Assembly (NCBI GenBank): GCA_020852275.1
Contig: JADZBE010000031.1
Coordinates: 49,250-113,249 of the forward strand
Reading direction: 5' to 3'
Source of the DNA: Phycisphaerales bacterium
Lineage (GTDB): Bacteria > Planctomycetota > Phycisphaerae > UBA1845
Length of the DNA: 64,000 bases
Positions 1 through 64,000 of the stretch are shown here, piece by piece. The notes below the pieces were generated by a model that did no database searches, was not told the DNA's origin, and was given only the letters and a program-made list of their open reading frames with translations. The position numbers and the translations under genes are program-made. Position 1 is the first letter of the stretch. Every line of letters starts with the position of its first letter.

Positions 1-861
1 GATCCTGGGTCCGTCGTCGCGATATGCGCCAATGAGGGCCGTGTCGCCTTCCAAGGCGATGGAGTACCCGAACAGAGCGTCCGATTTCCGGTCCTCGGCC
101 TTGAGTTCGTCGGTCTGGGTCCACCGACCATTAAGTTTTTCAAACACGTAAACCGATCCGGAGCTGGTCGCGCCGTCGTCATGGTAGTGCGCCCCAATCA
201 GAGCCGTGTCGCCGGACAAGGCGACGGTACTACCGAACTGGTCCCAATTCGCCCCGTCGTCCGCGGTGAGCTTGGCGGTCTGGACCCAGACGCCGTCGAT
301 CCGCTCGAAGATGTAAGCGGAGCCCAGAGAGTAGCCGTCGTTGTCGTCGTCCGGCGCTCCGACAAGAGCGGTTTCGCCGAACAGGCCCACGGCTCTGCCG
401 AATCCGTCGTCCCTCTGCGCATCGGCGGCCGTGAGCTTGGCGGTCTGGATCCACGCGCCATAGACCAGCTCGAAGATGTATGCCGATCCTGTGTCCCGCT
501 CGCGATCGTCATCGCCATAGGCGCCGATGATGGCGACGCCTTTGCGAAACGCGATAGAAGCGCCGAAGTAGTCGTATGACGCCCCGTCGTCGGGCGTGAG
601 TTTCGCGGATTGCGACCAGACGCCATCGAACAGGTCGAATGCGTAGACCGATCCGGAGCTGGATCCATGATCGTCGTCCAACCGCGCCGCGATGAGCGCG
701 ACATCGCCCGAGAGGGCGATCCGGGTTCCGAAGTAATCGCCCTCCGCTCGATCCGCGGCGAGGAGCTTGGCCTTTTGTCGCCACTCCTCGCCGTCGGCCA
801 GAGGGGTTGAAGCCCAAGTCCACGCCGCCAGGCCAAGCGCCGCAACAGATCGCGTGTTCAC
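1..861 (-). CDS. Secreted FG-GAP repeat (beta-propeller) protein, runs off the window start
   Basis: Not in the ORF track because it has no stop in the window. Manual translation from GTG at 861 (AGGAGG RBS upstream) gives MNTRSVAALGLAAWTWASTPLADGEEWRQKAKLLAAD, then repeats such as 'WVQTAKLTADDGANWDQFGSTVALSGDTALIGA...SGSVYVF'. Confidence 0.85.
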   Translation of the reverse strand, partial: MNTRSVAALGLAAWTWASTPLADGEEWRQKAKLLAADRAEGDYFGTRIALSGDVALIAARLDDDHGSSSGSVYAFDLFDGVWSQSAKLTPDDGASYDYFGASIAFRKGVAIIGAYGDDDRERDTGSAYIFELVYGAWIQTAKLTAADAQRDDGFGRAVGLFGETALVGAPDDDNDGYSLGSAYIFERIDGVWVQTAKLTADDGANWDQFGSTVALSGDTALIGAHYHDDGATSSGSVYVFEKLNGRWTQTDELKAEDRKSDALFGYSIALEGDTALIGAYRDDGPRI

Positions 862-1051
862 GTTCGGTCCTCCTGAGCCGGCACCGACCACCTGGAGATT
901 CAAGCGTACTATTACACCGCTTAGAGGCCCCGGGTGTCCAGCAGGTTTCCCGCGTCGCAGGCGAGCGGAGGATGCAGGTTCAGGAGGCCGGGCCGGTCAA
1001 GTTGGCGGCAAAGGCAACGGCGACTCCGCCGAGCCAAGCTCAGCGCGCTCG

Positions 1052-1369
1052 ATGGCCTGGATCGATGTCACGGTGGCCCGCAGTCCGGCATCCGGACGTC
1101 AATCGCGTTTCAAAGGGCATCAGGGGCCGGCGAACTTCTGCTCCGCCTTGGCCGCGGGACTGATGGCCGGATCGATCAACCTGGGGGCGTTCGCGCTGCC
1201 CGCGCTATTGGTTTCCATCCCTGACGTGCGCGGCTTCCGCCGTGAACTGCGGGAGCGCTTCGACGACGCGCCGCACTGCGCGGCGTGCCAGTACAACCTG
1301 ACGGGCAACTTCTCCGGCATCTGCCCGGAGTGCGGAACGCCCATCGCATCGTTAGCGCCGGCCGGTTGA
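1052..1369 (+). CDS. Small membrane protein with C-terminal CxxC-Y-L-G-CPECG zinc ribbon; start uncertain, may be a fragment
   Basis: Hydrophobic stretch followed by CAACQYNLTGNFSGICPECG; the same motif occurs in three other genes in the window. Confidence 0.55.
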   Translation: MAWIDVTVARSPASGRQSRFKGHQGPANFCSALAAGLMAGSINLGAFALPALLVSIPDVRGFRRELRERFDDAPHCAACQYNLTGNFSGICPECGTPIASLAPAG

Positions 1370-1700
1370 ACTGCTTGTTCATCGGCAGCGCAACTGGATG
1401 TTCGATGGCGCGTGCGGCGTCGAACCAGGGTGTGCGCAGACCGGCTTCAGATAAAAGACCCCGCGCAACCTGGACGCTGCCGGAGAATCGGGAACACTCC
1501 TGCGAGCCGAGGGCTTCAGCCCCCGCGGGGCGCTTGCAGAGCCTTTCAATTATCCCCTTTCCCAGCTTCGGCGATCAACATGTCCCTTCGTTTTCGACCG
1601 GCAAGCAAGCAACGCCAACGCAGCGACCGAGAATGGAAGGGCCCTGCGGACAGGCTCAGGATGGCAGCCTCCTTTCGTCACCTGCTTACGCACCTGGCAA

Positions 1701-1736
1701 CATGCTCACGCCGAGTACAGCGAGAGCATGCCACCC
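1701..1736 (-). repeat. GTGG-tagged REP-like hairpin (GGGTGG-CATGCTC...GAGCATG)
   Basis: Plus strand catgctcacgccgagtacagcgagagcatgccaccc: 7-bp arms plus an inner cgc/gcg pair, preceded by GGGTGG on the minus strand. Confidence 0.6.
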
Positions 1737-1799
1737 GGCGAGAATTGACTGGTCCTGGGGGCCCTTGCCGCCTCAGCGCAGTGTCCTGATAACGAGCTT

Positions 1800-2069
1800 C
1801 TACTTGAACGTCTTGAGCGGCGCCGACGGGGAACAGAGCAGCTCGTAAACCCGCTCCGGAGCGATATCGGCTCCGCTGGGCCACGAAAGCGTGCCGCCGT
1901 CGATTCCCACCTGCTTGAACGCCTCGATATCCGCCAGCGCCGCGAAGACGGGTCCTTTATTGAGGTATGCAATCAGGTCGATCTCTCCGGACAATCCGTC
2001 ATCGAACTCGACGTAACACACATAGTCCCTCACATGCCGGACCCGGACGATTTCATTCATGTCCCACAT
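1800..2069 (-). CDS. DUF2442 family protein (putative antitoxin)
   Basis: 'YVEFDDGLSGEIDL...GPVFAAL...F.QV..DGGTLSWPSGADIAPERVY' is typical of DUF2442; lies directly downstream of a DUF4160 gene. Confidence 0.85.
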   Translation of the reverse strand: MWDMNEIVRVRHVRDYVCYVEFDDGLSGEIDLIAYLNKGPVFAALADIEAFKQVGIDGGTLSWPSGADIAPERVYELLCSPSAPLKTFK

Positions 2070-2078
2070 CGCGTCACC

Positions 2079-2339
2079 CTATTCCAACGGCCGAATCTTC
2101 TCGAGCGGGACGCCCGCCCGCGCGAGGTTCCAATCCTCAAGCAACTCCTCAGCATGAAGGTCAATCCACTCGCGCACCAGTTTCAGCGCCGTCCGCGAGT
2201 CAAGCGCACCTCGGAGCACGTTGCCTCCGAAGTCGACCTTCACTTTGTTGCCCTGATACTCGGCATGGAGATGGGGTGGATCGTGATCATCATAGTACAT
2301 TCGGATCACGATGCCGAAGAACCGCGAGATCTCTGGCAT
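2079..2339 (-). CDS. DUF4160 family protein (putative toxin of a DUF4160-DUF2442 module)
   Basis: MPEISRFFGIVIRMYYDDHDPPHLHAEY...VREWIDLHAEELLEDW...KIRPLE is the family signature. ATG at 2339 preferred over the track start. Confidence 0.88.
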   Translation of the reverse strand: MPEISRFFGIVIRMYYDDHDPPHLHAEYQGNKVKVDFGGNVLRGALDSRTALKLVREWIDLHAEELLEDWNLARAGVPLEKIRPLE

Positions 2340-2370
2340 GGGCTGTCTCATCCTTGCGCGTGGGCCACAG

Positions 2371-2386
2371 CGCGAAAGATTTCGCG
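2371..2386. promoter_or_regulatory. Perfect 7+2+7 inverted repeat upstream of the DUF4160-DUF2442 pair (candidate operator or rho terminator)
   Basis: cgcgaaa-ga-tttcgcg, about 30 bp upstream of the toxin start and 50 bp downstream of the rho stop. Confidence 0.35.
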
Positions 2387-2437
2387 TTGACGCTCCTGAC
2401 GCCGTCCTACTTTCGACGGAAAGCCTGAATGTCACCC

Positions 2438-3946
2438 CTACGACAAGTTCATCGTCATCAGGAACTCGCGGTTCGTCCGCACTTTGCTCAGGCGCGCGGT
2501 GAGCAGCTCGACGGACTCGACGATGTTCATGTCCGACACCACGCGGCGCAGGCGGAAGATCAGCTCCAGCTCCTTCGGGTCCAGCAGCAGCTCTTCCTTG
2601 CGCGTGCCGCTCGCCGGGATGTCGATCGCCGGCCAGACGCGCTTGTCCACGAGACGGCGGTCGAGGTGCAGTTCGCTGTTGCCCGTGCCCTTGAACTCCT
2701 CAAAGATGACCTCGTCCATCTTCGAGCCGGTATCGACAAGCGCCGTGCCGATGATTGTGAGGCTGCCGCCTTCCTCGATGTTGCGGGCGGCGCCGAAAAA
2801 TCGCTTGGGCTTCTGCAGCGCGTTGGCGTCGATGCCGCCGGAGAGAATCTTGCCGGAGTGCGGCATCTCGGTGTTGTGCGCCCGCGCCAGGCGCGTGATC
2901 GAGTCCAGCAGGATCACCACGTCCTTGCCGTACTCCACCAGCCGCCGCGCGTTTTCGATCACCATGTCCGCGACCTGCACGTGGCGCGAAGCCGGCTCGT
3001 CGAACGTGGAACTGATGACCTGCGCCTGCGTGTGGCGCTTCATCTCCGTGACTTCCTCCGGGCGCTCGTCGATGAGAAGGATGACGACGTGCACTTCCGT
3101 ATGGTTGGCGGAGATCGCGTTGGCGATCTTCTGAAGCAGGACGGTCTTGCCCGTGCGCGGGGGAGCGACGATCAGCATGCGCTGACCCTTGCCGATGGGC
3201 GTGACGAGGTCCACGACGCGCATGTTCAGTTCCTGCGGCGAGGTTTCAAGAATGATGCGGGAGTCCGGGTGAAGCGGCGTGAGGTCCTCGAAGTTGGTCT
3301 TCTCCATCACGACTTCGGGGTCTTCGTAGTTGATCGCCTCGACGCGAAGCAGCGCGAAGTAACGCTCGGATTCCTTCGGCGGACGTATCTGCCCCGACAC
3401 GACGTGTCCCGTCTTCAGGCCGAAGCGGCGGATCTGAGACGGACTGATGTAAATGTCGTCCGGACCGGGCAGGTAGTTGTATCCCGGCGAACGGAGGAAC
3501 CCGAAGCCGTCCGGGAGGATCTCGAGGACGCCCTCGCCGTACATCAGGCCGTTGCGGTTCACCCGCGCCTGGATGATGCGGAAGATGAGGTCCTGCTTCT
3601 TGAGTCCCGTGTATTCCTCCAGAGCTTCGGCCCGCGCCAGCTCGTGCAGCTCGTTGACGCTCATCTGCTGAAGCTGGGTGATGTGAAGCTGGCCGCGCTT
3701 GATTTCTTCATACTTGGCGTGCGTCTCGGGATCGAGAATCGGGGCGTCCGCGGGCGGTTCCGCGGAATCAGTCGCCGGCGGCGGTGGCGGAGGCGGAGCG
3801 GTCGCCACGGAGACATCGTCGATGTCGGCGGGCAGTCCTTCATAATGGGTGCGGGGCGCCTGCTTGCCGCGGGGCTTGCCGCCGCGACCCGGGGTCATGC
3901 TGCGACGTGTGGTGGAACGAGTCCTATCGGTTCCGGCTTTCGCCAT
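2438..3946 (-). CDS. rho: Transcription termination factor Rho
   Basis: [27 protein letters not shown], Walker [49 protein letters not shown]; Pro-rich N-terminal extension. Confidence 0.98.
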
Positions 3947-4017
3947 GGGAACAAACCTCCAGAATTGTGAGTATCCGTGAAACCAAGCCTGATGCCCGAC
4001 GCGGGCGAGCGGGAGTT

Positions 4018-4818
4018 TTACGGGGTTTCTTGTGAAGAATGTCGCTGGACGCTGCGTTGCTTGAAATCGTCCAGGATCGTGATCAACAACCGTTCAAGTG
4101 TGCGACGAAGCGAGCCGATGTCCGAGTCGTTGATAACCACATGATCGGCTTTTGCCCGCTTTTCGTCCAGTGAAATCTGCTGCCTCTCTCTTTGCTCCAC
4201 CTCCTGCGGAGTCCAGCCGCGAGAACGCGCAAGGCGATCCTGCCGCGCGCGGGGATCGGCATCGACCATGATTACCGCGTCGCACATCGCCTCCAGGCCC
4301 GCCTCGAAGAGCTTCGGGCTGTCGAGGATGATCGCGCGAATGCCAGGGTCGGCCTCGTAACCCGCAATCTCAAGGTCGCGCTGCTGCGCGATTCTCGGGT
4401 ATAGCAATTCTTCGAGCCTCTTCAGCTCGATCGGGTCAGCGAACACGATGCGCGCAATCGCCGAGCGATCAATCGCCGAGCGATCAATCGCCGAGCGATC
4501 AACCTCGCCGCCGCCGGAGGTCACGCCCTCACCCCACCACTGCACGAGGGTGGCGCGCACCTCCGGCGTGGCAAGCACTTCATGTGCCTGCTGATCCGAG
4601 TCGATCACGCCCGCGCCCAATTCCCTCAGCAGCCGCGACGCCGTCGTCTTTCCGGCTCCGATCGAACCGACAATGCCGATGATGGGTTTTGTGCGCTTCA
4701 GCGAGTGGGTCCGGACTAGACTCGTCAGCGGGAGAACCGATGTCGGCGGAACTGTATCGTTGGGAGAACCCGCCCGACTTGTGCATCCTATTCTTGCCGC
4801 AGGAAACCCGGATTTCAA
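4018..4818 (-). CDS. coaE: Dephospho-CoA kinase (start uncertain; homology begins near 4690)
   Basis: [15 protein letters not shown]-loop, [20 protein letters not shown]...[37 protein letters not shown]. Confidence 0.93.
4456..4502. repeat. In-frame 15-bp tandem triplication inside coaE
   Basis: aatcgccgagcgatc x3 exact, encoding [15 protein letters not shown]. Confidence 0.95.
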
Positions 4819-5479
4819 CCCCCGGACCAGAAAACCGCCGGGAAAATCCGCGGGATCCGCGGTTCGACACCTCTCATCCGCGCCGCGCGGGAGGTAAACC
4901 GCGGCACTTCAAGGATAACAGCGTAAAGCCCGCCCGTCCCCTTGTCAACCCCCTTTTCTTATTGATTCTGAGATTGCCGGATTCAGGTCGGGCAAACGCC
5001 CGCCAGGGAAAGGACAGGCATCCCTCGGAATACCGCAACCGCATTCCCCGCAGCGCCCTGCTGTGATCCGACTCCCATGTGGCCGGCAGCGGGGAATGCC
5101 TCCTCCCACCCCTCCACACCCTTCGCGGCGCCCTTTCCCCACCCACGCCGCCGCGTCCACCACGCCGGCCGCCACACGAGAAGACCGGCGTGACACGCGA
5201 CGTGGAGGGGAGCCTGGCGTGCCCCCGAGATCCGTTCAACTGCTTGCCTTCGCGGCGCGCCCCACGAAAACCGGTCCGGTCTTGCTTCGATGTTGCCCGG
5301 CAACCGTGCGCTCTCCTGCTGGAATAGCGCGGCGATTTCGGCGACAATGAGACGATTGTTCCAGGTCGCCCGTGATGCCCGAGGCGACGAGGATGCCAGA
5401 CTCGATTCCAACTTTCGTCACGATCGGACCGCCACACGAGCCGCGCGCCCCGCACCGGCATGTAAGGGAGCCACGCGTC

Positions 5480-6760
5480 ATGCAAATCAGACCGATCCTC
5501 AGCATCGCCGCAGTCGCCTTTGCCGTCGCGACCGTTTCATCCGCGTCCGCTCAACCGGTGTTCCTTGCTCCATGGGGCGGTAAGACGGATCGTGGCGTAT
5601 ATCCGGAGCCGCCGCTGCCGCTGCTTCCGCCGGCGGGGGGCGTCATCATCGACCCGACGTTCGGAACGTCCATCCTGCGCGTCACGGACGACCGCGACGG
5701 CCAGTTCCTTCAGGTCGCCTACTCATACTGGCCGACGTTCAACCGCGACAGCACGCGGCTCTTCGTGCTGCGCGACGACAGCGGTCTGGAAGGCGTGCGC
5801 TACGAGTTCGATCCGCTCAACTTCCGTCTGCTCGGTGCGGCGCCGCTCTTCGCCGCGCCGGCTCCGGACGGCGACTGGCCTCGCACGGAAGACGCGATCT
5901 GGAGCGGCGTGAATCCGGATGTGATCTTCTGTCACTCCCGGCTGAGCCTCTGGGAATACAACGTCTCCACCGACGCGTATGCGCTCGTCCGGGACTTTTC
6001 GCCTGAGCTGGGCGAAGGCTTTCTCAGCCAGATGAGCCGCAGCATCGACGACGACACGTTCGCCTGCACCACGCTGAACCGGCGTTATCGCGTCAGCGGC
6101 TCGCTGGCGTGGAAGCGCGCGGAGGACCGGGCCATCATCCGCCCCGTCGAACCTGAGGGGCTGGACGAAGTGCAGATCGACAAGACGGGTCGATACCTGG
6201 TCATCTCAACCGGCGCGCAGGGCGACGGCGCGATTCAGAATCGCGTCGTCGATCTTGAGACCGGGCTGGAGGAAGCGCTGATCGACGGCCCGCCGGATTA
6301 CGCGCCGGGGCATAAGGATCTCGGACACGGCTTCTGCATCGGCTACGACAACTGGACCAACCGGCTGCGCTACCGCAGGCTCAGCGACCCGCATCAGAAG
6401 AAGCCGATCCTCGACTTCAACGACGACTGGACGCAGGATCAGCACGTTTCCTTGCTGGCGGACAACGAGGAGTGGGCCGTCGTCAGCCTGTATGAGCAAA
6501 GCCTCGAGCACGCGCCGGGCCTGTTCCACGACGAGATCCTCATGGTCGCCACGGACGGCAGCCAGCGCGTCCGCCGCCTGGCGCACCATCGGTCCTACGT
6601 GGACGACTACTGGGAATCTCCGCGGGCCAACATCAGCCGCGACGGACGTTTCATCGCCTTCTCGTCCAACTGGGGACAGCCCCAGCGCCGCGACGTGTTC
6701 ATCCTGCGCGTGCCGGGGATCGTGCCGACGCTGAATGTCGTGCCCCTCCCTTCGCCGTGA
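5480..6760 (+). CDS. Secreted beta-propeller (TolB/WD40-like) protein
   Basis: Signal peptide MQIRPILSIAAVAFAVATVSSASA; 'IIDPTFGTSILRVTD', 'YSYWPTFNRDST', 'PRANISRDGRFIAFSSNW' resemble PD40-like blades. Confidence 0.75.
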   Translation: MQIRPILSIAAVAFAVATVSSASAQPVFLAPWGGKTDRGVYPEPPLPLLPPAGGVIIDPTFGTSILRVTDDRDGQFLQVAYSYWPTFNRDSTRLFVLRDDSGLEGVRYEFDPLNFRLLGAAPLFAAPAPDGDWPRTEDAIWSGVNPDVIFCHSRLSLWEYNVSTDAYALVRDFSPELGEGFLSQMSRSIDDDTFACTTLNRRYRVSGSLAWKRAEDRAIIRPVEPEGLDEVQIDKTGRYLVISTGAQGDGAIQNRVVDLETGLEEALIDGPPDYAPGHKDLGHGFCIGYDNWTNRLRYRRLSDPHQKKPILDFNDDWTQDQHVSLLADNEEWAVVSLYEQSLEHAPGLFHDEILMVATDGSQRVRRLAHHRSYVDDYWESPRANISRDGRFIAFSSNWGQPQRRDVFILRVPGIVPTLNVVPLPSP

Positions 6761-6786
6761 GGGATCGCCGTGTAGACCTTCGGTCG

Positions 6787-6907
6787 GGTGGCACAGTCAA
6801 CGGTACGCCGCTGGCCGCAGTCTGCCGCGTTCACCACGGTCAGGCGCGTACGCCAGACCGTGCGACCCGCGCGTGCCACCCGCGCGTGCGACTCGCGCGT
6901 GCCACCC
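6787..6907. repeat. Degenerate GGGTGGCAC-type REP cluster
   Basis: gggtggcac forward at about 6787 and two gcgcgtgccaccc copies in reverse at about 6868-6907. Confidence 0.45.
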
Positions 6908-6937
6908 GCTCGCGTTGACCTTCGCGGTGCTTGCGGT

Positions 6938-7939
6938 ATGAAGCAGCGGCACATGACGCTTCGGGAAAAGCTGAGCCATCCGCTGGTCACGGCCCTTCTG
7001 GCGCTGGCGCTCGTCCTCGCGCTGGGGTGCGTGTTTCACTATCAGGGAACGTTCTTCAAGTGGGGCACGCACCGCGACACGCTGCGCCAAGCTTCGGTGT
7101 ACGGCGTGCTCGCGTGCGGCATGACGGCCGTCATCCTCTGCGGCGGCATCGACCTGTCCGTGGGCAGCGTGCTGGCGCTGACGGCGGTGACGTTTTCGAT
7201 TCTCGGCATCCACCGCGGGTGGCCCGCATGGGCGGCGATCCCCGTCTCGCTGGCGGTCGGCACGGTTTGCGGCTGCGTCAGCGGCGCGATCATCGCTCTG
7301 TGGCGCATCCAGCCATTCATCGTGACCTTGGCGATGATGGTGCTCGCTCGCGGACTCGCCAAAACCGTCAGCGGCGGGATGAAGATCTCCACGGCCGTGC
7401 AGTCGGCGGATGGAACGTATCGCTACGTTGGATTGCCGCCGGTGTTCGAGGCGATCGACTCACGGCTGCTGGGCGGAAACGTGTCGGTGGTCACGGGGGT
7501 ATTTCTCCTGTGCGGCGGGCTGGCGTGGGCAGCGCTGGCCCGATCGCGCTGGGGACGCTGCGTTCACGCCATCGGCGGCAACGAGGAGGCTTCGCGACTT
7601 TCCGGCGTGCCAGTCGCGCCGGTGAAGATAAGTGTATACGCGCTGTGCGGACTGCTGGCTTCGATCGCCGGCATCTGCCAAGCCGCACAGGAGCAGCAGG
7701 GCGACCCTGAAACCGGCGCGGGCTACGAGCTTTCGGCGATTGCGATTGTGGTGATCGGCGGGACCAGCCTCCTGGGCGGTCGCGGCGGCGTGGGGCTGAC
7801 GCTGCTGGGCACGCTGACCATCGGGTATATCGAGAAGATCCTGAGCATCAACAACGTGCCCGAGTCCGGAAGGCTGATGCTGACCGGCGTGATCATCATC
7901 GCGGCGGTGCTGCTGCAGCGCGGAAGGTCTCGAGCGTAG
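6938..7939 (+). CDS. Monosaccharide ABC transporter permease (RbsC / BPD_transp_2 family)
   Basis: GVLACGMTAVILCGGIDLSVGS, IQPFIVTLAMM, GRCVHAIGGNEEASRLSGV, GAGYELSAIAIVVIGGTSLLGGRG. Confidence 0.93.
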   Translation: MKQRHMTLREKLSHPLVTALLALALVLALGCVFHYQGTFFKWGTHRDTLRQASVYGVLACGMTAVILCGGIDLSVGSVLALTAVTFSILGIHRGWPAWAAIPVSLAVGTVCGCVSGAIIALWRIQPFIVTLAMMVLARGLAKTVSGGMKISTAVQSADGTYRYVGLPPVFEAIDSRLLGGNVSVVTGVFLLCGGLAWAALARSRWGRCVHAIGGNEEASRLSGVPVAPVKISVYALCGLLASIAGICQAAQEQQGDPETGAGYELSAIAIVVIGGTSLLGGRGGVGLTLLGTLTIGYIEKILSINNVPESGRLMLTGVIIIAAVLLQRGRSRA

Positions 7940-8023
7940 CAGCCCGTGAGCGCACCAGCCTGCGAGCGCAACATTCCGTGAGCGCAACCGCCCGTGGTGG
8001 AACTCGGAACCAGAGGTGGGGTC

Positions 8024-8125
8024 CGTCACCCCCGCGCAGACGGGGGTCCGGGATACCCGGGAAACTGCTTGGTGAACGTCTCCTCAAAAGCAACCGGCTG
8101 GATTCCCGCCTGGGCGGGAAGGACG
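8024..8125. repeat. CGTC-tagged REP composite 1 (B forward, A reverse)
   Basis: cgtcacccccgcgcagacgggggtccgg ... ctggattcccgcctgggcgggaaggacg. Confidence 0.85.
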
Positions 8126-8130
8126 AGCGT

Positions 8131-8984
8131 GGTTCTCACCACGGGCTGCCATGGGTACGGGGCTGCCGCGGGACTGGGTCATCGGCAAGGGCACGGAATC
8201 GGAGCGGGACCCTCCGCGGATGATGCTGGCCTGCCTGCCGCCGGGTTCGTTGATCGTGGCGGACGCGGGATTCACCGGCTTTGACCTGCTGCGTGACATT
8301 CTGGCGCACGGGCATTCCTTCCTGATTCGCGTGGGCGCCAAGATCACCCTGCTGACCGGGTTAAACATGGAGGGGGAGCAGGAGGGGGACACGGTGTGGC
8401 TGTGGCCGACGAGCCGGCGCGGCGAGTCTCCGTTGAAGCTGCGTTTGATTCGGCTGACGAAACGCGCCGCCGGTTCGCCGACCCCGAGGTGTCTGAGGAC
8501 CAACGTCCTCGATCCGGCGCGGTTGCCGGAGGAAACGGCCGCGGTCTTGTACCGCATGCGCTGGGGCGTGGCGCTGTTCTCTCGCGGCTTGAAGTAGACG
8601 GCGGAGCAGCGGATGTTGCGCAGCGATTCCCCCGGCCAAGCCCGCTGGGAATTGCAGAGGGAAAGGCCGGCCCTGCTGTTGTGGGGCCTGATGAGCGTGC
8701 AAGGGATCATCGCCGCAGGAAAGGACCCGTGGTCGGGGCGCGTGGCCGGTGCGTTGCGGATCGTGCGGGAGGCGATGCGCACGCCGCGGCGGTGGCGTCG
8801 TCGCGGGGACCTGCGGCAGGCGCTCACCGGCGCATTGCAGGATGATTGCGTGTGGACCCAGTCCAAAATCGCTCGGGATTGGCCGCATCAGAAACACGAA
8901 GCCCCGCCCGGTGTTCCCAAAATCCGCCCGGGTACAGCGGACGAAAGTGCCAGCGCCCGAGCACACTACGGCAAGGTTGGATAG
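8131..8984 (+). pseudogene. IS4-family DDE transposase remnant (5'-truncated, frameshifted, internal TAG at 8595-8597)
   Basis: GTGLP.DW..G....ER, LIVADAGFTGF, FLIRVG, and a degenerate YREK motif LYRMRWGVALFSRGLK*T; the reading frame resumes after the stop and ends WPHQKHEAPPGVPKIRP. Confidence 0.8.
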
Positions 8985-9095
8985 CCTTCGGTTCACGGCG
9001 TTGCCTGCCACCGCGAACTCGTCACCCATGCGGCATCGGTCGGATCATGCCGGGGGGTCAATTGGCACAAGGTGCCCGGCTTGGCGCTGGAGTCT

Positions 9096-9641
9096 TCAGT
9101 TGCGCACATCAGCCAGCAGGGCTGGTAGCCCGGAAGCGCCTGCGGGGGGTGCGGGGTTGGCGGAAGCAACATGGATCGGCGGCGATTCCCCGTCGAGTGA
9201 GGGAATGCGGCGCCTCAAGGCGCTGACGAGGGTTTCGACCGCCGCCTGCTGCCTCAACGTCCAGGATGCGTTTTCCGGATTGAAGGCCACTTCGACGCAG
9301 ACCCTGCCCGGTCGATTCGGCACGCGAGCCTGATTCTCCCAGAGGAGGGTTCGTTCGATGTCGCCGTCCGGCGACACGCGGAAATGGGAAGCTGGTGGAT
9401 CGGCGAGATTCAGCTCGCCGCCGGCAATCACCGGGATGATTTCGATGCCTTCCCAGCGTTCGTCCGAAGCGCCGGTCGGCGGGATTGCGATTTCGCCGGC
9501 CCAGTCGGACTGCCCGTGAGCCATCGCCCAGCGGTAGTGATCGGCCAGCCGGGGTTGAAGGGCCTCAAGCGAGGCGGCGAGGAGGATCATCGAGCAGGCA
9601 AGGGCGGCAAGCACCCTGAACATCCGTGTTCGAGGCACCAC
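9096..9641 (-). CDS. Membrane-anchored protein with a degenerate amidase_2/PGRP-like domain
   Basis: N-terminal hydrophobic helix; RWEGIEI, SHFRVSPDGDIERTLLWENQ, VCVEV, TLRQQAAVETLVSALR follow the amidase_2 layout, but the IVIHH zinc motif is absent. Confidence 0.55.
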   Translation of the reverse strand: MVPRTRMFRVLAALACSMILLAASLEALQPRLADHYRWAMAHGQSDWAGEIAIPPTGASDERWEGIEIIPVIAGGELNLADPPASHFRVSPDGDIERTLLWENQARVPNRPGRVCVEVAFNPENASWTLRQQAAVETLVSALRRRIPSLDGESPPIHVASANPAPPAGASGLPALLADVRN

Positions 9642-9994
9642 TGGTGCGACTCCGTTGTGGTTGCGGACTGGTATTCGAAACTTGTCGTGGGGAAGCTATT
9701 CCAATTTCGGTCGCGCGCCAAGCATTTCATCAGTAGATTTTGCGGGCGATGCGAATTGATGGAGTTTGCGAATCAGGAGTCGGCGCGATGCAGGCGCGCG
9801 GCTGCCCATATGCAGTGGTGAGGGGACAGCAGGCACGCAAGTGGTGCCAAGTGGAGACGCAACTGACTGAGAAAGTCCGTGGTACTCGGGGATGCACGTC
9901 GCTTCAGTGCAGGCGGGGATGCGCTCTGGTCACGGGGCGGAGCTAACGGTCAGGACGGTACTCTCTCGCTTGCGCCACGGCTTCGGTTGACGGC

Positions 9995-10039
9995 CCCTCG
10001 CCGGCGCTTCGGGTTCAGAACCCGAAGCGCAGGCGAGGG
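9995..10039. repeat. Long near-perfect palindrome; probable terminator or head-to-head repeat downstream of the FGE-domain gene
   Basis: ccctcgccggcgcttcgggtt-cag-aacccgaagcgcaggcgaggg: 21-bp arms with one mismatch, about 40 bp past the stop at 10078. Confidence 0.8.
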
Positions 10040-10077
10040 CGAAAGCGGCTACCTCATCGGTGATCCAACCGATCGGA

Positions 10078-13000
10078 TCACGATCGGAATCGCGCCAGCA
10101 CCAACGCGGCATCGCGCAGGTCCACGTCGCCGTCCGCGTCGAGGTCGCCGGCGGCGGCGTCGAAGCCTGCCGGCTGCCCCGGACCTTCCAGCCATCCGGT
10201 GATGGGCGTCCAGTCATCCAGGTCCACGTCACCGTCCGCATCGGCGTCGCCGTCCCGATGCGCAGTTGCCCGGAGGACGCGAAATCCGACCTGAGGCCCG
10301 ACGAACCCGGGCGAGGCGAAAGTGCGAGCGGTGGTCTTTAGGAGGGGGACGTCGCTGCCGCTCTTCGGGCTGTCGTGCGCCCCGCCGCGCAAGGTTCTGG
10401 AGTTAAGCCGGTCGATGCAGTAGCGGTTGGTCAGCCACTGGTAGGCGTTGCCGGACATGTCGAACAGCCCAAAGGCGTTGGCGTCCGCCCGCGGAAGGAA
10501 GCCGTCGCCGTGGTCCAGGCCGTCGAACCGGGCGACGGGCGTGGTGGAAATGAGGTTGGCCTCGTAGGGGTCGCCGCTCGCCTTGTAGTTGGCGTCCATG
10601 CCGTCGATCGCGTCGCGGCCGAAGCCGTACTTCGTGTTGATCCCCAGGCCCGGGTTCCACGCCGCCGCGGCGTACCACTCGTTGTAGAGCCGGGCATTGT
10701 CCGATCCGGCGGATGAGCAGTCGCGGTCGGCCCCGTCGTCGAAGGGCAGCCTGAAACCCAGGGTGTCGCGGATGAGCTGCTGCTGCTCGCCATCGGTGAG
10801 ATCGCGCACGATCCAATCCGCGTCGCTGATCGTGACTGGATGCCAGCCGTCGACGTTGCCCGACGCGGCCTCCGCGTAGCACCGCTGGTCGGCGGGCAGA
10901 CCCTGGTCCAGCGTGAGCCAATTGCAGAACTTGAGCGCGCCAAACCAGCTCACCGCCGTGACCGGATGATCCTCGAAACCGGGATCGACGGCATACCGGA
11001 CGCCGTCGAAGAAGATCCGCCCGACCTGCGCGCTGTTGTTGATCCTGCGATAGATTTCAACGCCGCCGCCGTCGCTGCCTTCGGTCCCTTCGACTTCGGA
11101 GTGGATGAACACGTCGCCGCTGTCGAGGTCGTGGTAAAGATACTGCCCGCGTTCGTGGGTCTTGTTTGCCCTGGCGTCATTCAGGAACGAAGCGAACTCC
11201 GCGTTAGTTACGTGCGTCCGCCCGGCGACGAAGGCGTGCAGCGGGCCGTTTCTCTGGCGCGAGGCCGGATCCACGAGGCGTTCCTGAACATCGAACAGCG
11301 GAGTGGAGAGCGTCAGCGTCAGGGTCCGTTCGAACGTCTGTCCGGCGGTCAGATCGGAGAAAAGAATGGCGGCTTCGAGCGGCGTACCGATATCAAGCCC
11401 GAGCGTGGACGCGCTGTCGATCTCCACAACCACGGTCGTACGCTCGCCGGGCTGGAGCGTTCCGCCGGCGCTGAGACCGCCGTCGATCCGCAGCCAGTCG
11501 ACGCCGGGATCCGCCTGGGCGGCGCTCCAGTCGATCGGCCCGCGGCTCTCAGGCGGGTTCTTGACCGTAAAGACGCGGCTTCGGAAGTGAATCGGTCCGC
11601 CAGGCCGACCGCCCGCCTCCCACGCCGTGCCCGGCTCCACGCTCATCGAGGGGCGCGAAAGGGTCAGGATCACGCTGCGCTGCACGGACGGGACCCAGTC
11701 GCCTTGGAAGTTGATGACCCCGGTGTAGGTTCCCGGCGCAAGTTGTTCGGTCTGGGCGTTGAACCGGGTGGTTACCTCCTGCGTGCCCTCCGGGTCGAGA
11801 ATCACGCCGTCCGCGGCGTCGAATTCGATCCATGCAGAGCCGGCGGGTGGATCGCTGGTGTCTTCGAAGGTGACGGACCAGTACCACTCCTCGAAGCCCG
11901 GGTTGAAGAGCGTGTAGGTCTGCGAAGCCGGCTTAAAGGGTCCGCCCTCTGTACCTGAGGACTCAAACGCTTCGACAGGCTCGATGCGAAGTCCGTCCAC
12001 ATCGATGAAGATTTCCCGGCTCTGCGTGAAGGTCGAGCCGGATTCGCCCCAGATGAGCGTCACGCCGTGGCGTCCGGACGGGAGGTCGTTGGCGGCGGCG
12101 GCAATCCGGGCAGTGATCGTCGCCGTTTCGTCCTTGTCGGCAAGCGTGCCGGCTGTCGCGTCGAGCTCGAGCCACGCCGTTTCCGGCGGATCCAGCAACG
12201 CCGTCCATTCGATCGAGCCGTCGATGAGATTCGTGAACGTGAAGGCGTGCTCGCCCGGCGTGAACGGACCGCCGGGGTTTCCGGTGGAGACGGATTCGCC
12301 TTCGGGGCTGATGGAAAACGGCGCGGTGACCTCAAGCTGAACCGATCGCGTGAACTCGCTGCCGGTGCAGGCGTCGGCAACCGTAACCGTTGCTTGAAAC
12401 AAACCGGTTGGCAGGCTCGCCGCGTCATCGCCCACGGCCACAAGGAGCGCGGCTTGACCGTGCGCGTCGAGTTCGAGCGAGGCCTGGTCGCCGCCGTTGA
12501 GGGTCAACCACTTGACACCCCCGGAATCGCCCGCGGTTTCCACCCACTGCGCGGACGCCTGCACGGGGAGGTCCGACGCGTTGTCGAGCGTGTAGGCCTG
12601 CTCGCGCGCTTCGGGCAATCGGCCCATCACCGCTGTCGCGGAGAAGTCCTCTGGCGGCGACAGGGCAAGCGGCTCCCGCAGCGTGAGTCGCACAAGTCGA
12701 TCGTGCGTCGCGCCGTCTTTCTGGTTGGTGAAGGTGATCCGGGCCACATTTTCTCCGACGATCAGCCCGTCGGTGCAGTGAGGGTCCAGCCGGACCGTCA
12801 CGGCAGCGGCAGCGTCCTCGGCGATCTGTCCGCCCGCGGGATCAACGACGACCCATGTGCGATCGACCGCCGCGGTGAAATCAACCGGCGCGGCGGAAAA
12901 ATTGAAGACGGTGCAGTCGAAGGTTGTCTGCTGAAGCTCGTAAGGCCCGCCCCAGATGCCGGAGTTTTCGAGATCCGCCTGCGGCGCGATGAAGAGCGAG

Positions 13001-14097
13001 GCGGGGACGCTCTGAGCGATCCGGATTCCGGTCGAGCCGCTGGCGGAGTCCGCGGATCGTGCCGCGGCGCGGGCGGTTTCCAGTGCGGAGCGCGCGCTGA
13101 GGAACCCGCCGCCGCGGTTGCGCCGCTGCGTCTGCGACACGTCCTTGTCCTGCATCCATTCCCAGAGATTGCCGGAGGCGTCGCGCAGGCCATACGCATT
13201 CATGTCGGCGGTGGTCTGGAACAACCCGTCGTGATCCGTGCCGTCGTAGTAACCGGCGGGAGTCGTTGAGTTGTCGAACGGATCGCCGCTGTCGCGGTAG
13301 TTGGCGTCCGTTCCGGACAGCGTGTCGCGCCCGAACCCGTAGACATGGTTCGCGCCGGCGGCGCCGTCCCACGCGGCGGCCTTGTACCACTCGTTGTACA
13401 CGCCGGGGCTGGCGCCGTCCGTGCCGCCGTCCATGGGGAGTCGGTAGCCGAACCGTTGCAGCAGGGCGTCGCGTTCCGCGGCGCTCAAGTCTCGCGATTG
13501 CCAATCCGCGAGGGCGATGGTGACGGGACGCCACTCGGCCGCCGCGGCGGATTCTGCGTAAGCCCTCTGCGCCGCCGGCAGCTTCCTGCTCAGCGTCAGC
13601 CAGTTGCAATATTTCAGCGCGCCGAACCACGTCACTCCCGCAGTTGGATGGTCCGCATGGGCGCCGTCGGGAATGCGATACTGCTGCGCCTGCAAGTCGT
13701 ACACAATCCGGTCGAGATTGACGGAAGCGTCGAACAGCAGCGTGCCTGAGCCGGCCGTGCCGACCTCGCCGGTGCTTGTGGGCGCGAGATACACGTCCCC
13801 GCTGTCCACGTCGAAGTACATGTAGGCGCCGCGGTCATCCGCGAGGTGCGCGAGGGCGTCGTTGAGGAAGCCGGCGAACTCGGCGTTGGTGACTTCCATT
13901 CTGCCGATGCGGAAGTCGTGGACAGGCCCTTGCGGCTGCACATCGAGCTTTCCAACAAACCGCGAGGGCGGGTTCTGCGCCTGCAGGGTGGAGGCGGCAA
14001 GAAGTGACGCCGCAACCGCGCAAGATCCGCGCGAGCGGTTGAGTGGCGCACTCTTTACGGAAGCGCGAACCCCTGAATCTCCCATGTGACGAGCCAT
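10078..14097 (-). CDS. Large secreted protein: FGE-sulfatase/C-type-lectin-fold domain, about 5 BACON/Ig-like repeats, a second FGE-like domain and a dockerin/EF-hand-like tail
   Basis: Two homologous blocks (VTNAEFA.FLNDA; HP..VTWFGALK.CNWLT; YNEWY.AAAW; N.YGL.D.SGN.W/Y.W; RGG...G.R). Intervening repeats 'GGPF.P....FT..N......W.A......WL'. Tail GDADADGDVDLDD...GDLDADGDVDLRD. Start uncertain. Confidence 0.85.
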   Translation of the reverse strand: MARHMGDSGVRASVKSAPLNRSRGSCAVAASLLAASTLQAQNPPSRFVGKLDVQPQGPVHDFRIGRMEVTNAEFAGFLNDALAHLADDRGAYMYFDVDSGDVYLAPTSTGEVGTAGSGTLLFDASVNLDRIVYDLQAQQYRIPDGAHADHPTAGVTWFGALKYCNWLTLSRKLPAAQRAYAESAAAAEWRPVTIALADWQSRDLSAAERDALLQRFGYRLPMDGGTDGASPGVYNEWYKAAAWDGAAGANHVYGFGRDTLSGTDANYRDSGDPFDNSTTPAGYYDGTDHDGLFQTTADMNAYGLRDASGNLWEWMQDKDVSQTQRRNRGGGFLSARSALETARAAARSADSASGSTGIRIAQSVPASLFIAPQADLENSGIWGGPYELQQTTFDCTVFNFSAAPVDFTAAVDRTWVVVDPAGGQIAEDAAAAVTVRLDPHCTDGLIVGENVARITFTNQKDGATHDRLVRLTLREPLALSPPEDFSATAVMGRLPEAREQAYTLDNASDLPVQASAQWVETAGDSGGVKWLTLNGGDQASLELDAHGQAALLVAVGDDAASLPTGLFQATVTVADACTGSEFTRSVQLEVTAPFSISPEGESVSTGNPGGPFTPGEHAFTFTNLIDGSIEWTALLDPPETAWLELDATAGTLADKDETATITARIAAAANDLPSGRHGVTLIWGESGSTFTQSREIFIDVDGLRIEPVEAFESSGTEGGPFKPASQTYTLFNPGFEEWYWSVTFEDTSDPPAGSAWIEFDAADGVILDPEGTQEVTTRFNAQTEQLAPGTYTGVINFQGDWVPSVQRSVILTLSRPSMSVEPGTAWEAGGRPGGPIHFRSRVFTVKNPPESRGPIDWSAAQADPGVDWLRIDGGLSAGGTLQPGERTTVVVEIDSASTLGLDIGTPLEAAILFSDLTAGQTFERTLTLTLSTPLFDVQERLVDPASRQRNGPLHAFVAGRTHVTNAEFASFLNDARANKTHERGQYLYHDLDSGDVFIHSEVEGTEGSDGGGVEIYRRINNSAQVGRIFFDGVRYAVDPGFEDHPVTAVSWFGALKFCNWLTLDQGLPADQRCYAEAASGNVDGWHPVTISDADWIVRDLTDGEQQQLIRDTLGFRLPFDDGADRDCSSAGSDNARLYNEWYAAAAWNPGLGINTKYGFGRDAIDGMDANYKASGDPYEANLISTTPVARFDGLDHGDGFLPRADANAFGLFDMSGNAYQWLTNRYCIDRLNSRTLRGGAHDSPKSGSDVPLLKTTARTFASPGFVGPQVGFRVLRATAHRDGDADADGDVDLDDWTPITGWLEGPGQPAGFDAAAGDLDADGDVDLRDAALVLARFRS

Positions 14098-14505
14098 GGT
14101 GAGGCGCGGGATGTCAAGGCATACCCTCATCGCTGGAGTTCCCCGGCGGGCATTTCACTCTTCAACTGCGTGCGCGAGGCGTATCGGTATATCGGACGAA
14201 GTCGGTGCCGCGGGCCATCCATCAGGCAGGGGTCGAAGATCGTTCGTGCCGCGGCGCTCTACGCATGGGTGGGCGAATTGCCGATGCACACTGAGTATCC
14301 TCGGCCCCCTGAGGATCAGATCCCGGGGCGCCATGTAAGGGGCGGATGGCGGCGCGCCGCGCGTCGGCGGAGGCGGAATGCGCGCGGCGAAAGCTGGGAT
14401 CCAAGGGAGAACGTGGACGAGGTTTCGGCCGCGGGGCCATTGAGGCTGGGGGTCCATCCCGCGCGCCGATGTGTCGATTTGGAAGGATTCCTCGCTGCGT
14501 GACGC

Positions 14506-15642
14506 ATGAAGATCCTGCTCTACAGTGACGACCTCGCCCTGACTGAAACCGCGGGCCTCGCCCTGCGCGCTCGCAATCACGAGCTGGTGATCGAATCGCA
14601 GGCGCAGGCGGCAGGCGAACTCCTGGACCGCGGCGACCTGGAGGGCATCCTCTACGACGCCACCGAGCCGGGACCCGTCTGCCTCAGCATCCTGCGCCAG
14701 AGCCACCACGCGCCGTCGATTCTGCACCGCATCGGAATCGTTCATCCGGACGATGCATCGCGCCTGCTGGAGGTGATCAACGAGGGCGGCGTGGACTTCT
14801 GTGTGCCGAAGCCGGTCAGTGAGGCGCAAGTCGCCGAAGTGCTGGCTAGAATGGAGCTGCGTCAGGCGGAGCTGCAGGCGCGGCAGGAATGGACGCAGTG
14901 CCTCGAGACGCGCATCTCGTCCCAGATCAACCGCGCGGACAAGGCGTTCGAGGACTTGATCTCGGCGCTGGTCATGGCGCTGGACATTCGCGAGAACGAG
15001 TCCGCATTTCACTCGCGCCGCGTAGCGCTGATCTGTCTGTACTTCGCCATCGAGTGCGGCGTGGATCCCGATCATTTCGAGGACATCTACCAAGGGGCGT
15101 TGCTGCACGACATCGGCAAGATCGGCATCCCGGACGCCATCCTGCTCAAGCCCGGCGCGCTGACGCCCGAGGAACGGCAGGTCATGCAGGCGCACGTCTC
15201 GATCGGCGTGAAGCTGCTTTCCGAAATCGATCGCCTCAAGAAGTCGCTCGACATTCCCAGGTTTCACCACGAGCGCTTCGACGGTAAGGGCTATCTGAAA
15301 GGCCTGTCCGGCACGAGCATTCCGCAGGCGGCGCGGATGTTCTCCATCGTCGATGTGTACGACGCGCTGCGCTCCGAGCGTCCGTACAAGGCGCCCAAGG
15401 ATTACGCCACGACGATCGGCATTCTGAACGAAGGCGCGGGCACACAGTTCGACCCTGAGCTGCTGGCCACGTTCCAGCGCATTCCGGTGACGGTGCTGGC
15501 AAGCTTGGGCGAGTCCTGCGCCACGGTCCGCACATTTCCGCAGGCGATGCTCGCGTGCCGCAAGGCGGGGCAGACGCCCACGTCCTCAGCGCGAGAAGAA
15601 TCCATGCCCTTCGATGTGGACGCACAGCCCCTGGCGGTCTGA
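14506..15642 (+). CDS. Receiver domain + HD-GYP phosphodiesterase (c-di-GMP) response regulator
   Basis: N-terminal REC-like domain (SDD, LYD, VPKP), coiled coil, then HSRRV, LHDIGKIGIPDAILLKPGALT, HHERFDGKGYL, IVDVYDALRSERPYK. Confidence 0.92.
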   Translation: MKILLYSDDLALTETAGLALRARNHELVIESQAQAAGELLDRGDLEGILYDATEPGPVCLSILRQSHHAPSILHRIGIVHPDDASRLLEVINEGGVDFCVPKPVSEAQVAEVLARMELRQAELQARQEWTQCLETRISSQINRADKAFEDLISALVMALDIRENESAFHSRRVALICLYFAIECGVDPDHFEDIYQGALLHDIGKIGIPDAILLKPGALTPEERQVMQAHVSIGVKLLSEIDRLKKSLDIPRFHHERFDGKGYLKGLSGTSIPQAARMFSIVDVYDALRSERPYKAPKDYATTIGILNEGAGTQFDPELLATFQRIPVTVLASLGESCATVRTFPQAMLACRKAGQTPTSSAREESMPFDVDAQPLAV

Positions 15643-15777
15643 CGCGTCGTCGCGAGGGTGCCCGCGCATTTCCTTCCTCTTGAGAACGGTCCCAAAGCCG
15701 ACCCGGCACAGCCGTTCCGCCCGCGATCCGGCGAGGGGGACACGGGCAACGTGCTATTCAATTCGGGGGCCCCGGCG

Positions 15778-15783
15778 TATAAT
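15778..15783 (+). promoter_or_regulatory. Candidate sigma70 -10 element (TATAAT) for the small-gene/paaA operon
   Basis: Perfect TATAAT in a GC-rich context 56 bp upstream of the ATG at 15839; the -35 is weak. Confidence 0.35.
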
Positions 15784-15838
15784 ACATGGTGTCCGTAAAG
15801 AGGAGCCTCAGCGGACTCGATGCTTGCGGGGAGTGTCC

Positions 15839-16090
15839 ATGAAACGCGAGGAATTCGAGCAGCGGATCGGCGCAGCGGCCTCACAACCGTTCCGGATCGA
15901 GCTGCGCGGTGGGCAGCGCATCAGCGTGCCGCGCGCGATCAAGTTCTGGATCGGCACCCACATGTGCCACATCGGCATTTTCAAGCGGGGATGGCTGGAT
16001 CGCACGGTCTCGATTCGCATGGAGGAGGTTGAGAGAATCGCGCCCGCCCGCGGATCAGGAAGTCAGCCCCGGCGCGGAAGTCGCCGTTAG
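15839..16090 (+). CDS. Small hypothetical protein, 'PFRxxLxxG' family, paralog 1
   Basis: GGGGAG RBS; MKREEFEQRIGAAASQPFRIELRGGQRISV...WIGTHMCHIGIF...DRTVSI aligns by eye with the next gene. Confidence 0.75.
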   Translation: MKREEFEQRIGAAASQPFRIELRGGQRISVPRAIKFWIGTHMCHIGIFKRGWLDRTVSIRMEEVERIAPARGSGSQPRRGSRR

Positions 16091-16123
16091 TCGGCTTCCA
16101 TCTCCTTGGCGTGGAACACGCAC

Positions 16124-16387
16124 ATGAGTCCGCAGGACGTCTTGTACTGGATCCGACGGCAGCCCTTCATCCCGTTCAGGATGTACCTCAGCACGGGCGA
16201 CGAGTTCGATGTGCGTCGGCCCGAGTTTATTTGGGTTGGGAAGAGCCGTTGCACCGTAGGGCTGTTTGACGACTTCGACAAGGACAGGAATGTGGATGTC
16301 GCTTTGGCCCATATCGCGATGATTGAGGCGGTTCCTCCCTCAATTGATCTTGCGGTATTGGCAAAGGGCGCTGGAGAAAACGCATGA
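16124..16387 (+). CDS. Small hypothetical protein, 'PFxPFR' family, paralog 2
   Basis: MSPQDVLYWIRRQPFIPFRMYLSTGDEFDVRRPE..WVGKSRCTVGLF..DRNVDV; stop overlaps the paaA start (ATGA). Confidence 0.8.
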   Translation: MSPQDVLYWIRRQPFIPFRMYLSTGDEFDVRRPEFIWVGKSRCTVGLFDDFDKDRNVDVALAHIAMIEAVPPSIDLAVLAKGAGENA

Positions 16388-17436
16388 GCTGCGGCGGCGG
16401 AACGGAAGAAATCAAGGTGGACTGGTGCGTGCAGGACGATCCCGCCCGGCTGGCGGAGTTTCAGTCGCGCGTGGATGCCGGCGGGCTGGTCGAGCCGGGC
16501 GACTGGATGCCGCACAATTATCGCGCGGGCATGCTCAAGATGTCCGAGCACCACGCCAACAGCGAAATCGTCGGCGCGCTGCCGGAGGGGGAGTGGATCA
16601 ACCGTGCGCCCTCGCTGCGGCGCAAGCTCGCGCTCATCGCCAAGGTGCAGGACGAGGTCGGTCACGGGCAGATGCTCTACCGCGTCGCGCAGGACCTTGG
16701 CAAGACGCGCGACGCCATGCTCCGCGACCTCATCACCGGCAAGACGCGCTACCACAATGTCTTCAACTACCCCGCGCCGACGTGGGGCGACGTCGCCGCG
16801 ATCCAGTGGCTCGTGGACGGCGCGGCCATCATGAACCAGAAGACGCTCGCCGACGGCAGCTACGGACCGTACGTGCGCACGATGAAGCGCATCAACATGG
16901 AGGAAGCATTTCACTTCAAGAGCGGCGAGGACATGGTGCTCACGATGATGAGCGGCACGCGGCGGCAGAAGCAGATGACGCAGGAGGCGTTCGACCGCTG
17001 GTGGTGGCCTTGCGTGATGTTCTTCGGCCCGCCGGACAAGGACTCGGTGAAAACGACGCCGTTCATGAAATGGCGGATCAAGACGGCGACCAACGACGAG
17101 CTGCGGCAGAAATTCGTGGACCGCTTCGCACCGGCCGCGCTGGACTTGGGACTGAAGATTCACGTCTCGCGCAAGGGCACGGACGGCTTGATCCTCCGGA
17201 AGCCGGACGGCACACCGGACCAGATGCCGGATCCCGAGCTTCGCCGCGACGAGGCCACGGGTCATTGGCGTTTCAGCCAGCCGGACTGGGACGAGTTCTA
17301 CCGCGTCATCAAGGGCGGCGGACCGCTGAACAAGGAGCGCGTCGCGCTGCGGCGATTCTCCTATGAGCAGGGTCAATGGGTGCGCAAGGCCGTGATGAAC
17401 GGGCACGCGGTCGGGACGCCGCCGGGGAGGAACTGA
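16384..17436 (+). CDS. paaA: 1,2-phenylacetyl-CoA epoxidase subunit A (diiron ferritin-like)
   Basis: VEPGDWMP..YR, HANSEIVGALPEGEWINRAPSLRRK, AKVQDEVGHG, EEAFH, RWWWP...FFGPPD, WRIK..TNDELRQKFVD, DWDEF..VIKG.GP. Confidence 0.9.
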   Translation: MSCGGGTEEIKVDWCVQDDPARLAEFQSRVDAGGLVEPGDWMPHNYRAGMLKMSEHHANSEIVGALPEGEWINRAPSLRRKLALIAKVQDEVGHGQMLYRVAQDLGKTRDAMLRDLITGKTRYHNVFNYPAPTWGDVAAIQWLVDGAAIMNQKTLADGSYGPYVRTMKRINMEEAFHFKSGEDMVLTMMSGTRRQKQMTQEAFDRWWWPCVMFFGPPDKDSVKTTPFMKWRIKTATNDELRQKFVDRFAPAALDLGLKIHVSRKGTDGLILRKPDGTPDQMPDPELRRDEATGHWRFSQPDWDEFYRVIKGGGPLNKERVALRRFSYEQGQWVRKAVMNGHAVGTPPGRN

Positions 17437-17438
17437 CC

Positions 17439-17708
17439 ATGAGAGCGGACGATCTGCTCAAGCGGCTCGAAGATCGCCCCTTCAAGCCCTTTCGCATTCA
17501 CCTGACGGACGGCACGGTGCTTCCCATGGATGAACCCGGTATGGTGATCGTGGGGATCTCGACAGCCGTTCTGCCCACACGCTTCCGAAAGACCGCTGAA
17601 GGTCGACGGATGGCCGTGGATTGGCGGACCGTCGCATTGATTCACATGGCGCAGTTCAGTGAACTTGCGCGTCGACGGAACGGGCGAAGCGGCCAGAATC
17701 CTCATTAG
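17439..17708 (+). CDS. Small hypothetical protein, 'PFxPFR' family, paralog 3
   Basis: GGGGAGG RBS inside the paaA 3' end; MRADDLLKRLEDRPFKPFRIHLTDGT...VALIHMAQF. Confidence 0.8.
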   Translation: MRADDLLKRLEDRPFKPFRIHLTDGTVLPMDEPGMVIVGISTAVLPTRFRKTAEGRRMAVDWRTVALIHMAQFSELARRRNGRSGQNPH

Positions 17709-17766
17709 AGAAGCCATCGCCCGCGCGCGATTGAGAATCCCGGCGATGAATTTGGGAAAGTGCGAC

Positions 17767-18372
17767 ATGTCCGTCCTTGCTCGGAATCCGAAGACTTGCA
17801 AACCCGGCTACGCGGGCCTGCGGCTCACCGCGGAGGAGTATTTCAGCCTGCGCGACGACGGGCAGCGTTATGAACTCATTGATGGAGTGGTTGTCATGTC
17901 TCCCAGTCCAACTCCGCGGCACCAGCTCGTGGCGATTGAAGTCGTCAAGCAGCTTTCGAGGCATGTGGACGATCAGGATTTGGGACTGGTGCTTTACGAG
18001 ACGGATGTCGTGTTCGGGATGGGTGCCGATGGCCGCGATCTCGTGTACCGTCCCGAGGTTGTATTCTTCCGAAAGGAACGGGCGGGCACGATCACGGACC
18101 GCATCCGGATTGTTCCGGACGTCGTCGTGGAAGTCGTGTCGCCCGACTCGCGCAGCTTGGACGCCGAGACGAAGTACAACGACTATGAGCGCGCCGGCGT
18201 GGGAGAATATTGGCTTATTGACCCGATCGAAGAGCAAACGAAGTTCTATCGATTGATCGGCGGCCGCTACGTGGAAGCGCCCATCGGCGGGCCCGTGTAC
18301 GAAAGCAACGTCGTGTCGGGTTTGAAACTGAATCTGACTCCGATCCGCGCCGCGTTTCGCCGGCTCGGATAA
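17767..18372 (+). CDS. Uma2/DUF820 family PD-(D/E)XK endonuclease-like protein
   Basis: LTAEEYF, RYELIDGVVVMSPSP..RHQ, YRPEVVF, PDVVVEVVSP, KYNDYERAGVGEYWLIDP. Confidence 0.9.
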   Translation: MSVLARNPKTCKPGYAGLRLTAEEYFSLRDDGQRYELIDGVVVMSPSPTPRHQLVAIEVVKQLSRHVDDQDLGLVLYETDVVFGMGADGRDLVYRPEVVFFRKERAGTITDRIRIVPDVVVEVVSPDSRSLDAETKYNDYERAGVGEYWLIDPIEEQTKFYRLIGGRYVEAPIGGPVYESNVVSGLKLNLTPIRAAFRRLG

Positions 18373-18392
18373 TCTTCGTCGTTCCCGGCGCG

Positions 18393-19037
18393 TCACGGCG
18401 CTTTCTCGGCCTCCCGCGCGAGGGTGAATTCGTTCCCGCATTCCGGACACCGAAGCTCCGGCAGTCCGGTGAGGTTGTATCCGCAGCGCAAACACAGACC
18501 CCGCTTGCGGCGATAGCGCCGGCGGAGTGGGCCGCGGATGAAGGCGCTCAACGGCCAGGCGCTGAAGAGCATGGTTGGGAGCCAAAGGGGGAGGGACACC
18601 GAGCGGCGGCACGTCTTGGTCTTGCGTTCGTGCTCCCTCACGGCTTCGGGTATCGCATCCTCCCCAAACCCGCACCGTCCGTCCCTTTGCAGAATCGACT
18701 CCGAGGCCGCGAACCCGGCGAATCGAACGTCGAAAACGCGCGGGAGCTGTTCATTAGGCAGATCGCGCCAATAGCTGCACTCCAACACGCCGACATTGGG
18801 CGAAACAGAGAAGCAATCGTATTCGTTGATATTGAGAGAACAAGTCCATCCGGAGCCAACCATGGTGGCGAATCCGTACAATTCAAACGGCCCCCATTCG
18901 TACGAGAATGGTTCGACGGAGTCCAGACAGTCGGCGTGCGGGGGTCGCGTGTAGCTGATGCCCCAGAGCGCTCCGAACACGCCCGCCATCAGAGCGCTAA
19001 ACCCCAGCAACATGATCCGCATCGCGCGCATGGCCAC
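18393..19037 (-). CDS. Membrane protein with C-terminal zinc ribbon
   Basis: N-terminal TM, 'VSLPLWLPTMLFSAWP' TM, RRRYRRKRGLCLRCGYNLTGLPELRCPECG. Confidence 0.8.
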   Translation of the reverse strand: MAMRAMRIMLLGFSALMAGVFGALWGISYTRPPHADCLDSVEPFSYEWGPFELYGFATMVGSGWTCSLNINEYDCFSVSPNVGVLECSYWRDLPNEQLPRVFDVRFAGFAASESILQRDGRCGFGEDAIPEAVREHERKTKTCRRSVSLPLWLPTMLFSAWPLSAFIRGPLRRRYRRKRGLCLRCGYNLTGLPELRCPECGNEFTLAREAEKAP

Positions 19038-19086
19038 GCCACATTATACGCGGGGACCGACAGTCCGATGCGTTCGGATCCTGCGG

Positions 19087-21246
19087 CTATTCCCGGAACT
19101 CCGGCGGGAGCTTGTCGAGGCGGTTGAGCCGGCGGTACGTCTCCACCATGGCCTGCCTGAAAGCCACGGGCTTCATCCATTCCACGTGCGAATCGCAGAA
19201 GAGCACGTGGGTCCCCTCGTTGTCGATCGGCTTCTCGTAGGCCAGCACGTTTCGCGCATCGCTCGCAGCCGTTTGCCCGTCGAGGTAAACATAGGAGCGC
19301 CCGCCGGTCGGGTCGCGCGGGGAGTGCAGCATTGGCTCGGTGATCGTCCCGGATTCAACCAGCGCGTCGAGTGACGCCGGGAATTTCTCCTCGTTGTCGC
19401 TCGCATAAACCATGCAGCCTGCCCCGATGCCGCGCAGGTTCGATGCGCTGACCTGGCGCTTGGCCTGCTCCCGCGCCCGCGCCAGCGACGGCAGCAGGAT
19501 CGAGGCCAGCATCGTCGTGCTCGTAAGACCCCCGTTGGAGGACAGGATCAGCGCCGCCGGGTGCGCGCCGTAGGCCGAGTACATGAGTCCGTCCGCGTCA
19601 TACGAGTGCGCCGCGATGAAGTTGTGAATCCCGGCGTACTCCTCTGGAAACGGCGGCACCGAGCCGAGATCAAACGGCGTTTCCGAAACGGCCGTCAGCG
19701 AGGCCGCCATGGTGTGCGCCGCTTCCCTGAGCGCGTACCAGAATCGGTAGGTGGCGCGCGTGTCGGCATACGCGAGGCTGGTGATGTCCTTCGGCAGGCG
19801 TGGGCGGACGAGCTTGTAGTCCGGGTGATCAATCAGGCTCTCGCCGCGGGTCTTCGCGTCCGCCTGGTCGAGCGCCACGGCCACGGTCTGCGGATGCAGT
19901 CCGATCACGAACCGGTCGCCGGCAAAGCCCCACGACGGCGCCACCGGAACCGGCAGCCCGCCCAGCAGAAGGTAGTTCACCTCCCGCCCGCCGTGCTTCA
20001 TCTGCCTGATGCGCAAACCGACCTTTCCCATCGCGGCCATGGGCGTGAGGAATTGCACGGTCTTGCCGATCATGCCGTTGAGCGCGGCGGAGTCCTTCGT
20101 TTCGCCGCAGAGCACCAGCCCCGTGATGAGGATTCCGCCGTGGCTTGGAGCATCGTAGATCGCCCACGTGTCGCCGAAATTGGCGAGCAGATCGTTGACG
20201 GGATGAAAACCGAACATGAGCGACGCCTGCGTCACGGCGGCCTCGACGGCGGCGCGCGGCTCCGGCGACACCTGGTCAGCCGCCTTGAGGCCTTCCTGCC
20301 ACAGCGCGGAAAAGTCGAAGTTGCTCACCGCGGCGAAGGAGGCGTCCTTGGGGACCAGGCGGACATCGTCGTCCGTGAGCGGCTTCTGGCGATACAGCGA
20401 AACGATGCCGCCCGCCTCGCCTTCGACCTGCGTGAACGCGACGATGCGCGGACCGTACGGCGACTCGTCCACGCGCAGGTACACGCTCCGCAGCGCACTG
20501 ATGCCCATGGCCGTGAAGACCTTCTCCTGAAGCGCCGCCTCGTCGGGGGCGAGCGGCTCAAGCGAGTTCACCAGCCGGAGGAGCGCCGGCACCTGCGCGA
20601 AGAACGTGAGCGCGAAGCCCTTGCCCGCGGGCTCGAACTTGGAGCACGCGAGCTTGTACCCGGGCGAGTCCGCCAGCGAACCGCTGGAGGCCGACGTCAT
20701 CCCCACAAGACGTGCGGCCGTGGCCTCGCACGCGCCGATGACGAGGTGCTCTTTCACGGCGCCGAAGTAGAGCGCGCCGCCGGGCACGTCGGCGCGCATG
20801 AGCGACGCGTCGCCGACCGGCGCGCGGACCGGCGCCTGCCCGCCGTGCAGCGCCGTGACCAGCTCCGCCAGCTTGGCTGTAAGCGGCTCGGCGCCCGCTC
20901 CTGCGTGGATGACGGCGCCCAGCCCTTCGGCGAACGGTCGGTCCGGAGGCGCGGGGAGGAGCACGAGCGCGCCGGGATGTGCCAGCATCATGCGCAGCAC
21001 GGCGCAGACTCGGCGGACATGAGCGCCCTCCGGTCCCATCTCCTGCTGCACGGGCGGCGAGGCGAGCACCGCCTCCGTCAGCCCGACGAGCGACTGCCCG
21101 TCGTTGGGCACATCCGTCCAGCCGAGGTAAATCAGCGCGTCGGCCGGCGTGCGCGACGCAAGCTCGCCTGCGTTCGTCGAGAGCGAGGAGGCGCCGAGCG
21201 CGAGACCGAAGACCCCCATTGCGAAACGGCGGTACTTGATGGTCAT
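19087..21246 (-). CDS. Secreted DUF3352-like protein fused to a C-terminal DUF1559 / H-X9-DG-type pilin-like module
   Basis: Signal peptide, repeated 'VP.DA' domains, then ILLPSLARAREQAKRQVSASNLRGIG...YASDNEEKFP...GTHVLFCDSHVEW. Confidence 0.75.
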   Translation of the reverse strand: MTIKYRRFAMGVFGLALGASSLSTNAGELASRTPADALIYLGWTDVPNDGQSLVGLTEAVLASPPVQQEMGPEGAHVRRVCAVLRMMLAHPGALVLLPAPPDRPFAEGLGAVIHAGAGAEPLTAKLAELVTALHGGQAPVRAPVGDASLMRADVPGGALYFGAVKEHLVIGACEATAARLVGMTSASSGSLADSPGYKLACSKFEPAGKGFALTFFAQVPALLRLVNSLEPLAPDEAALQEKVFTAMGISALRSVYLRVDESPYGPRIVAFTQVEGEAGGIVSLYRQKPLTDDDVRLVPKDASFAAVSNFDFSALWQEGLKAADQVSPEPRAAVEAAVTQASLMFGFHPVNDLLANFGDTWAIYDAPSHGGILITGLVLCGETKDSAALNGMIGKTVQFLTPMAAMGKVGLRIRQMKHGGREVNYLLLGGLPVPVAPSWGFAGDRFVIGLHPQTVAVALDQADAKTRGESLIDHPDYKLVRPRLPKDITSLAYADTRATYRFWYALREAAHTMAASLTAVSETPFDLGSVPPFPEEYAGIHNFIAAHSYDADGLMYSAYGAHPAALILSSNGGLTSTTMLASILLPSLARAREQAKRQVSASNLRGIGAGCMVYASDNEEKFPASLDALVESGTITEPMLHSPRDPTGGRSYVYLDGQTAASDARNVLAYEKPIDNEGTHVLFCDSHVEWMKPVAFRQAMVETYRRLNRLDKLPPEFRE

Positions 21247-21619
21247 GTGACTAAGCTCCCTTGCGGCTCAGGCATTGCCTTGCGGCAGGCCGCGCGCGTC
21301 TGTGGATCGTCGGGCGACCCGCGGCGGGTCTCTTGCCGCAGCTCTGATGAGTATCCGCGTCCGTCTTGCGGCGTCAACGAAGCAAGACCAGAGGGGTCTG
21401 GCCACGGATTTTGGCATTTCCGTTCGAGCCACGTCCGATTTCGATTTCGCCCAGTGCGGCTCGACCCATTCTCCGAGGTCGAGTGGACTCGATCGCCGAA
21501 GCCGAGTCAGCCCGATCTTTGAAGCCGAGTCGGTCGTTCTCCGCAGCCGCCGCTCGCTCTCCAGCACCGACCCGGTAGCATGAAGCGCCATCGACGTCAC
21601 GCAGGCAAAACCCGCTCGC

Positions 21620-22444
21620 ATGTATCCGGCATACAACACCAACGGTCTGGCCTTCCATCCGCTTGAGGATGCGTTGTCCCTTATCGCCGAGGAGGGATTT
21701 CGCGGAGTGGGACTGACGCTGGACCACCATCATCTGGACCCGCGCGACCGGGCGGCGGCGCTGCGCGGAGCGGAGAAGGTGCGCGCGATGCTGGAGCGGC
21801 TCGGGCTGCGGGCGACGATCGAGACGGGCGCGCGGTTCATCCTCGACTCGCGGCGCAAACACCAGCCCACGCTGATCAGCGCCGATCCCGGCGCTCGCGC
21901 GCGGCGGATCAAGCTCCTTGAAACGGCCGTGCTGGTCTGCGAGGCGCTGAGCGCTGAATGCGTGTCGCTGTGGTCGGGCGCGGCCGACGTCGCGGCGCCG
22001 CCAAGTGAACTGGAGGCGCGACTGGCGGCCGGGCTGAAGGGCTTGCTCGAGTTCGCCGAGCCGCGCGGCGTGCGGCTGGCGTTCGAGCCGGAGCCGGGGA
22101 TGTTCGTTGAGACGGTGGCACAATACGAACGGCTGGCCTCGGCGATCGACCATCCGCGTTTCGGGCTGACGCTGGACGTCAACCATGTGCACTGCCTGGC
22201 GGACGGGGACTTCGGGGAGCACGCCCGCCGGCACGCGGCGAGGTTGTGGAACGTGCACGTGTCCGACGCGCGGCGCGGCGCGCATGAGCACCTTGTTCCG
22301 GGGGAAGGTGAAGTGGATTTTCGTGCCATCCGCGCGGCACTGGAGTCCGTGTCCTACGCCGGGCCTTTCCAGCTCGAACTCTCGCGACACGGGCATGACG
22401 CCGTCAACGTGATGCGCGCGGCGCTGAAGCGGCTCAATGCTTGA
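21620..22444 (+). CDS. Sugar phosphate isomerase/epimerase (xylose isomerase-like TIM barrel)
   Basis: YNTNGL, LTLDHHHLDP, IETGARF, LAFEPEPGMFV, LTLDVNH, HVSD...HEHLVPGEGEVDF, LELSRH. Confidence 0.88.
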   Translation: MYPAYNTNGLAFHPLEDALSLIAEEGFRGVGLTLDHHHLDPRDRAAALRGAEKVRAMLERLGLRATIETGARFILDSRRKHQPTLISADPGARARRIKLLETAVLVCEALSAECVSLWSGAADVAAPPSELEARLAAGLKGLLEFAEPRGVRLAFEPEPGMFVETVAQYERLASAIDHPRFGLTLDVNHVHCLADGDFGEHARRHAARLWNVHVSDARRGAHEHLVPGEGEVDFRAIRAALESVSYAGPFQLELSRHGHDAVNVMRAALKRLNA

Positions 22445-22557
22445 GGGCGTATTCCCGCTCGCGCCTCGCAGGGGCGCGGCGACCGTCCAAAGACCGCCCA
22501 CTGGCGGGCGCGCGCCACCGGCGTAGCGCGGGAGGACTCGGAAGTCCGCGTGGAGAC

Positions 22558-22660
22558 TGTCACCCCCGCGCAGGCGAAGGTCCAGGGCGCGTCACCAAAC
22601 CGCTGGATTCCCGCCTGCGCGGGGATGACGGGTCGGATTCCTGCCCCCGCGGGAACGATG
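22558..22660. repeat. CGTC-tagged REP composite 2 (B forward, 2 x A reverse)
   Basis: tgtcacccccgcgcaggcgaaggtccag ... ctggattcccgcctgcgcggggatgacg ... cggattcctgcccccgcgggaacgatg; lies between convergent genes. Confidence 0.8.
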
Positions 22661-22711
22661 AGTGTCGCCCCTCGTCACGGTCTGCCAGGCACACAGGCTC
22701 CGCGGAAGCGG

Positions 22712-23611
22712 TCAATCCTGCGCGCTGGCGACGGCGTCGAATGGCGCTGAATCCACGCCGACGTTGAGCCGCACCTGCGTCAGAATGTAACTGCCCAGCA
22801 GTTGCGCGCGCTCGTCGTCCGCGTAGGTGATGCACGCCGACGGCACGAGCCACTCCTGATCGATGTGCAGAATCATCAGGCGATCCGGGTAGGCGCCGCC
22901 CTCGCCCGTGTAGGGAAGCCGCCGCTCGAAAGTGAACGTATCGCGGCCGTCCAGCCGCCCCGGACCGGTGTAGGTCAACCGATACTGTGGATCGCCGACG
23001 GCCAGGCGCGCGTACTTGATGACCAGGTCGAGCGTGTTCTTGAACCCGAACTGATCGAGCGAGCGGCGCGAGTCTTTCCGCGCCTGGTCGCCGTGGATGC
23101 TCAGCTTGATCTCCGGGACGAGCAGACTGATGACGCCCGACGGCTTGAACGATGCAAGCTCCGCGCCGTCGTCATCCTTCCAGCGCCCGGCCACGTACGT
23201 CGCCTCCACGGCGGCGCCGGGGTTCTTCACCCACTTCATGTGCACGCTGAACGGCGACTCGCGGAATTGAACGTCGATCTCCTGCTCGACCCCCAACTCG
23301 CCGCTGACGCGCTCCTGCTTGAGAAAGCGGCATCGATAGTCGTGAATCGTCTTGTCATAGGCGGCGCGGCACTCATCGAGAAACGCCAGCGGATCCGCCT
23401 TGGCCCGGGTCTCAAGCTCCAAACACGCCGAGTTCGCGGGGGACAAGGTCGCGGCGGACAGACCCGGACCGGTCAGCATCGACACGCCCCGAGGCGCCTC
23501 GCGGCACTGAATGACCGCGACCAGGCAGCTCAGCAGGCCTACCCGAAGAACTCGCCGCAATGCCCGGGGGATGGCATCGCCCGAGAAACGAGTCGTACGC
23601 GGTAAAACCAA
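22712..23611 (-). CDS. DUF1571 domain-containing exported protein (start uncertain)
   Basis: DYRCRFLKQERVSGEL...VQFRESPFSVHMKW, SLDQFGF, ILHIDQEWLVP...LLGSYILTQVRLNVG. Confidence 0.75.
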   Translation of the reverse strand: MVLPRTTRFSGDAIPRALRRVLRVGLLSCLVAVIQCREAPRGVSMLTGPGLSAATLSPANSACLELETRAKADPLAFLDECRAAYDKTIHDYRCRFLKQERVSGELGVEQEIDVQFRESPFSVHMKWVKNPGAAVEATYVAGRWKDDDGAELASFKPSGVISLLVPEIKLSIHGDQARKDSRRSLDQFGFKNTLDLVIKYARLAVGDPQYRLTYTGPGRLDGRDTFTFERRLPYTGEGGAYPDRLMILHIDQEWLVPSACITYADDERAQLLGSYILTQVRLNVGVDSAPFDAVASAQD

Positions 23612-23923
23612 AGCGATCCCCTTCGTTGTCCGTAGCTCCGGGCGACGTGCATCCCGGACAGGATGCTACCCGGTCTTCGGCAGATTCGTCCGTCGTCGAT
23701 GGACGCGCTCCCATCGTTAACATCGGATGCCATGAATCGAGTGCAACACCCAATCCGCAGCGGCCGCGACTTCCCTGTCATGAACCTTGGGGTCCGTCTA
23801 GCTCTCCGACCCGTTCGAACCAGAGCATAGCATGTAACCTTCGATCTGTCAGCAGGTCAGATGCAGAAACCCCTCAGGTATTCGAAGCAGGAAGGTGGAA
23901 GGTTGCATCTCCCTGTGGTTTAA

Positions 23924-25012
23924 TTATTCAATTGTGGGAGGCAGGAGTATCCGAATCTGCACGCCCGCCCCCAGTTTCGAGCTTGCCTCAATACTTCCGC
24001 CAAGCCCGCGCACGATTCCGTAGACGATGGACAGCCCCAAGCCGCTGTGACCCGTCGCATCCATCGGCTCACCAGCGCGGAAGAACGGCTCGAACACGCG
24101 CGACAGCACCTCCGGCGGCAGACCACGGCCTGAGTCCTCCACGACGATCACGCGACGGCCCCGCTCTTCACCGAGCCGTACGCCGAGCCGCCCGCCGCCG
24201 GGCATGGCCTCAATGGCGTTCTGAATCAGTTGCCGCAGGACCGTGAGCATCGGCAGGCGCGGCGCCTCCAGCGCGATGCGAGCATCTACCTCGACGGCGA
24301 GCTTGATGCCCGCCGTCATGCAGCGCTCGCGGAACTCCAGCTCCGTCTGGCGAAGGATGTCCTTGATGTCGGCGGTGCGATCCCCGCGCCGGTCTCCTTC
24401 GGCAAACGAGAGCAAGCCGCGTACCAGGTGCGCCGCGCGGGCAGACGAGGCGGCGGTTTTCTCCAGCGCCTCGCGCAGCATGCCCTCGTCTCCGGCGGCG
24501 AGAGCGAAGTCCACCGTGGTCGTAATGCCGCCCAGGATGTTGTTGAAATGGTGCGCGACGGCGCCGGCCATGTCGCCCAGCGCGTTCATCTTGTGCGACT
24601 CGGCGACGCGGCGCTCGGCCTCGAAGCGGCGCGTGATGTCGCGCGCGGAGAGGAGCACGCCGCGGGTCCGGGCGTCGGGGGAGATGAGCGGCGTGATGTT
24701 CGCAGCCAGCTCTCGAAAGCGACCGTGCTCGTCGGGGTAGCGGAACTCCAGATCGCTGCTTTCCCGAAGGTCCAGCGCCCGGCGAAACGCCTGCTCCGCC
24801 GCCGCGCGCGCCTCCGCGGGGATCAGCGCCGGAAGCGCCGTGTGCAGCATGGCCTCGGAGGCGGCGCCAAATACATGCGCGGACGCCCGGTTCCACAGCC
24901 GGACCTTCAGGCGTTCGTCCGCCGCGATGAGCGCGATGCCGGCGGAAGAGAGCACGGCCTGCAGGAACGACGCGTCGTCGTGGGCGAACCAGTCTGAGCC
25001 GGTGGTGGTCAT
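23924..25012 (-). CDS. PAS-domain sensor histidine kinase (no receiver domain)
   Basis: PAS (LWNRASAHVFG...RDIT), H-box GAVAHHFNNILGGI, N-box QLIQNAIEAM, G1 VEDSGRG, F box VFEPFF, G2 SGLGLSIVYGIV. Confidence 0.92.
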   Translation of the reverse strand: MTTTGSDWFAHDDASFLQAVLSSAGIALIAADERLKVRLWNRASAHVFGAASEAMLHTALPALIPAEARAAAEQAFRRALDLRESSDLEFRYPDEHGRFRELAANITPLISPDARTRGVLLSARDITRRFEAERRVAESHKMNALGDMAGAVAHHFNNILGGITTTVDFALAAGDEGMLREALEKTAASSARAAHLVRGLLSFAEGDRRGDRTADIKDILRQTELEFRERCMTAGIKLAVEVDARIALEAPRLPMLTVLRQLIQNAIEAMPGGGRLGVRLGEERGRRVIVVEDSGRGLPPEVLSRVFEPFFRAGEPMDATGHSGLGLSIVYGIVRGLGGSIEASSKLGAGVQIRILLPPTIE

Positions 25013-25289
25013 AGGTTTGAGCGAGCGAAGCGCCCGCGCTCGCACGGATCCGCGCTCGCTTGGATTCGCGACGCGCGGGGCGATGCCCAGTTTTCGGGCG
25101 CGTGCCCGAACGAATCATGGCCCGTGCCGCCCATTCCCCCGGCGCGAGCGACCCTATTCTTCCGCGCCTCGTCGCGGCGTCAACGTGCGCTCCGCGTCCT
25201 GCGGAGTTCGCAATCCGCCCGACTGGGCCATCTGGGCGCCAGGTGCGTGCGGAATCGATGCCTCGACTCGCACGGAGTGGCAAGGCTTG

Positions 25290-25448
25290 CCCTTACGGCG
25301 CAAGCGTGAATCCAGCCCCATCGTTCCCGCGCAGGCGAGAATCCCATCCGTCATTCCCGCGCAGGCGAGAATCCCATCCGTCATTCCCGCGCAGGCGGGA
25401 ATCCAGCGGCCTTGCGGTGATCCCTGGACCCCACCTGCGTGGGGGGCG
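25290..25448. repeat. CGTC-tagged REP composite 3 (3-4 x A forward at 30-bp period, B reverse)
   Basis: tccgtcattcccgcgcaggcg(a/g)gaatcc tandem copies at about 25319, 25349 and 25379, plus a degenerate copy at 25290; reverse ctggaccccacctgcgtggggggcg at 25424. Confidence 0.9.
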
Positions 25449-25753
25449 TTGCGCAGAACTCATTGCGAGATCCGCCGCGAAAGATCGAGCGTGGAGCGCG
25501 CTTGGGGCAGGTAGCTCCCTTGCTGTGGGTCAGGTCGCAGCGCGTGCGAGCAGGGTCGCGGAGGCAATCGGCGCCCTGCGGTCGCGCGCTACCGAGTGGC
25601 GACTTCGATGCTCGCAACACCTTGTAAAAAAGACACTTCCGGCGGCGTGGGAGATTCGCCGATTCGTGGCACACGTCATGCTCATGCACGATCACGCAAC
25701 ACGGATGCTGGTTCGAAGAGAACAGGTGTGTCGGCGTGAGGAGGGCGAGGGCG

Positions 25754-26302
25754 ATGACTGGAACGACCAGAGGACGCAGCGGGGCGGGGCGGCGATGGGC
25801 ACGTCGGATCATGGGGCTGCTTGCCGTCCTGACAGCGGTGGCATTGCCCTATGCGTGCGGCGGATTGCCGTCGGAGTTTTCAGATCCTGCGGGGTTCTTC
25901 GCCGACCTGCTCGGCTCGCGCGAGGACGGCAACCAGAACGTAAGCGCCGACGATTCGGGCGACGATGCCATCGAGAATGACAACGCCGGCGCCGACGACG
26001 GCGCAAACGACAACGAAGACGGCGACGACAACGAGGACGACTCGGAAGGCGGCAACGACAACGTGGACGGCGACGACGGCGCAAACGACAACGAAGACGG
26101 CGCCAACGAGAACGGCAATGACGATTCCGGCGATGACGCCGGGAACGACAACGCGGGCGAGGACGACAACGCGAACGACAATGCCGAATCCGGCGACAAC
26201 GACAACGGCTCGGACGACGGCAATGTCAACGATAATGAGACGGACGACGACGGTGGCGGCGACAACGGCGGGGGCAACGGCAACGACAACGACCGCCCCT
26301 AG
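25754..26302 (+). CDS. Putative lipoprotein with a long Asp/Asn/Gly-rich low-complexity tail
   Basis: Basic n-region, hydrophobic h-region, LPYAC|G; about 120 aa of NDN/DDG repeats including a ~31-bp internal direct repeat. Confidence 0.75.
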   Translation: MTGTTRGRSGAGRRWARRIMGLLAVLTAVALPYACGGLPSEFSDPAGFFADLLGSREDGNQNVSADDSGDDAIENDNAGADDGANDNEDGDDNEDDSEGGNDNVDGDDGANDNEDGANENGNDDSGDDAGNDNAGEDDNANDNAESGDNDNGSDDGNVNDNETDDDGGGDNGGGNGNDNDRP

Positions 26303-26451
26303 ACGTCACTGACCCAACGATTTCCACGTAGGGCGGGCTATGCCCACCTCCGCGTCGGGCAGGCCAGACCCGCCGCACCGTGGCGTCCTGGAAGGCGGGC
26401 ATGGCCCGCCCTACGCAAGTCGCGTGCAACCAGAAAAGCAGGCACCGCGAC

Positions 26452-26575
26452 AAGCGGGTAACGCAACAACCGGGCAATGCGACGAACGGGCAATGCAGCA
26501 ACCGGGCAATGCGACGAACGGGCAACGCGACGAACCGGCAACGGACCCACGGATAACGGGCAACGCTGCGAACCA
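26452..26575. repeat. 16-bp tandem repeat (about 7 units, 32-bp higher-order period)
   Basis: aaccgggcaatgcgac / gaacgggcaatgcagc / aaccgggcaatgcgac / gaacgggcaacgcgac / gaaccggcaacggacc, just upstream of the sulfatase RBS. Confidence 0.85.
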
Positions 26576-26605
26576 CGAACACGGAACGGGAGAAGGAGCC
26601 GGACC

Positions 26606-28045
26606 ATGCGATTCAAGGACCTAACCAGTCCGACAGGGAGGAGACGGGGGGCTATTCTTCCTCTCCTGTCATGGGTCGCGTGGCCGGCTCTTTCCCCGGT
26701 CCAAGGCAGCGAGCGTCCCAACATCATCCTGATCTCCGTGGACACGCTTCGCGCGGATCACCTGAGCTGCTACGGATATGAGCGAGAGACAACGCCCTTC
26801 ATCGACTCGCTGGCGCGCAAGGGCGTGCGCTTCGAGAATGCCTTCGCCAACGCGTCCTGGACGCTTCCTTCGCATCTGAGCGTGATGACCTCGCGCTATC
26901 CGCACAACCACGGAGTTGAGAACGACGACCGCATCCTCCCCGCCGCCGCCGTGACGCTGGCGGAGGCGCTGAAAGCCGAGGGCTACGCGACCACGGCGTT
27001 CATCAGTTGGGTGTACGTCTCGGCGCAGTTCGGCTTCGACCAGGGCTTCGACGCCTATCACGAGCTGCTGCCCGCCGAGGAGGCCGTGGACGACTCGACT
27101 CATGCGGCGGTCAAGGCCGAGGACTTCGTGAGCAGGGTGCTGCCGTGGGCGGACGGCGCGGGCAAGCAGCCGTTCTTCCTCTTCCTGCACCTGTTCGATC
27201 CGCACATCAACTACGAGCCGCCGAAGCCGTACGAGACGATGTTCGCTCCAACGCGGGAGTCGATGCTGAAAGGCTCGTTCTCGAATCTCGAACCCTACAT
27301 TCGCGGCCTGCATGCACAACCGAAGCGAATTCTCCCTGAAGACCTGCGGAGAATGACGGGGCTGTATGACGGCGAGATCCGCTACGTGGACGACCAGCTC
27401 CGCCGGCTCTTTGCCCGCCTGGAGGAGCGCGGGCTCCTCGCCAACACGATCATCGCGCTGACCAGCGACCACGGCGAGGAGCTGGACGACCACGGCTCGA
27501 TGGAAGGCCACCAATGGACTCTCTATGACGAAGTTCTTCACGTCCCGCTGATCGTGTGCCTTCCGCGAGGGGAAAGCGGCGGCACGGTCGCCCGGAGCCT
27601 GGCGCAGTCGATCGACATCGCGCCAACGCTCCTGGCGGCCGCGGGCGCGACGGTCCCGGCGGAGTTTCAGGGGCGCAACCTGCTTGCGGCGTCGGCGGCG
27701 TCGGAGTCCTACGGCGCGCTGGTGTTCAGCGAGATCAAGCGATTTAACCGGAAGTGGTCGGTGCGCAACGAGCGCTACAAGCTGATTTTCACCGGAGACC
27801 GCAAGCCCGGCGACCGCGACGAGCACGCGCGGCAGGGCTACGAACTCTACGATCTCGCCGGCGATCCCGGTGAGACGAAAAACATCTATTCCCAGATTCC
27901 GCCGATGGCGGCTGCGATGCGCAGCGCCCTGCGCCGCTGGATGGCTGACGGCGTGGGGACGCAGGGAAACTTTGAAAAACCCGCGCTGACCGACCGGCAG
28001 TTGGCGCGGCTCCGCGGCATGGGGTACGTGGAAAAGAGCGAGTAA
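26606..28045 (+). CDS. Sulfatase-like alkaline-phosphatase-superfamily protein (Thr-type WTLPSH motif)
   Basis: AAGGAG RBS; PNIILISVDTLRADHLSCYGY.RETTPFID, ANASWTLPSH, FLHLFDPH..Y, YDGEIRYVD, TSDHGEEL..HG, LYDEVLHVPLI. Confidence 0.9.
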   Translation: MRFKDLTSPTGRRRGAILPLLSWVAWPALSPVQGSERPNIILISVDTLRADHLSCYGYERETTPFIDSLARKGVRFENAFANASWTLPSHLSVMTSRYPHNHGVENDDRILPAAAVTLAEALKAEGYATTAFISWVYVSAQFGFDQGFDAYHELLPAEEAVDDSTHAAVKAEDFVSRVLPWADGAGKQPFFLFLHLFDPHINYEPPKPYETMFAPTRESMLKGSFSNLEPYIRGLHAQPKRILPEDLRRMTGLYDGEIRYVDDQLRRLFARLEERGLLANTIIALTSDHGEELDDHGSMEGHQWTLYDEVLHVPLIVCLPRGESGGTVARSLAQSIDIAPTLLAAAGATVPAEFQGRNLLAASAASESYGALVFSEIKRFNRKWSVRNERYKLIFTGDRKPGDRDEHARQGYELYDLAGDPGETKNIYSQIPPMAAAMRSALRRWMADGVGTQGNFEKPALTDRQLARLRGMGYVEKSE

Positions 28046-28060
28046 GAATGCCCGTGGCTG

Positions 28061-28137
28061 GGTGCACAGGTTGGAAAACCTGTGCACCATCCACCGGTTG
28101 GAAACCGGTGCCACACATTGAGAAACCTGTGCATCAC
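28061..28137 (-). repeat. Tandem GTGG/ATGG-tagged REP-like hairpins (CAC(A/C)GGTT...AACC(T/G)GTG)
   Basis: ggtgcacaggtt-ggaa-aacctgtgcacc (12-bp stem), caccggtt-gga-aaccggtg-ccac, and a third partial copy. Confidence 0.8.
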
Positions 28138-28202
28138 GAGGGAGAGACCGTGGTGCGTACACCGGCGGAAGACCGCTGCCACACGTTGAGGAGTTGAACG
28201 TC

Positions 28203-29066
28203 ATGAGTCAGTCAAAACCGGCGCCGATCAGCCTGTCCGTCTTCTATCCGTGCTACAACGAAGAGGCGAACGTGGAACGCGTCACGCTCTCGGCGCTGAT
28301 GGCCTGCGAGAGGCTGGTCGAGGATTATGAGATCATCATCGTCAACGACGGCAGCAAGGACCGCACGGGCGACATCGCCGAGCGGCTGGCCTGCGAGCAT
28401 GAGCGCGTCCGCGCCGTGCACAACCGCCCCAACCGCGGCTACGGCGGGGCGCTGCAGCGCGGCTTCCGCGAGGCGACCAAGGACTGGGTCTTCTACACCG
28501 ACGGCGACGGGCAGTTTGATTTCGAGGAGCTGGAGCTGCTGCTGCCGCTGATGAGCCGCTTCGACATCATCAGCGCCTACCGCCTCAACCGGCAGGATCC
28601 GCTGATGCGCAGGCTCAACGCCTTCTGCTGGACGACGCTGGTCAACACGATGTTCCACATGCGGATCCGCGACATCGACTGCGCGTTCAAGCTGTATCCG
28701 CGGCGGCTCTTCGATGAGATCGAGATGCGCTCGACGGGCGCGCTGATCGACACGGAAATCCTCGCCCGGGCGACGCGCCTGGGCTACTCGATCGGGCAGA
28801 TCGGCGTCCACCACTATCCGCGGACGGCCGGCGCGCAGACCGGCGCGAACTTCAAGGTGATCCTGCGGGCGTTCAAGGAGCTGTTCGCGCTGCGGAAGCA
28901 CATTCTGACCACGGGCCGCCGCGCAAAGCAGGACGTGGGCGGACGTGCCGCCCACGCCGCCTCGGTCGCGCCGGCGCGGGGAACGCAGCCCACTCACCGT
29001 ACTGCTTCAGCAACCTCGGGCCACGCCGCGACCGCGCCCGTGCTGGTTCACGCGCGGAGCCGCTGA
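28203..29066 (+). CDS. GT2 glycosyltransferase (polyprenol-phosphate sugar transferase-like)
   Basis: SVFYPCYNEEANV, IIVNDGSKDRTG, NRGYGGAL..GF, YTDGDGQF, RDIDCAFKL, DTEILARA. Confidence 0.93.
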   Translation: MSQSKPAPISLSVFYPCYNEEANVERVTLSALMACERLVEDYEIIIVNDGSKDRTGDIAERLACEHERVRAVHNRPNRGYGGALQRGFREATKDWVFYTDGDGQFDFEELELLLPLMSRFDIISAYRLNRQDPLMRRLNAFCWTTLVNTMFHMRIRDIDCAFKLYPRRLFDEIEMRSTGALIDTEILARATRLGYSIGQIGVHHYPRTAGAQTGANFKVILRAFKELFALRKHILTTGRRAKQDVGGRAAHAASVAPARGTQPTHRTASATSGHAATAPVLVHARSR

Positions 29067-29282
29067 GCCACTGATAACCGAAACTTCCTCCTCTCACTCG
29101 CACGGCCGAGCCTGCACCACGTGGGTCCGACCGTGCGAGCTTTTTCATCTTCACACGCAGGCCCTTCGACCTGGCCAAGCGCGGGGCTTGAGGCACAAGG
29201 CGGCGAGCACTCCCGGCGCGCCTCTCGGCGCCGCCTCGGGCAGCGCGGCTTCCTCAACAGACCGTGGTGAAAGGCGACCGGT

Positions 29283-29384
29283 CGTCATGCTCGCGAAGGC
29301 GGGAATCCAGACGGGGACTTCCGAGAGGCACGAAACCAGCGAGTTTCCGGGGCCGACTGGACCTCCGCCTGCGCGGGGGTGACG
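29283..29384. repeat. CGTC-tagged REP composite 4 (A forward, B reverse)
   Basis: cgtcatgctcgcgaaggcgggaatccag ... ctggacctccgcctgcgcgggggtgacg; lies between convergent genes. Confidence 0.85.
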
Positions 29385-29420
29385 GGACCAACGCCCGGCT
29401 TCGAGTTTCACCACAGTCTG

Positions 29421-29675
29421 TCACGCCTCCGGCGAGGCATCGGCCGGGAAGGGCACGTCAAAGGGGCGTTGCGTCACGTTGCCCTGGTCGTCGATCTGAA
29501 GCTGTTGAATGCGCATCTCCGCGCGGGCGAGCGTTTCGCGGCAGTGCTTGATCAGACCCATGCCCTCTTCGTAACGCGCGATGGACTCCTCCAGACCGAT
29601 GGCGCCTTCCTCGATCTGTTCGGCGATCGCCTCAAGTCGCTTGAGGGCTTCCTCGAACGTGGGTTTCTTCGCCAT
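29421..29675 (-). CDS. xseB: Exodeoxyribonuclease VII small subunit
   Basis: TFEEALKRLEAIAEQIEEG.IGLEESIARYEEGM.LIKHC...L..AE.RI. Confidence 0.95.
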   Translation of the reverse strand: MAKKPTFEEALKRLEAIAEQIEEGAIGLEESIARYEEGMGLIKHCRETLARAEMRIQQLQIDDQGNVTQRPFDVPFPADASPEA

Positions 29676-30975
29676 GCGCCGTCCCTTCGCCGGTGGTGGA
29701 AGTGTCGCCGTCGTAAGAAAAGATACTGGCCGCCCAGAGCATCAAGGTCAAGAGATACGAGCGGTAGATCCACGCCGTCTCGCGCAGCGGCATGGCCAGG
29801 AACAGCGCCGCCAGCAGCACGACCGGCAGCGCAGACCGTGCCGCGCCGATCGCGTTTCCCGCGCCCGTTGCATCCCCCGCACCCGCTGCGTTGCCGCCGC
29901 AGCTTGGTTTCAGCAGCCGCCGCAGCAGCTCGAACACGGGCACCAGCACCATACCCCACGAGTAACTCGCCATGCGCGGCGCCGTCACGGCGAACGTCAA
30001 CAGGCCCGCGTACACCCACCGGCGGTCCGTGCGGTTCTTCGGCAGCGAGCGGAAGGTGACCCAGCACATCAGCAGCGCGGTCAGCGGGTACACCGCCATC
30101 GCCGCGTAGCGCCGGTTGATGCCGTCGAACACGTCGTAAGGCCCCAGCACCATCATCAGCAGCTCGGTCCACAGCTTCAGCGCCGACGGGTTTCCCAGCC
30201 CGCTTTCGCCCGCCGCGATCGTAAGAGAGCTGCGGAAGTACTCGGTCGTCAGTGGCGCATCGTGCAGGTAAAGACCCGCGTAGATGAGCGCCTGCGCGGC
30301 GAGCGTCAGCCCCAGCCACAGCCATCGCCGCCGCACGGGCCGAAACCACAGCAGCCCCAGCAGCGCCAGCGGCGAAAGCTTGAACTGCGCTGCCAGCAGC
30401 ACCAGCAGGCAGAACACGCCCGGCGCTCCGCGCACCAGCGCGAGAATGCCGCTCCATACGGCGATCTGCTCGAACGCCGAGACGTTTCCCGCCGTCACGT
30501 CGCGCGCGACGGCCACGTCGATCCCCACCGCGGCGAACGCCAGGAACCAGCCGCGCGCGCCCTTCGGGATGAATCCCAGCGTCCACAGCGCCAGCAGCGC
30601 GGCGACGGTGACGAGCTTCACCTTCAGGTACAGCGTCTTGGAGGCCGCCGCGTCACCGCGATCAAACAGCGAAAAGAACGCCAGCGTGTGCGGGGGATAG
30701 GCGAAGGGGAACACAGTATGCCCCGCGAGGCGCGCCAGCTCCGCGGGTGCGTACGGGTTGCCTCCCGCCTGATGCACTTTCAGGCCGTAGTAGTAGCTGT
30801 CGAAGTCCCACTGCCATGCCGCTCCGCCCTCGGGGTTGAATGTGCGCTCGAAGAACGAAACGCTGCGCAAGGCGTGGACGACGAGGATGATCGCGGCGTA
30901 TCCCGCAATGCGCGAGAATCGCGGCGAAAGCAACGGGCAGCGCAGGCGGGGTTCGATGTCGTTCATCGGCGGCAT
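29632..30975 (-). CDS. DUF2029 / GT87-like multi-pass membrane glycosyltransferase
   Basis: WDFDSYY......GGNPY, FPFAYPPHTL, AGNVS, AAQFKLSP. The track start at 31179 runs through REP composite 5, so the start was reassigned to 30975. Confidence 0.78.
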   Translation of the reverse strand: MPPMNDIEPRLRCPLLSPRFSRIAGYAAIILVVHALRSVSFFERTFNPEGGAAWQWDFDSYYYGLKVHQAGGNPYAPAELARLAGHTVFPFAYPPHTLAFFSLFDRGDAAASKTLYLKVKLVTVAALLALWTLGFIPKGARGWFLAFAAVGIDVAVARDVTAGNVSAFEQIAVWSGILALVRGAPGVFCLLVLLAAQFKLSPLALLGLLWFRPVRRRWLWLGLTLAAQALIYAGLYLHDAPLTTEYFRSSLTIAAGESGLGNPSALKLWTELLMMVLGPYDVFDGINRRYAAMAVYPLTALLMCWVTFRSLPKNRTDRRWVYAGLLTFAVTAPRMASYSWGMVLVPVFELLRRLLKPSCGGNAAGAGDATGAGNAIGAARSALPVVLLAALFLAMPLRETAWIYRSYLLTLMLWAASIFSYDGDTSTTGEGTAHGEETHVRGSPQAT

Positions 30976-31049
30976 TGTATCGAACCGGCGCAGGTTGCCA
31001 GATGCCCGGTCCTGGCCGCGCTCGAAGGCTCGGAGTGAAAGCAGATATC

Positions 31050-31153
31050 CGTCATTCCCGCGCAAGCGGGAATCGAGTCCCGTCATTCCCGCGCAGGCGG
31101 GAATCCAGTGGTCTTGCGGCGCGTCCTGGCCCCCCGCCTTCGCGGGGGTGACG
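31050..31153. repeat. CGTC-tagged REP composite 5 (2 x A forward, B reverse)
   Basis: cgtcattcccgcgcaagcgggaatcgag, cgtcattcccgcgcaggcgggaatccag, ctggccccccgccttcgcgggggtgacg. Confidence 0.92.
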
Positions 31154-31189
31154 AGATCGAAGATTGGTTCCAAGTTCAACGCCAGCCCC

Positions 31190-31918
31190 TCAAGGCGAGG
31201 GGCGAAGCGGCCCGCCGCCGTCGAGCGTTCTTCTCAACTCCGCGACCAAGTTCGCATCGAATCGCCCAGCGCCGGTGCGCGGGTCGCGGCGGCGCGCGGA
31301 ACTGTGAACCTGCGTGCAGCCCGTCGCCGCGACGATGGCCTCGACATGGTGCGGACGGACGCCGCCGCCGGGCAGGATCTCAATCCGCCCGCCCGCCTGC
31401 TCGCGCAGTCGCCTCAGCAGCGTCAACGCCTCCGCATCCGCGGCGCACGCCGACCGCCCTGAGGTCAGCACGCGCGAGAAGCCCAACGAGACGAGCGCCT
31501 CCAACGCGGCAAACGGATCGCGCGCCTCGTCGAACGCCCGATGAAACACCGCCGGCCTGCCCCGCGAAGCCGCCACCAGCCGCCGACACGCCCGCGCGTC
31601 CACCTCCCCTTCGGTGGTCAGCGCGCCGAATACGAACCCATCCGCTCCGCGCCCGCGCAGCGCCGCCGCATCGCCCGCCATCTGCTCCAGCTCGTCCTCC
31701 GCATAGACAAAGCCGCCGGCGCGACACCGAATCATCACCAGCACGGGACACGCCACGCCCTGCCGCACGGCTTGAAACGTCTCCAGCCGCGGCGTGAGAC
31801 CTCCGACGTCAAGGCGTGCGCAAAGCTCCAGCCGATCCGCGCCGCAGGCTTCCGCTGCAAGGGCGTCCACCACGGAATCGACGGCGATTTCCAAGATGAC
31901 GCGCGAGAGGTCGGACAT
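31190..31918 (-). CDS. cutC: CutC family protein
   Basis: LEIAVDS, GADRLELCARLDVGGLTP, VMIRCRAGGFVY, GFVFGALT, VFHRAFD, RVLTSG, ILPGGGV. Confidence 0.93.
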   Translation of the reverse strand: MSDLSRVILEIAVDSVVDALAAEACGADRLELCARLDVGGLTPRLETFQAVRQGVACPVLVMIRCRAGGFVYAEDELEQMAGDAAALRGRGADGFVFGALTTEGEVDARACRRLVAASRGRPAVFHRAFDEARDPFAALEALVSLGFSRVLTSGRSACAADAEALTLLRRLREQAGGRIEILPGGGVRPHHVEAIVAATGCTQVHSSARRRDPRTGAGRFDANLVAELRRTLDGGGPLRPSP

Positions 31919-31986
31919 GTCGGTCGCTCAACGCGGATTCCAGGCCCAACCTTCGTGCGCGTGGCGTGGCGCCGGTGCGAAACGGA

Positions 31987-32850
31987 TCAACTCGATTGAC
32001 GGCGGATCATGAATTCCAAGGACTCCCATCCTTTCAACTGCGATTCCGAGAGTGTGGCCGGTCGGTTCGTTGCCATATGGTGCCGCACAGCTCGAAGGAG
32101 GCGACGCTGCTTGCGGCGCAGATTCGGACGCTGGTTTACAACGAGGCCGCCGACAACCTGGCACTGATGCCGCCTGCGAATGTGCAGTTTGCGCCCCTGA
32201 TGCAGGGTGTAGCCCTCGTTCTCGACGATGAGCTTGACGCATCGGATCAGACGCCCAATTTCACGCGGAACATCCGTGGACTTTGAAAACGCCATGTCGT
32301 CGGCGTAACGGCTGTACGCCGCGCCGAACCGCCGGGCGGCGGCTTCGAGTCGCGCGTCGAGCTTGAAATTGACGAGGTTGCTGAGCATCGGACTGGTCGG
32401 GGCGCCTTGGGGCAGCGATTCCTCCCACGTGGTGAGTTGGGTCAGCACGGCGGCGGCGTCCTTCGACCAACCGACGCGCCGGCAGTATTCCTGAACGCGT
32501 GCGGCCGGCGTGCAGGCGAAGAAGTCCTTCAAGTCCAGCGTGACAACGACCTCCTTGCCTGCGTGAAGCGAAGCATGGCCGACGATGGAGAATCCTCGGC
32601 GATAGGCAACCGCGCGGGGATGAACTTTCAACCGTGCCAGGACGCGATGCAGGATTCGCCGCTGAATCGCCTTGAGTTCAGGCTCGGGGATCTGCAAAAC
32701 GCGCCGGCCGCCGCGACGCTTCGGAATCTCGACCTTGCGATAGGCCGGCCGAATCGACCTGAGCGCCTCCACGCTCACGCCCGTCCGTCGCGCAAGTTCT
32801 TCCACGCCGAGACCGGAGCGCTTTCCCGTCAGAAAGTCGAGCAGACCCAT
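31987..32850 (-). CDS. Retron-type reverse transcriptase (287 aa)
   Basis: AGGAGG RBS; Y..VEIPKRRGGRRVLQIPEPELKAIQ, AVAYRRGFSIVGHASLH, LDLKDFF, LPQGAPTSPMLSN, YSRYADDMAFS, RRRHQCQVVGGLVVN. No maturase domain. Confidence 0.9.
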   Translation of the reverse strand: MGLLDFLTGKRSGLGVEELARRTGVSVEALRSIRPAYRKVEIPKRRGGRRVLQIPEPELKAIQRRILHRVLARLKVHPRAVAYRRGFSIVGHASLHAGKEVVVTLDLKDFFACTPAARVQEYCRRVGWSKDAAAVLTQLTTWEESLPQGAPTSPMLSNLVNFKLDARLEAAARRFGAAYSRYADDMAFSKSTDVPREIGRLIRCVKLIVENEGYTLHQGRKLHIRRRHQCQVVGGLVVNQRPNLRRKQRRLLRAVRHHMATNRPATLSESQLKGWESLEFMIRRQSS

Positions 32851-32901
32851 GCCGGCACTCCTCCTGCCGAGCAACAAAGCGGGCGCGAAGCATGCTCCGC
32901 G

Positions 32902-33017
32902 CCCACCCCATCCTGCATTGTTGCCAACAATCGACCGGCTCTCCGGTCGCAGCGAACTCACCCGGTTGACGAATCATCAACCCGTGCTCTGCATTTGAGC
33001 ACCACCAGGATGGTGAG
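32902..33017 (-). ncRNA. Candidate retron msr-msd non-coding RNA
   Basis: Flanking inverted repeat (33006-33013 vs 32908-32915, CCATCCTG/CAGGATGG) encloses four hairpins that tile almost the whole interval; unpaired G at 33005 (minus strand) directly after the 5' arm; immediately upstream of a retron-type RT. Confidence 0.65.
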
Positions 33018-33020
33018 TAT

Positions 33021-33049
33021 ATGTTGAAAACGCGGATCGCGCGCGTCAA
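33021..33049 (-). promoter_or_regulatory. Candidate sigma70 promoter for the retron transcript
   Basis: TTGACG (33049-33044), 17-nt spacer, CAACAT (33026-33021); this would place the start site near 33014, at the 5' inverted-repeat arm. Confidence 0.45.
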
Positions 33050-33067
33050 GCTGGCGACGATGGCTCA

Positions 33068-36000
33068 TCAGCGCAAGATGATGCTCAACGTCTCACCGGC
33101 AGAAAGTGCGAGCATCTGATTCAACTCGAATCGCACGCAGGCTCCGGATTGCTCGAAACGTCCAGCGACCGCGGCCGGACCGCATTCGAGCTTGATCGAG
33201 CCGACGCGAACACCTCCCGCGACCTCGAACCCAAGGCTCCTGAGGCGCAGGCGACCCTGTTCGATCCTGATTTGGCAGCGCTGCTCTCCACTTGCACGCT
33301 TCTGCGTGAACGTCCCCCATCCCTCGGCCGAGGTGAACGCCGCCTTGAAGTTCTCCGGCGAAAACTTTGGCGCGAACGCCAGATGTCCCTTCGGACCGTG
33401 GTGCTGGTAGCCCAGCGCCGCGAGGTACACGCCGAAGCCGGCCATGGCTCGGGCGTAGTGGCTGCTGCACTCCACTTCGTTGTACGGGTTGCGCTTCGAC
33501 GGGTGGTGGCGGTCGTGCAACATGCGGACGATCGCCAGACCCTCCTCGACCAGGCCTTCGCGGATCATGTGCGCCGCGACCTGGTATTCGTAGCCCGTCC
33601 AGCATTCGTTGAAATACACCGCCGCCCAGGCGTCGCCGCTCTTGCCGGCGGCGCTCTCGATGCCCCCGTGAGGCCAGGTGCACATCAGCACGCCGCCCTC
33701 GCCGGGCATGGCGTACCAGCGCCCGCCCTTGATGATCCTCTCAATGCGCGCGCGGTAGGTTCCGACGTCCGGCGTGAAGCAGTATTGGTAGATGGCCTGC
33801 AGCGCCGAGCGCGACGGCGCCGGCGGCACGATGCGCGGCAGGTCAAGCTGGTGCGCCCACGACTGACCGAGCAACTGGTCGGTGTGAATGCCGTCGCCGG
33901 TGTTGTTGGTTTCCGGATGCGCGGGATCGACGCGATGCACGAACGACTCGCCGTTGAACATCACTTCGACCATCCGCTTCGCGCCGGATTCGGCGACCTT
34001 GCGGCATGTCCCGGCGAACTCCGCGTCATTCATCTCCAGCGCCATCGCCTCGCCGGCGCGCACGGCCGCCAGGTACAGCGACGAAATCCACGGAATCGCG
34101 CCGTACCACGTGGTGTCGAGCGTGTTGTACTGCGCGTCGTCGAGGATGCCGTCGGCGTCCTTGTCGCGTGCGAGGAGCAGCTCCAGCGCCTTGCGCACGC
34201 GCGGATAGACGTTCTTGAGAAACGCGTCGTCCGCGGACATCTGGTGCTCGCGGTAGGCGCGGAGGATCGTGCCCGCCTGCCCATCCACCGCCAGTTCCTT
34301 GGCCGCCTCGCCGCGGTAGTCGATCTGACCGGTGTCGTCGTGGAAGCTCGCGCCAAAGTCGATCATCTCGCGCGTCGCGCGTTCAAGCTGCGGGAACGTC
34401 CGCGCGATGGCCTGCGCATACTGCCACACGTGCGTGCACGTGCCCGCGCAGCAGTACGTGCCTTCCCAGCCGTAGAAGCGCCCGTTGTTGAAGCGGTAGC
34501 ACGTTGCGGTGGCCAGCGTGGAGACGGTGGCGAACGTGCGGTCGAGGAACCAGTGGGGCAGCGTGGAGTCGTACCAGGTCTTGTGCCACAGGCGCGTCTG
34601 CGAGGTCAGGCGGTCGAAGTTCGCCAGCACGTAATCAAGGACGGCGTTTGCATCGGTAAACCGCGTGCCGTAGTGCCGGCGCAGCGATCGATGCTCCGTC
34701 AGGAAACTGAGCGAATCCCACCACAGCCCGTCGAAGTGCCAGGCGACGATGAAGGTGATCGTGCGCGATTCTCCGGGCTGAAGCAGGAAGCCGCCCAGCA
34801 GCGCGCTGACCGGCTTGTGCGCCGACCCTTCGGGGGTCGCGGTCGGGTCCGTGCCTGCGGGCGCGTCCAGCTTCTCGGTCGCGCTGCCCGGCAACCTCCG
34901 CACATCGACGTCGTCGATCATGAAGAAGTGGCCCAGGTTCGCCGTGCGCGCCGCGAGCGCGATCGTGCCCTGGTCCGGCAGCGATTCGAGCTTGACGTCG
35001 TCGCCGCGCTGCGTGTCGGTGAACACGATCTCATCGACGCCCACCTGTCCCCAGCTTCCCGTCCAGCCGTCCACGATCTGCAGCACGGCCAGCCGCCCGG
35101 CGAACTCCTTCACGTCGAAGTGCTCGACGCGCATCCGGTTATTGTTCGCGCCGGTGGCGGTTCGCACGACGGCGCCGTCGATCAGCAGGTTGACGCACGT
35201 TTGCGCCGGGTGATTGCCGCCGCCGATGCGAAGGCGGATGAAGTTCCGCTCGAGGGCGAACTCGCGGCTGCTGAGCGTGCCGATGTGCGTGTCGGCTTTG
35301 CCCACGTCTTCACCGTTGCGCGTCTGGTGCGTGTTGACGGTGCGCTCGCCCTGCGCGTTGAGGTCGCCCATGTAGGACGCGCGGTCTTTCACGACCACGG
35401 GACCGTCCCCGAAGGCTGAGCCGGTGACAACCCAGCCTTCGTACGCCGGCTTCTCGAAATCCTCGAACACGATGTCAGGCCGGTCCGAAGGCGCGGGTTC
35501 TTTCGCGGGTCCGGGTTCCGCGCGGCAGACCAAGGCCATCGCGTCGCGGATCTTCGCGCGGACGTTGCGCCGCTCGACGTTGATCTTGTCCCCCGCGGAG
35601 CCGGCGACCGTGTTCTGCAGCCAGCCGCTGATCGAGGCGTCCACGGCCTCCTGGCTTACGTTCTTGAGCGTGTAGTTGAGGATGACGCAAGGCAGGCCGG
35701 AATCGTCCGCGTTGCCCGGGATAAAAGGAGAAAACGCTTCGAGATCGACGGTCACCGGGACCGTGGGGTCGCGGTATTCAACGAAGCCGATGGGGTACTG
35801 ACCCTTGAACGTGATCTCCGGGAATCCGGTGACATCGAGCGGGCGTGTCACATCCCTGTCACCGATCTGGACGCGAAGGGCGAAGCCCTGCTCGATGGGG
35901 GAGCTGGGACGGACGGGGTTGGCGTAGTGCGGGCCTTGCGAGCTGCGCCAGTTGTCCGAGGCGGGGAGGTTGAAGATGTCCCAGTGCCACAGCTTGCCAT

Positions 36001-36436
36001 CGCCGCCGAGGTAGAGCTGCCCGGTGCAGATGCCGCCGATGGGCATGCCGATGAAGTACAGCTCGCCCTTGGAATGGCGATACACCGACGGCTCGCCGCG
36101 CTCGAAGAGCGAACGCACCCAGGCGGGGTCGAACTTCTTGTCCGCCGGGACGGGGAACGCGCCGAGGTCCGAGGATTCGAACGGTCCGGCGATGGCGCGC
36201 AGCGGCGCCGCGCAGCCGGAGAGCACCCCGCCCGCGCCGACGCCGGCGGCGGCGAGGAAGGCGCGGCGGCTCAGAGAGTCCGTCGGCGGAGCGCAGCAGG
36301 GCTGAAGATTCGCAGGACGGTCTGTTGCACCGGCGTCCGCGCTGACTGAGGTCCGCGGCTCGCTAGACGTGCATGCGCCGTCGCTGCAGCCGCAGGAAAC
36401 CGATCGCGGTTCAGACGCGTCGACAGGATTTGGCAT
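33068..36436 (-). CDS. Tat-exported GH116-like glycoside hydrolase with an inserted beta-sandwich domain
   Basis: SRRAFLAAAG Tat motif; GMPIGGICTGQLYLGGDG; YGWEGTYCCAGTCTHVW; QYNTLD; DQLLGQ.WA; ECWTG.EY; RNPYNEVECSSHYARAM. Confidence 0.85.
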   Translation of the reverse strand: MPNPVDASEPRSVSCGCSDGACTSSEPRTSVSADAGATDRPANLQPCCAPPTDSLSRRAFLAAAGVGAGGVLSGCAAPLRAIAGPFESSDLGAFPVPADKKFDPAWVRSLFERGEPSVYRHSKGELYFIGMPIGGICTGQLYLGGDGKLWHWDIFNLPASDNWRSSQGPHYANPVRPSSPIEQGFALRVQIGDRDVTRPLDVTGFPEITFKGQYPIGFVEYRDPTVPVTVDLEAFSPFIPGNADDSGLPCVILNYTLKNVSQEAVDASISGWLQNTVAGSAGDKINVERRNVRAKIRDAMALVCRAEPGPAKEPAPSDRPDIVFEDFEKPAYEGWVVTGSAFGDGPVVVKDRASYMGDLNAQGERTVNTHQTRNGEDVGKADTHIGTLSSREFALERNFIRLRIGGGNHPAQTCVNLLIDGAVVRTATGANNNRMRVEHFDVKEFAGRLAVLQIVDGWTGSWGQVGVDEIVFTDTQRGDDVKLESLPDQGTIALAARTANLGHFFMIDDVDVRRLPGSATEKLDAPAGTDPTATPEGSAHKPVSALLGGFLLQPGESRTITFIVAWHFDGLWWDSLSFLTEHRSLRRHYGTRFTDANAVLDYVLANFDRLTSQTRLWHKTWYDSTLPHWFLDRTFATVSTLATATCYRFNNGRFYGWEGTYCCAGTCTHVWQYAQAIARTFPQLERATREMIDFGASFHDDTGQIDYRGEAAKELAVDGQAGTILRAYREHQMSADDAFLKNVYPRVRKALELLLARDKDADGILDDAQYNTLDTTWYGAIPWISSLYLAAVRAGEAMALEMNDAEFAGTCRKVAESGAKRMVEVMFNGESFVHRVDPAHPETNNTGDGIHTDQLLGQSWAHQLDLPRIVPPAPSRSALQAIYQYCFTPDVGTYRARIERIIKGGRWYAMPGEGGVLMCTWPHGGIESAAGKSGDAWAAVYFNECWTGYEYQVAAHMIREGLVEEGLAIVRMLHDRHHPSKRNPYNEVECSSHYARAMAGFGVYLAALGYQHHGPKGHLAFAPKFSPENFKAAFTSAEGWGTFTQKRASGEQRCQIRIEQGRLRLRSLGFEVAGGVRVGSIKLECGPAAVAGRFEQSGACVRFELNQMLALSAGETLSIILR

Positions 36437-36593
36437 GAATCACCCTCGAGGGAAGGTCACGGCTCTTATTCCCGCTGCGCGAAGCGCATTCCACAGCGGG
36501 ACGGGCAGCGTGGCAAGCCGCAAAACCGGGCGCGCAAACCTGTCCCCTGGGTCGCCTCGCGGACCTGAGCCTCGTTTGTCCGGAGGAGCGGCG

Positions 36594-37976
36594 TCAGCGG
36601 CCCACGCTGGCGGCGATCGTCCATTGCAGTCCCCAGACGACCGTGCTCATCGTCGGCCCCAGCATGGCGCGCATGGCGCCTGTCCACAGCAGGATGATGA
36701 AGATCGGGATTTGGTACGGGCGGATGGCGTCGAAGAATCGCCCGATCGTCCGCGGATACAGGTTCCCGCAGACGTGCGAGCCGTCCAGCGGCGGGATCGG
36801 CAACAGGTTGAAGAACGCCAGACCCACGTTCATCAGCACCAGGATCGACAGCATCCGCAGCGCCGCCGTCCATACCGCCGCCCCGGGAAGCCCCGCGGCC
36901 TCCACCGAAGGCGACAGAAAGCGGTATTCCCAAATCGTCGCCTCGGGAAAGACCAGCCAGATTACGCGCCCGACCAGCAGGTACGCGCCCATGCCCGCGC
37001 AGGCGATCAGCAGGTTCGAGACGGGACCCGCGGCGGAAACGTAGATGTCCGAGATGCGGTGATACATCATGCGCGAGGGCATCACGGGCACGGGGCGCGC
37101 GTAGCCGAACGTCATGCCGGTGGTGAAGAACAGGATGGCCGGCAGCAGCACCGTGCCGAACGGGTCGATGTGCGCGAGCGGATTGAGCGTGACGCGCCCC
37201 AGCGAGCGGGCGTAGTCGTCGCCGTTCCACAGCGCGGTGATGGCATGCGCGCACTCGTGCACGGACAGCGACAGCAGCGAGACGACGATGGCGACCACGA
37301 CGTACACCATCATCGGCGGCTCTTGGCGCGCCGGTCGGGCCCGGGCGGAGGAGGGCGCGTCGGATATCTGCGGCGCGGTGATATCCGCGCGGCGAAGGCG
37401 CGGGCGCTGGCGGTCGGACGGCTTGAAAGTGGTCAAGCCCCAGACGGCCAAGTTGAAGAGGAGCCACAGCAGCGTGAAGCGGCGCATCGTGCGCACATGG
37501 GAGAAATCGCGCGACGGTCGCAGGCTTCTGCGTCCCAGCCCCAACATCACCAGCGACGCCAGGGCGAACGCCACGCCGTACACGGGGATGAACGCCGGCC
37601 CCGCCAGCAGCAGCGCCAACACCGTCGTCCGGTTCATCTTCGGAAAGAGCACGGGGCGGTCATCGGGCGGCGCTTCGGCGAAAGCGACGTCTCGCGGCGC
37701 GGCCGTGACGACGTGACCCAGGACTTCCGCCAGCGCCGCCCCCTCGGCGCCGACGAGAAAGCCCACGTCCCGCTGCGGACCGCAGAAGCGCGCGACGTAG
37801 CCCTCCTTGACCGCCGCAACGGAGACATCGAGCGGCCAGCGGTCGCGCGGGATCTCGAACGACTCCGTCTCACCGACGAGCCGAATGCCCGCGGCGTCCA
37901 GTTCGATGACCCACATTCCGCCCAGCGCGTCGCGCCAGTGAAAAGTCACTTGAACTGCCTGTCGCAGGATTTCCAC
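36594..37976 (-). CDS. Site-2 protease (M50) with an N-terminal soluble domain and extra TM helices
   Basis: VHECAHA (HExxH), NPLAHIDPFG, GYARPVP, SAAGPVSNL, FNLLPIPPLDGSH. Confidence 0.9.
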   Translation of the reverse strand: MEILRQAVQVTFHWRDALGGMWVIELDAAGIRLVGETESFEIPRDRWPLDVSVAAVKEGYVARFCGPQRDVGFLVGAEGAALAEVLGHVVTAAPRDVAFAEAPPDDRPVLFPKMNRTTVLALLLAGPAFIPVYGVAFALASLVMLGLGRRSLRPSRDFSHVRTMRRFTLLWLLFNLAVWGLTTFKPSDRQRPRLRRADITAPQISDAPSSARARPARQEPPMMVYVVVAIVVSLLSLSVHECAHAITALWNGDDYARSLGRVTLNPLAHIDPFGTVLLPAILFFTTGMTFGYARPVPVMPSRMMYHRISDIYVSAAGPVSNLLIACAGMGAYLLVGRVIWLVFPEATIWEYRFLSPSVEAAGLPGAAVWTAALRMLSILVLMNVGLAFFNLLPIPPLDGSHVCGNLYPRTIGRFFDAIRPYQIPIFIILLWTGAMRAMLGPTMSTVVWGLQWTIAASVGR

Positions 37977-38055
37977 CGTCTTGCTCCCCCCCCCACATCG
38001 GTTTCACAACGGCCTCCGCGATACGGCTTCGTTTCAGAGCCGCGTTTGCCTATCT

Positions 38056-38199
38056 GAGCCGCGACCGCAAGGGAGCGACCGTTTCATGCGCGAAGGACTG
38101 ATTCCTTTCGGTGCGGAGGATCATCTCCATCCGGCGCACCATGGCGTTTCCATCTGCCGCCTGCGGGCATCAGGACGCGCTTCCTTACGGTCGCGGCTC
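38056..38199. repeat. Inverted doublet of the GAGCCGCGACCG(T/C)AAGGGAGCG repeat family
   Basis: gagccgcgaccgcaagggagcg at 38056 and cgcttccttacggtcgcggctc at 38178; further copies at 47134, 58729 and 59799/59921. Confidence 0.85.
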
Positions 38200-38254
38200 T
38201 GCTTGCGGGCGCACCTGTGTTTCGCACATCATGCGAATTCCATGCGGCCCTACG

Positions 38255-41200
38255 TTAGCGGCGCTGCGGCGGCTTCTCCGGGAACAGCGTCTGCCACATG
38301 TTCTTCAACCCGCGCAGCGGACCCGGGCGAACCTGCGGTTTGCTCACCGGTCCGGTCACCTCCAGCTCCATCAGCTCGCGCGACGCGCCCTCGACCAACT
38401 CCGACAACACCGGCACCCGCGCCCAGTCGTGCGGGCTGACGGCGATCAACCGCAGGTTCACCGTCTGGTCCGGCAGGTAGCACGTCCCCTCGCCCGCCAG
38501 CGCGGTGGCCGGGTCGCGCACGTACAACTCGTGAAACGTCAACTGCTGCCCGCTGATCGAGAAGGTCGCGCGTGCGTCCTGCGAGGCCTTCTCGTCGGAC
38601 TCGGCGAGGTTAATGACCCGCAGAATCGCCAGCATGATGGGCAGATGGTACAGCCGGGCGTCATGGACGGCGACGCGCCCCTCGCCGCGGCGCGACATCG
38701 TGCTGCCGATGCGTCCCGTGAGCGTCAGCGTGCCGTCGAGGCGCCCCTGGATGGCGCCGGGTCGTGCCGTGCCGGATGAGGTCTCGTCGGCGCCATCCCG
38801 CAGGTATGCGCCGATGTCCATGTCCGAGAGTGAAAGCGAGGCCTCGTACTCCGTGCCGCGCGCGCGCGTGGCGATGTTCACCTCGCCGGTCAGCGCGCCG
38901 TCGTAGGCCGTCGCTTCGACGTCGTCGATCGTGAACCGGGACCAGTCCTGGGGCGCGGAGCGCAGCGTCCAGTCGCCGGAGAGGTCGGAGAGCCGCTTGC
39001 CGAGCAGATGCGCGCGGTCCAGCAGGACGAGTCCGTTCAGCGAAGTGTAACCGCCGGGGAGGTTGATATCGCCGGAAAACGTCAGCGTGCCGCCGGCGTT
39101 CGCCAGCTCGGCCGCGCCGGGGAGATTCAGATCGTCGAATACCGCACGGCCTGTGAGGGACCACGCGGGCGCCGAGCCGTCGGCGGGGCGGTCCAGCTCA
39201 AAGGTGTCCAGGCGCAGGTTGATCGCGCCGACGGGCTTGAGGGAGTGGATCAGCTCACGCTGGCCCGGCGGCAGCATCGCCGCGAGGCGATCATCAAAGA
39301 CCAGTCCGTCAATCGAGGCCTCTCCTCTGTAGTGAACAAACGAATCCGACGACGCTCCGCGCTCCGCCGACACCGCGACTTGGGCGCCGTTCCACACGCC
39401 TTCCAGTCGCAGGGACGTCAGCTCCGTCGCATCGAAGACGAGTTTGGCGTCGGCGCTTTCCAGCGGCGCCGGCCAGTCCGCGTGCTTGATGCTCGTTCCC
39501 GACAAGCGCACCTCATGTTCCTGGATGAGGCCGCCGGCGGAATCGCGCGGGTCCGTGCGCACGTGCGAGGTCAGACCGATCGGCCCATCCACGCTCCACG
39601 AGCCCAGCGCGTCGCGCACCCGCGCGGGCAGGGCGCGTTGAATCTCCTCGCTCATCCGCAGGCCCGCGCCCTGCAGCGTCAGGTCCGCCGCGCCCGACTC
39701 GCCGCGGAGGTCATACGTCCCGTCGATGCGCAGGAACGCGCCGCGGTGTTCGCCGGCCACGCGGTCCAGCTCGATTTGGTCCTGGTTGAAGCGGATGCGC
39801 CCCGTGACCTGCTCGACGCGCACGGGCGCCTGACGCGGGCACACGGTCAGCTCACGTGGAAAGACGTCGATGTCGTAGGCCGTCCCCTGCCCGGCGGGGT
39901 CCAGGTAGATCGCCGCCGAAGCGTCAAAGCAGCCCTTCGGTCCCACGTCCACGACCACGTCGCGGACGCGCGCGGGCAGCGCGGCGAACAAGTCCCGGTC
40001 CGCGGCCGCGCCGCGCGCTTCGACGTGAATATCGAGATCGGTGACCGCGCGATCCTTGTACTCGACGGCGCCGTTGATCATCAGCGTCGCCTCGCCGTGG
40101 CGACCGACGAGGTTGTCGACCTGAAAGCCGTGATCGGTGATGGTTACGTTTCCATCGAGCGATTCGATCCGATAGGGGAAGGCCTTGTAGGTCAGCGCGG
40201 CGTCGTGCAATCTCGCCTCGATGCGGTTTGACCAGTCGTTGGCGCGCTGCTGCCCTTCGCCGGGTCGCTCGATGCTGACGCGCAGGTCCGCGCGGCCCGA
40301 GGGCGCAAACTGGTCCCACACGGCGCGAAAGCCCTCGGGCACCGCCGCGCGCAGGTCTTCATCGAGTGCGATGTTCCTGCCTTCGATGGCGACGCGCGTC
40401 GCGGCCGGCCCTGCCAGGTCGGCGGTCCATGCGTTGAGGGTGATCGTGCCGTCGCCGCGATGTCCGCGCAGCCCGTTCACGAACACCCCCAGCGGCGTCA
40501 CTTCCACCACGCCCGTGATGTGTTCGCCCAGGTAAGGAAAGCGATCGTACGCGGCCTGGCAGTCCAGCGCCGTGACTTTGACGTGGGGCGATTCGATGGG
40601 CGACTGCCGCCCGGCGGCCTTGGTCAGGAGGAACTCGGCGTTGACCCGCCCCTGCGGAGCGTAGCGGGCCCAGAACTTCTCCATCGCGGGGATTGCGGCC
40701 ATGAACATCGCCTCGCCCGGCGGCGCCTCCGCGTCGTTGCGCGGAAGCGGCAACTCGCGCACATGGCCGCGCACCGCCACCGCTGCGGCGAACGGATCGA
40801 GCCGGTGCGCGGGATCCTCGAGCGCCGTAATTTCCAGCGCGCATTCCGCGCCATGGAAACTCGCCGAAAGGCGTGCGTCGATGCGCCCCGGCGCCAAGGA
40901 GGCCTCGCCGTGCAGCCGGTCGAATCGCGCGTACCGCGCCTCGGGCGGCAGCGCGGCGTCACCCTCGCAGGTGGGGATGGAAATCGAATCCAACTCGACA
41001 TGGGCGGCGCCTTCCACCGACAGAAGGCCCGCTTCGCTCCACGTCAGCGCCATGTCGCACAGTCTCATGCGGCCGGTCGTGCCGAGATCGTGACAAAGTT
41101 GTGTCACCTTTTCCGGCAGCGCCCCGCGCACGTCCAGCTCGTCCACCGTCGCGGCCAAAGCGTCGATCGACAGCCACGGCGTCCCGCCTCGAACCTCGAC

Positions 41201-42142
41201 CAGCCGCCCCGTGCGGATGTCGATGCGCACGGAGCCTTCCACGCCGCCTTCCGCCGACTCGGCGAGGCGCCATCGCACGGCGTACTGCGTGGCGTCCCCG
41301 TCCACCATGGCGCCATCGATGTCGAGCACCAGCAACGGGTCACGCGAAGGCGCGGTCGGATCTGCGGGGGCGGCGATCGAATCCGCGGACGCAGCGGCCG
41401 GATCCGCCGAGGTTAGCGTCACGCCGGCGCGTTCGATCTGAATGGCGGGCCATTCGGTGGGCGGTGCTGCGCTGCCGCGCTGATCCTGGAGGAAGGCGAG
41501 CCACGCCTGGACCGATCGCGCGCACTCGGCATCCAGCCGGACGCGGGGTTCGACCAAGCGGACGTCCGTCACCTTGAACTCGCGGTGCAGCAGGGCGCGG
41601 GGATCCAGCGTCACCTCGGCGCGGGAGAACGTCACGACGACGCGTTCTCCGCCCGCTGCATGACCGGACAGCATCGAAGGCGCAGACTCGGAATTGCGCG
41701 GCGCGGAGAACGTCAGATCGCTCAGCTCGACGCGCCCGGGCCAGGCGAGTCCGGCGCGGCCGATCCGCACCTCCGCGCCAAGCTGCTCGCGCAGCATGGA
41801 CCGCACATGCTCCGCGACGCGCTGCGGATCCGCGAAGTACCAATAGGCCGTCGGCGCGGCGACGGCCAGCAGCAAGACCGCCAGGAAGCCGAGCAGGAGG
41901 AGGCGCCGCAGCCAGCGTCGGGGCCTGGCCTTGGTGGAAGAAGTCTCCGAACGGCTGGTTGGGGCAGGTGTCTGACCTGCCGGGCGCGGGAGGCCTTCGA
42001 CCTGCCGGGTGGGGCAGGTCTCTGACCTGCCTCCGGTCAGGCAGCTCTCCGAGCTGCCGTCGGCTGTGCCGCGCTTCGCGTCCGCCGACTGCGTTTCCAC
42101 CGAATCCCCCAAATCACGTCCTCTCGATGCGCCGCCGGGCAC
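38255..42142 (-). CDS. AsmA-like / TamB-type bridge-like envelope protein (about 1295 aa)
   Basis: Single N-terminal TM, long beta-rich repeats, C-terminal 'YGG/YDG.L.G', 'G.G......RLYHLP', 'GASRELMELEVTGPVSKP' AsmA_2-like end. Confidence 0.78.
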   Translation of the reverse strand: MPGGASRGRDLGDSVETQSADAKRGTADGSSESCLTGGRSETCPTRQVEGLPRPAGQTPAPTSRSETSSTKARPRRWLRRLLLLGFLAVLLLAVAAPTAYWYFADPQRVAEHVRSMLREQLGAEVRIGRAGLAWPGRVELSDLTFSAPRNSESAPSMLSGHAAGGERVVVTFSRAEVTLDPRALLHREFKVTDVRLVEPRVRLDAECARSVQAWLAFLQDQRGSAAPPTEWPAIQIERAGVTLTSADPAAASADSIAAPADPTAPSRDPLLVLDIDGAMVDGDATQYAVRWRLAESAEGGVEGSVRIDIRTGRLVEVRGGTPWLSIDALAATVDELDVRGALPEKVTQLCHDLGTTGRMRLCDMALTWSEAGLLSVEGAAHVELDSISIPTCEGDAALPPEARYARFDRLHGEASLAPGRIDARLSASFHGAECALEITALEDPAHRLDPFAAAVAVRGHVRELPLPRNDAEAPPGEAMFMAAIPAMEKFWARYAPQGRVNAEFLLTKAAGRQSPIESPHVKVTALDCQAAYDRFPYLGEHITGVVEVTPLGVFVNGLRGHRGDGTITLNAWTADLAGPAATRVAIEGRNIALDEDLRAAVPEGFRAVWDQFAPSGRADLRVSIERPGEGQQRANDWSNRIEARLHDAALTYKAFPYRIESLDGNVTITDHGFQVDNLVGRHGEATLMINGAVEYKDRAVTDLDIHVEARGAAADRDLFAALPARVRDVVVDVGPKGCFDASAAIYLDPAGQGTAYDIDVFPRELTVCPRQAPVRVEQVTGRIRFNQDQIELDRVAGEHRGAFLRIDGTYDLRGESGAADLTLQGAGLRMSEEIQRALPARVRDALGSWSVDGPIGLTSHVRTDPRDSAGGLIQEHEVRLSGTSIKHADWPAPLESADAKLVFDATELTSLRLEGVWNGAQVAVSAERGASSDSFVHYRGEASIDGLVFDDRLAAMLPPGQRELIHSLKPVGAINLRLDTFELDRPADGSAPAWSLTGRAVFDDLNLPGAAELANAGGTLTFSGDINLPGGYTSLNGLVLLDRAHLLGKRLSDLSGDWTLRSAPQDWSRFTIDDVEATAYDGALTGEVNIATRARGTEYEASLSLSDMDIGAYLRDGADETSSGTARPGAIQGRLDGTLTLTGRIGSTMSRRGEGRVAVHDARLYHLPIMLAILRVINLAESDEKASQDARATFSISGQQLTFHELYVRDPATALAGEGTCYLPDQTVNLRLIAVSPHDWARVPVLSELVEGASRELMELEVTGPVSKPQVRPGPLRGLKNMWQTLFPEKPPQRR
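41959..42058 (+). repeat. Four GGCAG(G/C)TC...GA(C/G)CTGCC REP-like hairpins inside the 5' end of the AsmA-like ORF
   Basis: ttggggcaggtgtctgacctgcc, a degenerate copy at 41988, gtggggcaggtctctgacctgcc, ggcagctctccgagctgcc. Confidence 0.8.
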
Positions 42143-43400
42143 GCCCGTCCGCCAGTTGCACGATCGCCGCCGCCGCCAGCACTTCCAACATCGGCATGGC
42201 TGGCAGCCGATACCGCACGCTTCCGACCAACACGGCGTGCATGATCGTGACCACCACCGCCGGCAGCATCAGGACCGCCACCCGCCACCGGTCATCCCGG
42301 GTTCCCGCCGCGCGCGCTTCGCCAGACACGTGCGTGGAGTCGGCTCGCCTCAGGGTATGATACACGCCCAGCAGCGCCAGCGCATACACGGGAAGCGTCC
42401 AGATCGCCGAAACGGCCATCAGAGCGGTTGATCGCCCTTCCTCCAGGTTTGGCACCACGTTCCACGTCCGCTTCAGCTTGACACCCGCCAGGCGTGCGAC
42501 TTGTGCAAAGTCGTCGCGGATGCTCTGCCACGAGGCCCGGCGGAACCACGCATCCCAGCCGACTTCATCGCCGCGATCGACGAAGTCCCTCACCGCGGGC
42601 ATGGCCTTGATGTCGGCAAGGTCGCTGCGCCCAGTCGCCTGCGGATGCACGCCGTCGTAGAGCGTGATGCCGCCGCGGGTCGTGAGGAAGATCCAGGAGT
42701 CGAGCTGTCGGTGGTTGCGCCACGCCCAGGGCAGCAGTAGGAGGAAGACGACGCCCGCGGCGGTCAGGACCATCATGCACGCGCGCGGCTTGAACTTGTG
42801 GCGGATCAGGACCAGCGCCGCCAGCGCGACGGCGAGCGCCGCGCCCGTCTCTCGAAGATAGACGCAGGCCGCAGCACTCAGACCGCAACTTGCGCCCTTC
42901 AGCCAGACCGCTCGATTCGTTTTCAGACACGGCTCGTCGGTGCTGGCGCTCACGTGCCACAAGATCAGGATCGCCAGGAGAAACGGCGTCTCCGTGAGGA
43001 TCAGCGAGGAGAAGTAAACGAGGTACGGATCGGCGCTGACGAGCACTCCCGCGATCAGCCCCACGCGCGCGCCAAAGCACTTCGCTGCGAGCATCGCCGC
43101 AGCCGCCGCACCCGCCGCGCCCAGCACGCACAGCAGCAGCCGCGCCCAGACCACGCCGTCCGGAAGCTGAGTCAGCGGCGCAAGCATGGCCGGAAAGAGC
43201 GGCATGCGTCCCGCGCGGAAGCCCAGCTCGTCCCGCAGCCCCGCCCCCTCGGCCAGCGACCGCGCCATGCCCCAGTATTGTTGCTCATCCGGCAGCGCCG
43301 GCGTTTCCGCGCCGCCGCGCATCAGGCCCAAGCCCGCCCATGCGCCGCATCTCAACGCAAGCGCGACCGCAAACACCAGAATGAGCCGGCCGATGGTCAA
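42114..43400 (-). CDS. ArnT/PMT-like (GT39/GT83) membrane glycosyltransferase
   Basis: PDEQQYW, R.PLFP, DPYLVYFSSLILTETPF, LLPWAWRN, GSVRYRLP.MP. Confidence 0.85.
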   Translation of the reverse strand: MTIGRLILVFAVALALRCGAWAGLGLMRGGAETPALPDEQQYWGMARSLAEGAGLRDELGFRAGRMPLFPAMLAPLTQLPDGVVWARLLLCVLGAAGAAAAAMLAAKCFGARVGLIAGVLVSADPYLVYFSSLILTETPFLLAILILWHVSASTDEPCLKTNRAVWLKGASCGLSAAACVYLRETGAALAVALAALVLIRHKFKPRACMMVLTAAGVVFLLLLPWAWRNHRQLDSWIFLTTRGGITLYDGVHPQATGRSDLADIKAMPAVRDFVDRGDEVGWDAWFRRASWQSIRDDFAQVARLAGVKLKRTWNVVPNLEEGRSTALMAVSAIWTLPVYALALLGVYHTLRRADSTHVSGEARAAGTRDDRWRVAVLMLPAVVVTIMHAVLVGSVRYRLPAMPMLEVLAAAAIVQLADGRARRRIERT

Positions 43401-43577
43401 TGGCGATACGATTCACTTCCCCAATTGCGACGTCCGGTAGAAGGAGGATCCAGCGCGCCCCCGCGCGATTCTCAGAACGCGAAGCGCAAGCGAGCGCAGC
43501 CCCGCCCCGCTGCAGCGCTACCAGCCCGTTGCAAAAATCCGAATTGCAGGGTTCGGCACAGGAATTCCCTTGAGAAA

Positions 43578-43604
43578 GGCACGTCCCGGAGGTCCGTGCC
43601 ACCC
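43578..43604 (-). repeat. Degenerate GGGTGG-CACG REP
   Basis: ggcacg-tcccggaggtc-cgtgcc-accc shares ccgtgccaccc with the RAYT-flanking REP. Confidence 0.45.
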
Positions 43605-43619
43605 CCTTGCAACGCCCCG

Positions 43620-45287
43620 CTACGGCTTGACCACCGGCCGCTTCTTGTTCCACCGCTGGCGCAGCCGCACGGAATCCACGCCGAGCCGCCGCCCGGTGGA
43701 CAGCTCGTTTCGCCCCACGCACTCCAGCCGGATCGTGTGCAAACCCGCCGACAGCGCTTGATCGCCGAGGCTGTGGTCATGCACCTCGATGTTCCTGCTG
43801 TACAGGTCGAGCGAGGCTATCGCCTCCCGCCCGTCGAGCAAGACGCGGAACTTCCCATAATCATAGGAGTGCGTCGTGCGCAGGATCACGCGGCGATATT
43901 CGACCTCCGCCACCGTGAAATCGAACTCAAGGAACACGCCGCCGCCGGCCGCCGCGCCCCCTTCAACCGCTGCAACGCCGCCGGCCGGCGGGGGCGCTGC
44001 GCCCCCGACATTCGCCCCGGCCTGCTCGGCGGGCATGAAGAACAACTGCCCCTCGCCGGTCCACTCGTAGCCCTTCTGCAAAACGACTTCGCCCGTCGAA
44101 TGCCGCGCCGAGTTCATCACGTCTTTCCCCTCCGTGATGACATCGAGGTTCGGGAACACGCGATCCGCCGCGCTCGGCAGCGTGGTGAACCGTTTCGGCT
44201 GCCCCACCTGATACCAGAACGCCACGCTGGCCAGATCGTCCTCGCGCTCGACGAAGCCCTCGACCTTGCCCGTCTCGGTCTCGTCCGCCGAAAGCCAGCC
44301 CCAATGCTCGATCTCCACGCGGCAGGATTTCTCGAAGCGCACCGGGTCCGCAAGCTGCCACCGGTATGCACCCACGCGCGTGCCCACGTCGCCCCAGTCC
44401 CCGTCGAGGAACGGCACGCCGAAGTACGGAAAGCTGCACTTCTCCAGACCCCAGGCCGACAGCATGAAGTCTTCCGTGCCCGTGCCCCAGACGGACGGTC
44501 GCTCTTCTCCGTCGATGGTGAACTTCTCATCGCCCTCGCCGAACCACTCCGGGCTGCGGCTGCGCGCGGAGAGCACCGTTCCGACGTAGTGTCCAGGCCC
44601 TTCGATGTCCGCGATGAGATAATCCGCGCCGAGCTGCTCGGGAAACTCCTGCCGGTACTGCGCGCAGAAGTACATCGTGCCCGGCAGGAGCGGCTCCTGC
44701 GTGTAGTCGATCTGGTAGTACAAAGCGCTGAGGCGCCGGGCGCTCTCGTTGGTAATCGTGACCTTCGCGCCCTTGAAGAACGGCATGGGCCAGTAGCAGT
44801 TGTACGCATCTCCGCCCTGCACCTGCACCGGAACGGAGTTCACCTCCGCGCGCACGCCGAACCCGGCTGCGAAGAAGTCGCCCAGCGGCGCCTCCACCGC
44901 CGGCTGCTCCGCGCCGTCCCAGTGCATCCGCAGCACGATCTCCGACGGGTTGGCCGAACCGTCCGCGGAAAGCCAGTTCGGCGCCGCCTCGGAGAACGTC
45001 AGCCAGAGGTGGCGGATGACGCCGGGCCCGGTCAGGTCGGCGAGCACGCGCGTCTCGCCGGGGGCGATCCAGAGGTTGTCGCGGTTGCTCAGCGGACTCT
45101 CCGCGGCGGAGGACACGCGGCGCGAGCGCCCCGGCTGGGAGTGCATCAGGTTGTCCAAACCGCCTCCGCCCGGCGGAGAGACGAGGGTCACATGAATCGG
45201 TCCCAGACAGCCGCAGCAGGCCGCGACAACGCAACACGCCAAGCCACAAGCCAGCCGACGCGCTCGAACGACGAGGTACGCTTTCAT
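43620..45287 (-). CDS. DUF2961 (GH172-like) glycoside hydrolase, probably a lipoprotein, with C-terminal beta-sandwich
   Basis: IAPGETRVLADLTGPGVIRHLWLT, WDG...P.VEAPLGDFF, NCYWPMPF, WFGEGDEKF.IDGE..PS..GTGTEDF, DDLASVAFWYQ. Track start at 45635 runs through REP composite 6. Confidence 0.88.
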   Translation of the reverse strand: MKAYLVVRARRLACGLACCVVAACCGCLGPIHVTLVSPPGGGGLDNLMHSQPGRSRRVSSAAESPLSNRDNLWIAPGETRVLADLTGPGVIRHLWLTFSEAAPNWLSADGSANPSEIVLRMHWDGAEQPAVEAPLGDFFAAGFGVRAEVNSVPVQVQGGDAYNCYWPMPFFKGAKVTITNESARRLSALYYQIDYTQEPLLPGTMYFCAQYRQEFPEQLGADYLIADIEGPGHYVGTVLSARSRSPEWFGEGDEKFTIDGEERPSVWGTGTEDFMLSAWGLEKCSFPYFGVPFLDGDWGDVGTRVGAYRWQLADPVRFEKSCRVEIEHWGWLSADETETGKVEGFVEREDDLASVAFWYQVGQPKRFTTLPSAADRVFPNLDVITEGKDVMNSARHSTGEVVLQKGYEWTGEGQLFFMPAEQAGANVGGAAPPPAGGVAAVEGGAAAGGGVFLEFDFTVAEVEYRRVILRTTHSYDYGKFRVLLDGREAIASLDLYSRNIEVHDHSLGDQALSAGLHTIRLECVGRNELSTGRRLGVDSVRLRQRWNKKRPVVKP

Positions 45288-45501
45288 ACGTGTTCCCCTG
45301 ATGGTGAACCCTGATCGTGCGCCTTGAGCATGTGCCCCGGAAGAAGCGCCCTTGCACCCGCGCCCTTGTGCAAACGCCCCTTCCGAAGCGCCCCCGAGCC
45401 GGTGTGCTTGAGGAGTGTCAAGGGTACTCCCTTGCTGACCGCTTCGTAAGGTCAAAGAATCGGAGCGGGAAGTACGACAGGCCGTGGCGATATGCGTCGC
45501 T

Positions 45502-45605
45502 CGTCGTTCCTGCGCAGGCGGGAATCCAGCTTCGTCATTCCCGCGCAGGCGGGAACGCAGCGGTGGGTCGAAACGCCCTCGACCCCCGACTGCGCGGGGG
45601 TGACC
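45502..45605. repeat. CGTC-tagged REP composite 6 (2 x A forward, B reverse)
   Basis: cgtcgttcctgcgcaggcgggaatccag, cgtcattcccgcgcaggcgggaacgcag, ctcgacccccgactgcgcgggggtgacc. Confidence 0.88.
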
Positions 45606-45641
45606 AGCCGCGTGCAGGGTTGCGAGTTCCCACACGGTCGG

Positions 45642-46223
45642 CTAGCTCGCCTCGCCTCCCGCTTGTGGCGCGATCATCCGAGTCTCGCCGCCCTCCGGCG
45701 GTCGGCGCGCACGAGCCGCATCGCAGGAAGCCGCGAAGTCCGCGATCTGCGTCTTCCAAAGAAAGAAGCGGTTCAGATGAATCCGCGCACCGTTGCGCAG
45801 CACCAACGCAACGAACGGCGGATCGGACTGAAAGCGCCGCGAGCGGATCTCAACGTCCGCGACTTCCGGCCCCGTAAGCCACAGATTCCTCTGGTGGTCG
45901 CGCACCAGCACGCCGTCCGCGCACACCACGAGCTTGATTCCCCGCCGGTACTTCAATGTCATCCTGATCACCACCGCCACAAGCCCGGCAATCACCGCGA
46001 CGCTGATCGTCACGTTGACGCTTCGATACGGCGTCAGTCCCCGGAAGCCGTGGGAGAAGATGCAGTAGCCCAGCAGCGCGGCCGAGACGATCGGCATCCA
46101 CGGCTCGCTCGGCTTCCACACGCGCGTCAGCGCGCCAAACGCCATCCCGCATTCGGGGCACCGATGCGAAACCGGAAGGCCCGTCAGGTCGTAGCCGCAG
46201 CGGTGGCATGTTGCGGTGGTCAT
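45642..46223 (-). CDS. N-terminal zinc ribbon + 2 TM + PH-like domain protein
   Basis: CHRCGYDLTGLPVSHRCPECG, two hydrophobic helices, beta-rich C-terminus; ATGA overlap with the upstream paralog. Confidence 0.8.
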   Translation of the reverse strand: MTTATCHRCGYDLTGLPVSHRCPECGMAFGALTRVWKPSEPWMPIVSAALLGYCIFSHGFRGLTPYRSVNVTISVAVIAGLVAVVIRMTLKYRRGIKLVVCADGVLVRDHQRNLWLTGPEVADVEIRSRRFQSDPPFVALVLRNGARIHLNRFFLWKTQIADFAASCDAARARRPPEGGETRMIAPQAGGEAS

Positions 46224-46927
46224 GGCGTTTCCAGCGGCCGGTCCTCTGTCAGCTCGCGCGAGGGTCGGCTCTCCACGACTGTCGAACCCGACTTGATCGC
46301 CGCAGGATCGCCCGGGGTCGGGATCAGATAATGCCGGCGGGCCGACTCGAACTCGGTCACGAAGTCATCCACCTCGTCATCGGTGGCGAAGAAATAGAGG
46401 ATGGGGACGGGCGCGCCCTCGGCGCGGGACAGTTTGGCGGAGAGGCGTGCGGTGTGGCGGCCAGAGCGTTCGCCACGATTCAACTCGACGACCTGCGTCC
46501 AAGGCACGGTCACGTCCACGTTCGCTCCGCGGACCGCGACGCCGGCCGCGCTGAAGCTGACGCGGTAGCCCCGCCGCTTGCGGTCCAGGGCTTTGATCAG
46601 CACGATCGTCACCAGCGCCGCGTACGAGAGCGTCATGAGAATGCCGAACACGCGGGACCAGGCCGAGGTGGAGCTGAACGTCATGCGGATCGCGTTGGGC
46701 ATCATCCCGCAGAAGCCGCCCATGAACGCCACGCTGCCGAACAGAATCGCGCGCGGCCGCGCCGGCTTCCACACGCGCACGTGCTCGTCATACTCCAGCC
46801 CGCACTCCGGGCAGCGGTGCCGCGGCGGCAGACCGACCAGGCTGTAGCCGCAGGACAGGCAGAAGTTGGCGGGTACCTTGGGCACGGGGCGGGATTTTAG
46901 CGTCGTTGCTCGCGGGCTTCCAGCCAA
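46220..46927 (-). CDS. N-terminal zinc ribbon + 2 TM + PH-like domain protein (tandem paralog; start uncertain)
   Basis: CLSCGYSLVGLPPRHRCPECG.......RVWKP, 2 TM, 'GVAVRG....VPWTQVVEL'. Confidence 0.8.
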   Translation of the reverse strand: MAGSPRATTLKSRPVPKVPANFCLSCGYSLVGLPPRHRCPECGLEYDEHVRVWKPARPRAILFGSVAFMGGFCGMMPNAIRMTFSSTSAWSRVFGILMTLSYAALVTIVLIKALDRKRRGYRVSFSAAGVAVRGANVDVTVPWTQVVELNRGERSGRHTARLSAKLSRAEGAPVPILYFFATDDEVDDFVTEFESARRHYLIPTPGDPAAIKSGSTVVESRPSRELTEDRPLETP

Positions 46928-47133
46928 CAGAGAGGCGGCACAGCCGAGGCTTGCTCGACTGTGCCGCCGATATGAGTGAACGTCCCGCCGTCGCCGCGGA
47001 CGGAGACTGCGAACGTCGCGCCGCTCACGCAGGCGCAGCCGCCACGGTCCCTGCAGGCTGCTTACGCCATAGCGCCTGCCGTCCGTTCCAGCTCCGTTTC
47101 TGCAGACCGCTCCCGCTACTGTTCCTGACAGTG

Positions 47134-47155
47134 CGCTCCCTTACGGTCGCGGCTC
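47134..47155. repeat. GAGCCGCGACCGTAAGGGAGCG-family repeat (reverse)
   Basis: cgctcccttacggtcgcggctc. Confidence 0.8.
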
Positions 47156-47158
47156 GGA

Positions 47159-47229
47159 TGTCGACGTTTCGACTTTCAACTTTCGACGTGTCGACTTTCA
47201 GCTTTCGACGTTTCGACTTTCAGCTTTCA
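47159..47229. repeat. Heptamer/octamer tandem repeat with 22-bp period
   Basis: gtttcgac tttcaac tttcgac / gtgtcgac tttcagc tttcgac / gtttcgac tttcagc tttca, abutting a stop codon. Confidence 0.85.
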
Positions 47230-48369
47230 CTCGTCGTTCGTCGGACCGATGCAGATCATCCACAGCTTGAAGAAGTTGACGATCTGCGCCTTGGTCAGCT
47301 TGTTGGCGTTCAGCGCGTAGGTCACCTTGCTCGCCGATGGCGCATCGCCGCCGGAGATCAGCGTGTCCACGTAGTCGATCTTGCCCGTCAGGCAGGGGAT
47401 CGACGCGTCCACCGCGAAGAACGCGGCCTCGTCGGACATGCCCTCGAACGCGGCGCCCTCGCCGGTGGCGGCGCGGTTCTTCTCCTCGTTGAACCGCAGG
47501 TTGAAGTCGTAAAAACCCTTCCCGTTGGATTCGCGGTTGGGGTCCTCGACCCACTTGATCGAGCCGGTGACCACGTCCTCGTACTCCTTGCCGTTGAGCG
47601 TGTAGCGGAAGCGGACGCCGTCGGTGTACCAGTTGCCCGTCTCGTAGTCGTAGTCAAGCCGCCCGGTGACGGTGGTGCGCGGATAGGCTTCCACCGGACC
47701 CTTGGCGAGGACGATGTTGTCGAAGCGCATCGGGTCGCTCTTGGTCACCTTCATCTCCACGGTCTTCTTGCCGACCACGCGCTTGAAGGTGTACGCGGCG
47801 AGGCTCTCCTTCTTCTCGGCTTTGCCCATGAGGCGGCCGCTGAAGGGATCCGTAAAGGCCTGCGCGGAGCCGATCGCGTCGATGGCGATGCGCAGCGCGC
47901 TCTGCTGATCCTTGCCCTTCGAGAGGTCATACGCGCCGGAGGCCGTGTCGATCGGAACCGTGCCGACCCACTTGCCGACCGGCTTCTTCATCTTGAGGTC
48001 CTTGGGGTTCAGGACCGACAGCGACACGTCGAAACCGATCGCGGCGCTCTGCTTGGAGCGAGCGAGCGTCTTGGTGTACACGTTCGGCTGTCGCGTGATC
48101 GTGCCGGAGAACTGGGTCGTCTCGGCCACCATGATGTCGAGCTTGTACTCGTCCTTCACGCCGGGTTTCGGCGAGCCGGGCTTGAAGTCGCCGCTGTTGT
48201 CGATCTCCGTCCGCGTGCGGAAGGTGATGTCCATCGTGCCGGCGATGACGTTGTCCTTGGTGATCTGCTCCGGCTCCTGCGCCGCGGCGATCGGCGCCAG
48301 CACGAGCATCGCCCCGGCGGCGCAACCCAGAAGCATCCACCCCTTCATTCCACGCTGCGAGTTTCGCAT
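47227..48369 (-). CDS. Secreted hypothetical protein
   Basis: AAGGAG RBS, signal peptide MKGWMLLGCAAGAMLVLAPIAAA, strong coding-like codon usage; no family recognised. Confidence 0.8.
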   Translation of the reverse strand: MRNSQRGMKGWMLLGCAAGAMLVLAPIAAAQEPEQITKDNVIAGTMDITFRTRTEIDNSGDFKPGSPKPGVKDEYKLDIMVAETTQFSGTITRQPNVYTKTLARSKQSAAIGFDVSLSVLNPKDLKMKKPVGKWVGTVPIDTASGAYDLSKGKDQQSALRIAIDAIGSAQAFTDPFSGRLMGKAEKKESLAAYTFKRVVGKKTVEMKVTKSDPMRFDNIVLAKGPVEAYPRTTVTGRLDYDYETGNWYTDGVRFRYTLNGKEYEDVVTGSIKWVEDPNRESNGKGFYDFNLRFNEEKNRAATGEGAAFEGMSDEAAFFAVDASIPCLTGKIDYVDTLISGGDAPSASKVTYALNANKLTKAQIVNFFKLWMICIGPTNDE

Positions 48370-48572
48370 GGGAATCACTCCTTTCGTGAATTGAGAACCG
48401 ACGGGGCCCAAGCGGCGCGCACCCCGCGCCTGCCGTGGTCCTCATCGGCAGAATCATCTTCCCACGGCAAGGGCCGTGTATTGCTTATAAATCCTAAGAG
48501 AGATTCGAGGGGGCGGCAAAGGCGCGCCGGCACGGCGCGGCGCGGACAGACGGGCAGAGGAAGCGGGAGGCA

Positions 48573-48630
48573 GGATTTCGGATTTCGGATTGTGGATTTC
48601 GGATTGCGGATTTCAGATCTGAAATCTCAG
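48573..48630. repeat. Heptamer tandem repeat GGATT(T/G)(C/T) followed by palindrome tttcagatctgaaa
   Basis: ggatttc ggatttc ggattgt ggatttc ggattgc ggatttc agatctgaaatc. Confidence 0.85.
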
Positions 48631-48852
48631 ATCACGGATGCCCGGAACCGCCTGATACGCCGGATCGCCTGATGCCCGGGGCCGCCAGATGCGCGGAACC
48701 GCCGGTTGCCCTTGCCAGCCCCGTCGGATTCCCGTGCGGAAAGCCCTTGGCGACTCCAGAACAGGTTCGCCCGGTGCTGCGCCACCGCATTCCTAGTGCG
48801 TCGCCGCCTCATCGCCGGTGCGCCGCCACCTCATTCCCGGAGTCCTGCGCCC

Positions 48853-50901
48853 TCAACTTCCTGTGCTCGCGGCCTGACGGGCCGCCTGCATGATGTCTTC
48901 GACGCCGACGCCGGTGTAAGCAAACACCTCTTCGGCCGTCAGCGCCGATTTGGGCAGGCGCCGGCACGTCAGACCGATCACCCGCAGTCCGCTGGACGGC
49001 GCCGCGTGCGCGGACGAGCCGGGAGCGGCGCGGGGCGAGGCTTTTGGCGCTCCAAGGGACGCGCCAACGTCTCCGTCCGCGGCCGCGGCCTCCGCCAGCT
49101 CCGCGTGCAGGCCGCCGATATAGTTGTCCTCCACGCTGAGGATCGTCCCGCCGCTGGCTCGCGCCGCCTCCAGAATCGCCGACGCATCCAGCGGAAACGC
49201 GTACACGTCGAACACGTTGCAGGAGACGCCCTCGCGCCCAAGTTCCTCCGCGGCCTGCAGCGCCGTGTGCACCATGTATCCGCTGCTGACCAGCGTCAGC
49301 GACTTCCCCTCGCGCAGGCGCTTCCAGCCGGAGAGGTCAAAGCGCTCGGTCGGCGAATACAGAAACGGCGCGTCAGGACGGTGCGTGCGCATGTATGCCA
49401 GACCCGGCGCGCTCGCCATGAGTTCCACGCAGGCATACGCGCTCACCGCGTCCGACGGCTGAAACACGCGACACACCGGCTCGCCGCGCCCGTTGTCCGC
49501 CCGCGTCATGCTGCGGAAGTACGCCACGTCCGGCAGCGACATCTGCGAAGGCCCGTCCGCCCCGAGCGACACGCCCGAATGCGAGCCGACCAGCTTGACG
49601 TTCGCCCGCGTGATGGCCGCCATCTCCACCTGGTCGTACGCCCGCGTGAGGAACTTCGCGAAGCTGCTGACGAACGGAATCTTCCCCGCGGCGGAAAGCC
49701 CCACGGCCGCCGTCACCATGTTCTGCTCGGCGATCTTGCACTCGAAGAACCGCTCCGGATGGCGCTCGGCGAAGAAGTTCGCGTAGGTCGAGTTGCTCAC
49801 GTCGGCGTCGAGGCTCACGACGCGCGCGTCCACGTCTCCCAGTGAGACCAGCGCCGCGCCGTACGCCACGCGCGTGGCCAGCTTCTTCTTCGCCAGCGCC
49901 GCGTCCAAGCCGACGCGCTTCAGCCCGGTGGCAAAATCCGGCAGCCGCACGGGCGCGGATTTCACCGCCGGCTCCACGGGCGCGGACGGCGTCGCCTGAC
50001 GTGCTTCGATGGGTTCATCACTCTCCGGCGAGAGGCTTGCGAGCGTTTCATCGAGCTGCGCCAGCGCGACCGACAGTTGCTCCCGCGTAAGCGGTTTGCC
50101 GTGGTAGTTGCCGGACTGAAGCAGCGGCACGCCCCACCCTTTCACCGTCCGTGCGACGGCGGCCAGCGGCTTTTCACCCTTGCCCGCGCGGGAAAGGATC
50201 GAGGAGACCTGCTGCGGATCGTGCCCGTTGAGCGTCACCGCCTCCCAGCCGAAAGCGGTCGCTTTGGCGCGGATCATCTCGGGCGTCTGCTGATCTGAAA
50301 CATCGCCGGCCTGTCCCTGCCCGTTGCAGTTGAACACGACGCAGACGTTGCGCAAGCCCTTCTCGGCGACGAAGTCCATCGCCTCCCATATCTGCCCCTC
50401 GCGCGATTCGCCGTCGCCGACGAGCACGAAGATGCGCTTGTCTATGCCGTCAAGCCGCGCGGCCAGCGCCAGCCCCGCCGCCGCGGAGAGCCCCTGCCCC
50501 AGCGACCCGGTCGCGGCGTCGAAGAACGGGAACCCTTCGGCCGGGTTGGGGTGGCCGTCGAGCACGCTGTCCAGCTTTCGCAGCGTGAGCAGATCGTCGC
50601 GCGTCAGCCGCTTGCGCTTCTGGCGCGTCCCCACGATTCCGCCCAAGTCCGAGTAGGCGGCGTACACGATCGGGACGGCATGACCCTCGGATAGCACAAG
50701 CCGGTCGGCGGCCGGGTTCCAGGGGTCCGCCGGGTCGAAGCGCATCTCGTGATACATCAACTCGACCACAATGTGCGCCAGCGAGAGGCCGCTGGAGGGG
50801 TGGCCCGACCCCGCCTGCGTCGTCATCTGCAGCACGAGCCGGGACAGCTCGACGGCCTTGGTGTGGAGGGTTTGTCGCGTCGTCGTCGTCGTCGCGGTCA
50901 A
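48853..50901 (-). CDS. tkt: Transketolase (single chain)
   Basis: GSGHPSSGLS, DRLVLSEGHA, LDGHPNP, ATGSLGQGLS, GDGESREGQIWEA, IAEQNMV, GADGPSQM, YMRTHRP. Confidence 0.93.
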   Translation of the reverse strand: MTATTTTTRQTLHTKAVELSRLVLQMTTQAGSGHPSSGLSLAHIVVELMYHEMRFDPADPWNPAADRLVLSEGHAVPIVYAAYSDLGGIVGTRQKRKRLTRDDLLTLRKLDSVLDGHPNPAEGFPFFDAATGSLGQGLSAAAGLALAARLDGIDKRIFVLVGDGESREGQIWEAMDFVAEKGLRNVCVVFNCNGQGQAGDVSDQQTPEMIRAKATAFGWEAVTLNGHDPQQVSSILSRAGKGEKPLAAVARTVKGWGVPLLQSGNYHGKPLTREQLSVALAQLDETLASLSPESDEPIEARQATPSAPVEPAVKSAPVRLPDFATGLKRVGLDAALAKKKLATRVAYGAALVSLGDVDARVVSLDADVSNSTYANFFAERHPERFFECKIAEQNMVTAAVGLSAAGKIPFVSSFAKFLTRAYDQVEMAAITRANVKLVGSHSGVSLGADGPSQMSLPDVAYFRSMTRADNGRGEPVCRVFQPSDAVSAYACVELMASAPGLAYMRTHRPDAPFLYSPTERFDLSGWKRLREGKSLTLVSSGYMVHTALQAAEELGREGVSCNVFDVYAFPLDASAILEAARASGGTILSVEDNYIGGLHAELAEAAAADGDVGASLGAPKASPRAAPGSSAHAAPSSGLRVIGLTCRRLPKSALTAEEVFAYTGVGVEDIMQAARQAASTGS

Positions 50902-50912
50902 GTGGATTCTCC

Positions 50913-50972
50913 CGTTTGCGTTTGCTGTTGCGCCGGCGTTTGCGTGTGCGGCTGCTCTTGCGTTTGCGTTTC
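50913..50972. repeat. Hexamer tandem repeat (cgtttg consensus, 10 units) upstream of tkt
   Basis: cgtttg cgtttg ctgttg cgccgg cgtttg cgtgtg cggctg ctcttg cgtttg cgtttc. Confidence 0.75.
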
Positions 50973-51103
50973 AGAATCAGGCGCTCGCCGGTCACCACGG
51001 CGGGCCGTCCCCCGAAACCGAGCGAGAAGTTAGACGGGGCGGGCAGCGCGTTCAAGAAAGACCCTCCCCGTCGGCGCGCCGACCGGGTATGCTGACGTGC
51101 CGC

Positions 51104-52303
51104 ATGAACCCGCTGGTGCTCTTCGAAGATCAGGGATGGACCCGATTCGAGCCGCTGCTCGCGTGGCGCAGCCTGCCGGAGCTGGTGCTGGGTAGGCATT
51201 CGCTGCTGGCGCGGTGCGAACGCCAGGCCGGGAGCAAGGCCACCGGGCTGCTGGTTCGATCCTGGATGCGCGAGGTCGCGGCAGAGCGGAGTTCGCTTGC
51301 GGTGAATGCCGCCCTGCCGCCCGACGCCCTGCTCGTGAACGCGCGCTGGCTGGGGTCGCCGGTCAACCCGTCTTCGCGTGCGCCGCTTGTCGGGCGGGGC
51401 AGGGATGGCGTCGCCTGGATCTGTTGTGATGCCGGGTTGGCTTCTCGCATCAGCGCGGAGGTGCTTCTGTCCCCGTCGGCGCTGGATGCGGCCTTGAAGG
51501 ATGTGCCAGTTGTCGAGGCCGAGGGCGATTGGCTTTGCGGGCCGTGGGACCTCGTCGCGCGCTTGGGCGACGCGCTCCGCTCGGAATGGCGTGCCGGCGA
51601 CGCCGGTCATGCATTCCCCCTTCCTCCATTTGTTCATGTCGCAAATTCGGATCAGATTCACGTCGGCCCATCGTGTGTCTTCCAAGGACCTTGCGTCGTG
51701 GACGCCTCGGAAGGGCCGATCTTCATCGACGAACAAGTGCACGTCGGCGCCTTCGCGGTGATCGAGGGCCCCTGCTTCATCGGCCCGCGGTCGCGCATCA
51801 ACGCGCACGCTTGGCTGCACGGCGCGAATCGCATTGGCCCGGTCTGCAAGATCGGCGGCGAGATCGACGGCTGCGTCTTTCAAGGGCATTCCAACAAGCA
51901 ACACGCCGGGTTCCTCGGGCATTCCTATGTCGCAAGCTGGGTCAACCTGGGCGCGGGAACGTCGAACTCGGATTTGAAAAACACGTACGGCAGCGTGCGC
52001 GTGCGCGTCGGAGGCGAAGAAGTTGACACGCGATGCCAGTTCTTCGGCGCGATCATCGCCGACCACGCGAAGACCGGCATCAACACGGCCATTCCGACCG
52101 GCGCCGCGCTTGGATTTGCCTCGATGGCGGCGGGCGGCGGGCTGATCCCCAAGTCATTGCCCGCGTTCGCATGGCTCACCGAGCGCGGACTGGCGCAGGG
52201 CGACCCATGGAGGCTTGTCGAAGTGGCGGAAAAAGTCATGGCGCGGCGGCGGATGTCCATGACGAAAGCCGAGCGGGCGCTGTTCCTGCGGCCGCCGGTG
52301 TAG
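51104..52303 (+). CDS. GlmU-like putative sugar nucleotidyltransferase with left-handed beta-helix
   Basis: VLFED, LL..R...EL.LG, LLVNARW, GPIFIDE, IEGPCFIG, IGPVCKIGGE, SNKQHAGFLGHSY...WVNLGAGT.NSDLKNTYG. Confidence 0.85.
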   Translation: MNPLVLFEDQGWTRFEPLLAWRSLPELVLGRHSLLARCERQAGSKATGLLVRSWMREVAAERSSLAVNAALPPDALLVNARWLGSPVNPSSRAPLVGRGRDGVAWICCDAGLASRISAEVLLSPSALDAALKDVPVVEAEGDWLCGPWDLVARLGDALRSEWRAGDAGHAFPLPPFVHVANSDQIHVGPSCVFQGPCVVDASEGPIFIDEQVHVGAFAVIEGPCFIGPRSRINAHAWLHGANRIGPVCKIGGEIDGCVFQGHSNKQHAGFLGHSYVASWVNLGAGTSNSDLKNTYGSVRVRVGGEEVDTRCQFFGAIIADHAKTGINTAIPTGAALGFASMAAGGGLIPKSLPAFAWLTERGLAQGDPWRLVEVAEKVMARRRMSMTKAERALFLRPPV

Positions 52304-52503
52304 CGCGCGCGGCACGATGCCAGCGGCCACGGCGCCGATCGTCATCGTCAATTCTGATTTTGGCGAGGAGAGTTTGTCTTATTCAAAGATCGCCGCCCGA
52401 TCGGCAAATTCGGGTCTTCCAGAACCTCGCACCTTCACCAGATTGGAAGCCAATGCGACGCGCCAAGGATATTGTGAATACACCTCCCGAGAAACAATTC
52501 ACC

Positions 52504-54249
52504 ATGCGCATCTTCACTTCCACCTTGTTGTGTCCTGCCATCCTTCAGCTCTGTGCCTCGGCCATGGCGCTGGATGGCCCGAAACCCGACGAGGTTGCAT
52601 GGCTGAAGGAACACGCCATTTCCCTGAAAACCGTTGAGGCTGGACATGGCTTTGATGATCTTCAGGCGCTCAAGCAGCTCATAGGCGAAGCGCGCGTCGT
52701 CGCCCTGGGCGAATGCACACACGGCACGCGTGAAGTTTTTCAGATGAAGCACCGGCTCGTGGAGTTCCTCGCCGCCGAAATGGGCTTCACGGTTTTCTCC
52801 ATCGAAGCCAACATGCCGGAGTCCTGCGCCGTCAGCGACTATGCCGTGCGCGGACAGGGCGACCCCCGGAGGCTCCTGGATGGCATGTACTTCTGGACGT
52901 GGAACACGCAGGAAGTGCTCGACATGATCGAATGGATGCGCGCGTTCAACGCCGCGGGAAGGGGGCGCATCGCCTTCACCGGTTTTGACATGCAGACGCC
53001 CGATGTCGCCATGGGCATTGTCACGGAATTCCTCAAGCGCGCGGACCCAGCCTACGCCGGTCAGGCCGAGCAATCGTATGCCCTCGCCGGACATCGCACC
53101 GACGCTGAGCCGGCGGCGCCGTACTGCACGCTCGTGGGCACGTTTCCTTTGGATAACTGCCTTGGGAAGCAGATTCGTTTCACGGGTCAGATCAAGACGG
53201 AGGGCGTCACGCGCCCGCAGGCCGGCCTGTGGTGGCGCGTCGATGGACCGGACGGGGTGCTTGCATTCGACAATATGCACGACCGTGCACCCACCGGGAC
53301 GACGGACTGGAAACTGTTTACCATTACCCTCGACGTCCCCCGAGATGCCGTCAACATCAACTTCGGCCTGCTTGACACCGGGGACGGCGTTGTGTGGTTT
53401 GACGATCTGGCTGTCGAGATTGACGGACGGCGGCTCGCTCTTGTGGGTCAGTTCGACCTTGACTTCGAGCAGTTTCAATCCGCTGCGCCCCTCGGCTTTT
53501 CCCTCAATTCCAACCAATACCTCGTCGGACCGGATGTTTCCGTTTTCAAATCCGGCAGACAGAGTCTTCGGGTCGAGCATCGTGCCAAGGCCCCATCGCC
53601 GAGATCCCCACAACCTCGCCCCGCTGACATCAGCGCAGCCTGCAAGGCGGTCCTTGAGCACATGGATGCATCGAAAACGCAGTACGCGGCCCTCACATCC
53701 CAGCGTGATGCTGACTGGGCAATACAGAATGCACGCGTCGTTGCTCAGTGCGAACAGATGAAAGCCAACGAGATTTCGCGCGATGAAAGCATGGCGCGCA
53801 ATGTACAGTGGATCTTGGAGCATGAACCGCAAGGCGCGCGCATCGTGCTGTGGGCCCACAATGGGCACGTTCACAATCGCCCTGGCGCCATGGGCTCATG
53901 GCTGCGACGCACCTATGGCAAGGACTACGTTGTGCTGGGCTTCGCTTGCGGCGAAGGACGGTACACGGCCATAGGCAACGACGGGCTGGGCATTTATCCC
54001 CTCCAACCCCCGCCGGCGGACAGCGTGGATGCTTTCTTCCGTGCCGCACAAATCCCCATCGGAGTCCTGGATCTTCGCACCGCCTCCAAGGACGACGCCT
54101 CAAGCGCCTGGCTGACGCAGGCCCGCCCGTTCCGCATGATCGGAGCGCTGGCGACCGACTTTCAATTCGGGGCGTGCAATGTTCAGGAATGCTACGACGC
54201 CCTCATATACATCGACCAGACGACGCCCACGCGAAGCCTGCGCAACTAA
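52504..54249 (+). CDS. Secreted erythromycin-esterase (Ere) family protein with an inserted carbohydrate-binding-like domain
   Basis: VVALGECTHGTREVFQMKHRL, GFTVFSIEA, FWTWNTQEV..MIEWMR, RDESMA.NV, IVLWAHNGHV; insert 'AGLWWRVDG...FDNM...GTTDW...VWFDDL'. Confidence 0.88.
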   Translation: MRIFTSTLLCPAILQLCASAMALDGPKPDEVAWLKEHAISLKTVEAGHGFDDLQALKQLIGEARVVALGECTHGTREVFQMKHRLVEFLAAEMGFTVFSIEANMPESCAVSDYAVRGQGDPRRLLDGMYFWTWNTQEVLDMIEWMRAFNAAGRGRIAFTGFDMQTPDVAMGIVTEFLKRADPAYAGQAEQSYALAGHRTDAEPAAPYCTLVGTFPLDNCLGKQIRFTGQIKTEGVTRPQAGLWWRVDGPDGVLAFDNMHDRAPTGTTDWKLFTITLDVPRDAVNINFGLLDTGDGVVWFDDLAVEIDGRRLALVGQFDLDFEQFQSAAPLGFSLNSNQYLVGPDVSVFKSGRQSLRVEHRAKAPSPRSPQPRPADISAACKAVLEHMDASKTQYAALTSQRDADWAIQNARVVAQCEQMKANEISRDESMARNVQWILEHEPQGARIVLWAHNGHVHNRPGAMGSWLRRTYGKDYVVLGFACGEGRYTAIGNDGLGIYPLQPPPADSVDAFFRAAQIPIGVLDLRTASKDDASSAWLTQARPFRMIGALATDFQFGACNVQECYDALIYIDQTTPTRSLRN

Positions 54250-54382
54250 TCGGATGGGGAACCGGCATCCCTTTCGCAAGCCTGCTTTCAATGGCGGGAC
54301 CGCCCGCCCTGTCCCGCTGAATTGCCTCCGAGGTCATGGTCGCCGCACGCGTCCGGCTCCATCGCCCTTGAAGGCCGCCGCA

Positions 54383-55855
54383 TTACAAAAACAACAGCGT
54401 CACGCCGACAAACAACGGAACGAGAATGCCAACGGAATAGACCATGTACCCGAAGAAGCTCGGCATCTTCACGCCCGACTGTTCGGCGATGCTCTTGACC
54501 ATGAAGTTCGGGCCGTTTCCAATATAGGTGTTGGCGCCCATGAACACCGCTCCCAGCGAAATGGCCACGAGCAGATCCTGCCGGATGAAATTGCCGTCCA
54601 GCAACTGAAAGACCCCCGGGCCGGCCTGATGGGTCATCGAGTTGGCGATCTGAAAAAACACAAGATAGGTCGGCGCGTTGTCCAGGAAACTGGACAATGC
54701 TCCCGTGACCCAGAAGAATTTCCAGGGCGCATCCAGCACCTTGCCAATATCGTCGCCGCCGGCGCGCAGCAGCTCCAGCGGCGGCTGCATGGAAATAAAT
54801 ATCCCGATGAAGAGAACGGCCACTTCGATGATCGCTGTGTAGTTGAACTGGTTGGCTTCGCGGACGGATGACGGCGTGCGCCACAGCGAAACCGCGACCA
54901 TCCCCAGCATGGCCATTTCGCGCAGGAAATGCGGCGCGACCAGCGCCGTGCCCGGCAGCGCCTCGCCCGGCTTGATCAGCGCCACGCACAGCACCACGCC
55001 CAACAGCAGCAGCAGATTGCCGCCGCCCCGCAATGTGAGCCGGCGCACCTGCGTTTCATCCAGCACAAGATCCCGCAGCGTCTCATGCCGATAGGCCGCA
55101 CGATCCCAGAAGTAATACACCATCAGCAACCCCGCGGAAAGAAACAGCCACTCCTTCCACAGATTGAGAGTCCACAAGAACGGAACGCCCTGCAGATACC
55201 CCAGAAAGAGCGGCGGATCACCGATGGGAAGAAGGCATCCGCCGACGTTGCTTACCAGGAAAATAAAAAAGATCACGGTGTGCTTGACGTGCCTGCGCTC
55301 GGAATTGGTTTGGAGCAGCGGGCGAATCAGCAACATGCTCGCTCCGGTTGTCCCGATCAGGCTCGCCAGCGCCGCGCCGATGCCAAGAAAGGCCGTATTG
55401 GTCAGCGGATGCGCGGGCAGGTCGCCCTTCAGGTTGATGCCCCCGCTGATCACATAAAGACAGAAAAGGAGAATGATGAAGGGCAGATACTCCTCCGCCA
55501 TCGAGTGGATCAAGGCCTTTTCCACGCCATGCCATCCGCGCGTGGCCGCGTAGTACAGCAGCGCCATCCCGGCGAAGCCCGCGGAAACAATGAGTTTATT
55601 GCGGTTGTGTTCCCACCAATGCTGCGTCCTCGAAATCAGCGGCAGAACGGCGATGCTCAGGAGCATTCCCACAAATGGCAGCACGGCCAGAGCCGACGGC
55701 GCAGGCGCCTGGATATCATGCCCGGATGCGTGCGTCGTCAGAAACCGATAGACGACCCATCCCAACAGGACCACGCCCGAAGCGGCCGCCAGGCGCGTTC
55801 CCCATTGCGCTGCCACCGAGGGCGCTGCGCCTGCCTGTTGTTGCCTGTCGTTCAT
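54383..55855 (-). CDS. Putative sodium:proton antiporter / ion-transporter superfamily membrane protein
   Basis: PFVGMLLSIAVLP, EYLPFIILLFCLYVISGG, IGTTGASMLLIRP, PIGDPPLFLGYL.GVPF, LSSFLDNAPTYL, TYIGNGPNFMVK. Confidence 0.88.
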   Translation of the reverse strand: MNDRQQQAGAAPSVAAQWGTRLAAASGVVLLGWVVYRFLTTHASGHDIQAPAPSALAVLPFVGMLLSIAVLPLISRTQHWWEHNRNKLIVSAGFAGMALLYYAATRGWHGVEKALIHSMAEEYLPFIILLFCLYVISGGINLKGDLPAHPLTNTAFLGIGAALASLIGTTGASMLLIRPLLQTNSERRHVKHTVIFFIFLVSNVGGCLLPIGDPPLFLGYLQGVPFLWTLNLWKEWLFLSAGLLMVYYFWDRAAYRHETLRDLVLDETQVRRLTLRGGGNLLLLLGVVLCVALIKPGEALPGTALVAPHFLREMAMLGMVAVSLWRTPSSVREANQFNYTAIIEVAVLFIGIFISMQPPLELLRAGGDDIGKVLDAPWKFFWVTGALSSFLDNAPTYLVFFQIANSMTHQAGPGVFQLLDGNFIRQDLLVAISLGAVFMGANTYIGNGPNFMVKSIAEQSGVKMPSFFGYMVYSVGILVPLFVGVTLLFL

Positions 55856-55922
55856 TTCTGCGCAGCAGCCCCGGCGATGAAGTAACAGTCTGCGGTGAAA
55901 CTCGAGACCGAACGCGAGAGGT

Positions 55923-56056
55923 CGTCACCCCCGCGCAGGCGGGGGTCCAGTCCGTCCGGGAAAGCCCCAGGATTCCTGCCTGCTCGCCGGCCGCCGCCTG
56001 GATTCCCGCCTTCGCGGGAATGACGAAGCTGGAGACCCGCCTTCGAAAGAATGACG
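55923..56056. repeat. CGTC-tagged REP composite 7 (B forward, 3 x A reverse)
   Basis: cgtcacccccgcgcaggcgggggtccag; reverse copies at about 55968 (degenerate), 55998 (ctggattcccgccttcgcgggaatgacg) and 56029. Confidence 0.9.
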
Positions 56057-56097
56057 AGCATCGCCAGTCACTCGAGGCCCGCCTCGGTGGAAATCCA

Positions 56098-57522
56098 TCA
56101 AATAAGCTTGGTCTCTCCCGGCACGGGCACCGGTGCGATCGGCAGCGAGCTGAACTCATAATGCGGCGGCGTCAGATCGAGCTGCGAGGCGTTCATCACC
56201 CAGTTCCATGATACCTCGCGCCCCGTGTAGGCGGACATGCGACCCATGATGGCGGTCAGCGTGCTCTCGGCGATGCGCTTGCCTTCGTTGAGCGGCCGTC
56301 CCGCGCGGATGCTCGCGATGAGATCCTTGTGTTCCACCACATAAGGATTGACCGGCTCGCCCTCCGGCTGCTCATACTTCCACGTTTTTTCCTTGGACCA
56401 CCCATGCTTGTCCACGTGGATGGTGCCATTGGGGTCCGCCCATCCGCGCGTGCCGACGACGTGCTCGCTGACCCGGTCGGAGCAGCCCGGCATCTGCCGC
56501 GCCATGCTCATCACACGGCGCCCGCCCGAGTATTCGTACTCAATCGCGAAGTGATCGAAAATATTGCCGAACTTGGCATCTATGCGCACCTGCCGCCCGC
56601 CCGTGCCCACGCACTTGGTCGGCGGGCCGCCCATCGCCCAGTTCATCACGTCGAGATTGTGCACGTGCTGCTCGACAATATGGTCGCCGGACAACCAGCA
56701 GAAATACAGCCAGTTGCGGCACTGCCACTCCATGTCCGACCATTCCGCCTTCTTCTCGACCACCCACAATGCACCCTGATTCCAATAGCATTGCCCGCCG
56801 ACAACTTCGCCGATCTCCCCGTCGAGAATGCGATTCAGCGTCTCGACATACGCAGGGTCGTGCCGCCGCTGCGTCCCGCACACGATCGCCAACCCGCGCT
56901 CCGCGGCCAGTTCCGACGAAGCAATCACACTGCGAACGCCGACCGGGTCCACCGCGACGGGCTTCTCCATGAACACGTGCTTGCGCGCCTCCATGGCGGC
57001 TTTCAGGTGCATTGGGCGGAAGTGCGGCGGCGTGGCAAGAATCACTATGTCCACGCCCGCGGCGAGCACGTGCTTGTAGTTGTCAAAACCGGTGAAGCAA
57101 CGGTCATCCGTAACCTTGAGTTTGTCGCCCAGATCCTTCAGCGCCTCCCGGCAGCTCTTGACACGCTCGTCCAGCAGGTCGCCCAGCGCTACAATCTCCA
57201 CGTTGGGCGATGAAGTGACCGCATCGCGCGCCGCCCCGGTCCCGCGCCCGCCGCAGCCGATCAGCCCGACGCGCAACCGATCGGGCATCTTGCCCCGATC
57301 GGTCATCACCGCCGGCGCCCCGCGCGTTCCCGAAGTCGCACAGCCCCCCGCGAGCGCCACAGCGGATGCCGCGGCGGATGCAGCGAGAAAAGTGCGACGA
57401 GAAACATCCGAGGCCTCGGCGGGACGAACGTCCGACACCGGCAAGCCCATGCTGACCGCCTCGCTTCCGCCCCCATTGCCGAAATCGCCAACCTGCGTGC
57501 CGGCTTGCTGCAGTTCCATCAT
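56098..57522 (-). CDS. Tat-exported Gfo/Idh/MocA family oxidoreductase
   Basis: SRRTFL Tat motif; VGLIGCGGRGTGA, ILATPPHFRP, HVFMEKPVA, GTQRRH, GDHIVEQHVHNLD. Confidence 0.93.
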   Translation of the reverse strand: MMELQQAGTQVGDFGNGGGSEAVSMGLPVSDVRPAEASDVSRRTFLAASAAASAVALAGGCATSGTRGAPAVMTDRGKMPDRLRVGLIGCGGRGTGAARDAVTSSPNVEIVALGDLLDERVKSCREALKDLGDKLKVTDDRCFTGFDNYKHVLAAGVDIVILATPPHFRPMHLKAAMEARKHVFMEKPVAVDPVGVRSVIASSELAAERGLAIVCGTQRRHDPAYVETLNRILDGEIGEVVGGQCYWNQGALWVVEKKAEWSDMEWQCRNWLYFCWLSGDHIVEQHVHNLDVMNWAMGGPPTKCVGTGGRQVRIDAKFGNIFDHFAIEYEYSGGRRVMSMARQMPGCSDRVSEHVVGTRGWADPNGTIHVDKHGWSKEKTWKYEQPEGEPVNPYVVEHKDLIASIRAGRPLNEGKRIAESTLTAIMGRMSAYTGREVSWNWVMNASQLDLTPPHYEFSSLPIAPVPVPGETKLI

Positions 57523-57570
57523 GCTCTCCTCTCACTGGGTGACTTTAGCCCCTCGTGCCGCCTCCATGCG

Positions 57571-58314
57571 CTACATGTACATCCCGCCGTTGACGGCGAC
57601 AACCTGCCCGGTGATGTACGACGCCCGCGGGTCCGCGAGGAAGCGCACCGCCCAGGCGATCTCCTCCGGTTCGCCGAGCCGCCCCAGCGGGGTGATCGTC
57701 TTGACCTGCTCGATGACGCGATCCGGCACGCCTTTCATCATGTCCGTGTTGATGTACCCCGGCGCCACGCAGTTGACGGTGATCCCCTTCTTCGCCACCT
57801 CGCGCGCCAGCGATTTGGTGAACGAGATGATCCCGCCCTTGGCCGCCGCGTAGTTCGACTGCCCGTAGTTGCCCATCTGCCCGACGATGGAGGTGATGTT
57901 GATGATGCGCCCGAAGCCGGCCTCGCACATGCTGGGGATCAGCGCGTGCGCCGTATTGAACGGACCGCCGAGATTGGTGCGGATCACGTCGTCCCACTCG
58001 GCGCGGGTCAGCTTCAGGAACGTGCGGTCGCGGTTGATGCCCGCGTTGTTGACGAGGATGTGAATCTGGCCGAACTCGCGGTGCGCCTCCGCCACCATGC
58101 CCTCGACCGCCGCCATGTCGGCCACGTCCGCGCGGATGGCCTTGGCGCGCGATCCCGATGCGACGATGAGGTCCACGACCTCGCGCGCCGCCGCCTCGCT
58201 GGACGCGTAGTTGACGATGACGTCGCAACCGGCCTCGCCGAGGGACATCGCTATGGCGCGTCCGATCCCGCGTGAAGCGCCGGTCACGAGGGCGACTCTG
58301 CCTTTGAGATTCAT
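57571..58314 (-). CDS. fabG: SDR reductase, FabG/PhbB type (3-oxoacyl-ACP or acetoacetyl-CoA reductase)
   Basis: VALVTGASRGIG, LVNNAGINRD, NYAAAK (YxxxK), VNCVAPGYINTDM, VNGGMYM. Confidence 0.85.
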   Translation of the reverse strand: MNLKGRVALVTGASRGIGRAIAMSLGEAGCDVIVNYASSEAAAREVVDLIVASGSRAKAIRADVADMAAVEGMVAEAHREFGQIHILVNNAGINRDRTFLKLTRAEWDDVIRTNLGGPFNTAHALIPSMCEAGFGRIINITSIVGQMGNYGQSNYAAAKGGIISFTKSLAREVAKKGITVNCVAPGYINTDMMKGVPDRVIEQVKTITPLGRLGEPEEIAWAVRFLADPRASYITGQVVAVNGGMYM

Positions 58315-58728
58315 GATGCCGCCTCCAAGAGAGTCCCTGCCGTCCCAAGCTCCGGCCGGCCCATCGACGCCGTTCCCATGCCGATTCAGCCTACGACGTT
58401 GAAGGCGAAATCGCAATCGAAATCCGACAGGCGAAACGGGGTCCGTCACGCCGGTTAGTGCATTTGCAAAACAGATGTTGAGACGGCGATGCAGCAAGCT
58501 CGAACAAGACGCATGATCGACTGGGGCGCAGTCGGTATTCCTCCGCTACTTCGGCCTGGCAACATGACGAACCTCGACGCACGCCGGCGGCGTTCGAGCT
58601 TGGATGAACTGCGCCGCGAACGAAGCGGCAGGGGCACGCCCGATCCAAACGGGGCCCGTGAGGGGGCGAAGCTCACCTGTCTGATGCGCGACCACAGGCA
58701 AGCGGCACCGCACAACAAACCCAAGAAA

Positions 58729-58748
58729 CGCTCCCTTACGGTCGCGGC
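58729..58748. repeat. GAGCCGCGACCGTAAGGGAGCG-family repeat (reverse)
   Basis: cgctcccttacggtcgcggc. Confidence 0.75.
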
Positions 58749-58954
58749 CCGGTAGGATGCGTCCGCTGCCGGCGTGACCTCCGGGGCAGCAAGCCTGCAT
58801 GGGCGGCGTACCCGCCTGCGCGGCAAACCCGCGGCGCTTGTGGCCCGTTCGCCGCAGACGTACTATCAAACCGACACGTCCGGCGACGAGCGGCGCGGCG
58901 CCGGCAACGGCCAAGGCCTCACGAAATGCGGCGAAGACACGCAGGGAGGACCAT

Positions 58955-59695
58955 GTGTTCACGCGACGGGTGAAGCGGATGGCGCGGATGAAGCGTATGA
59001 CACGGCTGAAGCGGATGGCGCGTTTGAATGGGTGGTCGATCGCCTTCCTGGCTTTCGCCGCGGCGCTGATGGGGGGCTGCGAATACCCCTACCGCTCGAT
59101 GCGCATCGACGGGCAGGAGGCGGTGCTGCAATCCGACTACGGGCGGGCGCGCGAAATCTTCATGAAGTGCCACGACCGCAAGCCCAACGACGCGGAGAAT
59201 CTCCACGACGTCGGCGCGATGAGCTACGTCATCGGCGAGGGACGGTTCAAGGAGCGCAACGCGCCCGCAGGTCTGCGCGAGTGCGACCGGGCGATCGATT
59301 TCTACGGGCGGGCGATCATGGCGCGCCCGAATTATCCGGCGGCGATCATGGGTCGCACCGCGGCGTTCGAGCTGAAGGGGCAGTTTGAAAAGGCCCTCAA
59401 GCAGGCCGAGTGGGCGTCGCGCTTCGTCGGTCCCATGGCCCGGCAGTACATCTTCCTGGCGCGCGAGCATGAGGACCGCGGCGACATGGACCTCGCCCGG
59501 CTCCGCTATCGCCAGGCGGTCGTGCTTGAACCGGACAACCCCGAGGCGCATCAGGCGTATGGCGAATTCCTGCAACGACGGAACCTTCATGACGAGGCGA
59601 GCGTAGAACTCCGGGAGGCCGAGCGGCTGTATGCGATGAAAGAGATGCCGACGCCGCCGTCGCTGCAGGGACAGGGCGGGGAGCCGCAGCCGTGA
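58955..59695 (+). CDS. TPR-repeat lipoprotein
   Basis: GGGAGGA RBS then GTG; lipobox LMGGC; helical repeats 'AIDFYGRAIMARPNY', 'YRQAVVLEPDNPEAHQAYG'. Confidence 0.85.
   Translation: MFTRRVKRMARMKRMTRLKRMARLNGWSIAFLAFAAALMGGCEYPYRSMRIDGQEAVLQSDYGRAREIFMKCHDRKPNDAENLHDVGAMSYVIGEGRFKERNAPAGLRECDRAIDFYGRAIMARPNYPAAIMGRTAAFELKGQFEKALKQAEWASRFVGPMARQYIFLAREHEDRGDMDLARLRYRQAVVLEPDNPEAHQAYGEFLQRRNLHDEASVELREAERLYAMKEMPTPPSLQGQGGEPQP
58971..59028 (+). repeat. 18-bp tandem triplication in the signal-peptide n-region
   Basis: tgaagcggatggcgcgga / tgaagcgtatgacacggc / tgaagcggatggcgcgtt, encoding KRMARM-KRMTRL-KRMARL. Confidence 0.85.
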
Positions 59696-59798
59696 CGCGA
59701 CCGTAAGCGGTTGCCGACGCGGTCGAAGCGCGAAGCATGATCACCGTCCGCGTGCGCCCAGTTTAGCGCCTCGGATGGATCGCATCCCGTGCAGAACG

Positions 59799-59994
59799 GA
59801 GCCGCGATCGTCAGGGAGCGACCGGTGCGGCGCCGATTGCGGGGACGCTTGCTGCAAGTCTTCGACTTGTTGGAGAGGCGCTGCCGCGCGCCCGAGGGCG
59901 CGATCGAAGTTCGGGACGTTCGCTCCCGCACGGTCGCGGCTCTGTGAGGCGCTGGTATTCTCACGGTCGCGGCTCTGTCAGGCGCTGGTATTCT
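59799..59994. repeat. Inverted doublet of the GAGCCGCGA..GT.AGGGAGCG family plus a 33-bp tandem duplication of its right end
   Basis: gagccgcgatcgtcagggagcg at 59799; cgctcccgcacggtcgcggctc at 59921; cacggtcgcggctctgt(g/c)aggcgctggtattct x2. Confidence 0.8.
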
Positions 59995-60021
59995 GCGACT
60001 CTACACCGGCCGGAATCGTCC

Positions 60022-61956
60022 ATGTGCGGAATAGCCGGGATCGTCCATTTCGACGCCGCGCCGGTGGACGCGGAGCGGCTCCGCGCGGCGGTGCAAGCGC
60101 TTCGCCACCGTGGCCCGGATCACCTCGGCGTGTGGATTCAGCGCGATGCGCCTGGCGCCGTCGGCTTCGCCGCCGTCCGGCTCGCCGTGCAGGATCCGCG
60201 GCCACAGGCCGACCAGCCCCTGACCGCTCTCGAAGGAAAAGTCGCGATCGCCTACAACGGCGAACTGTACAACGGCGACGAACTTCGCTGGCAACTTCAG
60301 GATGCGGGCTGGGTCTTCCACTCGACGGGTGACACGGAGATCGCGCTGGCGGCCTGCGCCACATGGGGCGAGGCCGCCCTCGCGCGGCTCGAGGGCATGT
60401 GGGCGCTGGCATTCTTTGATGCGCGCCGCGGCGAAGGCTTCATCGCGCGCGACCCAGTCGGGATCAAGCCGCTGCTCTATGCCGCCCATCCGCAGGGCTT
60501 GTGCTTCGCCAGCGAGTTGTCCGGTCTGGAAAAACTCGCATTCTGTGACCGACGCCTGGACCCGTCGTCCGTGCTGCACCATTTGCTGCTTGGCTACATC
60601 GCCGCGCCGAGCACGATTTACGAAGGCGCGAGGCGACTGCCGCCGGGATACCTGCTGGCGTTCACTCGCAACGGGGCTGCAGCGCCCCGCGCGTTTTTCA
60701 ACCTCGCCCGGCAGGTGCAGGACGCCCGTGCGGAGTTGTCCTCCATGTCCTACGGGGAAGCGCTGACGAACTTGCGAGAGCGCATCGCCCGATCCGTCGT
60801 CCGCCAGCGCGTCAGCGACGTGCCTCTCGGCTGCTTCCTCTCGGGCGGCGTGGATTCGAGCATCGTCGCCACGCACCTCGCTGAGGCTTCGAGCCGGCCC
60901 GTGGAGACTTTCTCGATCGGCCAGGCGGAGCACGCGATGTTCGACGAGTCGAACTACGCCCGCCTCGTCGCCGGGCGGATCGGCGCCGCGCACCACGAGT
61001 GGAGGCTGACGCAGCGCGAGGTGATCGACGCGATCCCCGCCGTCCTGGACCACCTGTCCGAACCGTTCGGCGACAGCTCGATCATCCCCACCACGCTGGT
61101 CTCGCGGCTGGCGCGGCGGCATGTCACCGTGGCGCTCTCCGGTGACGGAGCCGATGAGCTGTTCGGCGGGTACTGGCGCTACACCGCCCACGCGGCGCTG
61201 CGGAGCTACCAGCGAATCCCCGCCGTCCTTCGCAACGGCCTCCTCCTGCCCCTGCTGCGGCGCGCCGGCTCCGCGAAGTCGTCCCCGGGCGCGAACCGCG
61301 CGCGTCAGTTCCGCAAGCTTCTGCGCGCAGGCGGCGGCGACGCCCTCGCGCGGCACCTTGCCTGGGCGCGCATCCTCAGCCCCGAAGCGGAGCGCATTCT
61401 GCGTGAGCCGCAAGCACTGCGACACGCCGAGCAGGCGGTTCTCAGCACGGCCCGGCAACTCTCCCAACCCTTCGCGCCGCCGGATGACATGGACTCGGTC
61501 CTCGCGTTCGACGTGCAGTACGGTCTGCCGGGCGACATGCTGCACAAGGTGGACCTGGCGAGCATGTCGTGTTCGCTGGAGGTCCGCGTGCCGTTTCTGG
61601 ATCCGCAGGTGGCGGCGATGGGCTTGGCCATGCCCTTCGCGTGGAAAGTCGATCGAGGTCTGCGCAAGCGCATCCTGGTCGATGCTTACCGCGGCATCCT
61701 GCCGGACGCGGTGCTCGACCGCCCCAAGCAGGGCTTCGAGGTTCCCTTCGGCGAGTACCTGCGCGGGCCGCTGCGCAACCTGTTCGGCGACGTGGTCACG
61801 GCGAAAGCGGTGGAATCGTTTGCATTCCTGCGATTCGAAGGCATCGAGCAGATTCTTCAAGACCACCTGAATCGCCGCAGCGAGCACGGAGATCTGCTCT
61901 TCGCGCTCTTAAGCCTGTGCTGGTGGTCCCGACGGACGCCGGCCCCGTGCACGTAA
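60022..61956 (+). CDS. asnB: Asparagine synthase (glutamine-hydrolysing) family amidotransferase
   Basis: MCGIAG N-terminal Cys, HRGPD, YNGELYN, GMWALAFFD, RDPVGIKPL, FLSGGVDSS, LSGDGADELFGGY, EVRVPFLD, RPKQGF. Confidence 0.95.
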   Translation: MCGIAGIVHFDAAPVDAERLRAAVQALRHRGPDHLGVWIQRDAPGAVGFAAVRLAVQDPRPQADQPLTALEGKVAIAYNGELYNGDELRWQLQDAGWVFHSTGDTEIALAACATWGEAALARLEGMWALAFFDARRGEGFIARDPVGIKPLLYAAHPQGLCFASELSGLEKLAFCDRRLDPSSVLHHLLLGYIAAPSTIYEGARRLPPGYLLAFTRNGAAAPRAFFNLARQVQDARAELSSMSYGEALTNLRERIARSVVRQRVSDVPLGCFLSGGVDSSIVATHLAEASSRPVETFSIGQAEHAMFDESNYARLVAGRIGAAHHEWRLTQREVIDAIPAVLDHLSEPFGDSSIIPTTLVSRLARRHVTVALSGDGADELFGGYWRYTAHAALRSYQRIPAVLRNGLLLPLLRRAGSAKSSPGANRARQFRKLLRAGGGDALARHLAWARILSPEAERILREPQALRHAEQAVLSTARQLSQPFAPPDDMDSVLAFDVQYGLPGDMLHKVDLASMSCSLEVRVPFLDPQVAAMGLAMPFAWKVDRGLRKRILVDAYRGILPDAVLDRPKQGFEVPFGEYLRGPLRNLFGDVVTAKAVESFAFLRFEGIEQILQDHLNRRSEHGDLLFALLSLCWWSRRTPAPCT

Positions 61957-62043
61957 GCCGGCGCAGGACTTCCCGCCATGGAGAACCCCCTGCCTGGGGG
62001 AATCTCTGCCAAGGAGAACTCCCTGCCAAAAAGAACTCCCCTT

Positions 62044-62844
62044 GGGTGGCACGGGTCCGCAGCAGCGGACCCGTGGTGCCGCGTCAAGCGTGGCGCCCAA
62101 GACTCCAGCCGTGTCCCGCCGGTTTGAGCGAGCACGCTGCGATTCTCATATCGGCGAGTCCGGCGGTGCCTCGTCCATGGCCAATCGCACATCAGAGCGG
62201 CCCTCGTACCAGCGCGCGCTCGACCACTCCCAGTCCGACGGACACGCCGCCAGCCCACGACGAACCGGATTGTTGTGGATGTACTGCACGCAATTCCATG
62301 CAGTCCGCGCGCGGTCGATGTTGCGATCATATCCGCCGCCCGGCTGCCAGAATCCGTGCTCCGGTTGCCCGCCGGACGACGGAACGCGCATCCGGGCGAG
62401 CCATGAAGGATGAAACTCCTTCAAGAAATTCAGGGCCTTTTGCCCCACCGGCTGCTTAATGACCTTCAGAATGGCGGACATTCGATAATCAGGGCGTGTC
62501 GGCAGGAAGAGCACATGAACATGTTCCGGCATGATGACGTATGCCCACAGCTTGAGGGCAAGTATCCTCCGCGCGCGATCCAGTGAATCCACAAGCCACT
62601 CGCGGGTGCGGTCCTTACTGAGCAGAGGCAGTCGCCCATGACATGTGAATGTCAACTCGTGGGCACATCCCGGCGATTCCACGCAACGGCGAAACTTGCG
62701 AACACTGCCATCGGGGAGGAACATGCGGGGAGTTTAGTTCCGCGGACGGCGGGCTGCACTCCTTCGAGGACGTGGTTTGGGGAGGAGGCGCTCGTTGAAC
62801 CTGACGGATGCTCACGGGTCCGCTGCTGCGGACCCGTGCCACCC
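62044..62844. mobile_element. RAYT locus: HUH tyrosine transposase between two inverted REPs
   Basis: Exact 32-bp inverted copies of GGGTGG-CACGGGTCCGC-AGCA-GCGGACCCGTG at 62044-62075 and 62813-62844. Confidence 0.9.
62146..62724 (-). CDS. REP-associated tyrosine transposase (RAYT / TnpA-REP, Y1 HUH)
   Basis: HELTFTC, AYVIMPEHVH (HUH), FWQPGGGYDRNI, QYIHNNPVRRGL (catalytic Tyr), WEWSSA. Confidence 0.92.
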   Translation of the reverse strand: MFLPDGSVRKFRRCVESPGCAHELTFTCHGRLPLLSKDRTREWLVDSLDRARRILALKLWAYVIMPEHVHVLFLPTRPDYRMSAILKVIKQPVGQKALNFLKEFHPSWLARMRVPSSGGQPEHGFWQPGGGYDRNIDRARTAWNCVQYIHNNPVRRGLAACPSDWEWSSARWYEGRSDVRLAMDEAPPDSPI

Positions 62845-62916
62845 AGCGCGGACCCGTGTCACTCAGCGTGAACTCGGGTCTCCAGGTCAATCGACGTCGC
62901 CGCGGGGAGGAATTCC

Positions 62917-63705
62917 TTGTCCATCGTCGCCGTCATCCCGGCTCGTTTTGCCTCATCTCGCCTGCCGGGCAAGCCGCTCCTCCGCGAAACGGGCAAGTAT
63001 CTGATCCAGCACGTCTGGGAACTGGCGCTGCAAGCGCGAGGCCCGATCCATGACTTCTGCGTCGCCACGGACGACTCGCGCGTTCTCGACGCTGTGAAAA
63101 CTTTCGGCGGTAAGGCGGTTCTTACGCGGGCGGACCACCCCAGCGGCACCGATCGCGTCGCCGAGGTCGCCCGCGCGCTGAACCTTGCCCCGCGCGATTG
63201 GGTCATCAACATTCAGGGCGACGAGCCGGAAATCGACCCCGGCGCCCTCATCCGGCTGGCCTCGACGCTGGCGCAGCGCGGGGAGGATCCCGCCGCCGAG
63301 ATCTTCACCCTGGCGTCCCGGTTCTCGGACGATGGCCCGCGTCGCGGACCCGGCTCGCCCGCGGATCCGAACTGCGTGAAGGTCGTGGTGGACGTCCATT
63401 CCCGCGCGTTATACTTCTCAAGGAGCTTGACGCCGTACCCGCGAGCGACGCAGGGCGAGGTGGACCGGGCGTCGCGCTGGCTGCTGCATCTGGGCGTTTA
63501 CGCCTACCGCGCGGATGTCTTGATGCAAATCACCGATCGCGTTAAGATGCCGCCCAGTTCCCTCGAAGAGGCGGAGTCGCTCGAACAGTTGCGCTGGCTG
63601 GAGAACGGCCGGTCGATCTTTGTTTTGATCGTGGATCCCCAGGCGCCCGGCATTGACACGCCGGAAGACTACGCGGCCTTTGTGCGCCGGGCGAAGGGGA
63701 AGTGA
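62917..63705 (+). CDS. kdsB: 3-deoxy-manno-octulosonate cytidylyltransferase
   Basis: VIPARFASSRLPGKPL, VATDD, HPSGTDRVAE, INIQGDEP, VKVV...ALYFSRS.TPYPR, HLGVYAYR, ESLEQLRWLENG, GIDTPED. Confidence 0.96.
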   Translation: MSIVAVIPARFASSRLPGKPLLRETGKYLIQHVWELALQARGPIHDFCVATDDSRVLDAVKTFGGKAVLTRADHPSGTDRVAEVARALNLAPRDWVINIQGDEPEIDPGALIRLASTLAQRGEDPAAEIFTLASRFSDDGPRRGPGSPADPNCVKVVVDVHSRALYFSRSLTPYPRATQGEVDRASRWLLHLGVYAYRADVLMQITDRVKMPPSSLEEAESLEQLRWLENGRSIFVLIVDPQAPGIDTPEDYAAFVRRAKGK

Positions 63706-63848
63706 CGGTTACGCGGTCCGCAAGGGCCGTTGGAGGGGGGAAGCGCTCGGGCGTCCGGCGTAGGGCGCTCGATGAGGTTGGCGGGGCGAGGGTGTCGGCG
63801 AACGGCGGATCCGGCGCGGGGCGCGGCGGAGTCGCTGCCGCATCGGAC

Positions 63849-63890
63849 ACCCGGCCCGAAACCCGTGACCCGAAACCCGTGACCCGAGAC
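63849..63890. repeat. Heptamer tandem repeat (acccgtg/acccgaa, 14-bp period) just upstream of the pyrG start
   Basis: acccggcccgaa acccgtg acccgaa acccgtg acccgag ac. Confidence 0.8.
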
Positions 63891-63896
63891 GCGATC

Positions 63897-64000
63897 ATGA
63901 GCGCCGACGAAATCCTCTCCAGTGTCAGCCACGTTTCGGACGAGACCGAGTTCTACACCCCCCTTCCCGCCGGATACGCCAAGGGCCGGACCAAGTACGT
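63897..64000 (+). CDS. pyrG: 5' end of probable CTP synthase (truncated by the window end)
   Basis: MSADEILSSVSHVSDETEFYTPLPAGYAKGRTKYV ends in a TKY motif like the PyrG N-terminus and follows kdsB (kdsB-pyrG is a common gene order). Only 34 codons are visible. Confidence 0.55.
   Translation, partial: MSADEILSSVSHVSDETEFYTPLPAGYAKGRTKY

Follow-up and report, generated by a model that had tools for sequence, protein, structure and literature searches.

Within the window (the whole stretch of DNA analysed, 64,000 nucleotides of a genome from the planctomycete family Phycisphaeraceae, here G000) lie seven clusters of CGTC-tagged hairpins. A sequence-only reading of this DNA had proposed that each cluster holds a single hairpin of variant B, convergently opposed to one to four tandem hairpins of variant A, and that the A/B pair is itself a mobile unit. 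The locus raises two questions: what is the unit that moves, and how did A, rather than B, come to be repeated?

Hairpin units and their arrangement

Variant A is CGTC-ATTCCCGC-GCAG-GCGGGAAT-CCAG and variant B is CGTC-ACCCCCGC-GCAG-GCGGGGGT-CCAG. Each has an 8-bp stem, a 4-nt loop and a CCA tail, fitting the description of the CGTC-1 family; the 6-bp stem and 8-nt loop proposed earlier are superseded. B is a stem variant of A with compensatory changes. The stem types are discrete: 419 units are TT/AA, 191 are CC/GG, and every hybrid type is present in 17 units or fewer. The unpaired 5' CGTC tag is also conserved, each position at 89-96% across the 578 A units and at 85-93% across the 291 B units. 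As had been recognised, the A core is identical to that of dRS3. The NTS consensus CGTCATTCCCGCGMAVGCGGGAATCYRG has 133 exact matches in the genome and 283 at no more than one mismatch. Judged by sequence, A can be identified as the Neisseria NTS/dRS3 hairpin, with its 28-nt consensus, and as a CGTC-1 REP. The hairpins themselves are already known, as the published CGTC-REP / NTS-SRM class; no Rfam family was matched in the window.

At a threshold of at most 7 mismatches to the A and B 28-mers, the window contains 20 units, and about 24 once the decayed B-like unit of element 3 (Table 1) and three modules of a third kind, A', are added, close to the earlier count of about 22. Exact core matches in the window number 4 and 3, where shuffled sequence predicts 0.00 and 0.01. 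Across G000 a mismatch scan returns 869 units (578 A and 291 B), whereas the reversed pattern returns 6. Together with the genome-wide tally of unit order, these controls rule out chance or local coincidence.

All seven clusters are present where they had been placed. In each, one B faces one to four A copies at an A-A period of 30-31 bp; the B of the cluster at 25290 is decayed. The same order dominates the genome, where 240 of 398 clusters consist of one to five A units followed by an inverted B (Ab 141, AAb 74, AAAb 20, AAAAb 3, AAAAAb 2), each with one inverted A/b junction and with the CGTC tags of the heterodimer pointing outward. Exceptions include about 12 same-type inverted (Aa-type) clusters, two BB clusters and one divergent (aB) cluster. 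Among 98 clusters containing only A, 41 have a degenerate b at the expected position, against a null rate of about 10%. Spacing is similarly constrained: of 131 A-A periods, 114 measure 31 bp, 41% of canonical elements carry two or more A units in tandem at this fixed period, and the length of the spacer is bimodal, at 16-18 nt (n=86) or 45-48 nt (n=140).

TIR-bounded elements and their insertion sites

Each cluster lies inside a discrete element bounded by TIRs of 12-16 bp, CAGnCCGTGGTG...CACCACGGnCTG, for which the window holds 12 matches against 0.77 expected. The order of parts is: TIR; left arm; one to five head-to-tail A units; optionally A'; a 17-nt spacer; inverted B; right arm; and TIR. 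Both arms are unique. A' is a conserved, degenerate A-like module present in about 60% of copies, which the sequence-only reading had overlooked. The family comprises about 400 non-coding copies of 133-290 bp, with a consensus of 163 bp and size modes at 133, 163, 194 and 224 bp. The whole element folds as one long hairpin (z -6.6 as DNA, -7.2 as RNA). Nearest-neighbour identity between copies reaches 92.6% at most, with a median of 82%. A second family, of 118 bp and with a GTGG-type hairpin, is bounded by the identical TIR, and chimeras exist. Conservation is highest in the hairpins (A 0.92, b 0.89, versus 0.71-0.79 for arms and spacers), which hints at constraint or gene conversion, for which a purely decaying MITE would have no need.

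Table 1. Extents, modules and ends of the seven elements in the window.
Element	Extent	Strand	Type and length	Modules	Ends
1	7988..8148	(-)	L (long-spacer), 161 bp	B 8024-8051(+); A' about 8068-8095(-); A 8098-8125(-)	TIRs 7988-8002 and 8134-8148
2	22522..22684	(-)	S (short-spacer)	B 22558-22585(+); A 22603-22630(-); decayed outer A 22633-22660(-)	single recognisable TIR, ending 22684; low-side end estimated from module spacing
3	25288..25451	(+)		four tandem A at 25288, 25319, 25349, 25379 (mismatches 7, 5, 3, 0); 17-nt spacer; decayed B-like unit 25424-25451 (one indel, several mismatches)	TIRs no longer recognisable
4	29258..29420	(+)	L, 163 bp; best preserved copy	A 29283-29310; A' about 29312-29339; b 29357-29384	TIRs 29258-29272 and 29406-29420
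5	31026..31189	(+)	S	A 31050-31077; A 31081-31108; b 31126-31153	arms and TIRs decayed; ends estimated from module spacing
6	45478..45641	(+)	S, 164 bp	A 45502-45529; A 45533-45560; b 45578-45605	TIR from 45478; TIR to 45641
7	55886..56080	(-)	L	B 55923-55950(+); A' 55968-55995(-); A 55998-56025(-); decayed outer A 56029-56056(-)	TIR from 55886; high-side end estimated

The sister genome, G001, provides the comparison of filled and empty sites. Initial orthologous alignments of the two genomes were too diverged, and contained too many other repeats, to yield clean empty sites. A joined-flank BLAST search over 1.1 Mb of G001 identified 10 G000 elements that are missing at the orthologous site; for seven or eight of them the alignment is gapped by about 4 nt precisely at the junction. 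Of the 10 'empty' sites, two are messy, and at one G001 has a different insertion. Element 4 illustrates the pattern: its flanks are TCAA and TCAC, and the hand-aligned G001 site is empty with a single TCAA (CCTCAA^GCCTCC), which is a 4-bp target duplication. Further duplications at empty-site elements include CCAA/CCAA, CTAA/CTAG and GTAA/GCAA.

Flank statistics over copies give the same signal. Exact 4-bp matches occur in 6 of 30 cases versus 1.0 expected, matches at three or more of the four positions number 12 versus 5.5 (p about 0.0035), and the flank positions covary directly (z = 5.5); intact duplications are found in only a minority of old copies. A 2-bp TA duplication of the IS630-like kind is rejected: direct covariation extends over all four flank positions, and the gaps at empty sites measure 4 nt. 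Separately, 15-19% of element ends adjoin the stop codon of a long ORF. This abutment is attributed to the choice of a T/A-containing target in a genome of 65% G+C, as a by-product and not a function.

Presence or absence of the whole unit as a block, together with the 4-bp duplication, indicates that the composite transposed like a MITE. Precise deletion in G001, instead of insertion in G000, is formally still an alternative account. The observed features are those of a MITE: a short non-coding unit bounded by TIRs, with a target duplication and with whole-unit presence or absence at orthologous sites. Each cluster is probably a copy of a MITE-like transposable element that is modular and non-coding, and the bare A/B pair gives way, as the mobile unit, to a larger TIR-bounded composite with unique arms.

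Multiplication of A, candidate enzymes and alternatives

The proposal that the A arm is selectively amplified is borne out by the 31-bp period and by A counts that differ between orthologous G000 and G001 loci (Ab versus AAb). Element 2 is matched in G001 by an Ab element with a single A, and another locus pair reads BBaa versus Baaaa, with three copies having private variants in common. Within element 3, the A copies at 25319 and 25349 have the private variant GCGAGAATCCCA in common, and adjacent A units generally hold derived bases in common (0.56 versus 0.15). A-copy number changes locally, in 31-bp steps.

The preferred reading combines these observations as follows. A DDE-type transposase recognising the TIRs would have mobilised the composite in trans, and this enzyme would now be lost or unassembled. 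The hairpin pair would be cargo that goes back to an Ssn-associated A/b unit like those still present around an Ssn-like gene in the relative G023. The excess of A would arise afterwards, through replication slippage or unequal recombination, on a side that already carries tandem A-type modules (A and A'), B being single. Most copies would now be decaying selfish DNA. Besides the stronger conservation of the hairpins, a gradient within the A arrays counts against this best explanation: where an element has two A units, decay has gone further in the outer A than in the inner (2.57 versus 1.59 mismatches, p = 0.0014), which simple slippage does not predict. A broader reading, which we regard as doubtful, has CGTC/NTS-type hairpin pairs, with no known means of transposition, spreading chiefly as cargo of unrelated MITE shells and then flourishing once their Ssn nuclease is lost; the strict asymmetry of one B and many A, with the inner A best preserved, may in addition record directional, enzyme-primed addition of new A copies beside the spacer and not random slippage.

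An autonomous IS with matching TIRs was not found among TIR pairs 0.4-5 kb apart, at contig ends or by DDE_Tnp_1 matches in the 43-contig draft, and G000 has no recurrent TIR pairs 0.7-3 kb apart. In an assembly this fragmented a multicopy IS might have been collapsed or lost, so its absence is not proven. The sole intact DDE_Tnp_1 element is rejected as a partner, having unrelated TIRs. Element 1 adjoins a truncated DDE_Tnp_1 pseudogene at 8151-8597; this fragment, an unrelated relic of IS4/IS5 type, is likewise rejected.

The earlier suggestion that the cognate enzyme lies outside the window stands insofar as the window contains none; an Ssn-type gene is absent from the whole genome too. A six-frame PF01541 search of G000 found no small single-domain GIY-YIG (SsnA) homologue, the sole match being a GIY-YIG domain within a 520-aa open frame that we take to be UvrC. 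A protein search with the G023 homologue as query gave best E-values of 0.39 in G000 and 0.17 in G001, and a search for a solved Ssn relative in the PDB returned only spurious WD40 matches. A search for a nuclease or transposase gene (HUH or GIY-YIG) flanked by the units had also been proposed. G000 and G001 have neither an Ssn-type GIY-YIG gene nor a RAYT flanked by A/B; Ssn-like genes with units do occur in the related Phycisphaerae G023, G168 and G107. The G023 gene, encoding a 96-aa GIY-YIG protein, lies exactly between B at 1412(+) and a at 1817(-), within A/b arrays; the G168 gene has units on both sides and the G107 gene has one upstream.

These flanked genes are evidence for an alternative in which the A/b pair is the non-autonomous form of an 'A -> ssn <- b' unit, copied or homed by the small GIY-YIG ssDNA nuclease, since lost from this lineage, with the arms and 'TIRs' representing the founder's extended palindrome. 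Consistent with this alternative, the hairpins are the best conserved modules, SRMs lie near 71% of ssnA homologues, and the NTS-ssnA-NTS layout resembles an IS (PMC11893778). It is nevertheless unlikely. Within the sampled class, units are most numerous in G000 and G001, yet both lack an Ssn homologue; some insertions are younger than the split of these genomes, with 4-bp duplications at the TIR ends rather than at the hairpins; the identical TIR carries different cargo in the second family; and Ssn is known as a nuclease alone, with no demonstrated strand-transfer activity. Movement by an HUH tyrosine transposase (RAYT), as for REPINs or BIMEs in E. coli or Pseudomonas, is suggested by the folding of an inverted REP doublet into a long hairpin, by the presence of at least five Y1/RAYT genes in G000, and by one paper that assigns the same 21-mer, as a REPIN, to a Group-2 RAYT of Neisseria. 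This appears extremely improbable, since no A/B unit directly adjoins the Y1 genes checked in G000 (five: four PF01797 matches and the window RAYT), G001 (11 loci), G023 (five loci) or at the G006/G008 loci. The G000 Y1 genes are each flanked by their own GT(A/G)G-tagged or other palindromes. The window RAYT, at 62146-62724(-) and matching NF047646, is flanked by exact 33-nt GTGG-tagged inverted repeats, a different tag as previously observed. Nor, to our knowledge, are target duplications, here of 4 bp, expected of single-strand transposition of the IS200/IS605 type, and the published CGTC REP survey found no RAYT association.

A host function, with the elements kept as terminators or mRNA stabilisers, protein-binding arrays or, as has been suggested for NTS in Neisseria, modulators of incoming-ssDNA recombination, is also quite improbable. 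The stronger conservation of the hairpins than of the remaining element, the many sites kept in both G000 and G001, and the modulation of transformation by NTS/Ssn in Neisseria (PMC11893778) would fit such a role. With crude gene calls, however, the elements show no preferred orientation with respect to the genes beside them (75 versus 72), and their spread over tandem, convergent and divergent intergenic regions matches the genomic background (147/42/48 versus 1988/512/500), with 20% of copies between divergent genes. The lack of bias in orientation or context rejects a terminator or 3'-end role. In addition, G000 has no Ssn partner, the copies are decaying, and many units in G001 are solo or degenerate. 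Carriage in a TIR-bounded MITE-like shell, with A multiplied afterwards, remains the preferred reading.

Relation to known repeat systems

CGTC-1 REPs were described as mostly inverted dimers, including heterodimers of stem variants, with a 5' CGTC (or TGTC/CCTC) tag, an 8-bp stem starting with A, a 4-nt loop and a CCA(G) tail; the family includes Neisseria dRS3 (Di Nocera, De Gregorio and Rocco 2013, PMC3733652). A and B agree in tag, stem, loop, tail and the prevalence of inverted dimers. The same survey knows CGTC repeats from five phyla, counts Planctomycetes in its abstract among deep-branching phyla with tagged REPs, and reports dimers nested in a larger palindrome in H. neapolitanus (PMC3733652). 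Two differences stand out: head-to-tail dimers, called 'negligible' there, correspond here to tandem A in 41% of canonical elements, and the dimer here lies inside a shell with unique arms, TIRs, target duplications and empty sites.

SsnA, a GIY-YIG ssDNA nuclease, is the partner of NTS / Ssn-related motifs (SRMs) (Chenal et al. 2025, PMC11893778). A fits the 28-nt consensus exactly, and units of both kinds have a direction, lie between genes and number in the hundreds; the single-domain GIY-YIG genes of about 96 aa flanked by units in G023, G168 and G107 match the published arrangement. G000 and its sister fall among the minority of SRM-rich genomes lacking an Ssn homologue. That paper describes neither the strict A^n-b architecture nor a TIR shell.

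How CGTC-tagged REPs multiply is left open by both studies: they "apparently lack a dedicated transposase" (Di Nocera et al. 2013, PMC3733652), and no copying mechanism for NTS/SRMs was identified in Chenal et al. 2025 (PMC11893778). Carriage in a MITE shell suggests one way in which transposase-less CGTC hairpins can spread. With a hairpin heterodimer carried to hundreds of sites in a TIR shell, in an Ssn-less lineage, G000 makes a "passenger in a MITE" route testable. Relatives with an Ssn-like gene and A/b arrays, set against Ssn-less G000 and G001, form matched material on Ssn effects. The practical value is modest: intergenic annotation in planctomycetes, and fewer spurious ORF calls across hairpins.

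E. coli BIMEs invariably oppose a Y to a Z REP variant; their spacers fall into discrete short and long classes, and their copy number varies. These REPs are GTAG-tagged, RAYT-linked and mainly at the 3' ends of genes. The description of the present unit as a BIME-like heterodimer holds for the opposed pairing of two compensatory variants, the two spacer classes and the variable copy number, and does not extend to the array: BIME-2 amplifies the Y-Z pair in alternation, whereas here one partner alone multiplies, in head-to-tail order. True A/b alternation is seen in another Phycisphaerae genome, G023, whose arrays, (A-40-b-20..50)n, are the closer analogue. The likeness to the REPIN-RAYT system, whose populations are vertically inherited and decay upon enzyme loss (Bertels and Rainey), lies in an inverted REP doublet forming one long hairpin in hundreds of copies. 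The differences are a CGTC rather than GT(A/G)G tag, no A/B-flanked RAYT and a 4-bp target duplication.

Pneumococcal BOX and Neisseria Correia elements are non-coding, TIR-bounded and presumed to be mobilised in trans, and BOX (boxA-boxB(n)-boxC) has two fixed ends enclosing one module that varies in copy number. The present elements have this TIR-bounded non-coding layout, with no sequence relationship to either, and differ in that their variable module is a REP-type hairpin with a separately known nuclease partner.

The pairing rule and anatomy of the element

Units were scanned with two 28-mers, A (CGTCATTCCCGCGCAGGCGGGAATCCAG) and B (CGTCACCCCCGCGCAGGCGGGGGTCCAG), at up to 7 mismatches, in the window and across the source assembly G000 (draft; 5.05 Mb, 43 contigs, 65% G+C; window, C31:49250-113249). 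Lower case denotes a unit in inverted orientation. The scan places 20 units in the window and recovers all seven clusters of the sequence-only reading, at 8024, 22558, 25290, 29283, 31050, 45502 and 55923. The 25290 cluster contains a decayed B-like unit (25424-25451), and a degenerate A-like module, A', is present in three clusters. Exact cores in the window (4 and 3) are far above chance, as compared to 0.00 and 0.01 in shuffles. The hairpin has an 8-bp stem and a 4-nt loop, rather than the 6-bp stem and 8-nt loop originally drawn.

Across G000, the same scan identifies 869 units (578 A and 291 B), with 6 matches for the reversed-pattern control. Joining units at gaps of up to 120 bp gives 398 clusters: Ab (141), AAb (74), AAAb (20), AAAAb (3) and AAAAAb (2), with A alone (71), B alone (26) and AA (23) among the remainder. 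Other junction types are rare (A/a, ~12; BB, 2; divergent aB, 1). A degenerate b occupies the expected place in 41 of 98 A-only clusters, against a null of ~10%. Stem types are discrete genome-wide: TT/AA 419, CC/GG 191, and each hybrid type at most 17. A-A and B-B doublets are not as common as A-B in this tally; the one-B/many-A rule is therefore a property of the whole genome.

The A-A period is 31 bp at 114 of 131 junctions in G000. The A-to-b spacer falls into two classes, 16-18 nt (86 cases) and 45-48 nt (140 cases), the longer being the short spacer preceded by a conserved 30-nt A' (CCGGTGGCTTGCGAGGAGGCACGAATCCAG). Conservation extends ~24 nt left of the first A and ~36 nt right of b, and the element ends are inverted repeats (TIRs), CAGnCCGTGGTG and CACCACGGnCTG; full elements measure 133, 163, 194, 224 bp and so on. 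The 163-nt consensus is predicted to fold into a single long hairpin, with A paired to b except at an AA/CC mismatch. Because the A/B difference keeps each local hairpin and weakens A:b pairing, the local hairpins appear to be the constrained structures. Conservation is 0.92 (A) and 0.89 (b) in the hairpins, as compared to 0.71-0.79 in the arms.

Insertion of the composite

Element flanks have a YTRR-like preference, and all four positions covary directly. Among elements with precise boundaries, 6 of 30 have an exact 4-bp duplication against an expectation of 1.0, and 12 match at three or more of the four flank positions (5.5 expected, p ~0.0035). To locate empty sites, both flanks of each G000 element were joined and searched against 1.12 Mb of the sister genome, G001. 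Ten G000 elements are absent from the orthologous G001 site, which supplies the empty sites that the sequence-only reading had suggested looking for. In 7-8 of the 10, ~4 nt are missing from the G001 site precisely at the junction, with duplications such as CCAA|CCAA, CTAA|CTAG, GTAA|GCAA and TCAA|TCAC. For the 29283 element (29258-29420), G001 reads CCTCAA^GCCTCC and G000 reads CCTCAA-[163 bp]-TCAC-GCCTCC. The shorter empty sites identify the inserting unit as the TIR-to-TIR composite, which duplicates 4 bp of target. Insertion of this kind is characteristic of DDE-type transposition rather than of IS200-type activity or of a nuclease alone.

Other element sites are common to both genomes, and copy identity reaches a maximum of 92.6% (nearest-neighbour median 82%). 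The family was likely active around and after the G000/G001 split and is likely quiescent now. At 15-19% of element ends, the adjoining triplet is a TAG, TAA or TGA that terminates an open frame 100 or more codons long, probably because the 4-bp target has T/A-rich words, which lie mostly at stop codons in a 65% G+C genome. By crude gene calls, elements occupy tandem/convergent/divergent intergenic regions in the ratio 147/42/48, as compared to 1988/512/500 for the genome, and are oriented 75 versus 72 relative to transcription. Such an absence of bias makes a terminator or stabiliser role less likely.

A second G000 family, ~118 bp, carries a GTGG-type hairpin inside the same TIRs as the A/b element, and chimeras between these families occur. 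Its interior is a GGGGCACCGGCTTTCCAGCCGGTG hairpin, in some copies with tandem half-copies.

Coordinates of transposase genes, second-family copies and a chimeric element
Feature	Location	Strand	Description
Window RAYT (REP-associated tyrosine transposase)	62146-62724 (locus 62043-62845)	-	NF047646, 86 bits
DDE transposase relic, IS4/IS5-type	window 8151-8597, on to about 8990		truncated, frame-disrupted; DDE_Tnp_1 profile positions 46-163
Second-family copies (~118 bp), examples	G000:C26:9123-9245, C13:8640, C4:133326		termini CAGnCCGTGGTGAAAGTC...GACTTTCACCACGGnCTG
Chimera	C32, near offset 36252	-	second family's left arm + A units + CGTC family's arm

Amplification of the A side

The number of A units differs at orthologous loci. 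The 22558 element is AAb in G000 and Ab in G001, and another locus is Baaaa versus BBaa, with private substitutions common to three G000 copies. Adjacent A units share derived bases at 0.56, as compared to 0.15 for random pairs. B duplications are scarce (BB 2 and Abb 2 in G000; one BBaa in G001). The A side may be amplifiable because it already contains tandem A-type modules (A and A') on which slippage or unequal exchange could act; B, having no tandem partner, would offer these processes no substrate. In two-A elements, the inner A, nearest the spacer, has 1.59 mismatches and the outer A 2.57 (n=74, Wilcoxon p = 0.0014), and in the 25290 element mismatches run 7, 5, 3, 0 towards the spacer. 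This gradient is beyond what simple slippage explains.

Candidate enzymes and known CGTC hairpins

RAYT genes in G000 comprise four PF01797 matches and the window gene. The latter lies between exact inverted repeats of 33 nt with a GTGG tag, TGGGTGGCACGGGTCCGCAGCAGCGGACCCGTG, in agreement with the earlier observation that the local RAYT has a different tag, and its locus looks like an intact REPtron. Judging from 14-mer counts, this GTGG-tagged REP family has roughly 80 copies genome-wide. No A/B units flank any of these G000 loci, each of which has its own palindromes, or the RAYT loci of G001 (those fetched), G023 and G006/G008. At G000:C26:113600-113900, ~7 tandem copies of a ~40-nt unit (CACGTCCCGGAGGTCCGTGTCACCCACTTGGGG...) adjoin a Y1_Tnp-like gene; a related motif, GGTGGCACGGACCTCCGGGACGTGC, is found in one G000 intergenic site, where G001 has an AAb element. 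The sole intact DDE_Tnp_1 element of G000 has TIRs unrelated to those of the A/b element. The DDE relic begins two bases past the TIR of the 8024 element and may derive from an IS that was cut by that element or by a deletion.

A six-frame PF01541 search of G000 did not find a small gene of the Ssn type (GIY-YIG ssDNA nuclease); the sole GIY-YIG domain lies within a 520-aa open frame, taken to be UvrC. The unit-flanked HUH or GIY-YIG gene that the sequence-only reading suggested looking for is absent from the G000 draft assembly, and its GIY-YIG form occurs in relatives. In G023, a 96-aa single-domain GIY-YIG (Ssn-like) gene lies between B and inverted A, within longer A/b arrays (C4:76300-77900). 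The arrangement, 'B -> gene <- a', parallels that of the non-coding A-spacer-b unit. Used as query, the 96-aa protein finds homologues (43-55% identical) in G168, G107 and G055, and no match in G000, G001, G002 or G003. A/B-type units lie on both sides of the Ssn-like gene in G168 and upstream of it in G107.

Among genomes compared, the full element is limited to G000 and G001; G002 has one partial match, and G003 and G004, of the same genus, have none. Of the 201 Phycisphaerae genomes sampled, 37 contain A-type units, and B is abundant solely in G000, G001 and G023 (A:B 395:188, 201:85 and 104:87). In G171 (same family, other genus), there are 203 A-type units and almost no B; 7 of 8 B-pattern matches represent a third compensatory variant, with the stem ACTCCC/GGGAGT. 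Its single small GIY-YIG gene is distant from the G023 protein (27% identity) and lacks flanking units. G023 is without the shell of arms and TIRs, and instead has alternating arrays, (A-40-b-20..50)n, which resemble BIME-2 in their alternation.

The most frequent Neisseria REP/dRS3 21-mer is identical to the A core, in line with the dRS3 match given in the sequence-only reading. CGTC-tagged REPs have been defined, and members of family CGTC-1, dRS3 among them, combine an 8-bp stem with a 4-nt loop and carry a CCA tail (Di Nocera et al. 2013, PMC3733652). These REPs form mostly inverted dimers, with heterodimers in some species, palindrome-nested dimers in one and "negligible" head-to-tail dimers, and are without an associated transposase (Di Nocera et al. 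2013, PMC3733652). dRS3 was subsequently extended to the 28-nt NTS, CGTCATTCCCGCGMAVGCGGGAATCYRG; the 94-aa GIY-YIG nuclease SsnA cleaves ssDNA upstream of NTS on one strand only, and NTS-type motifs typically flank ssn genes (Chenal et al. 2025, PMC11893778). A fits NTS exactly, with 133 exact copies in G000 and 283 at up to 1 mismatch. Taken together, the pairing of two hairpin variants with A amplified stands as first read; the mobile unit is the TIR-to-TIR composite, as the empty sites show. In these elements, known CGTC/NTS hairpins form a heterodimer enclosed by a MITE-like shell, one of the two partners has multiplied in tandem, and the lineage has no copy of the known nuclease partner.
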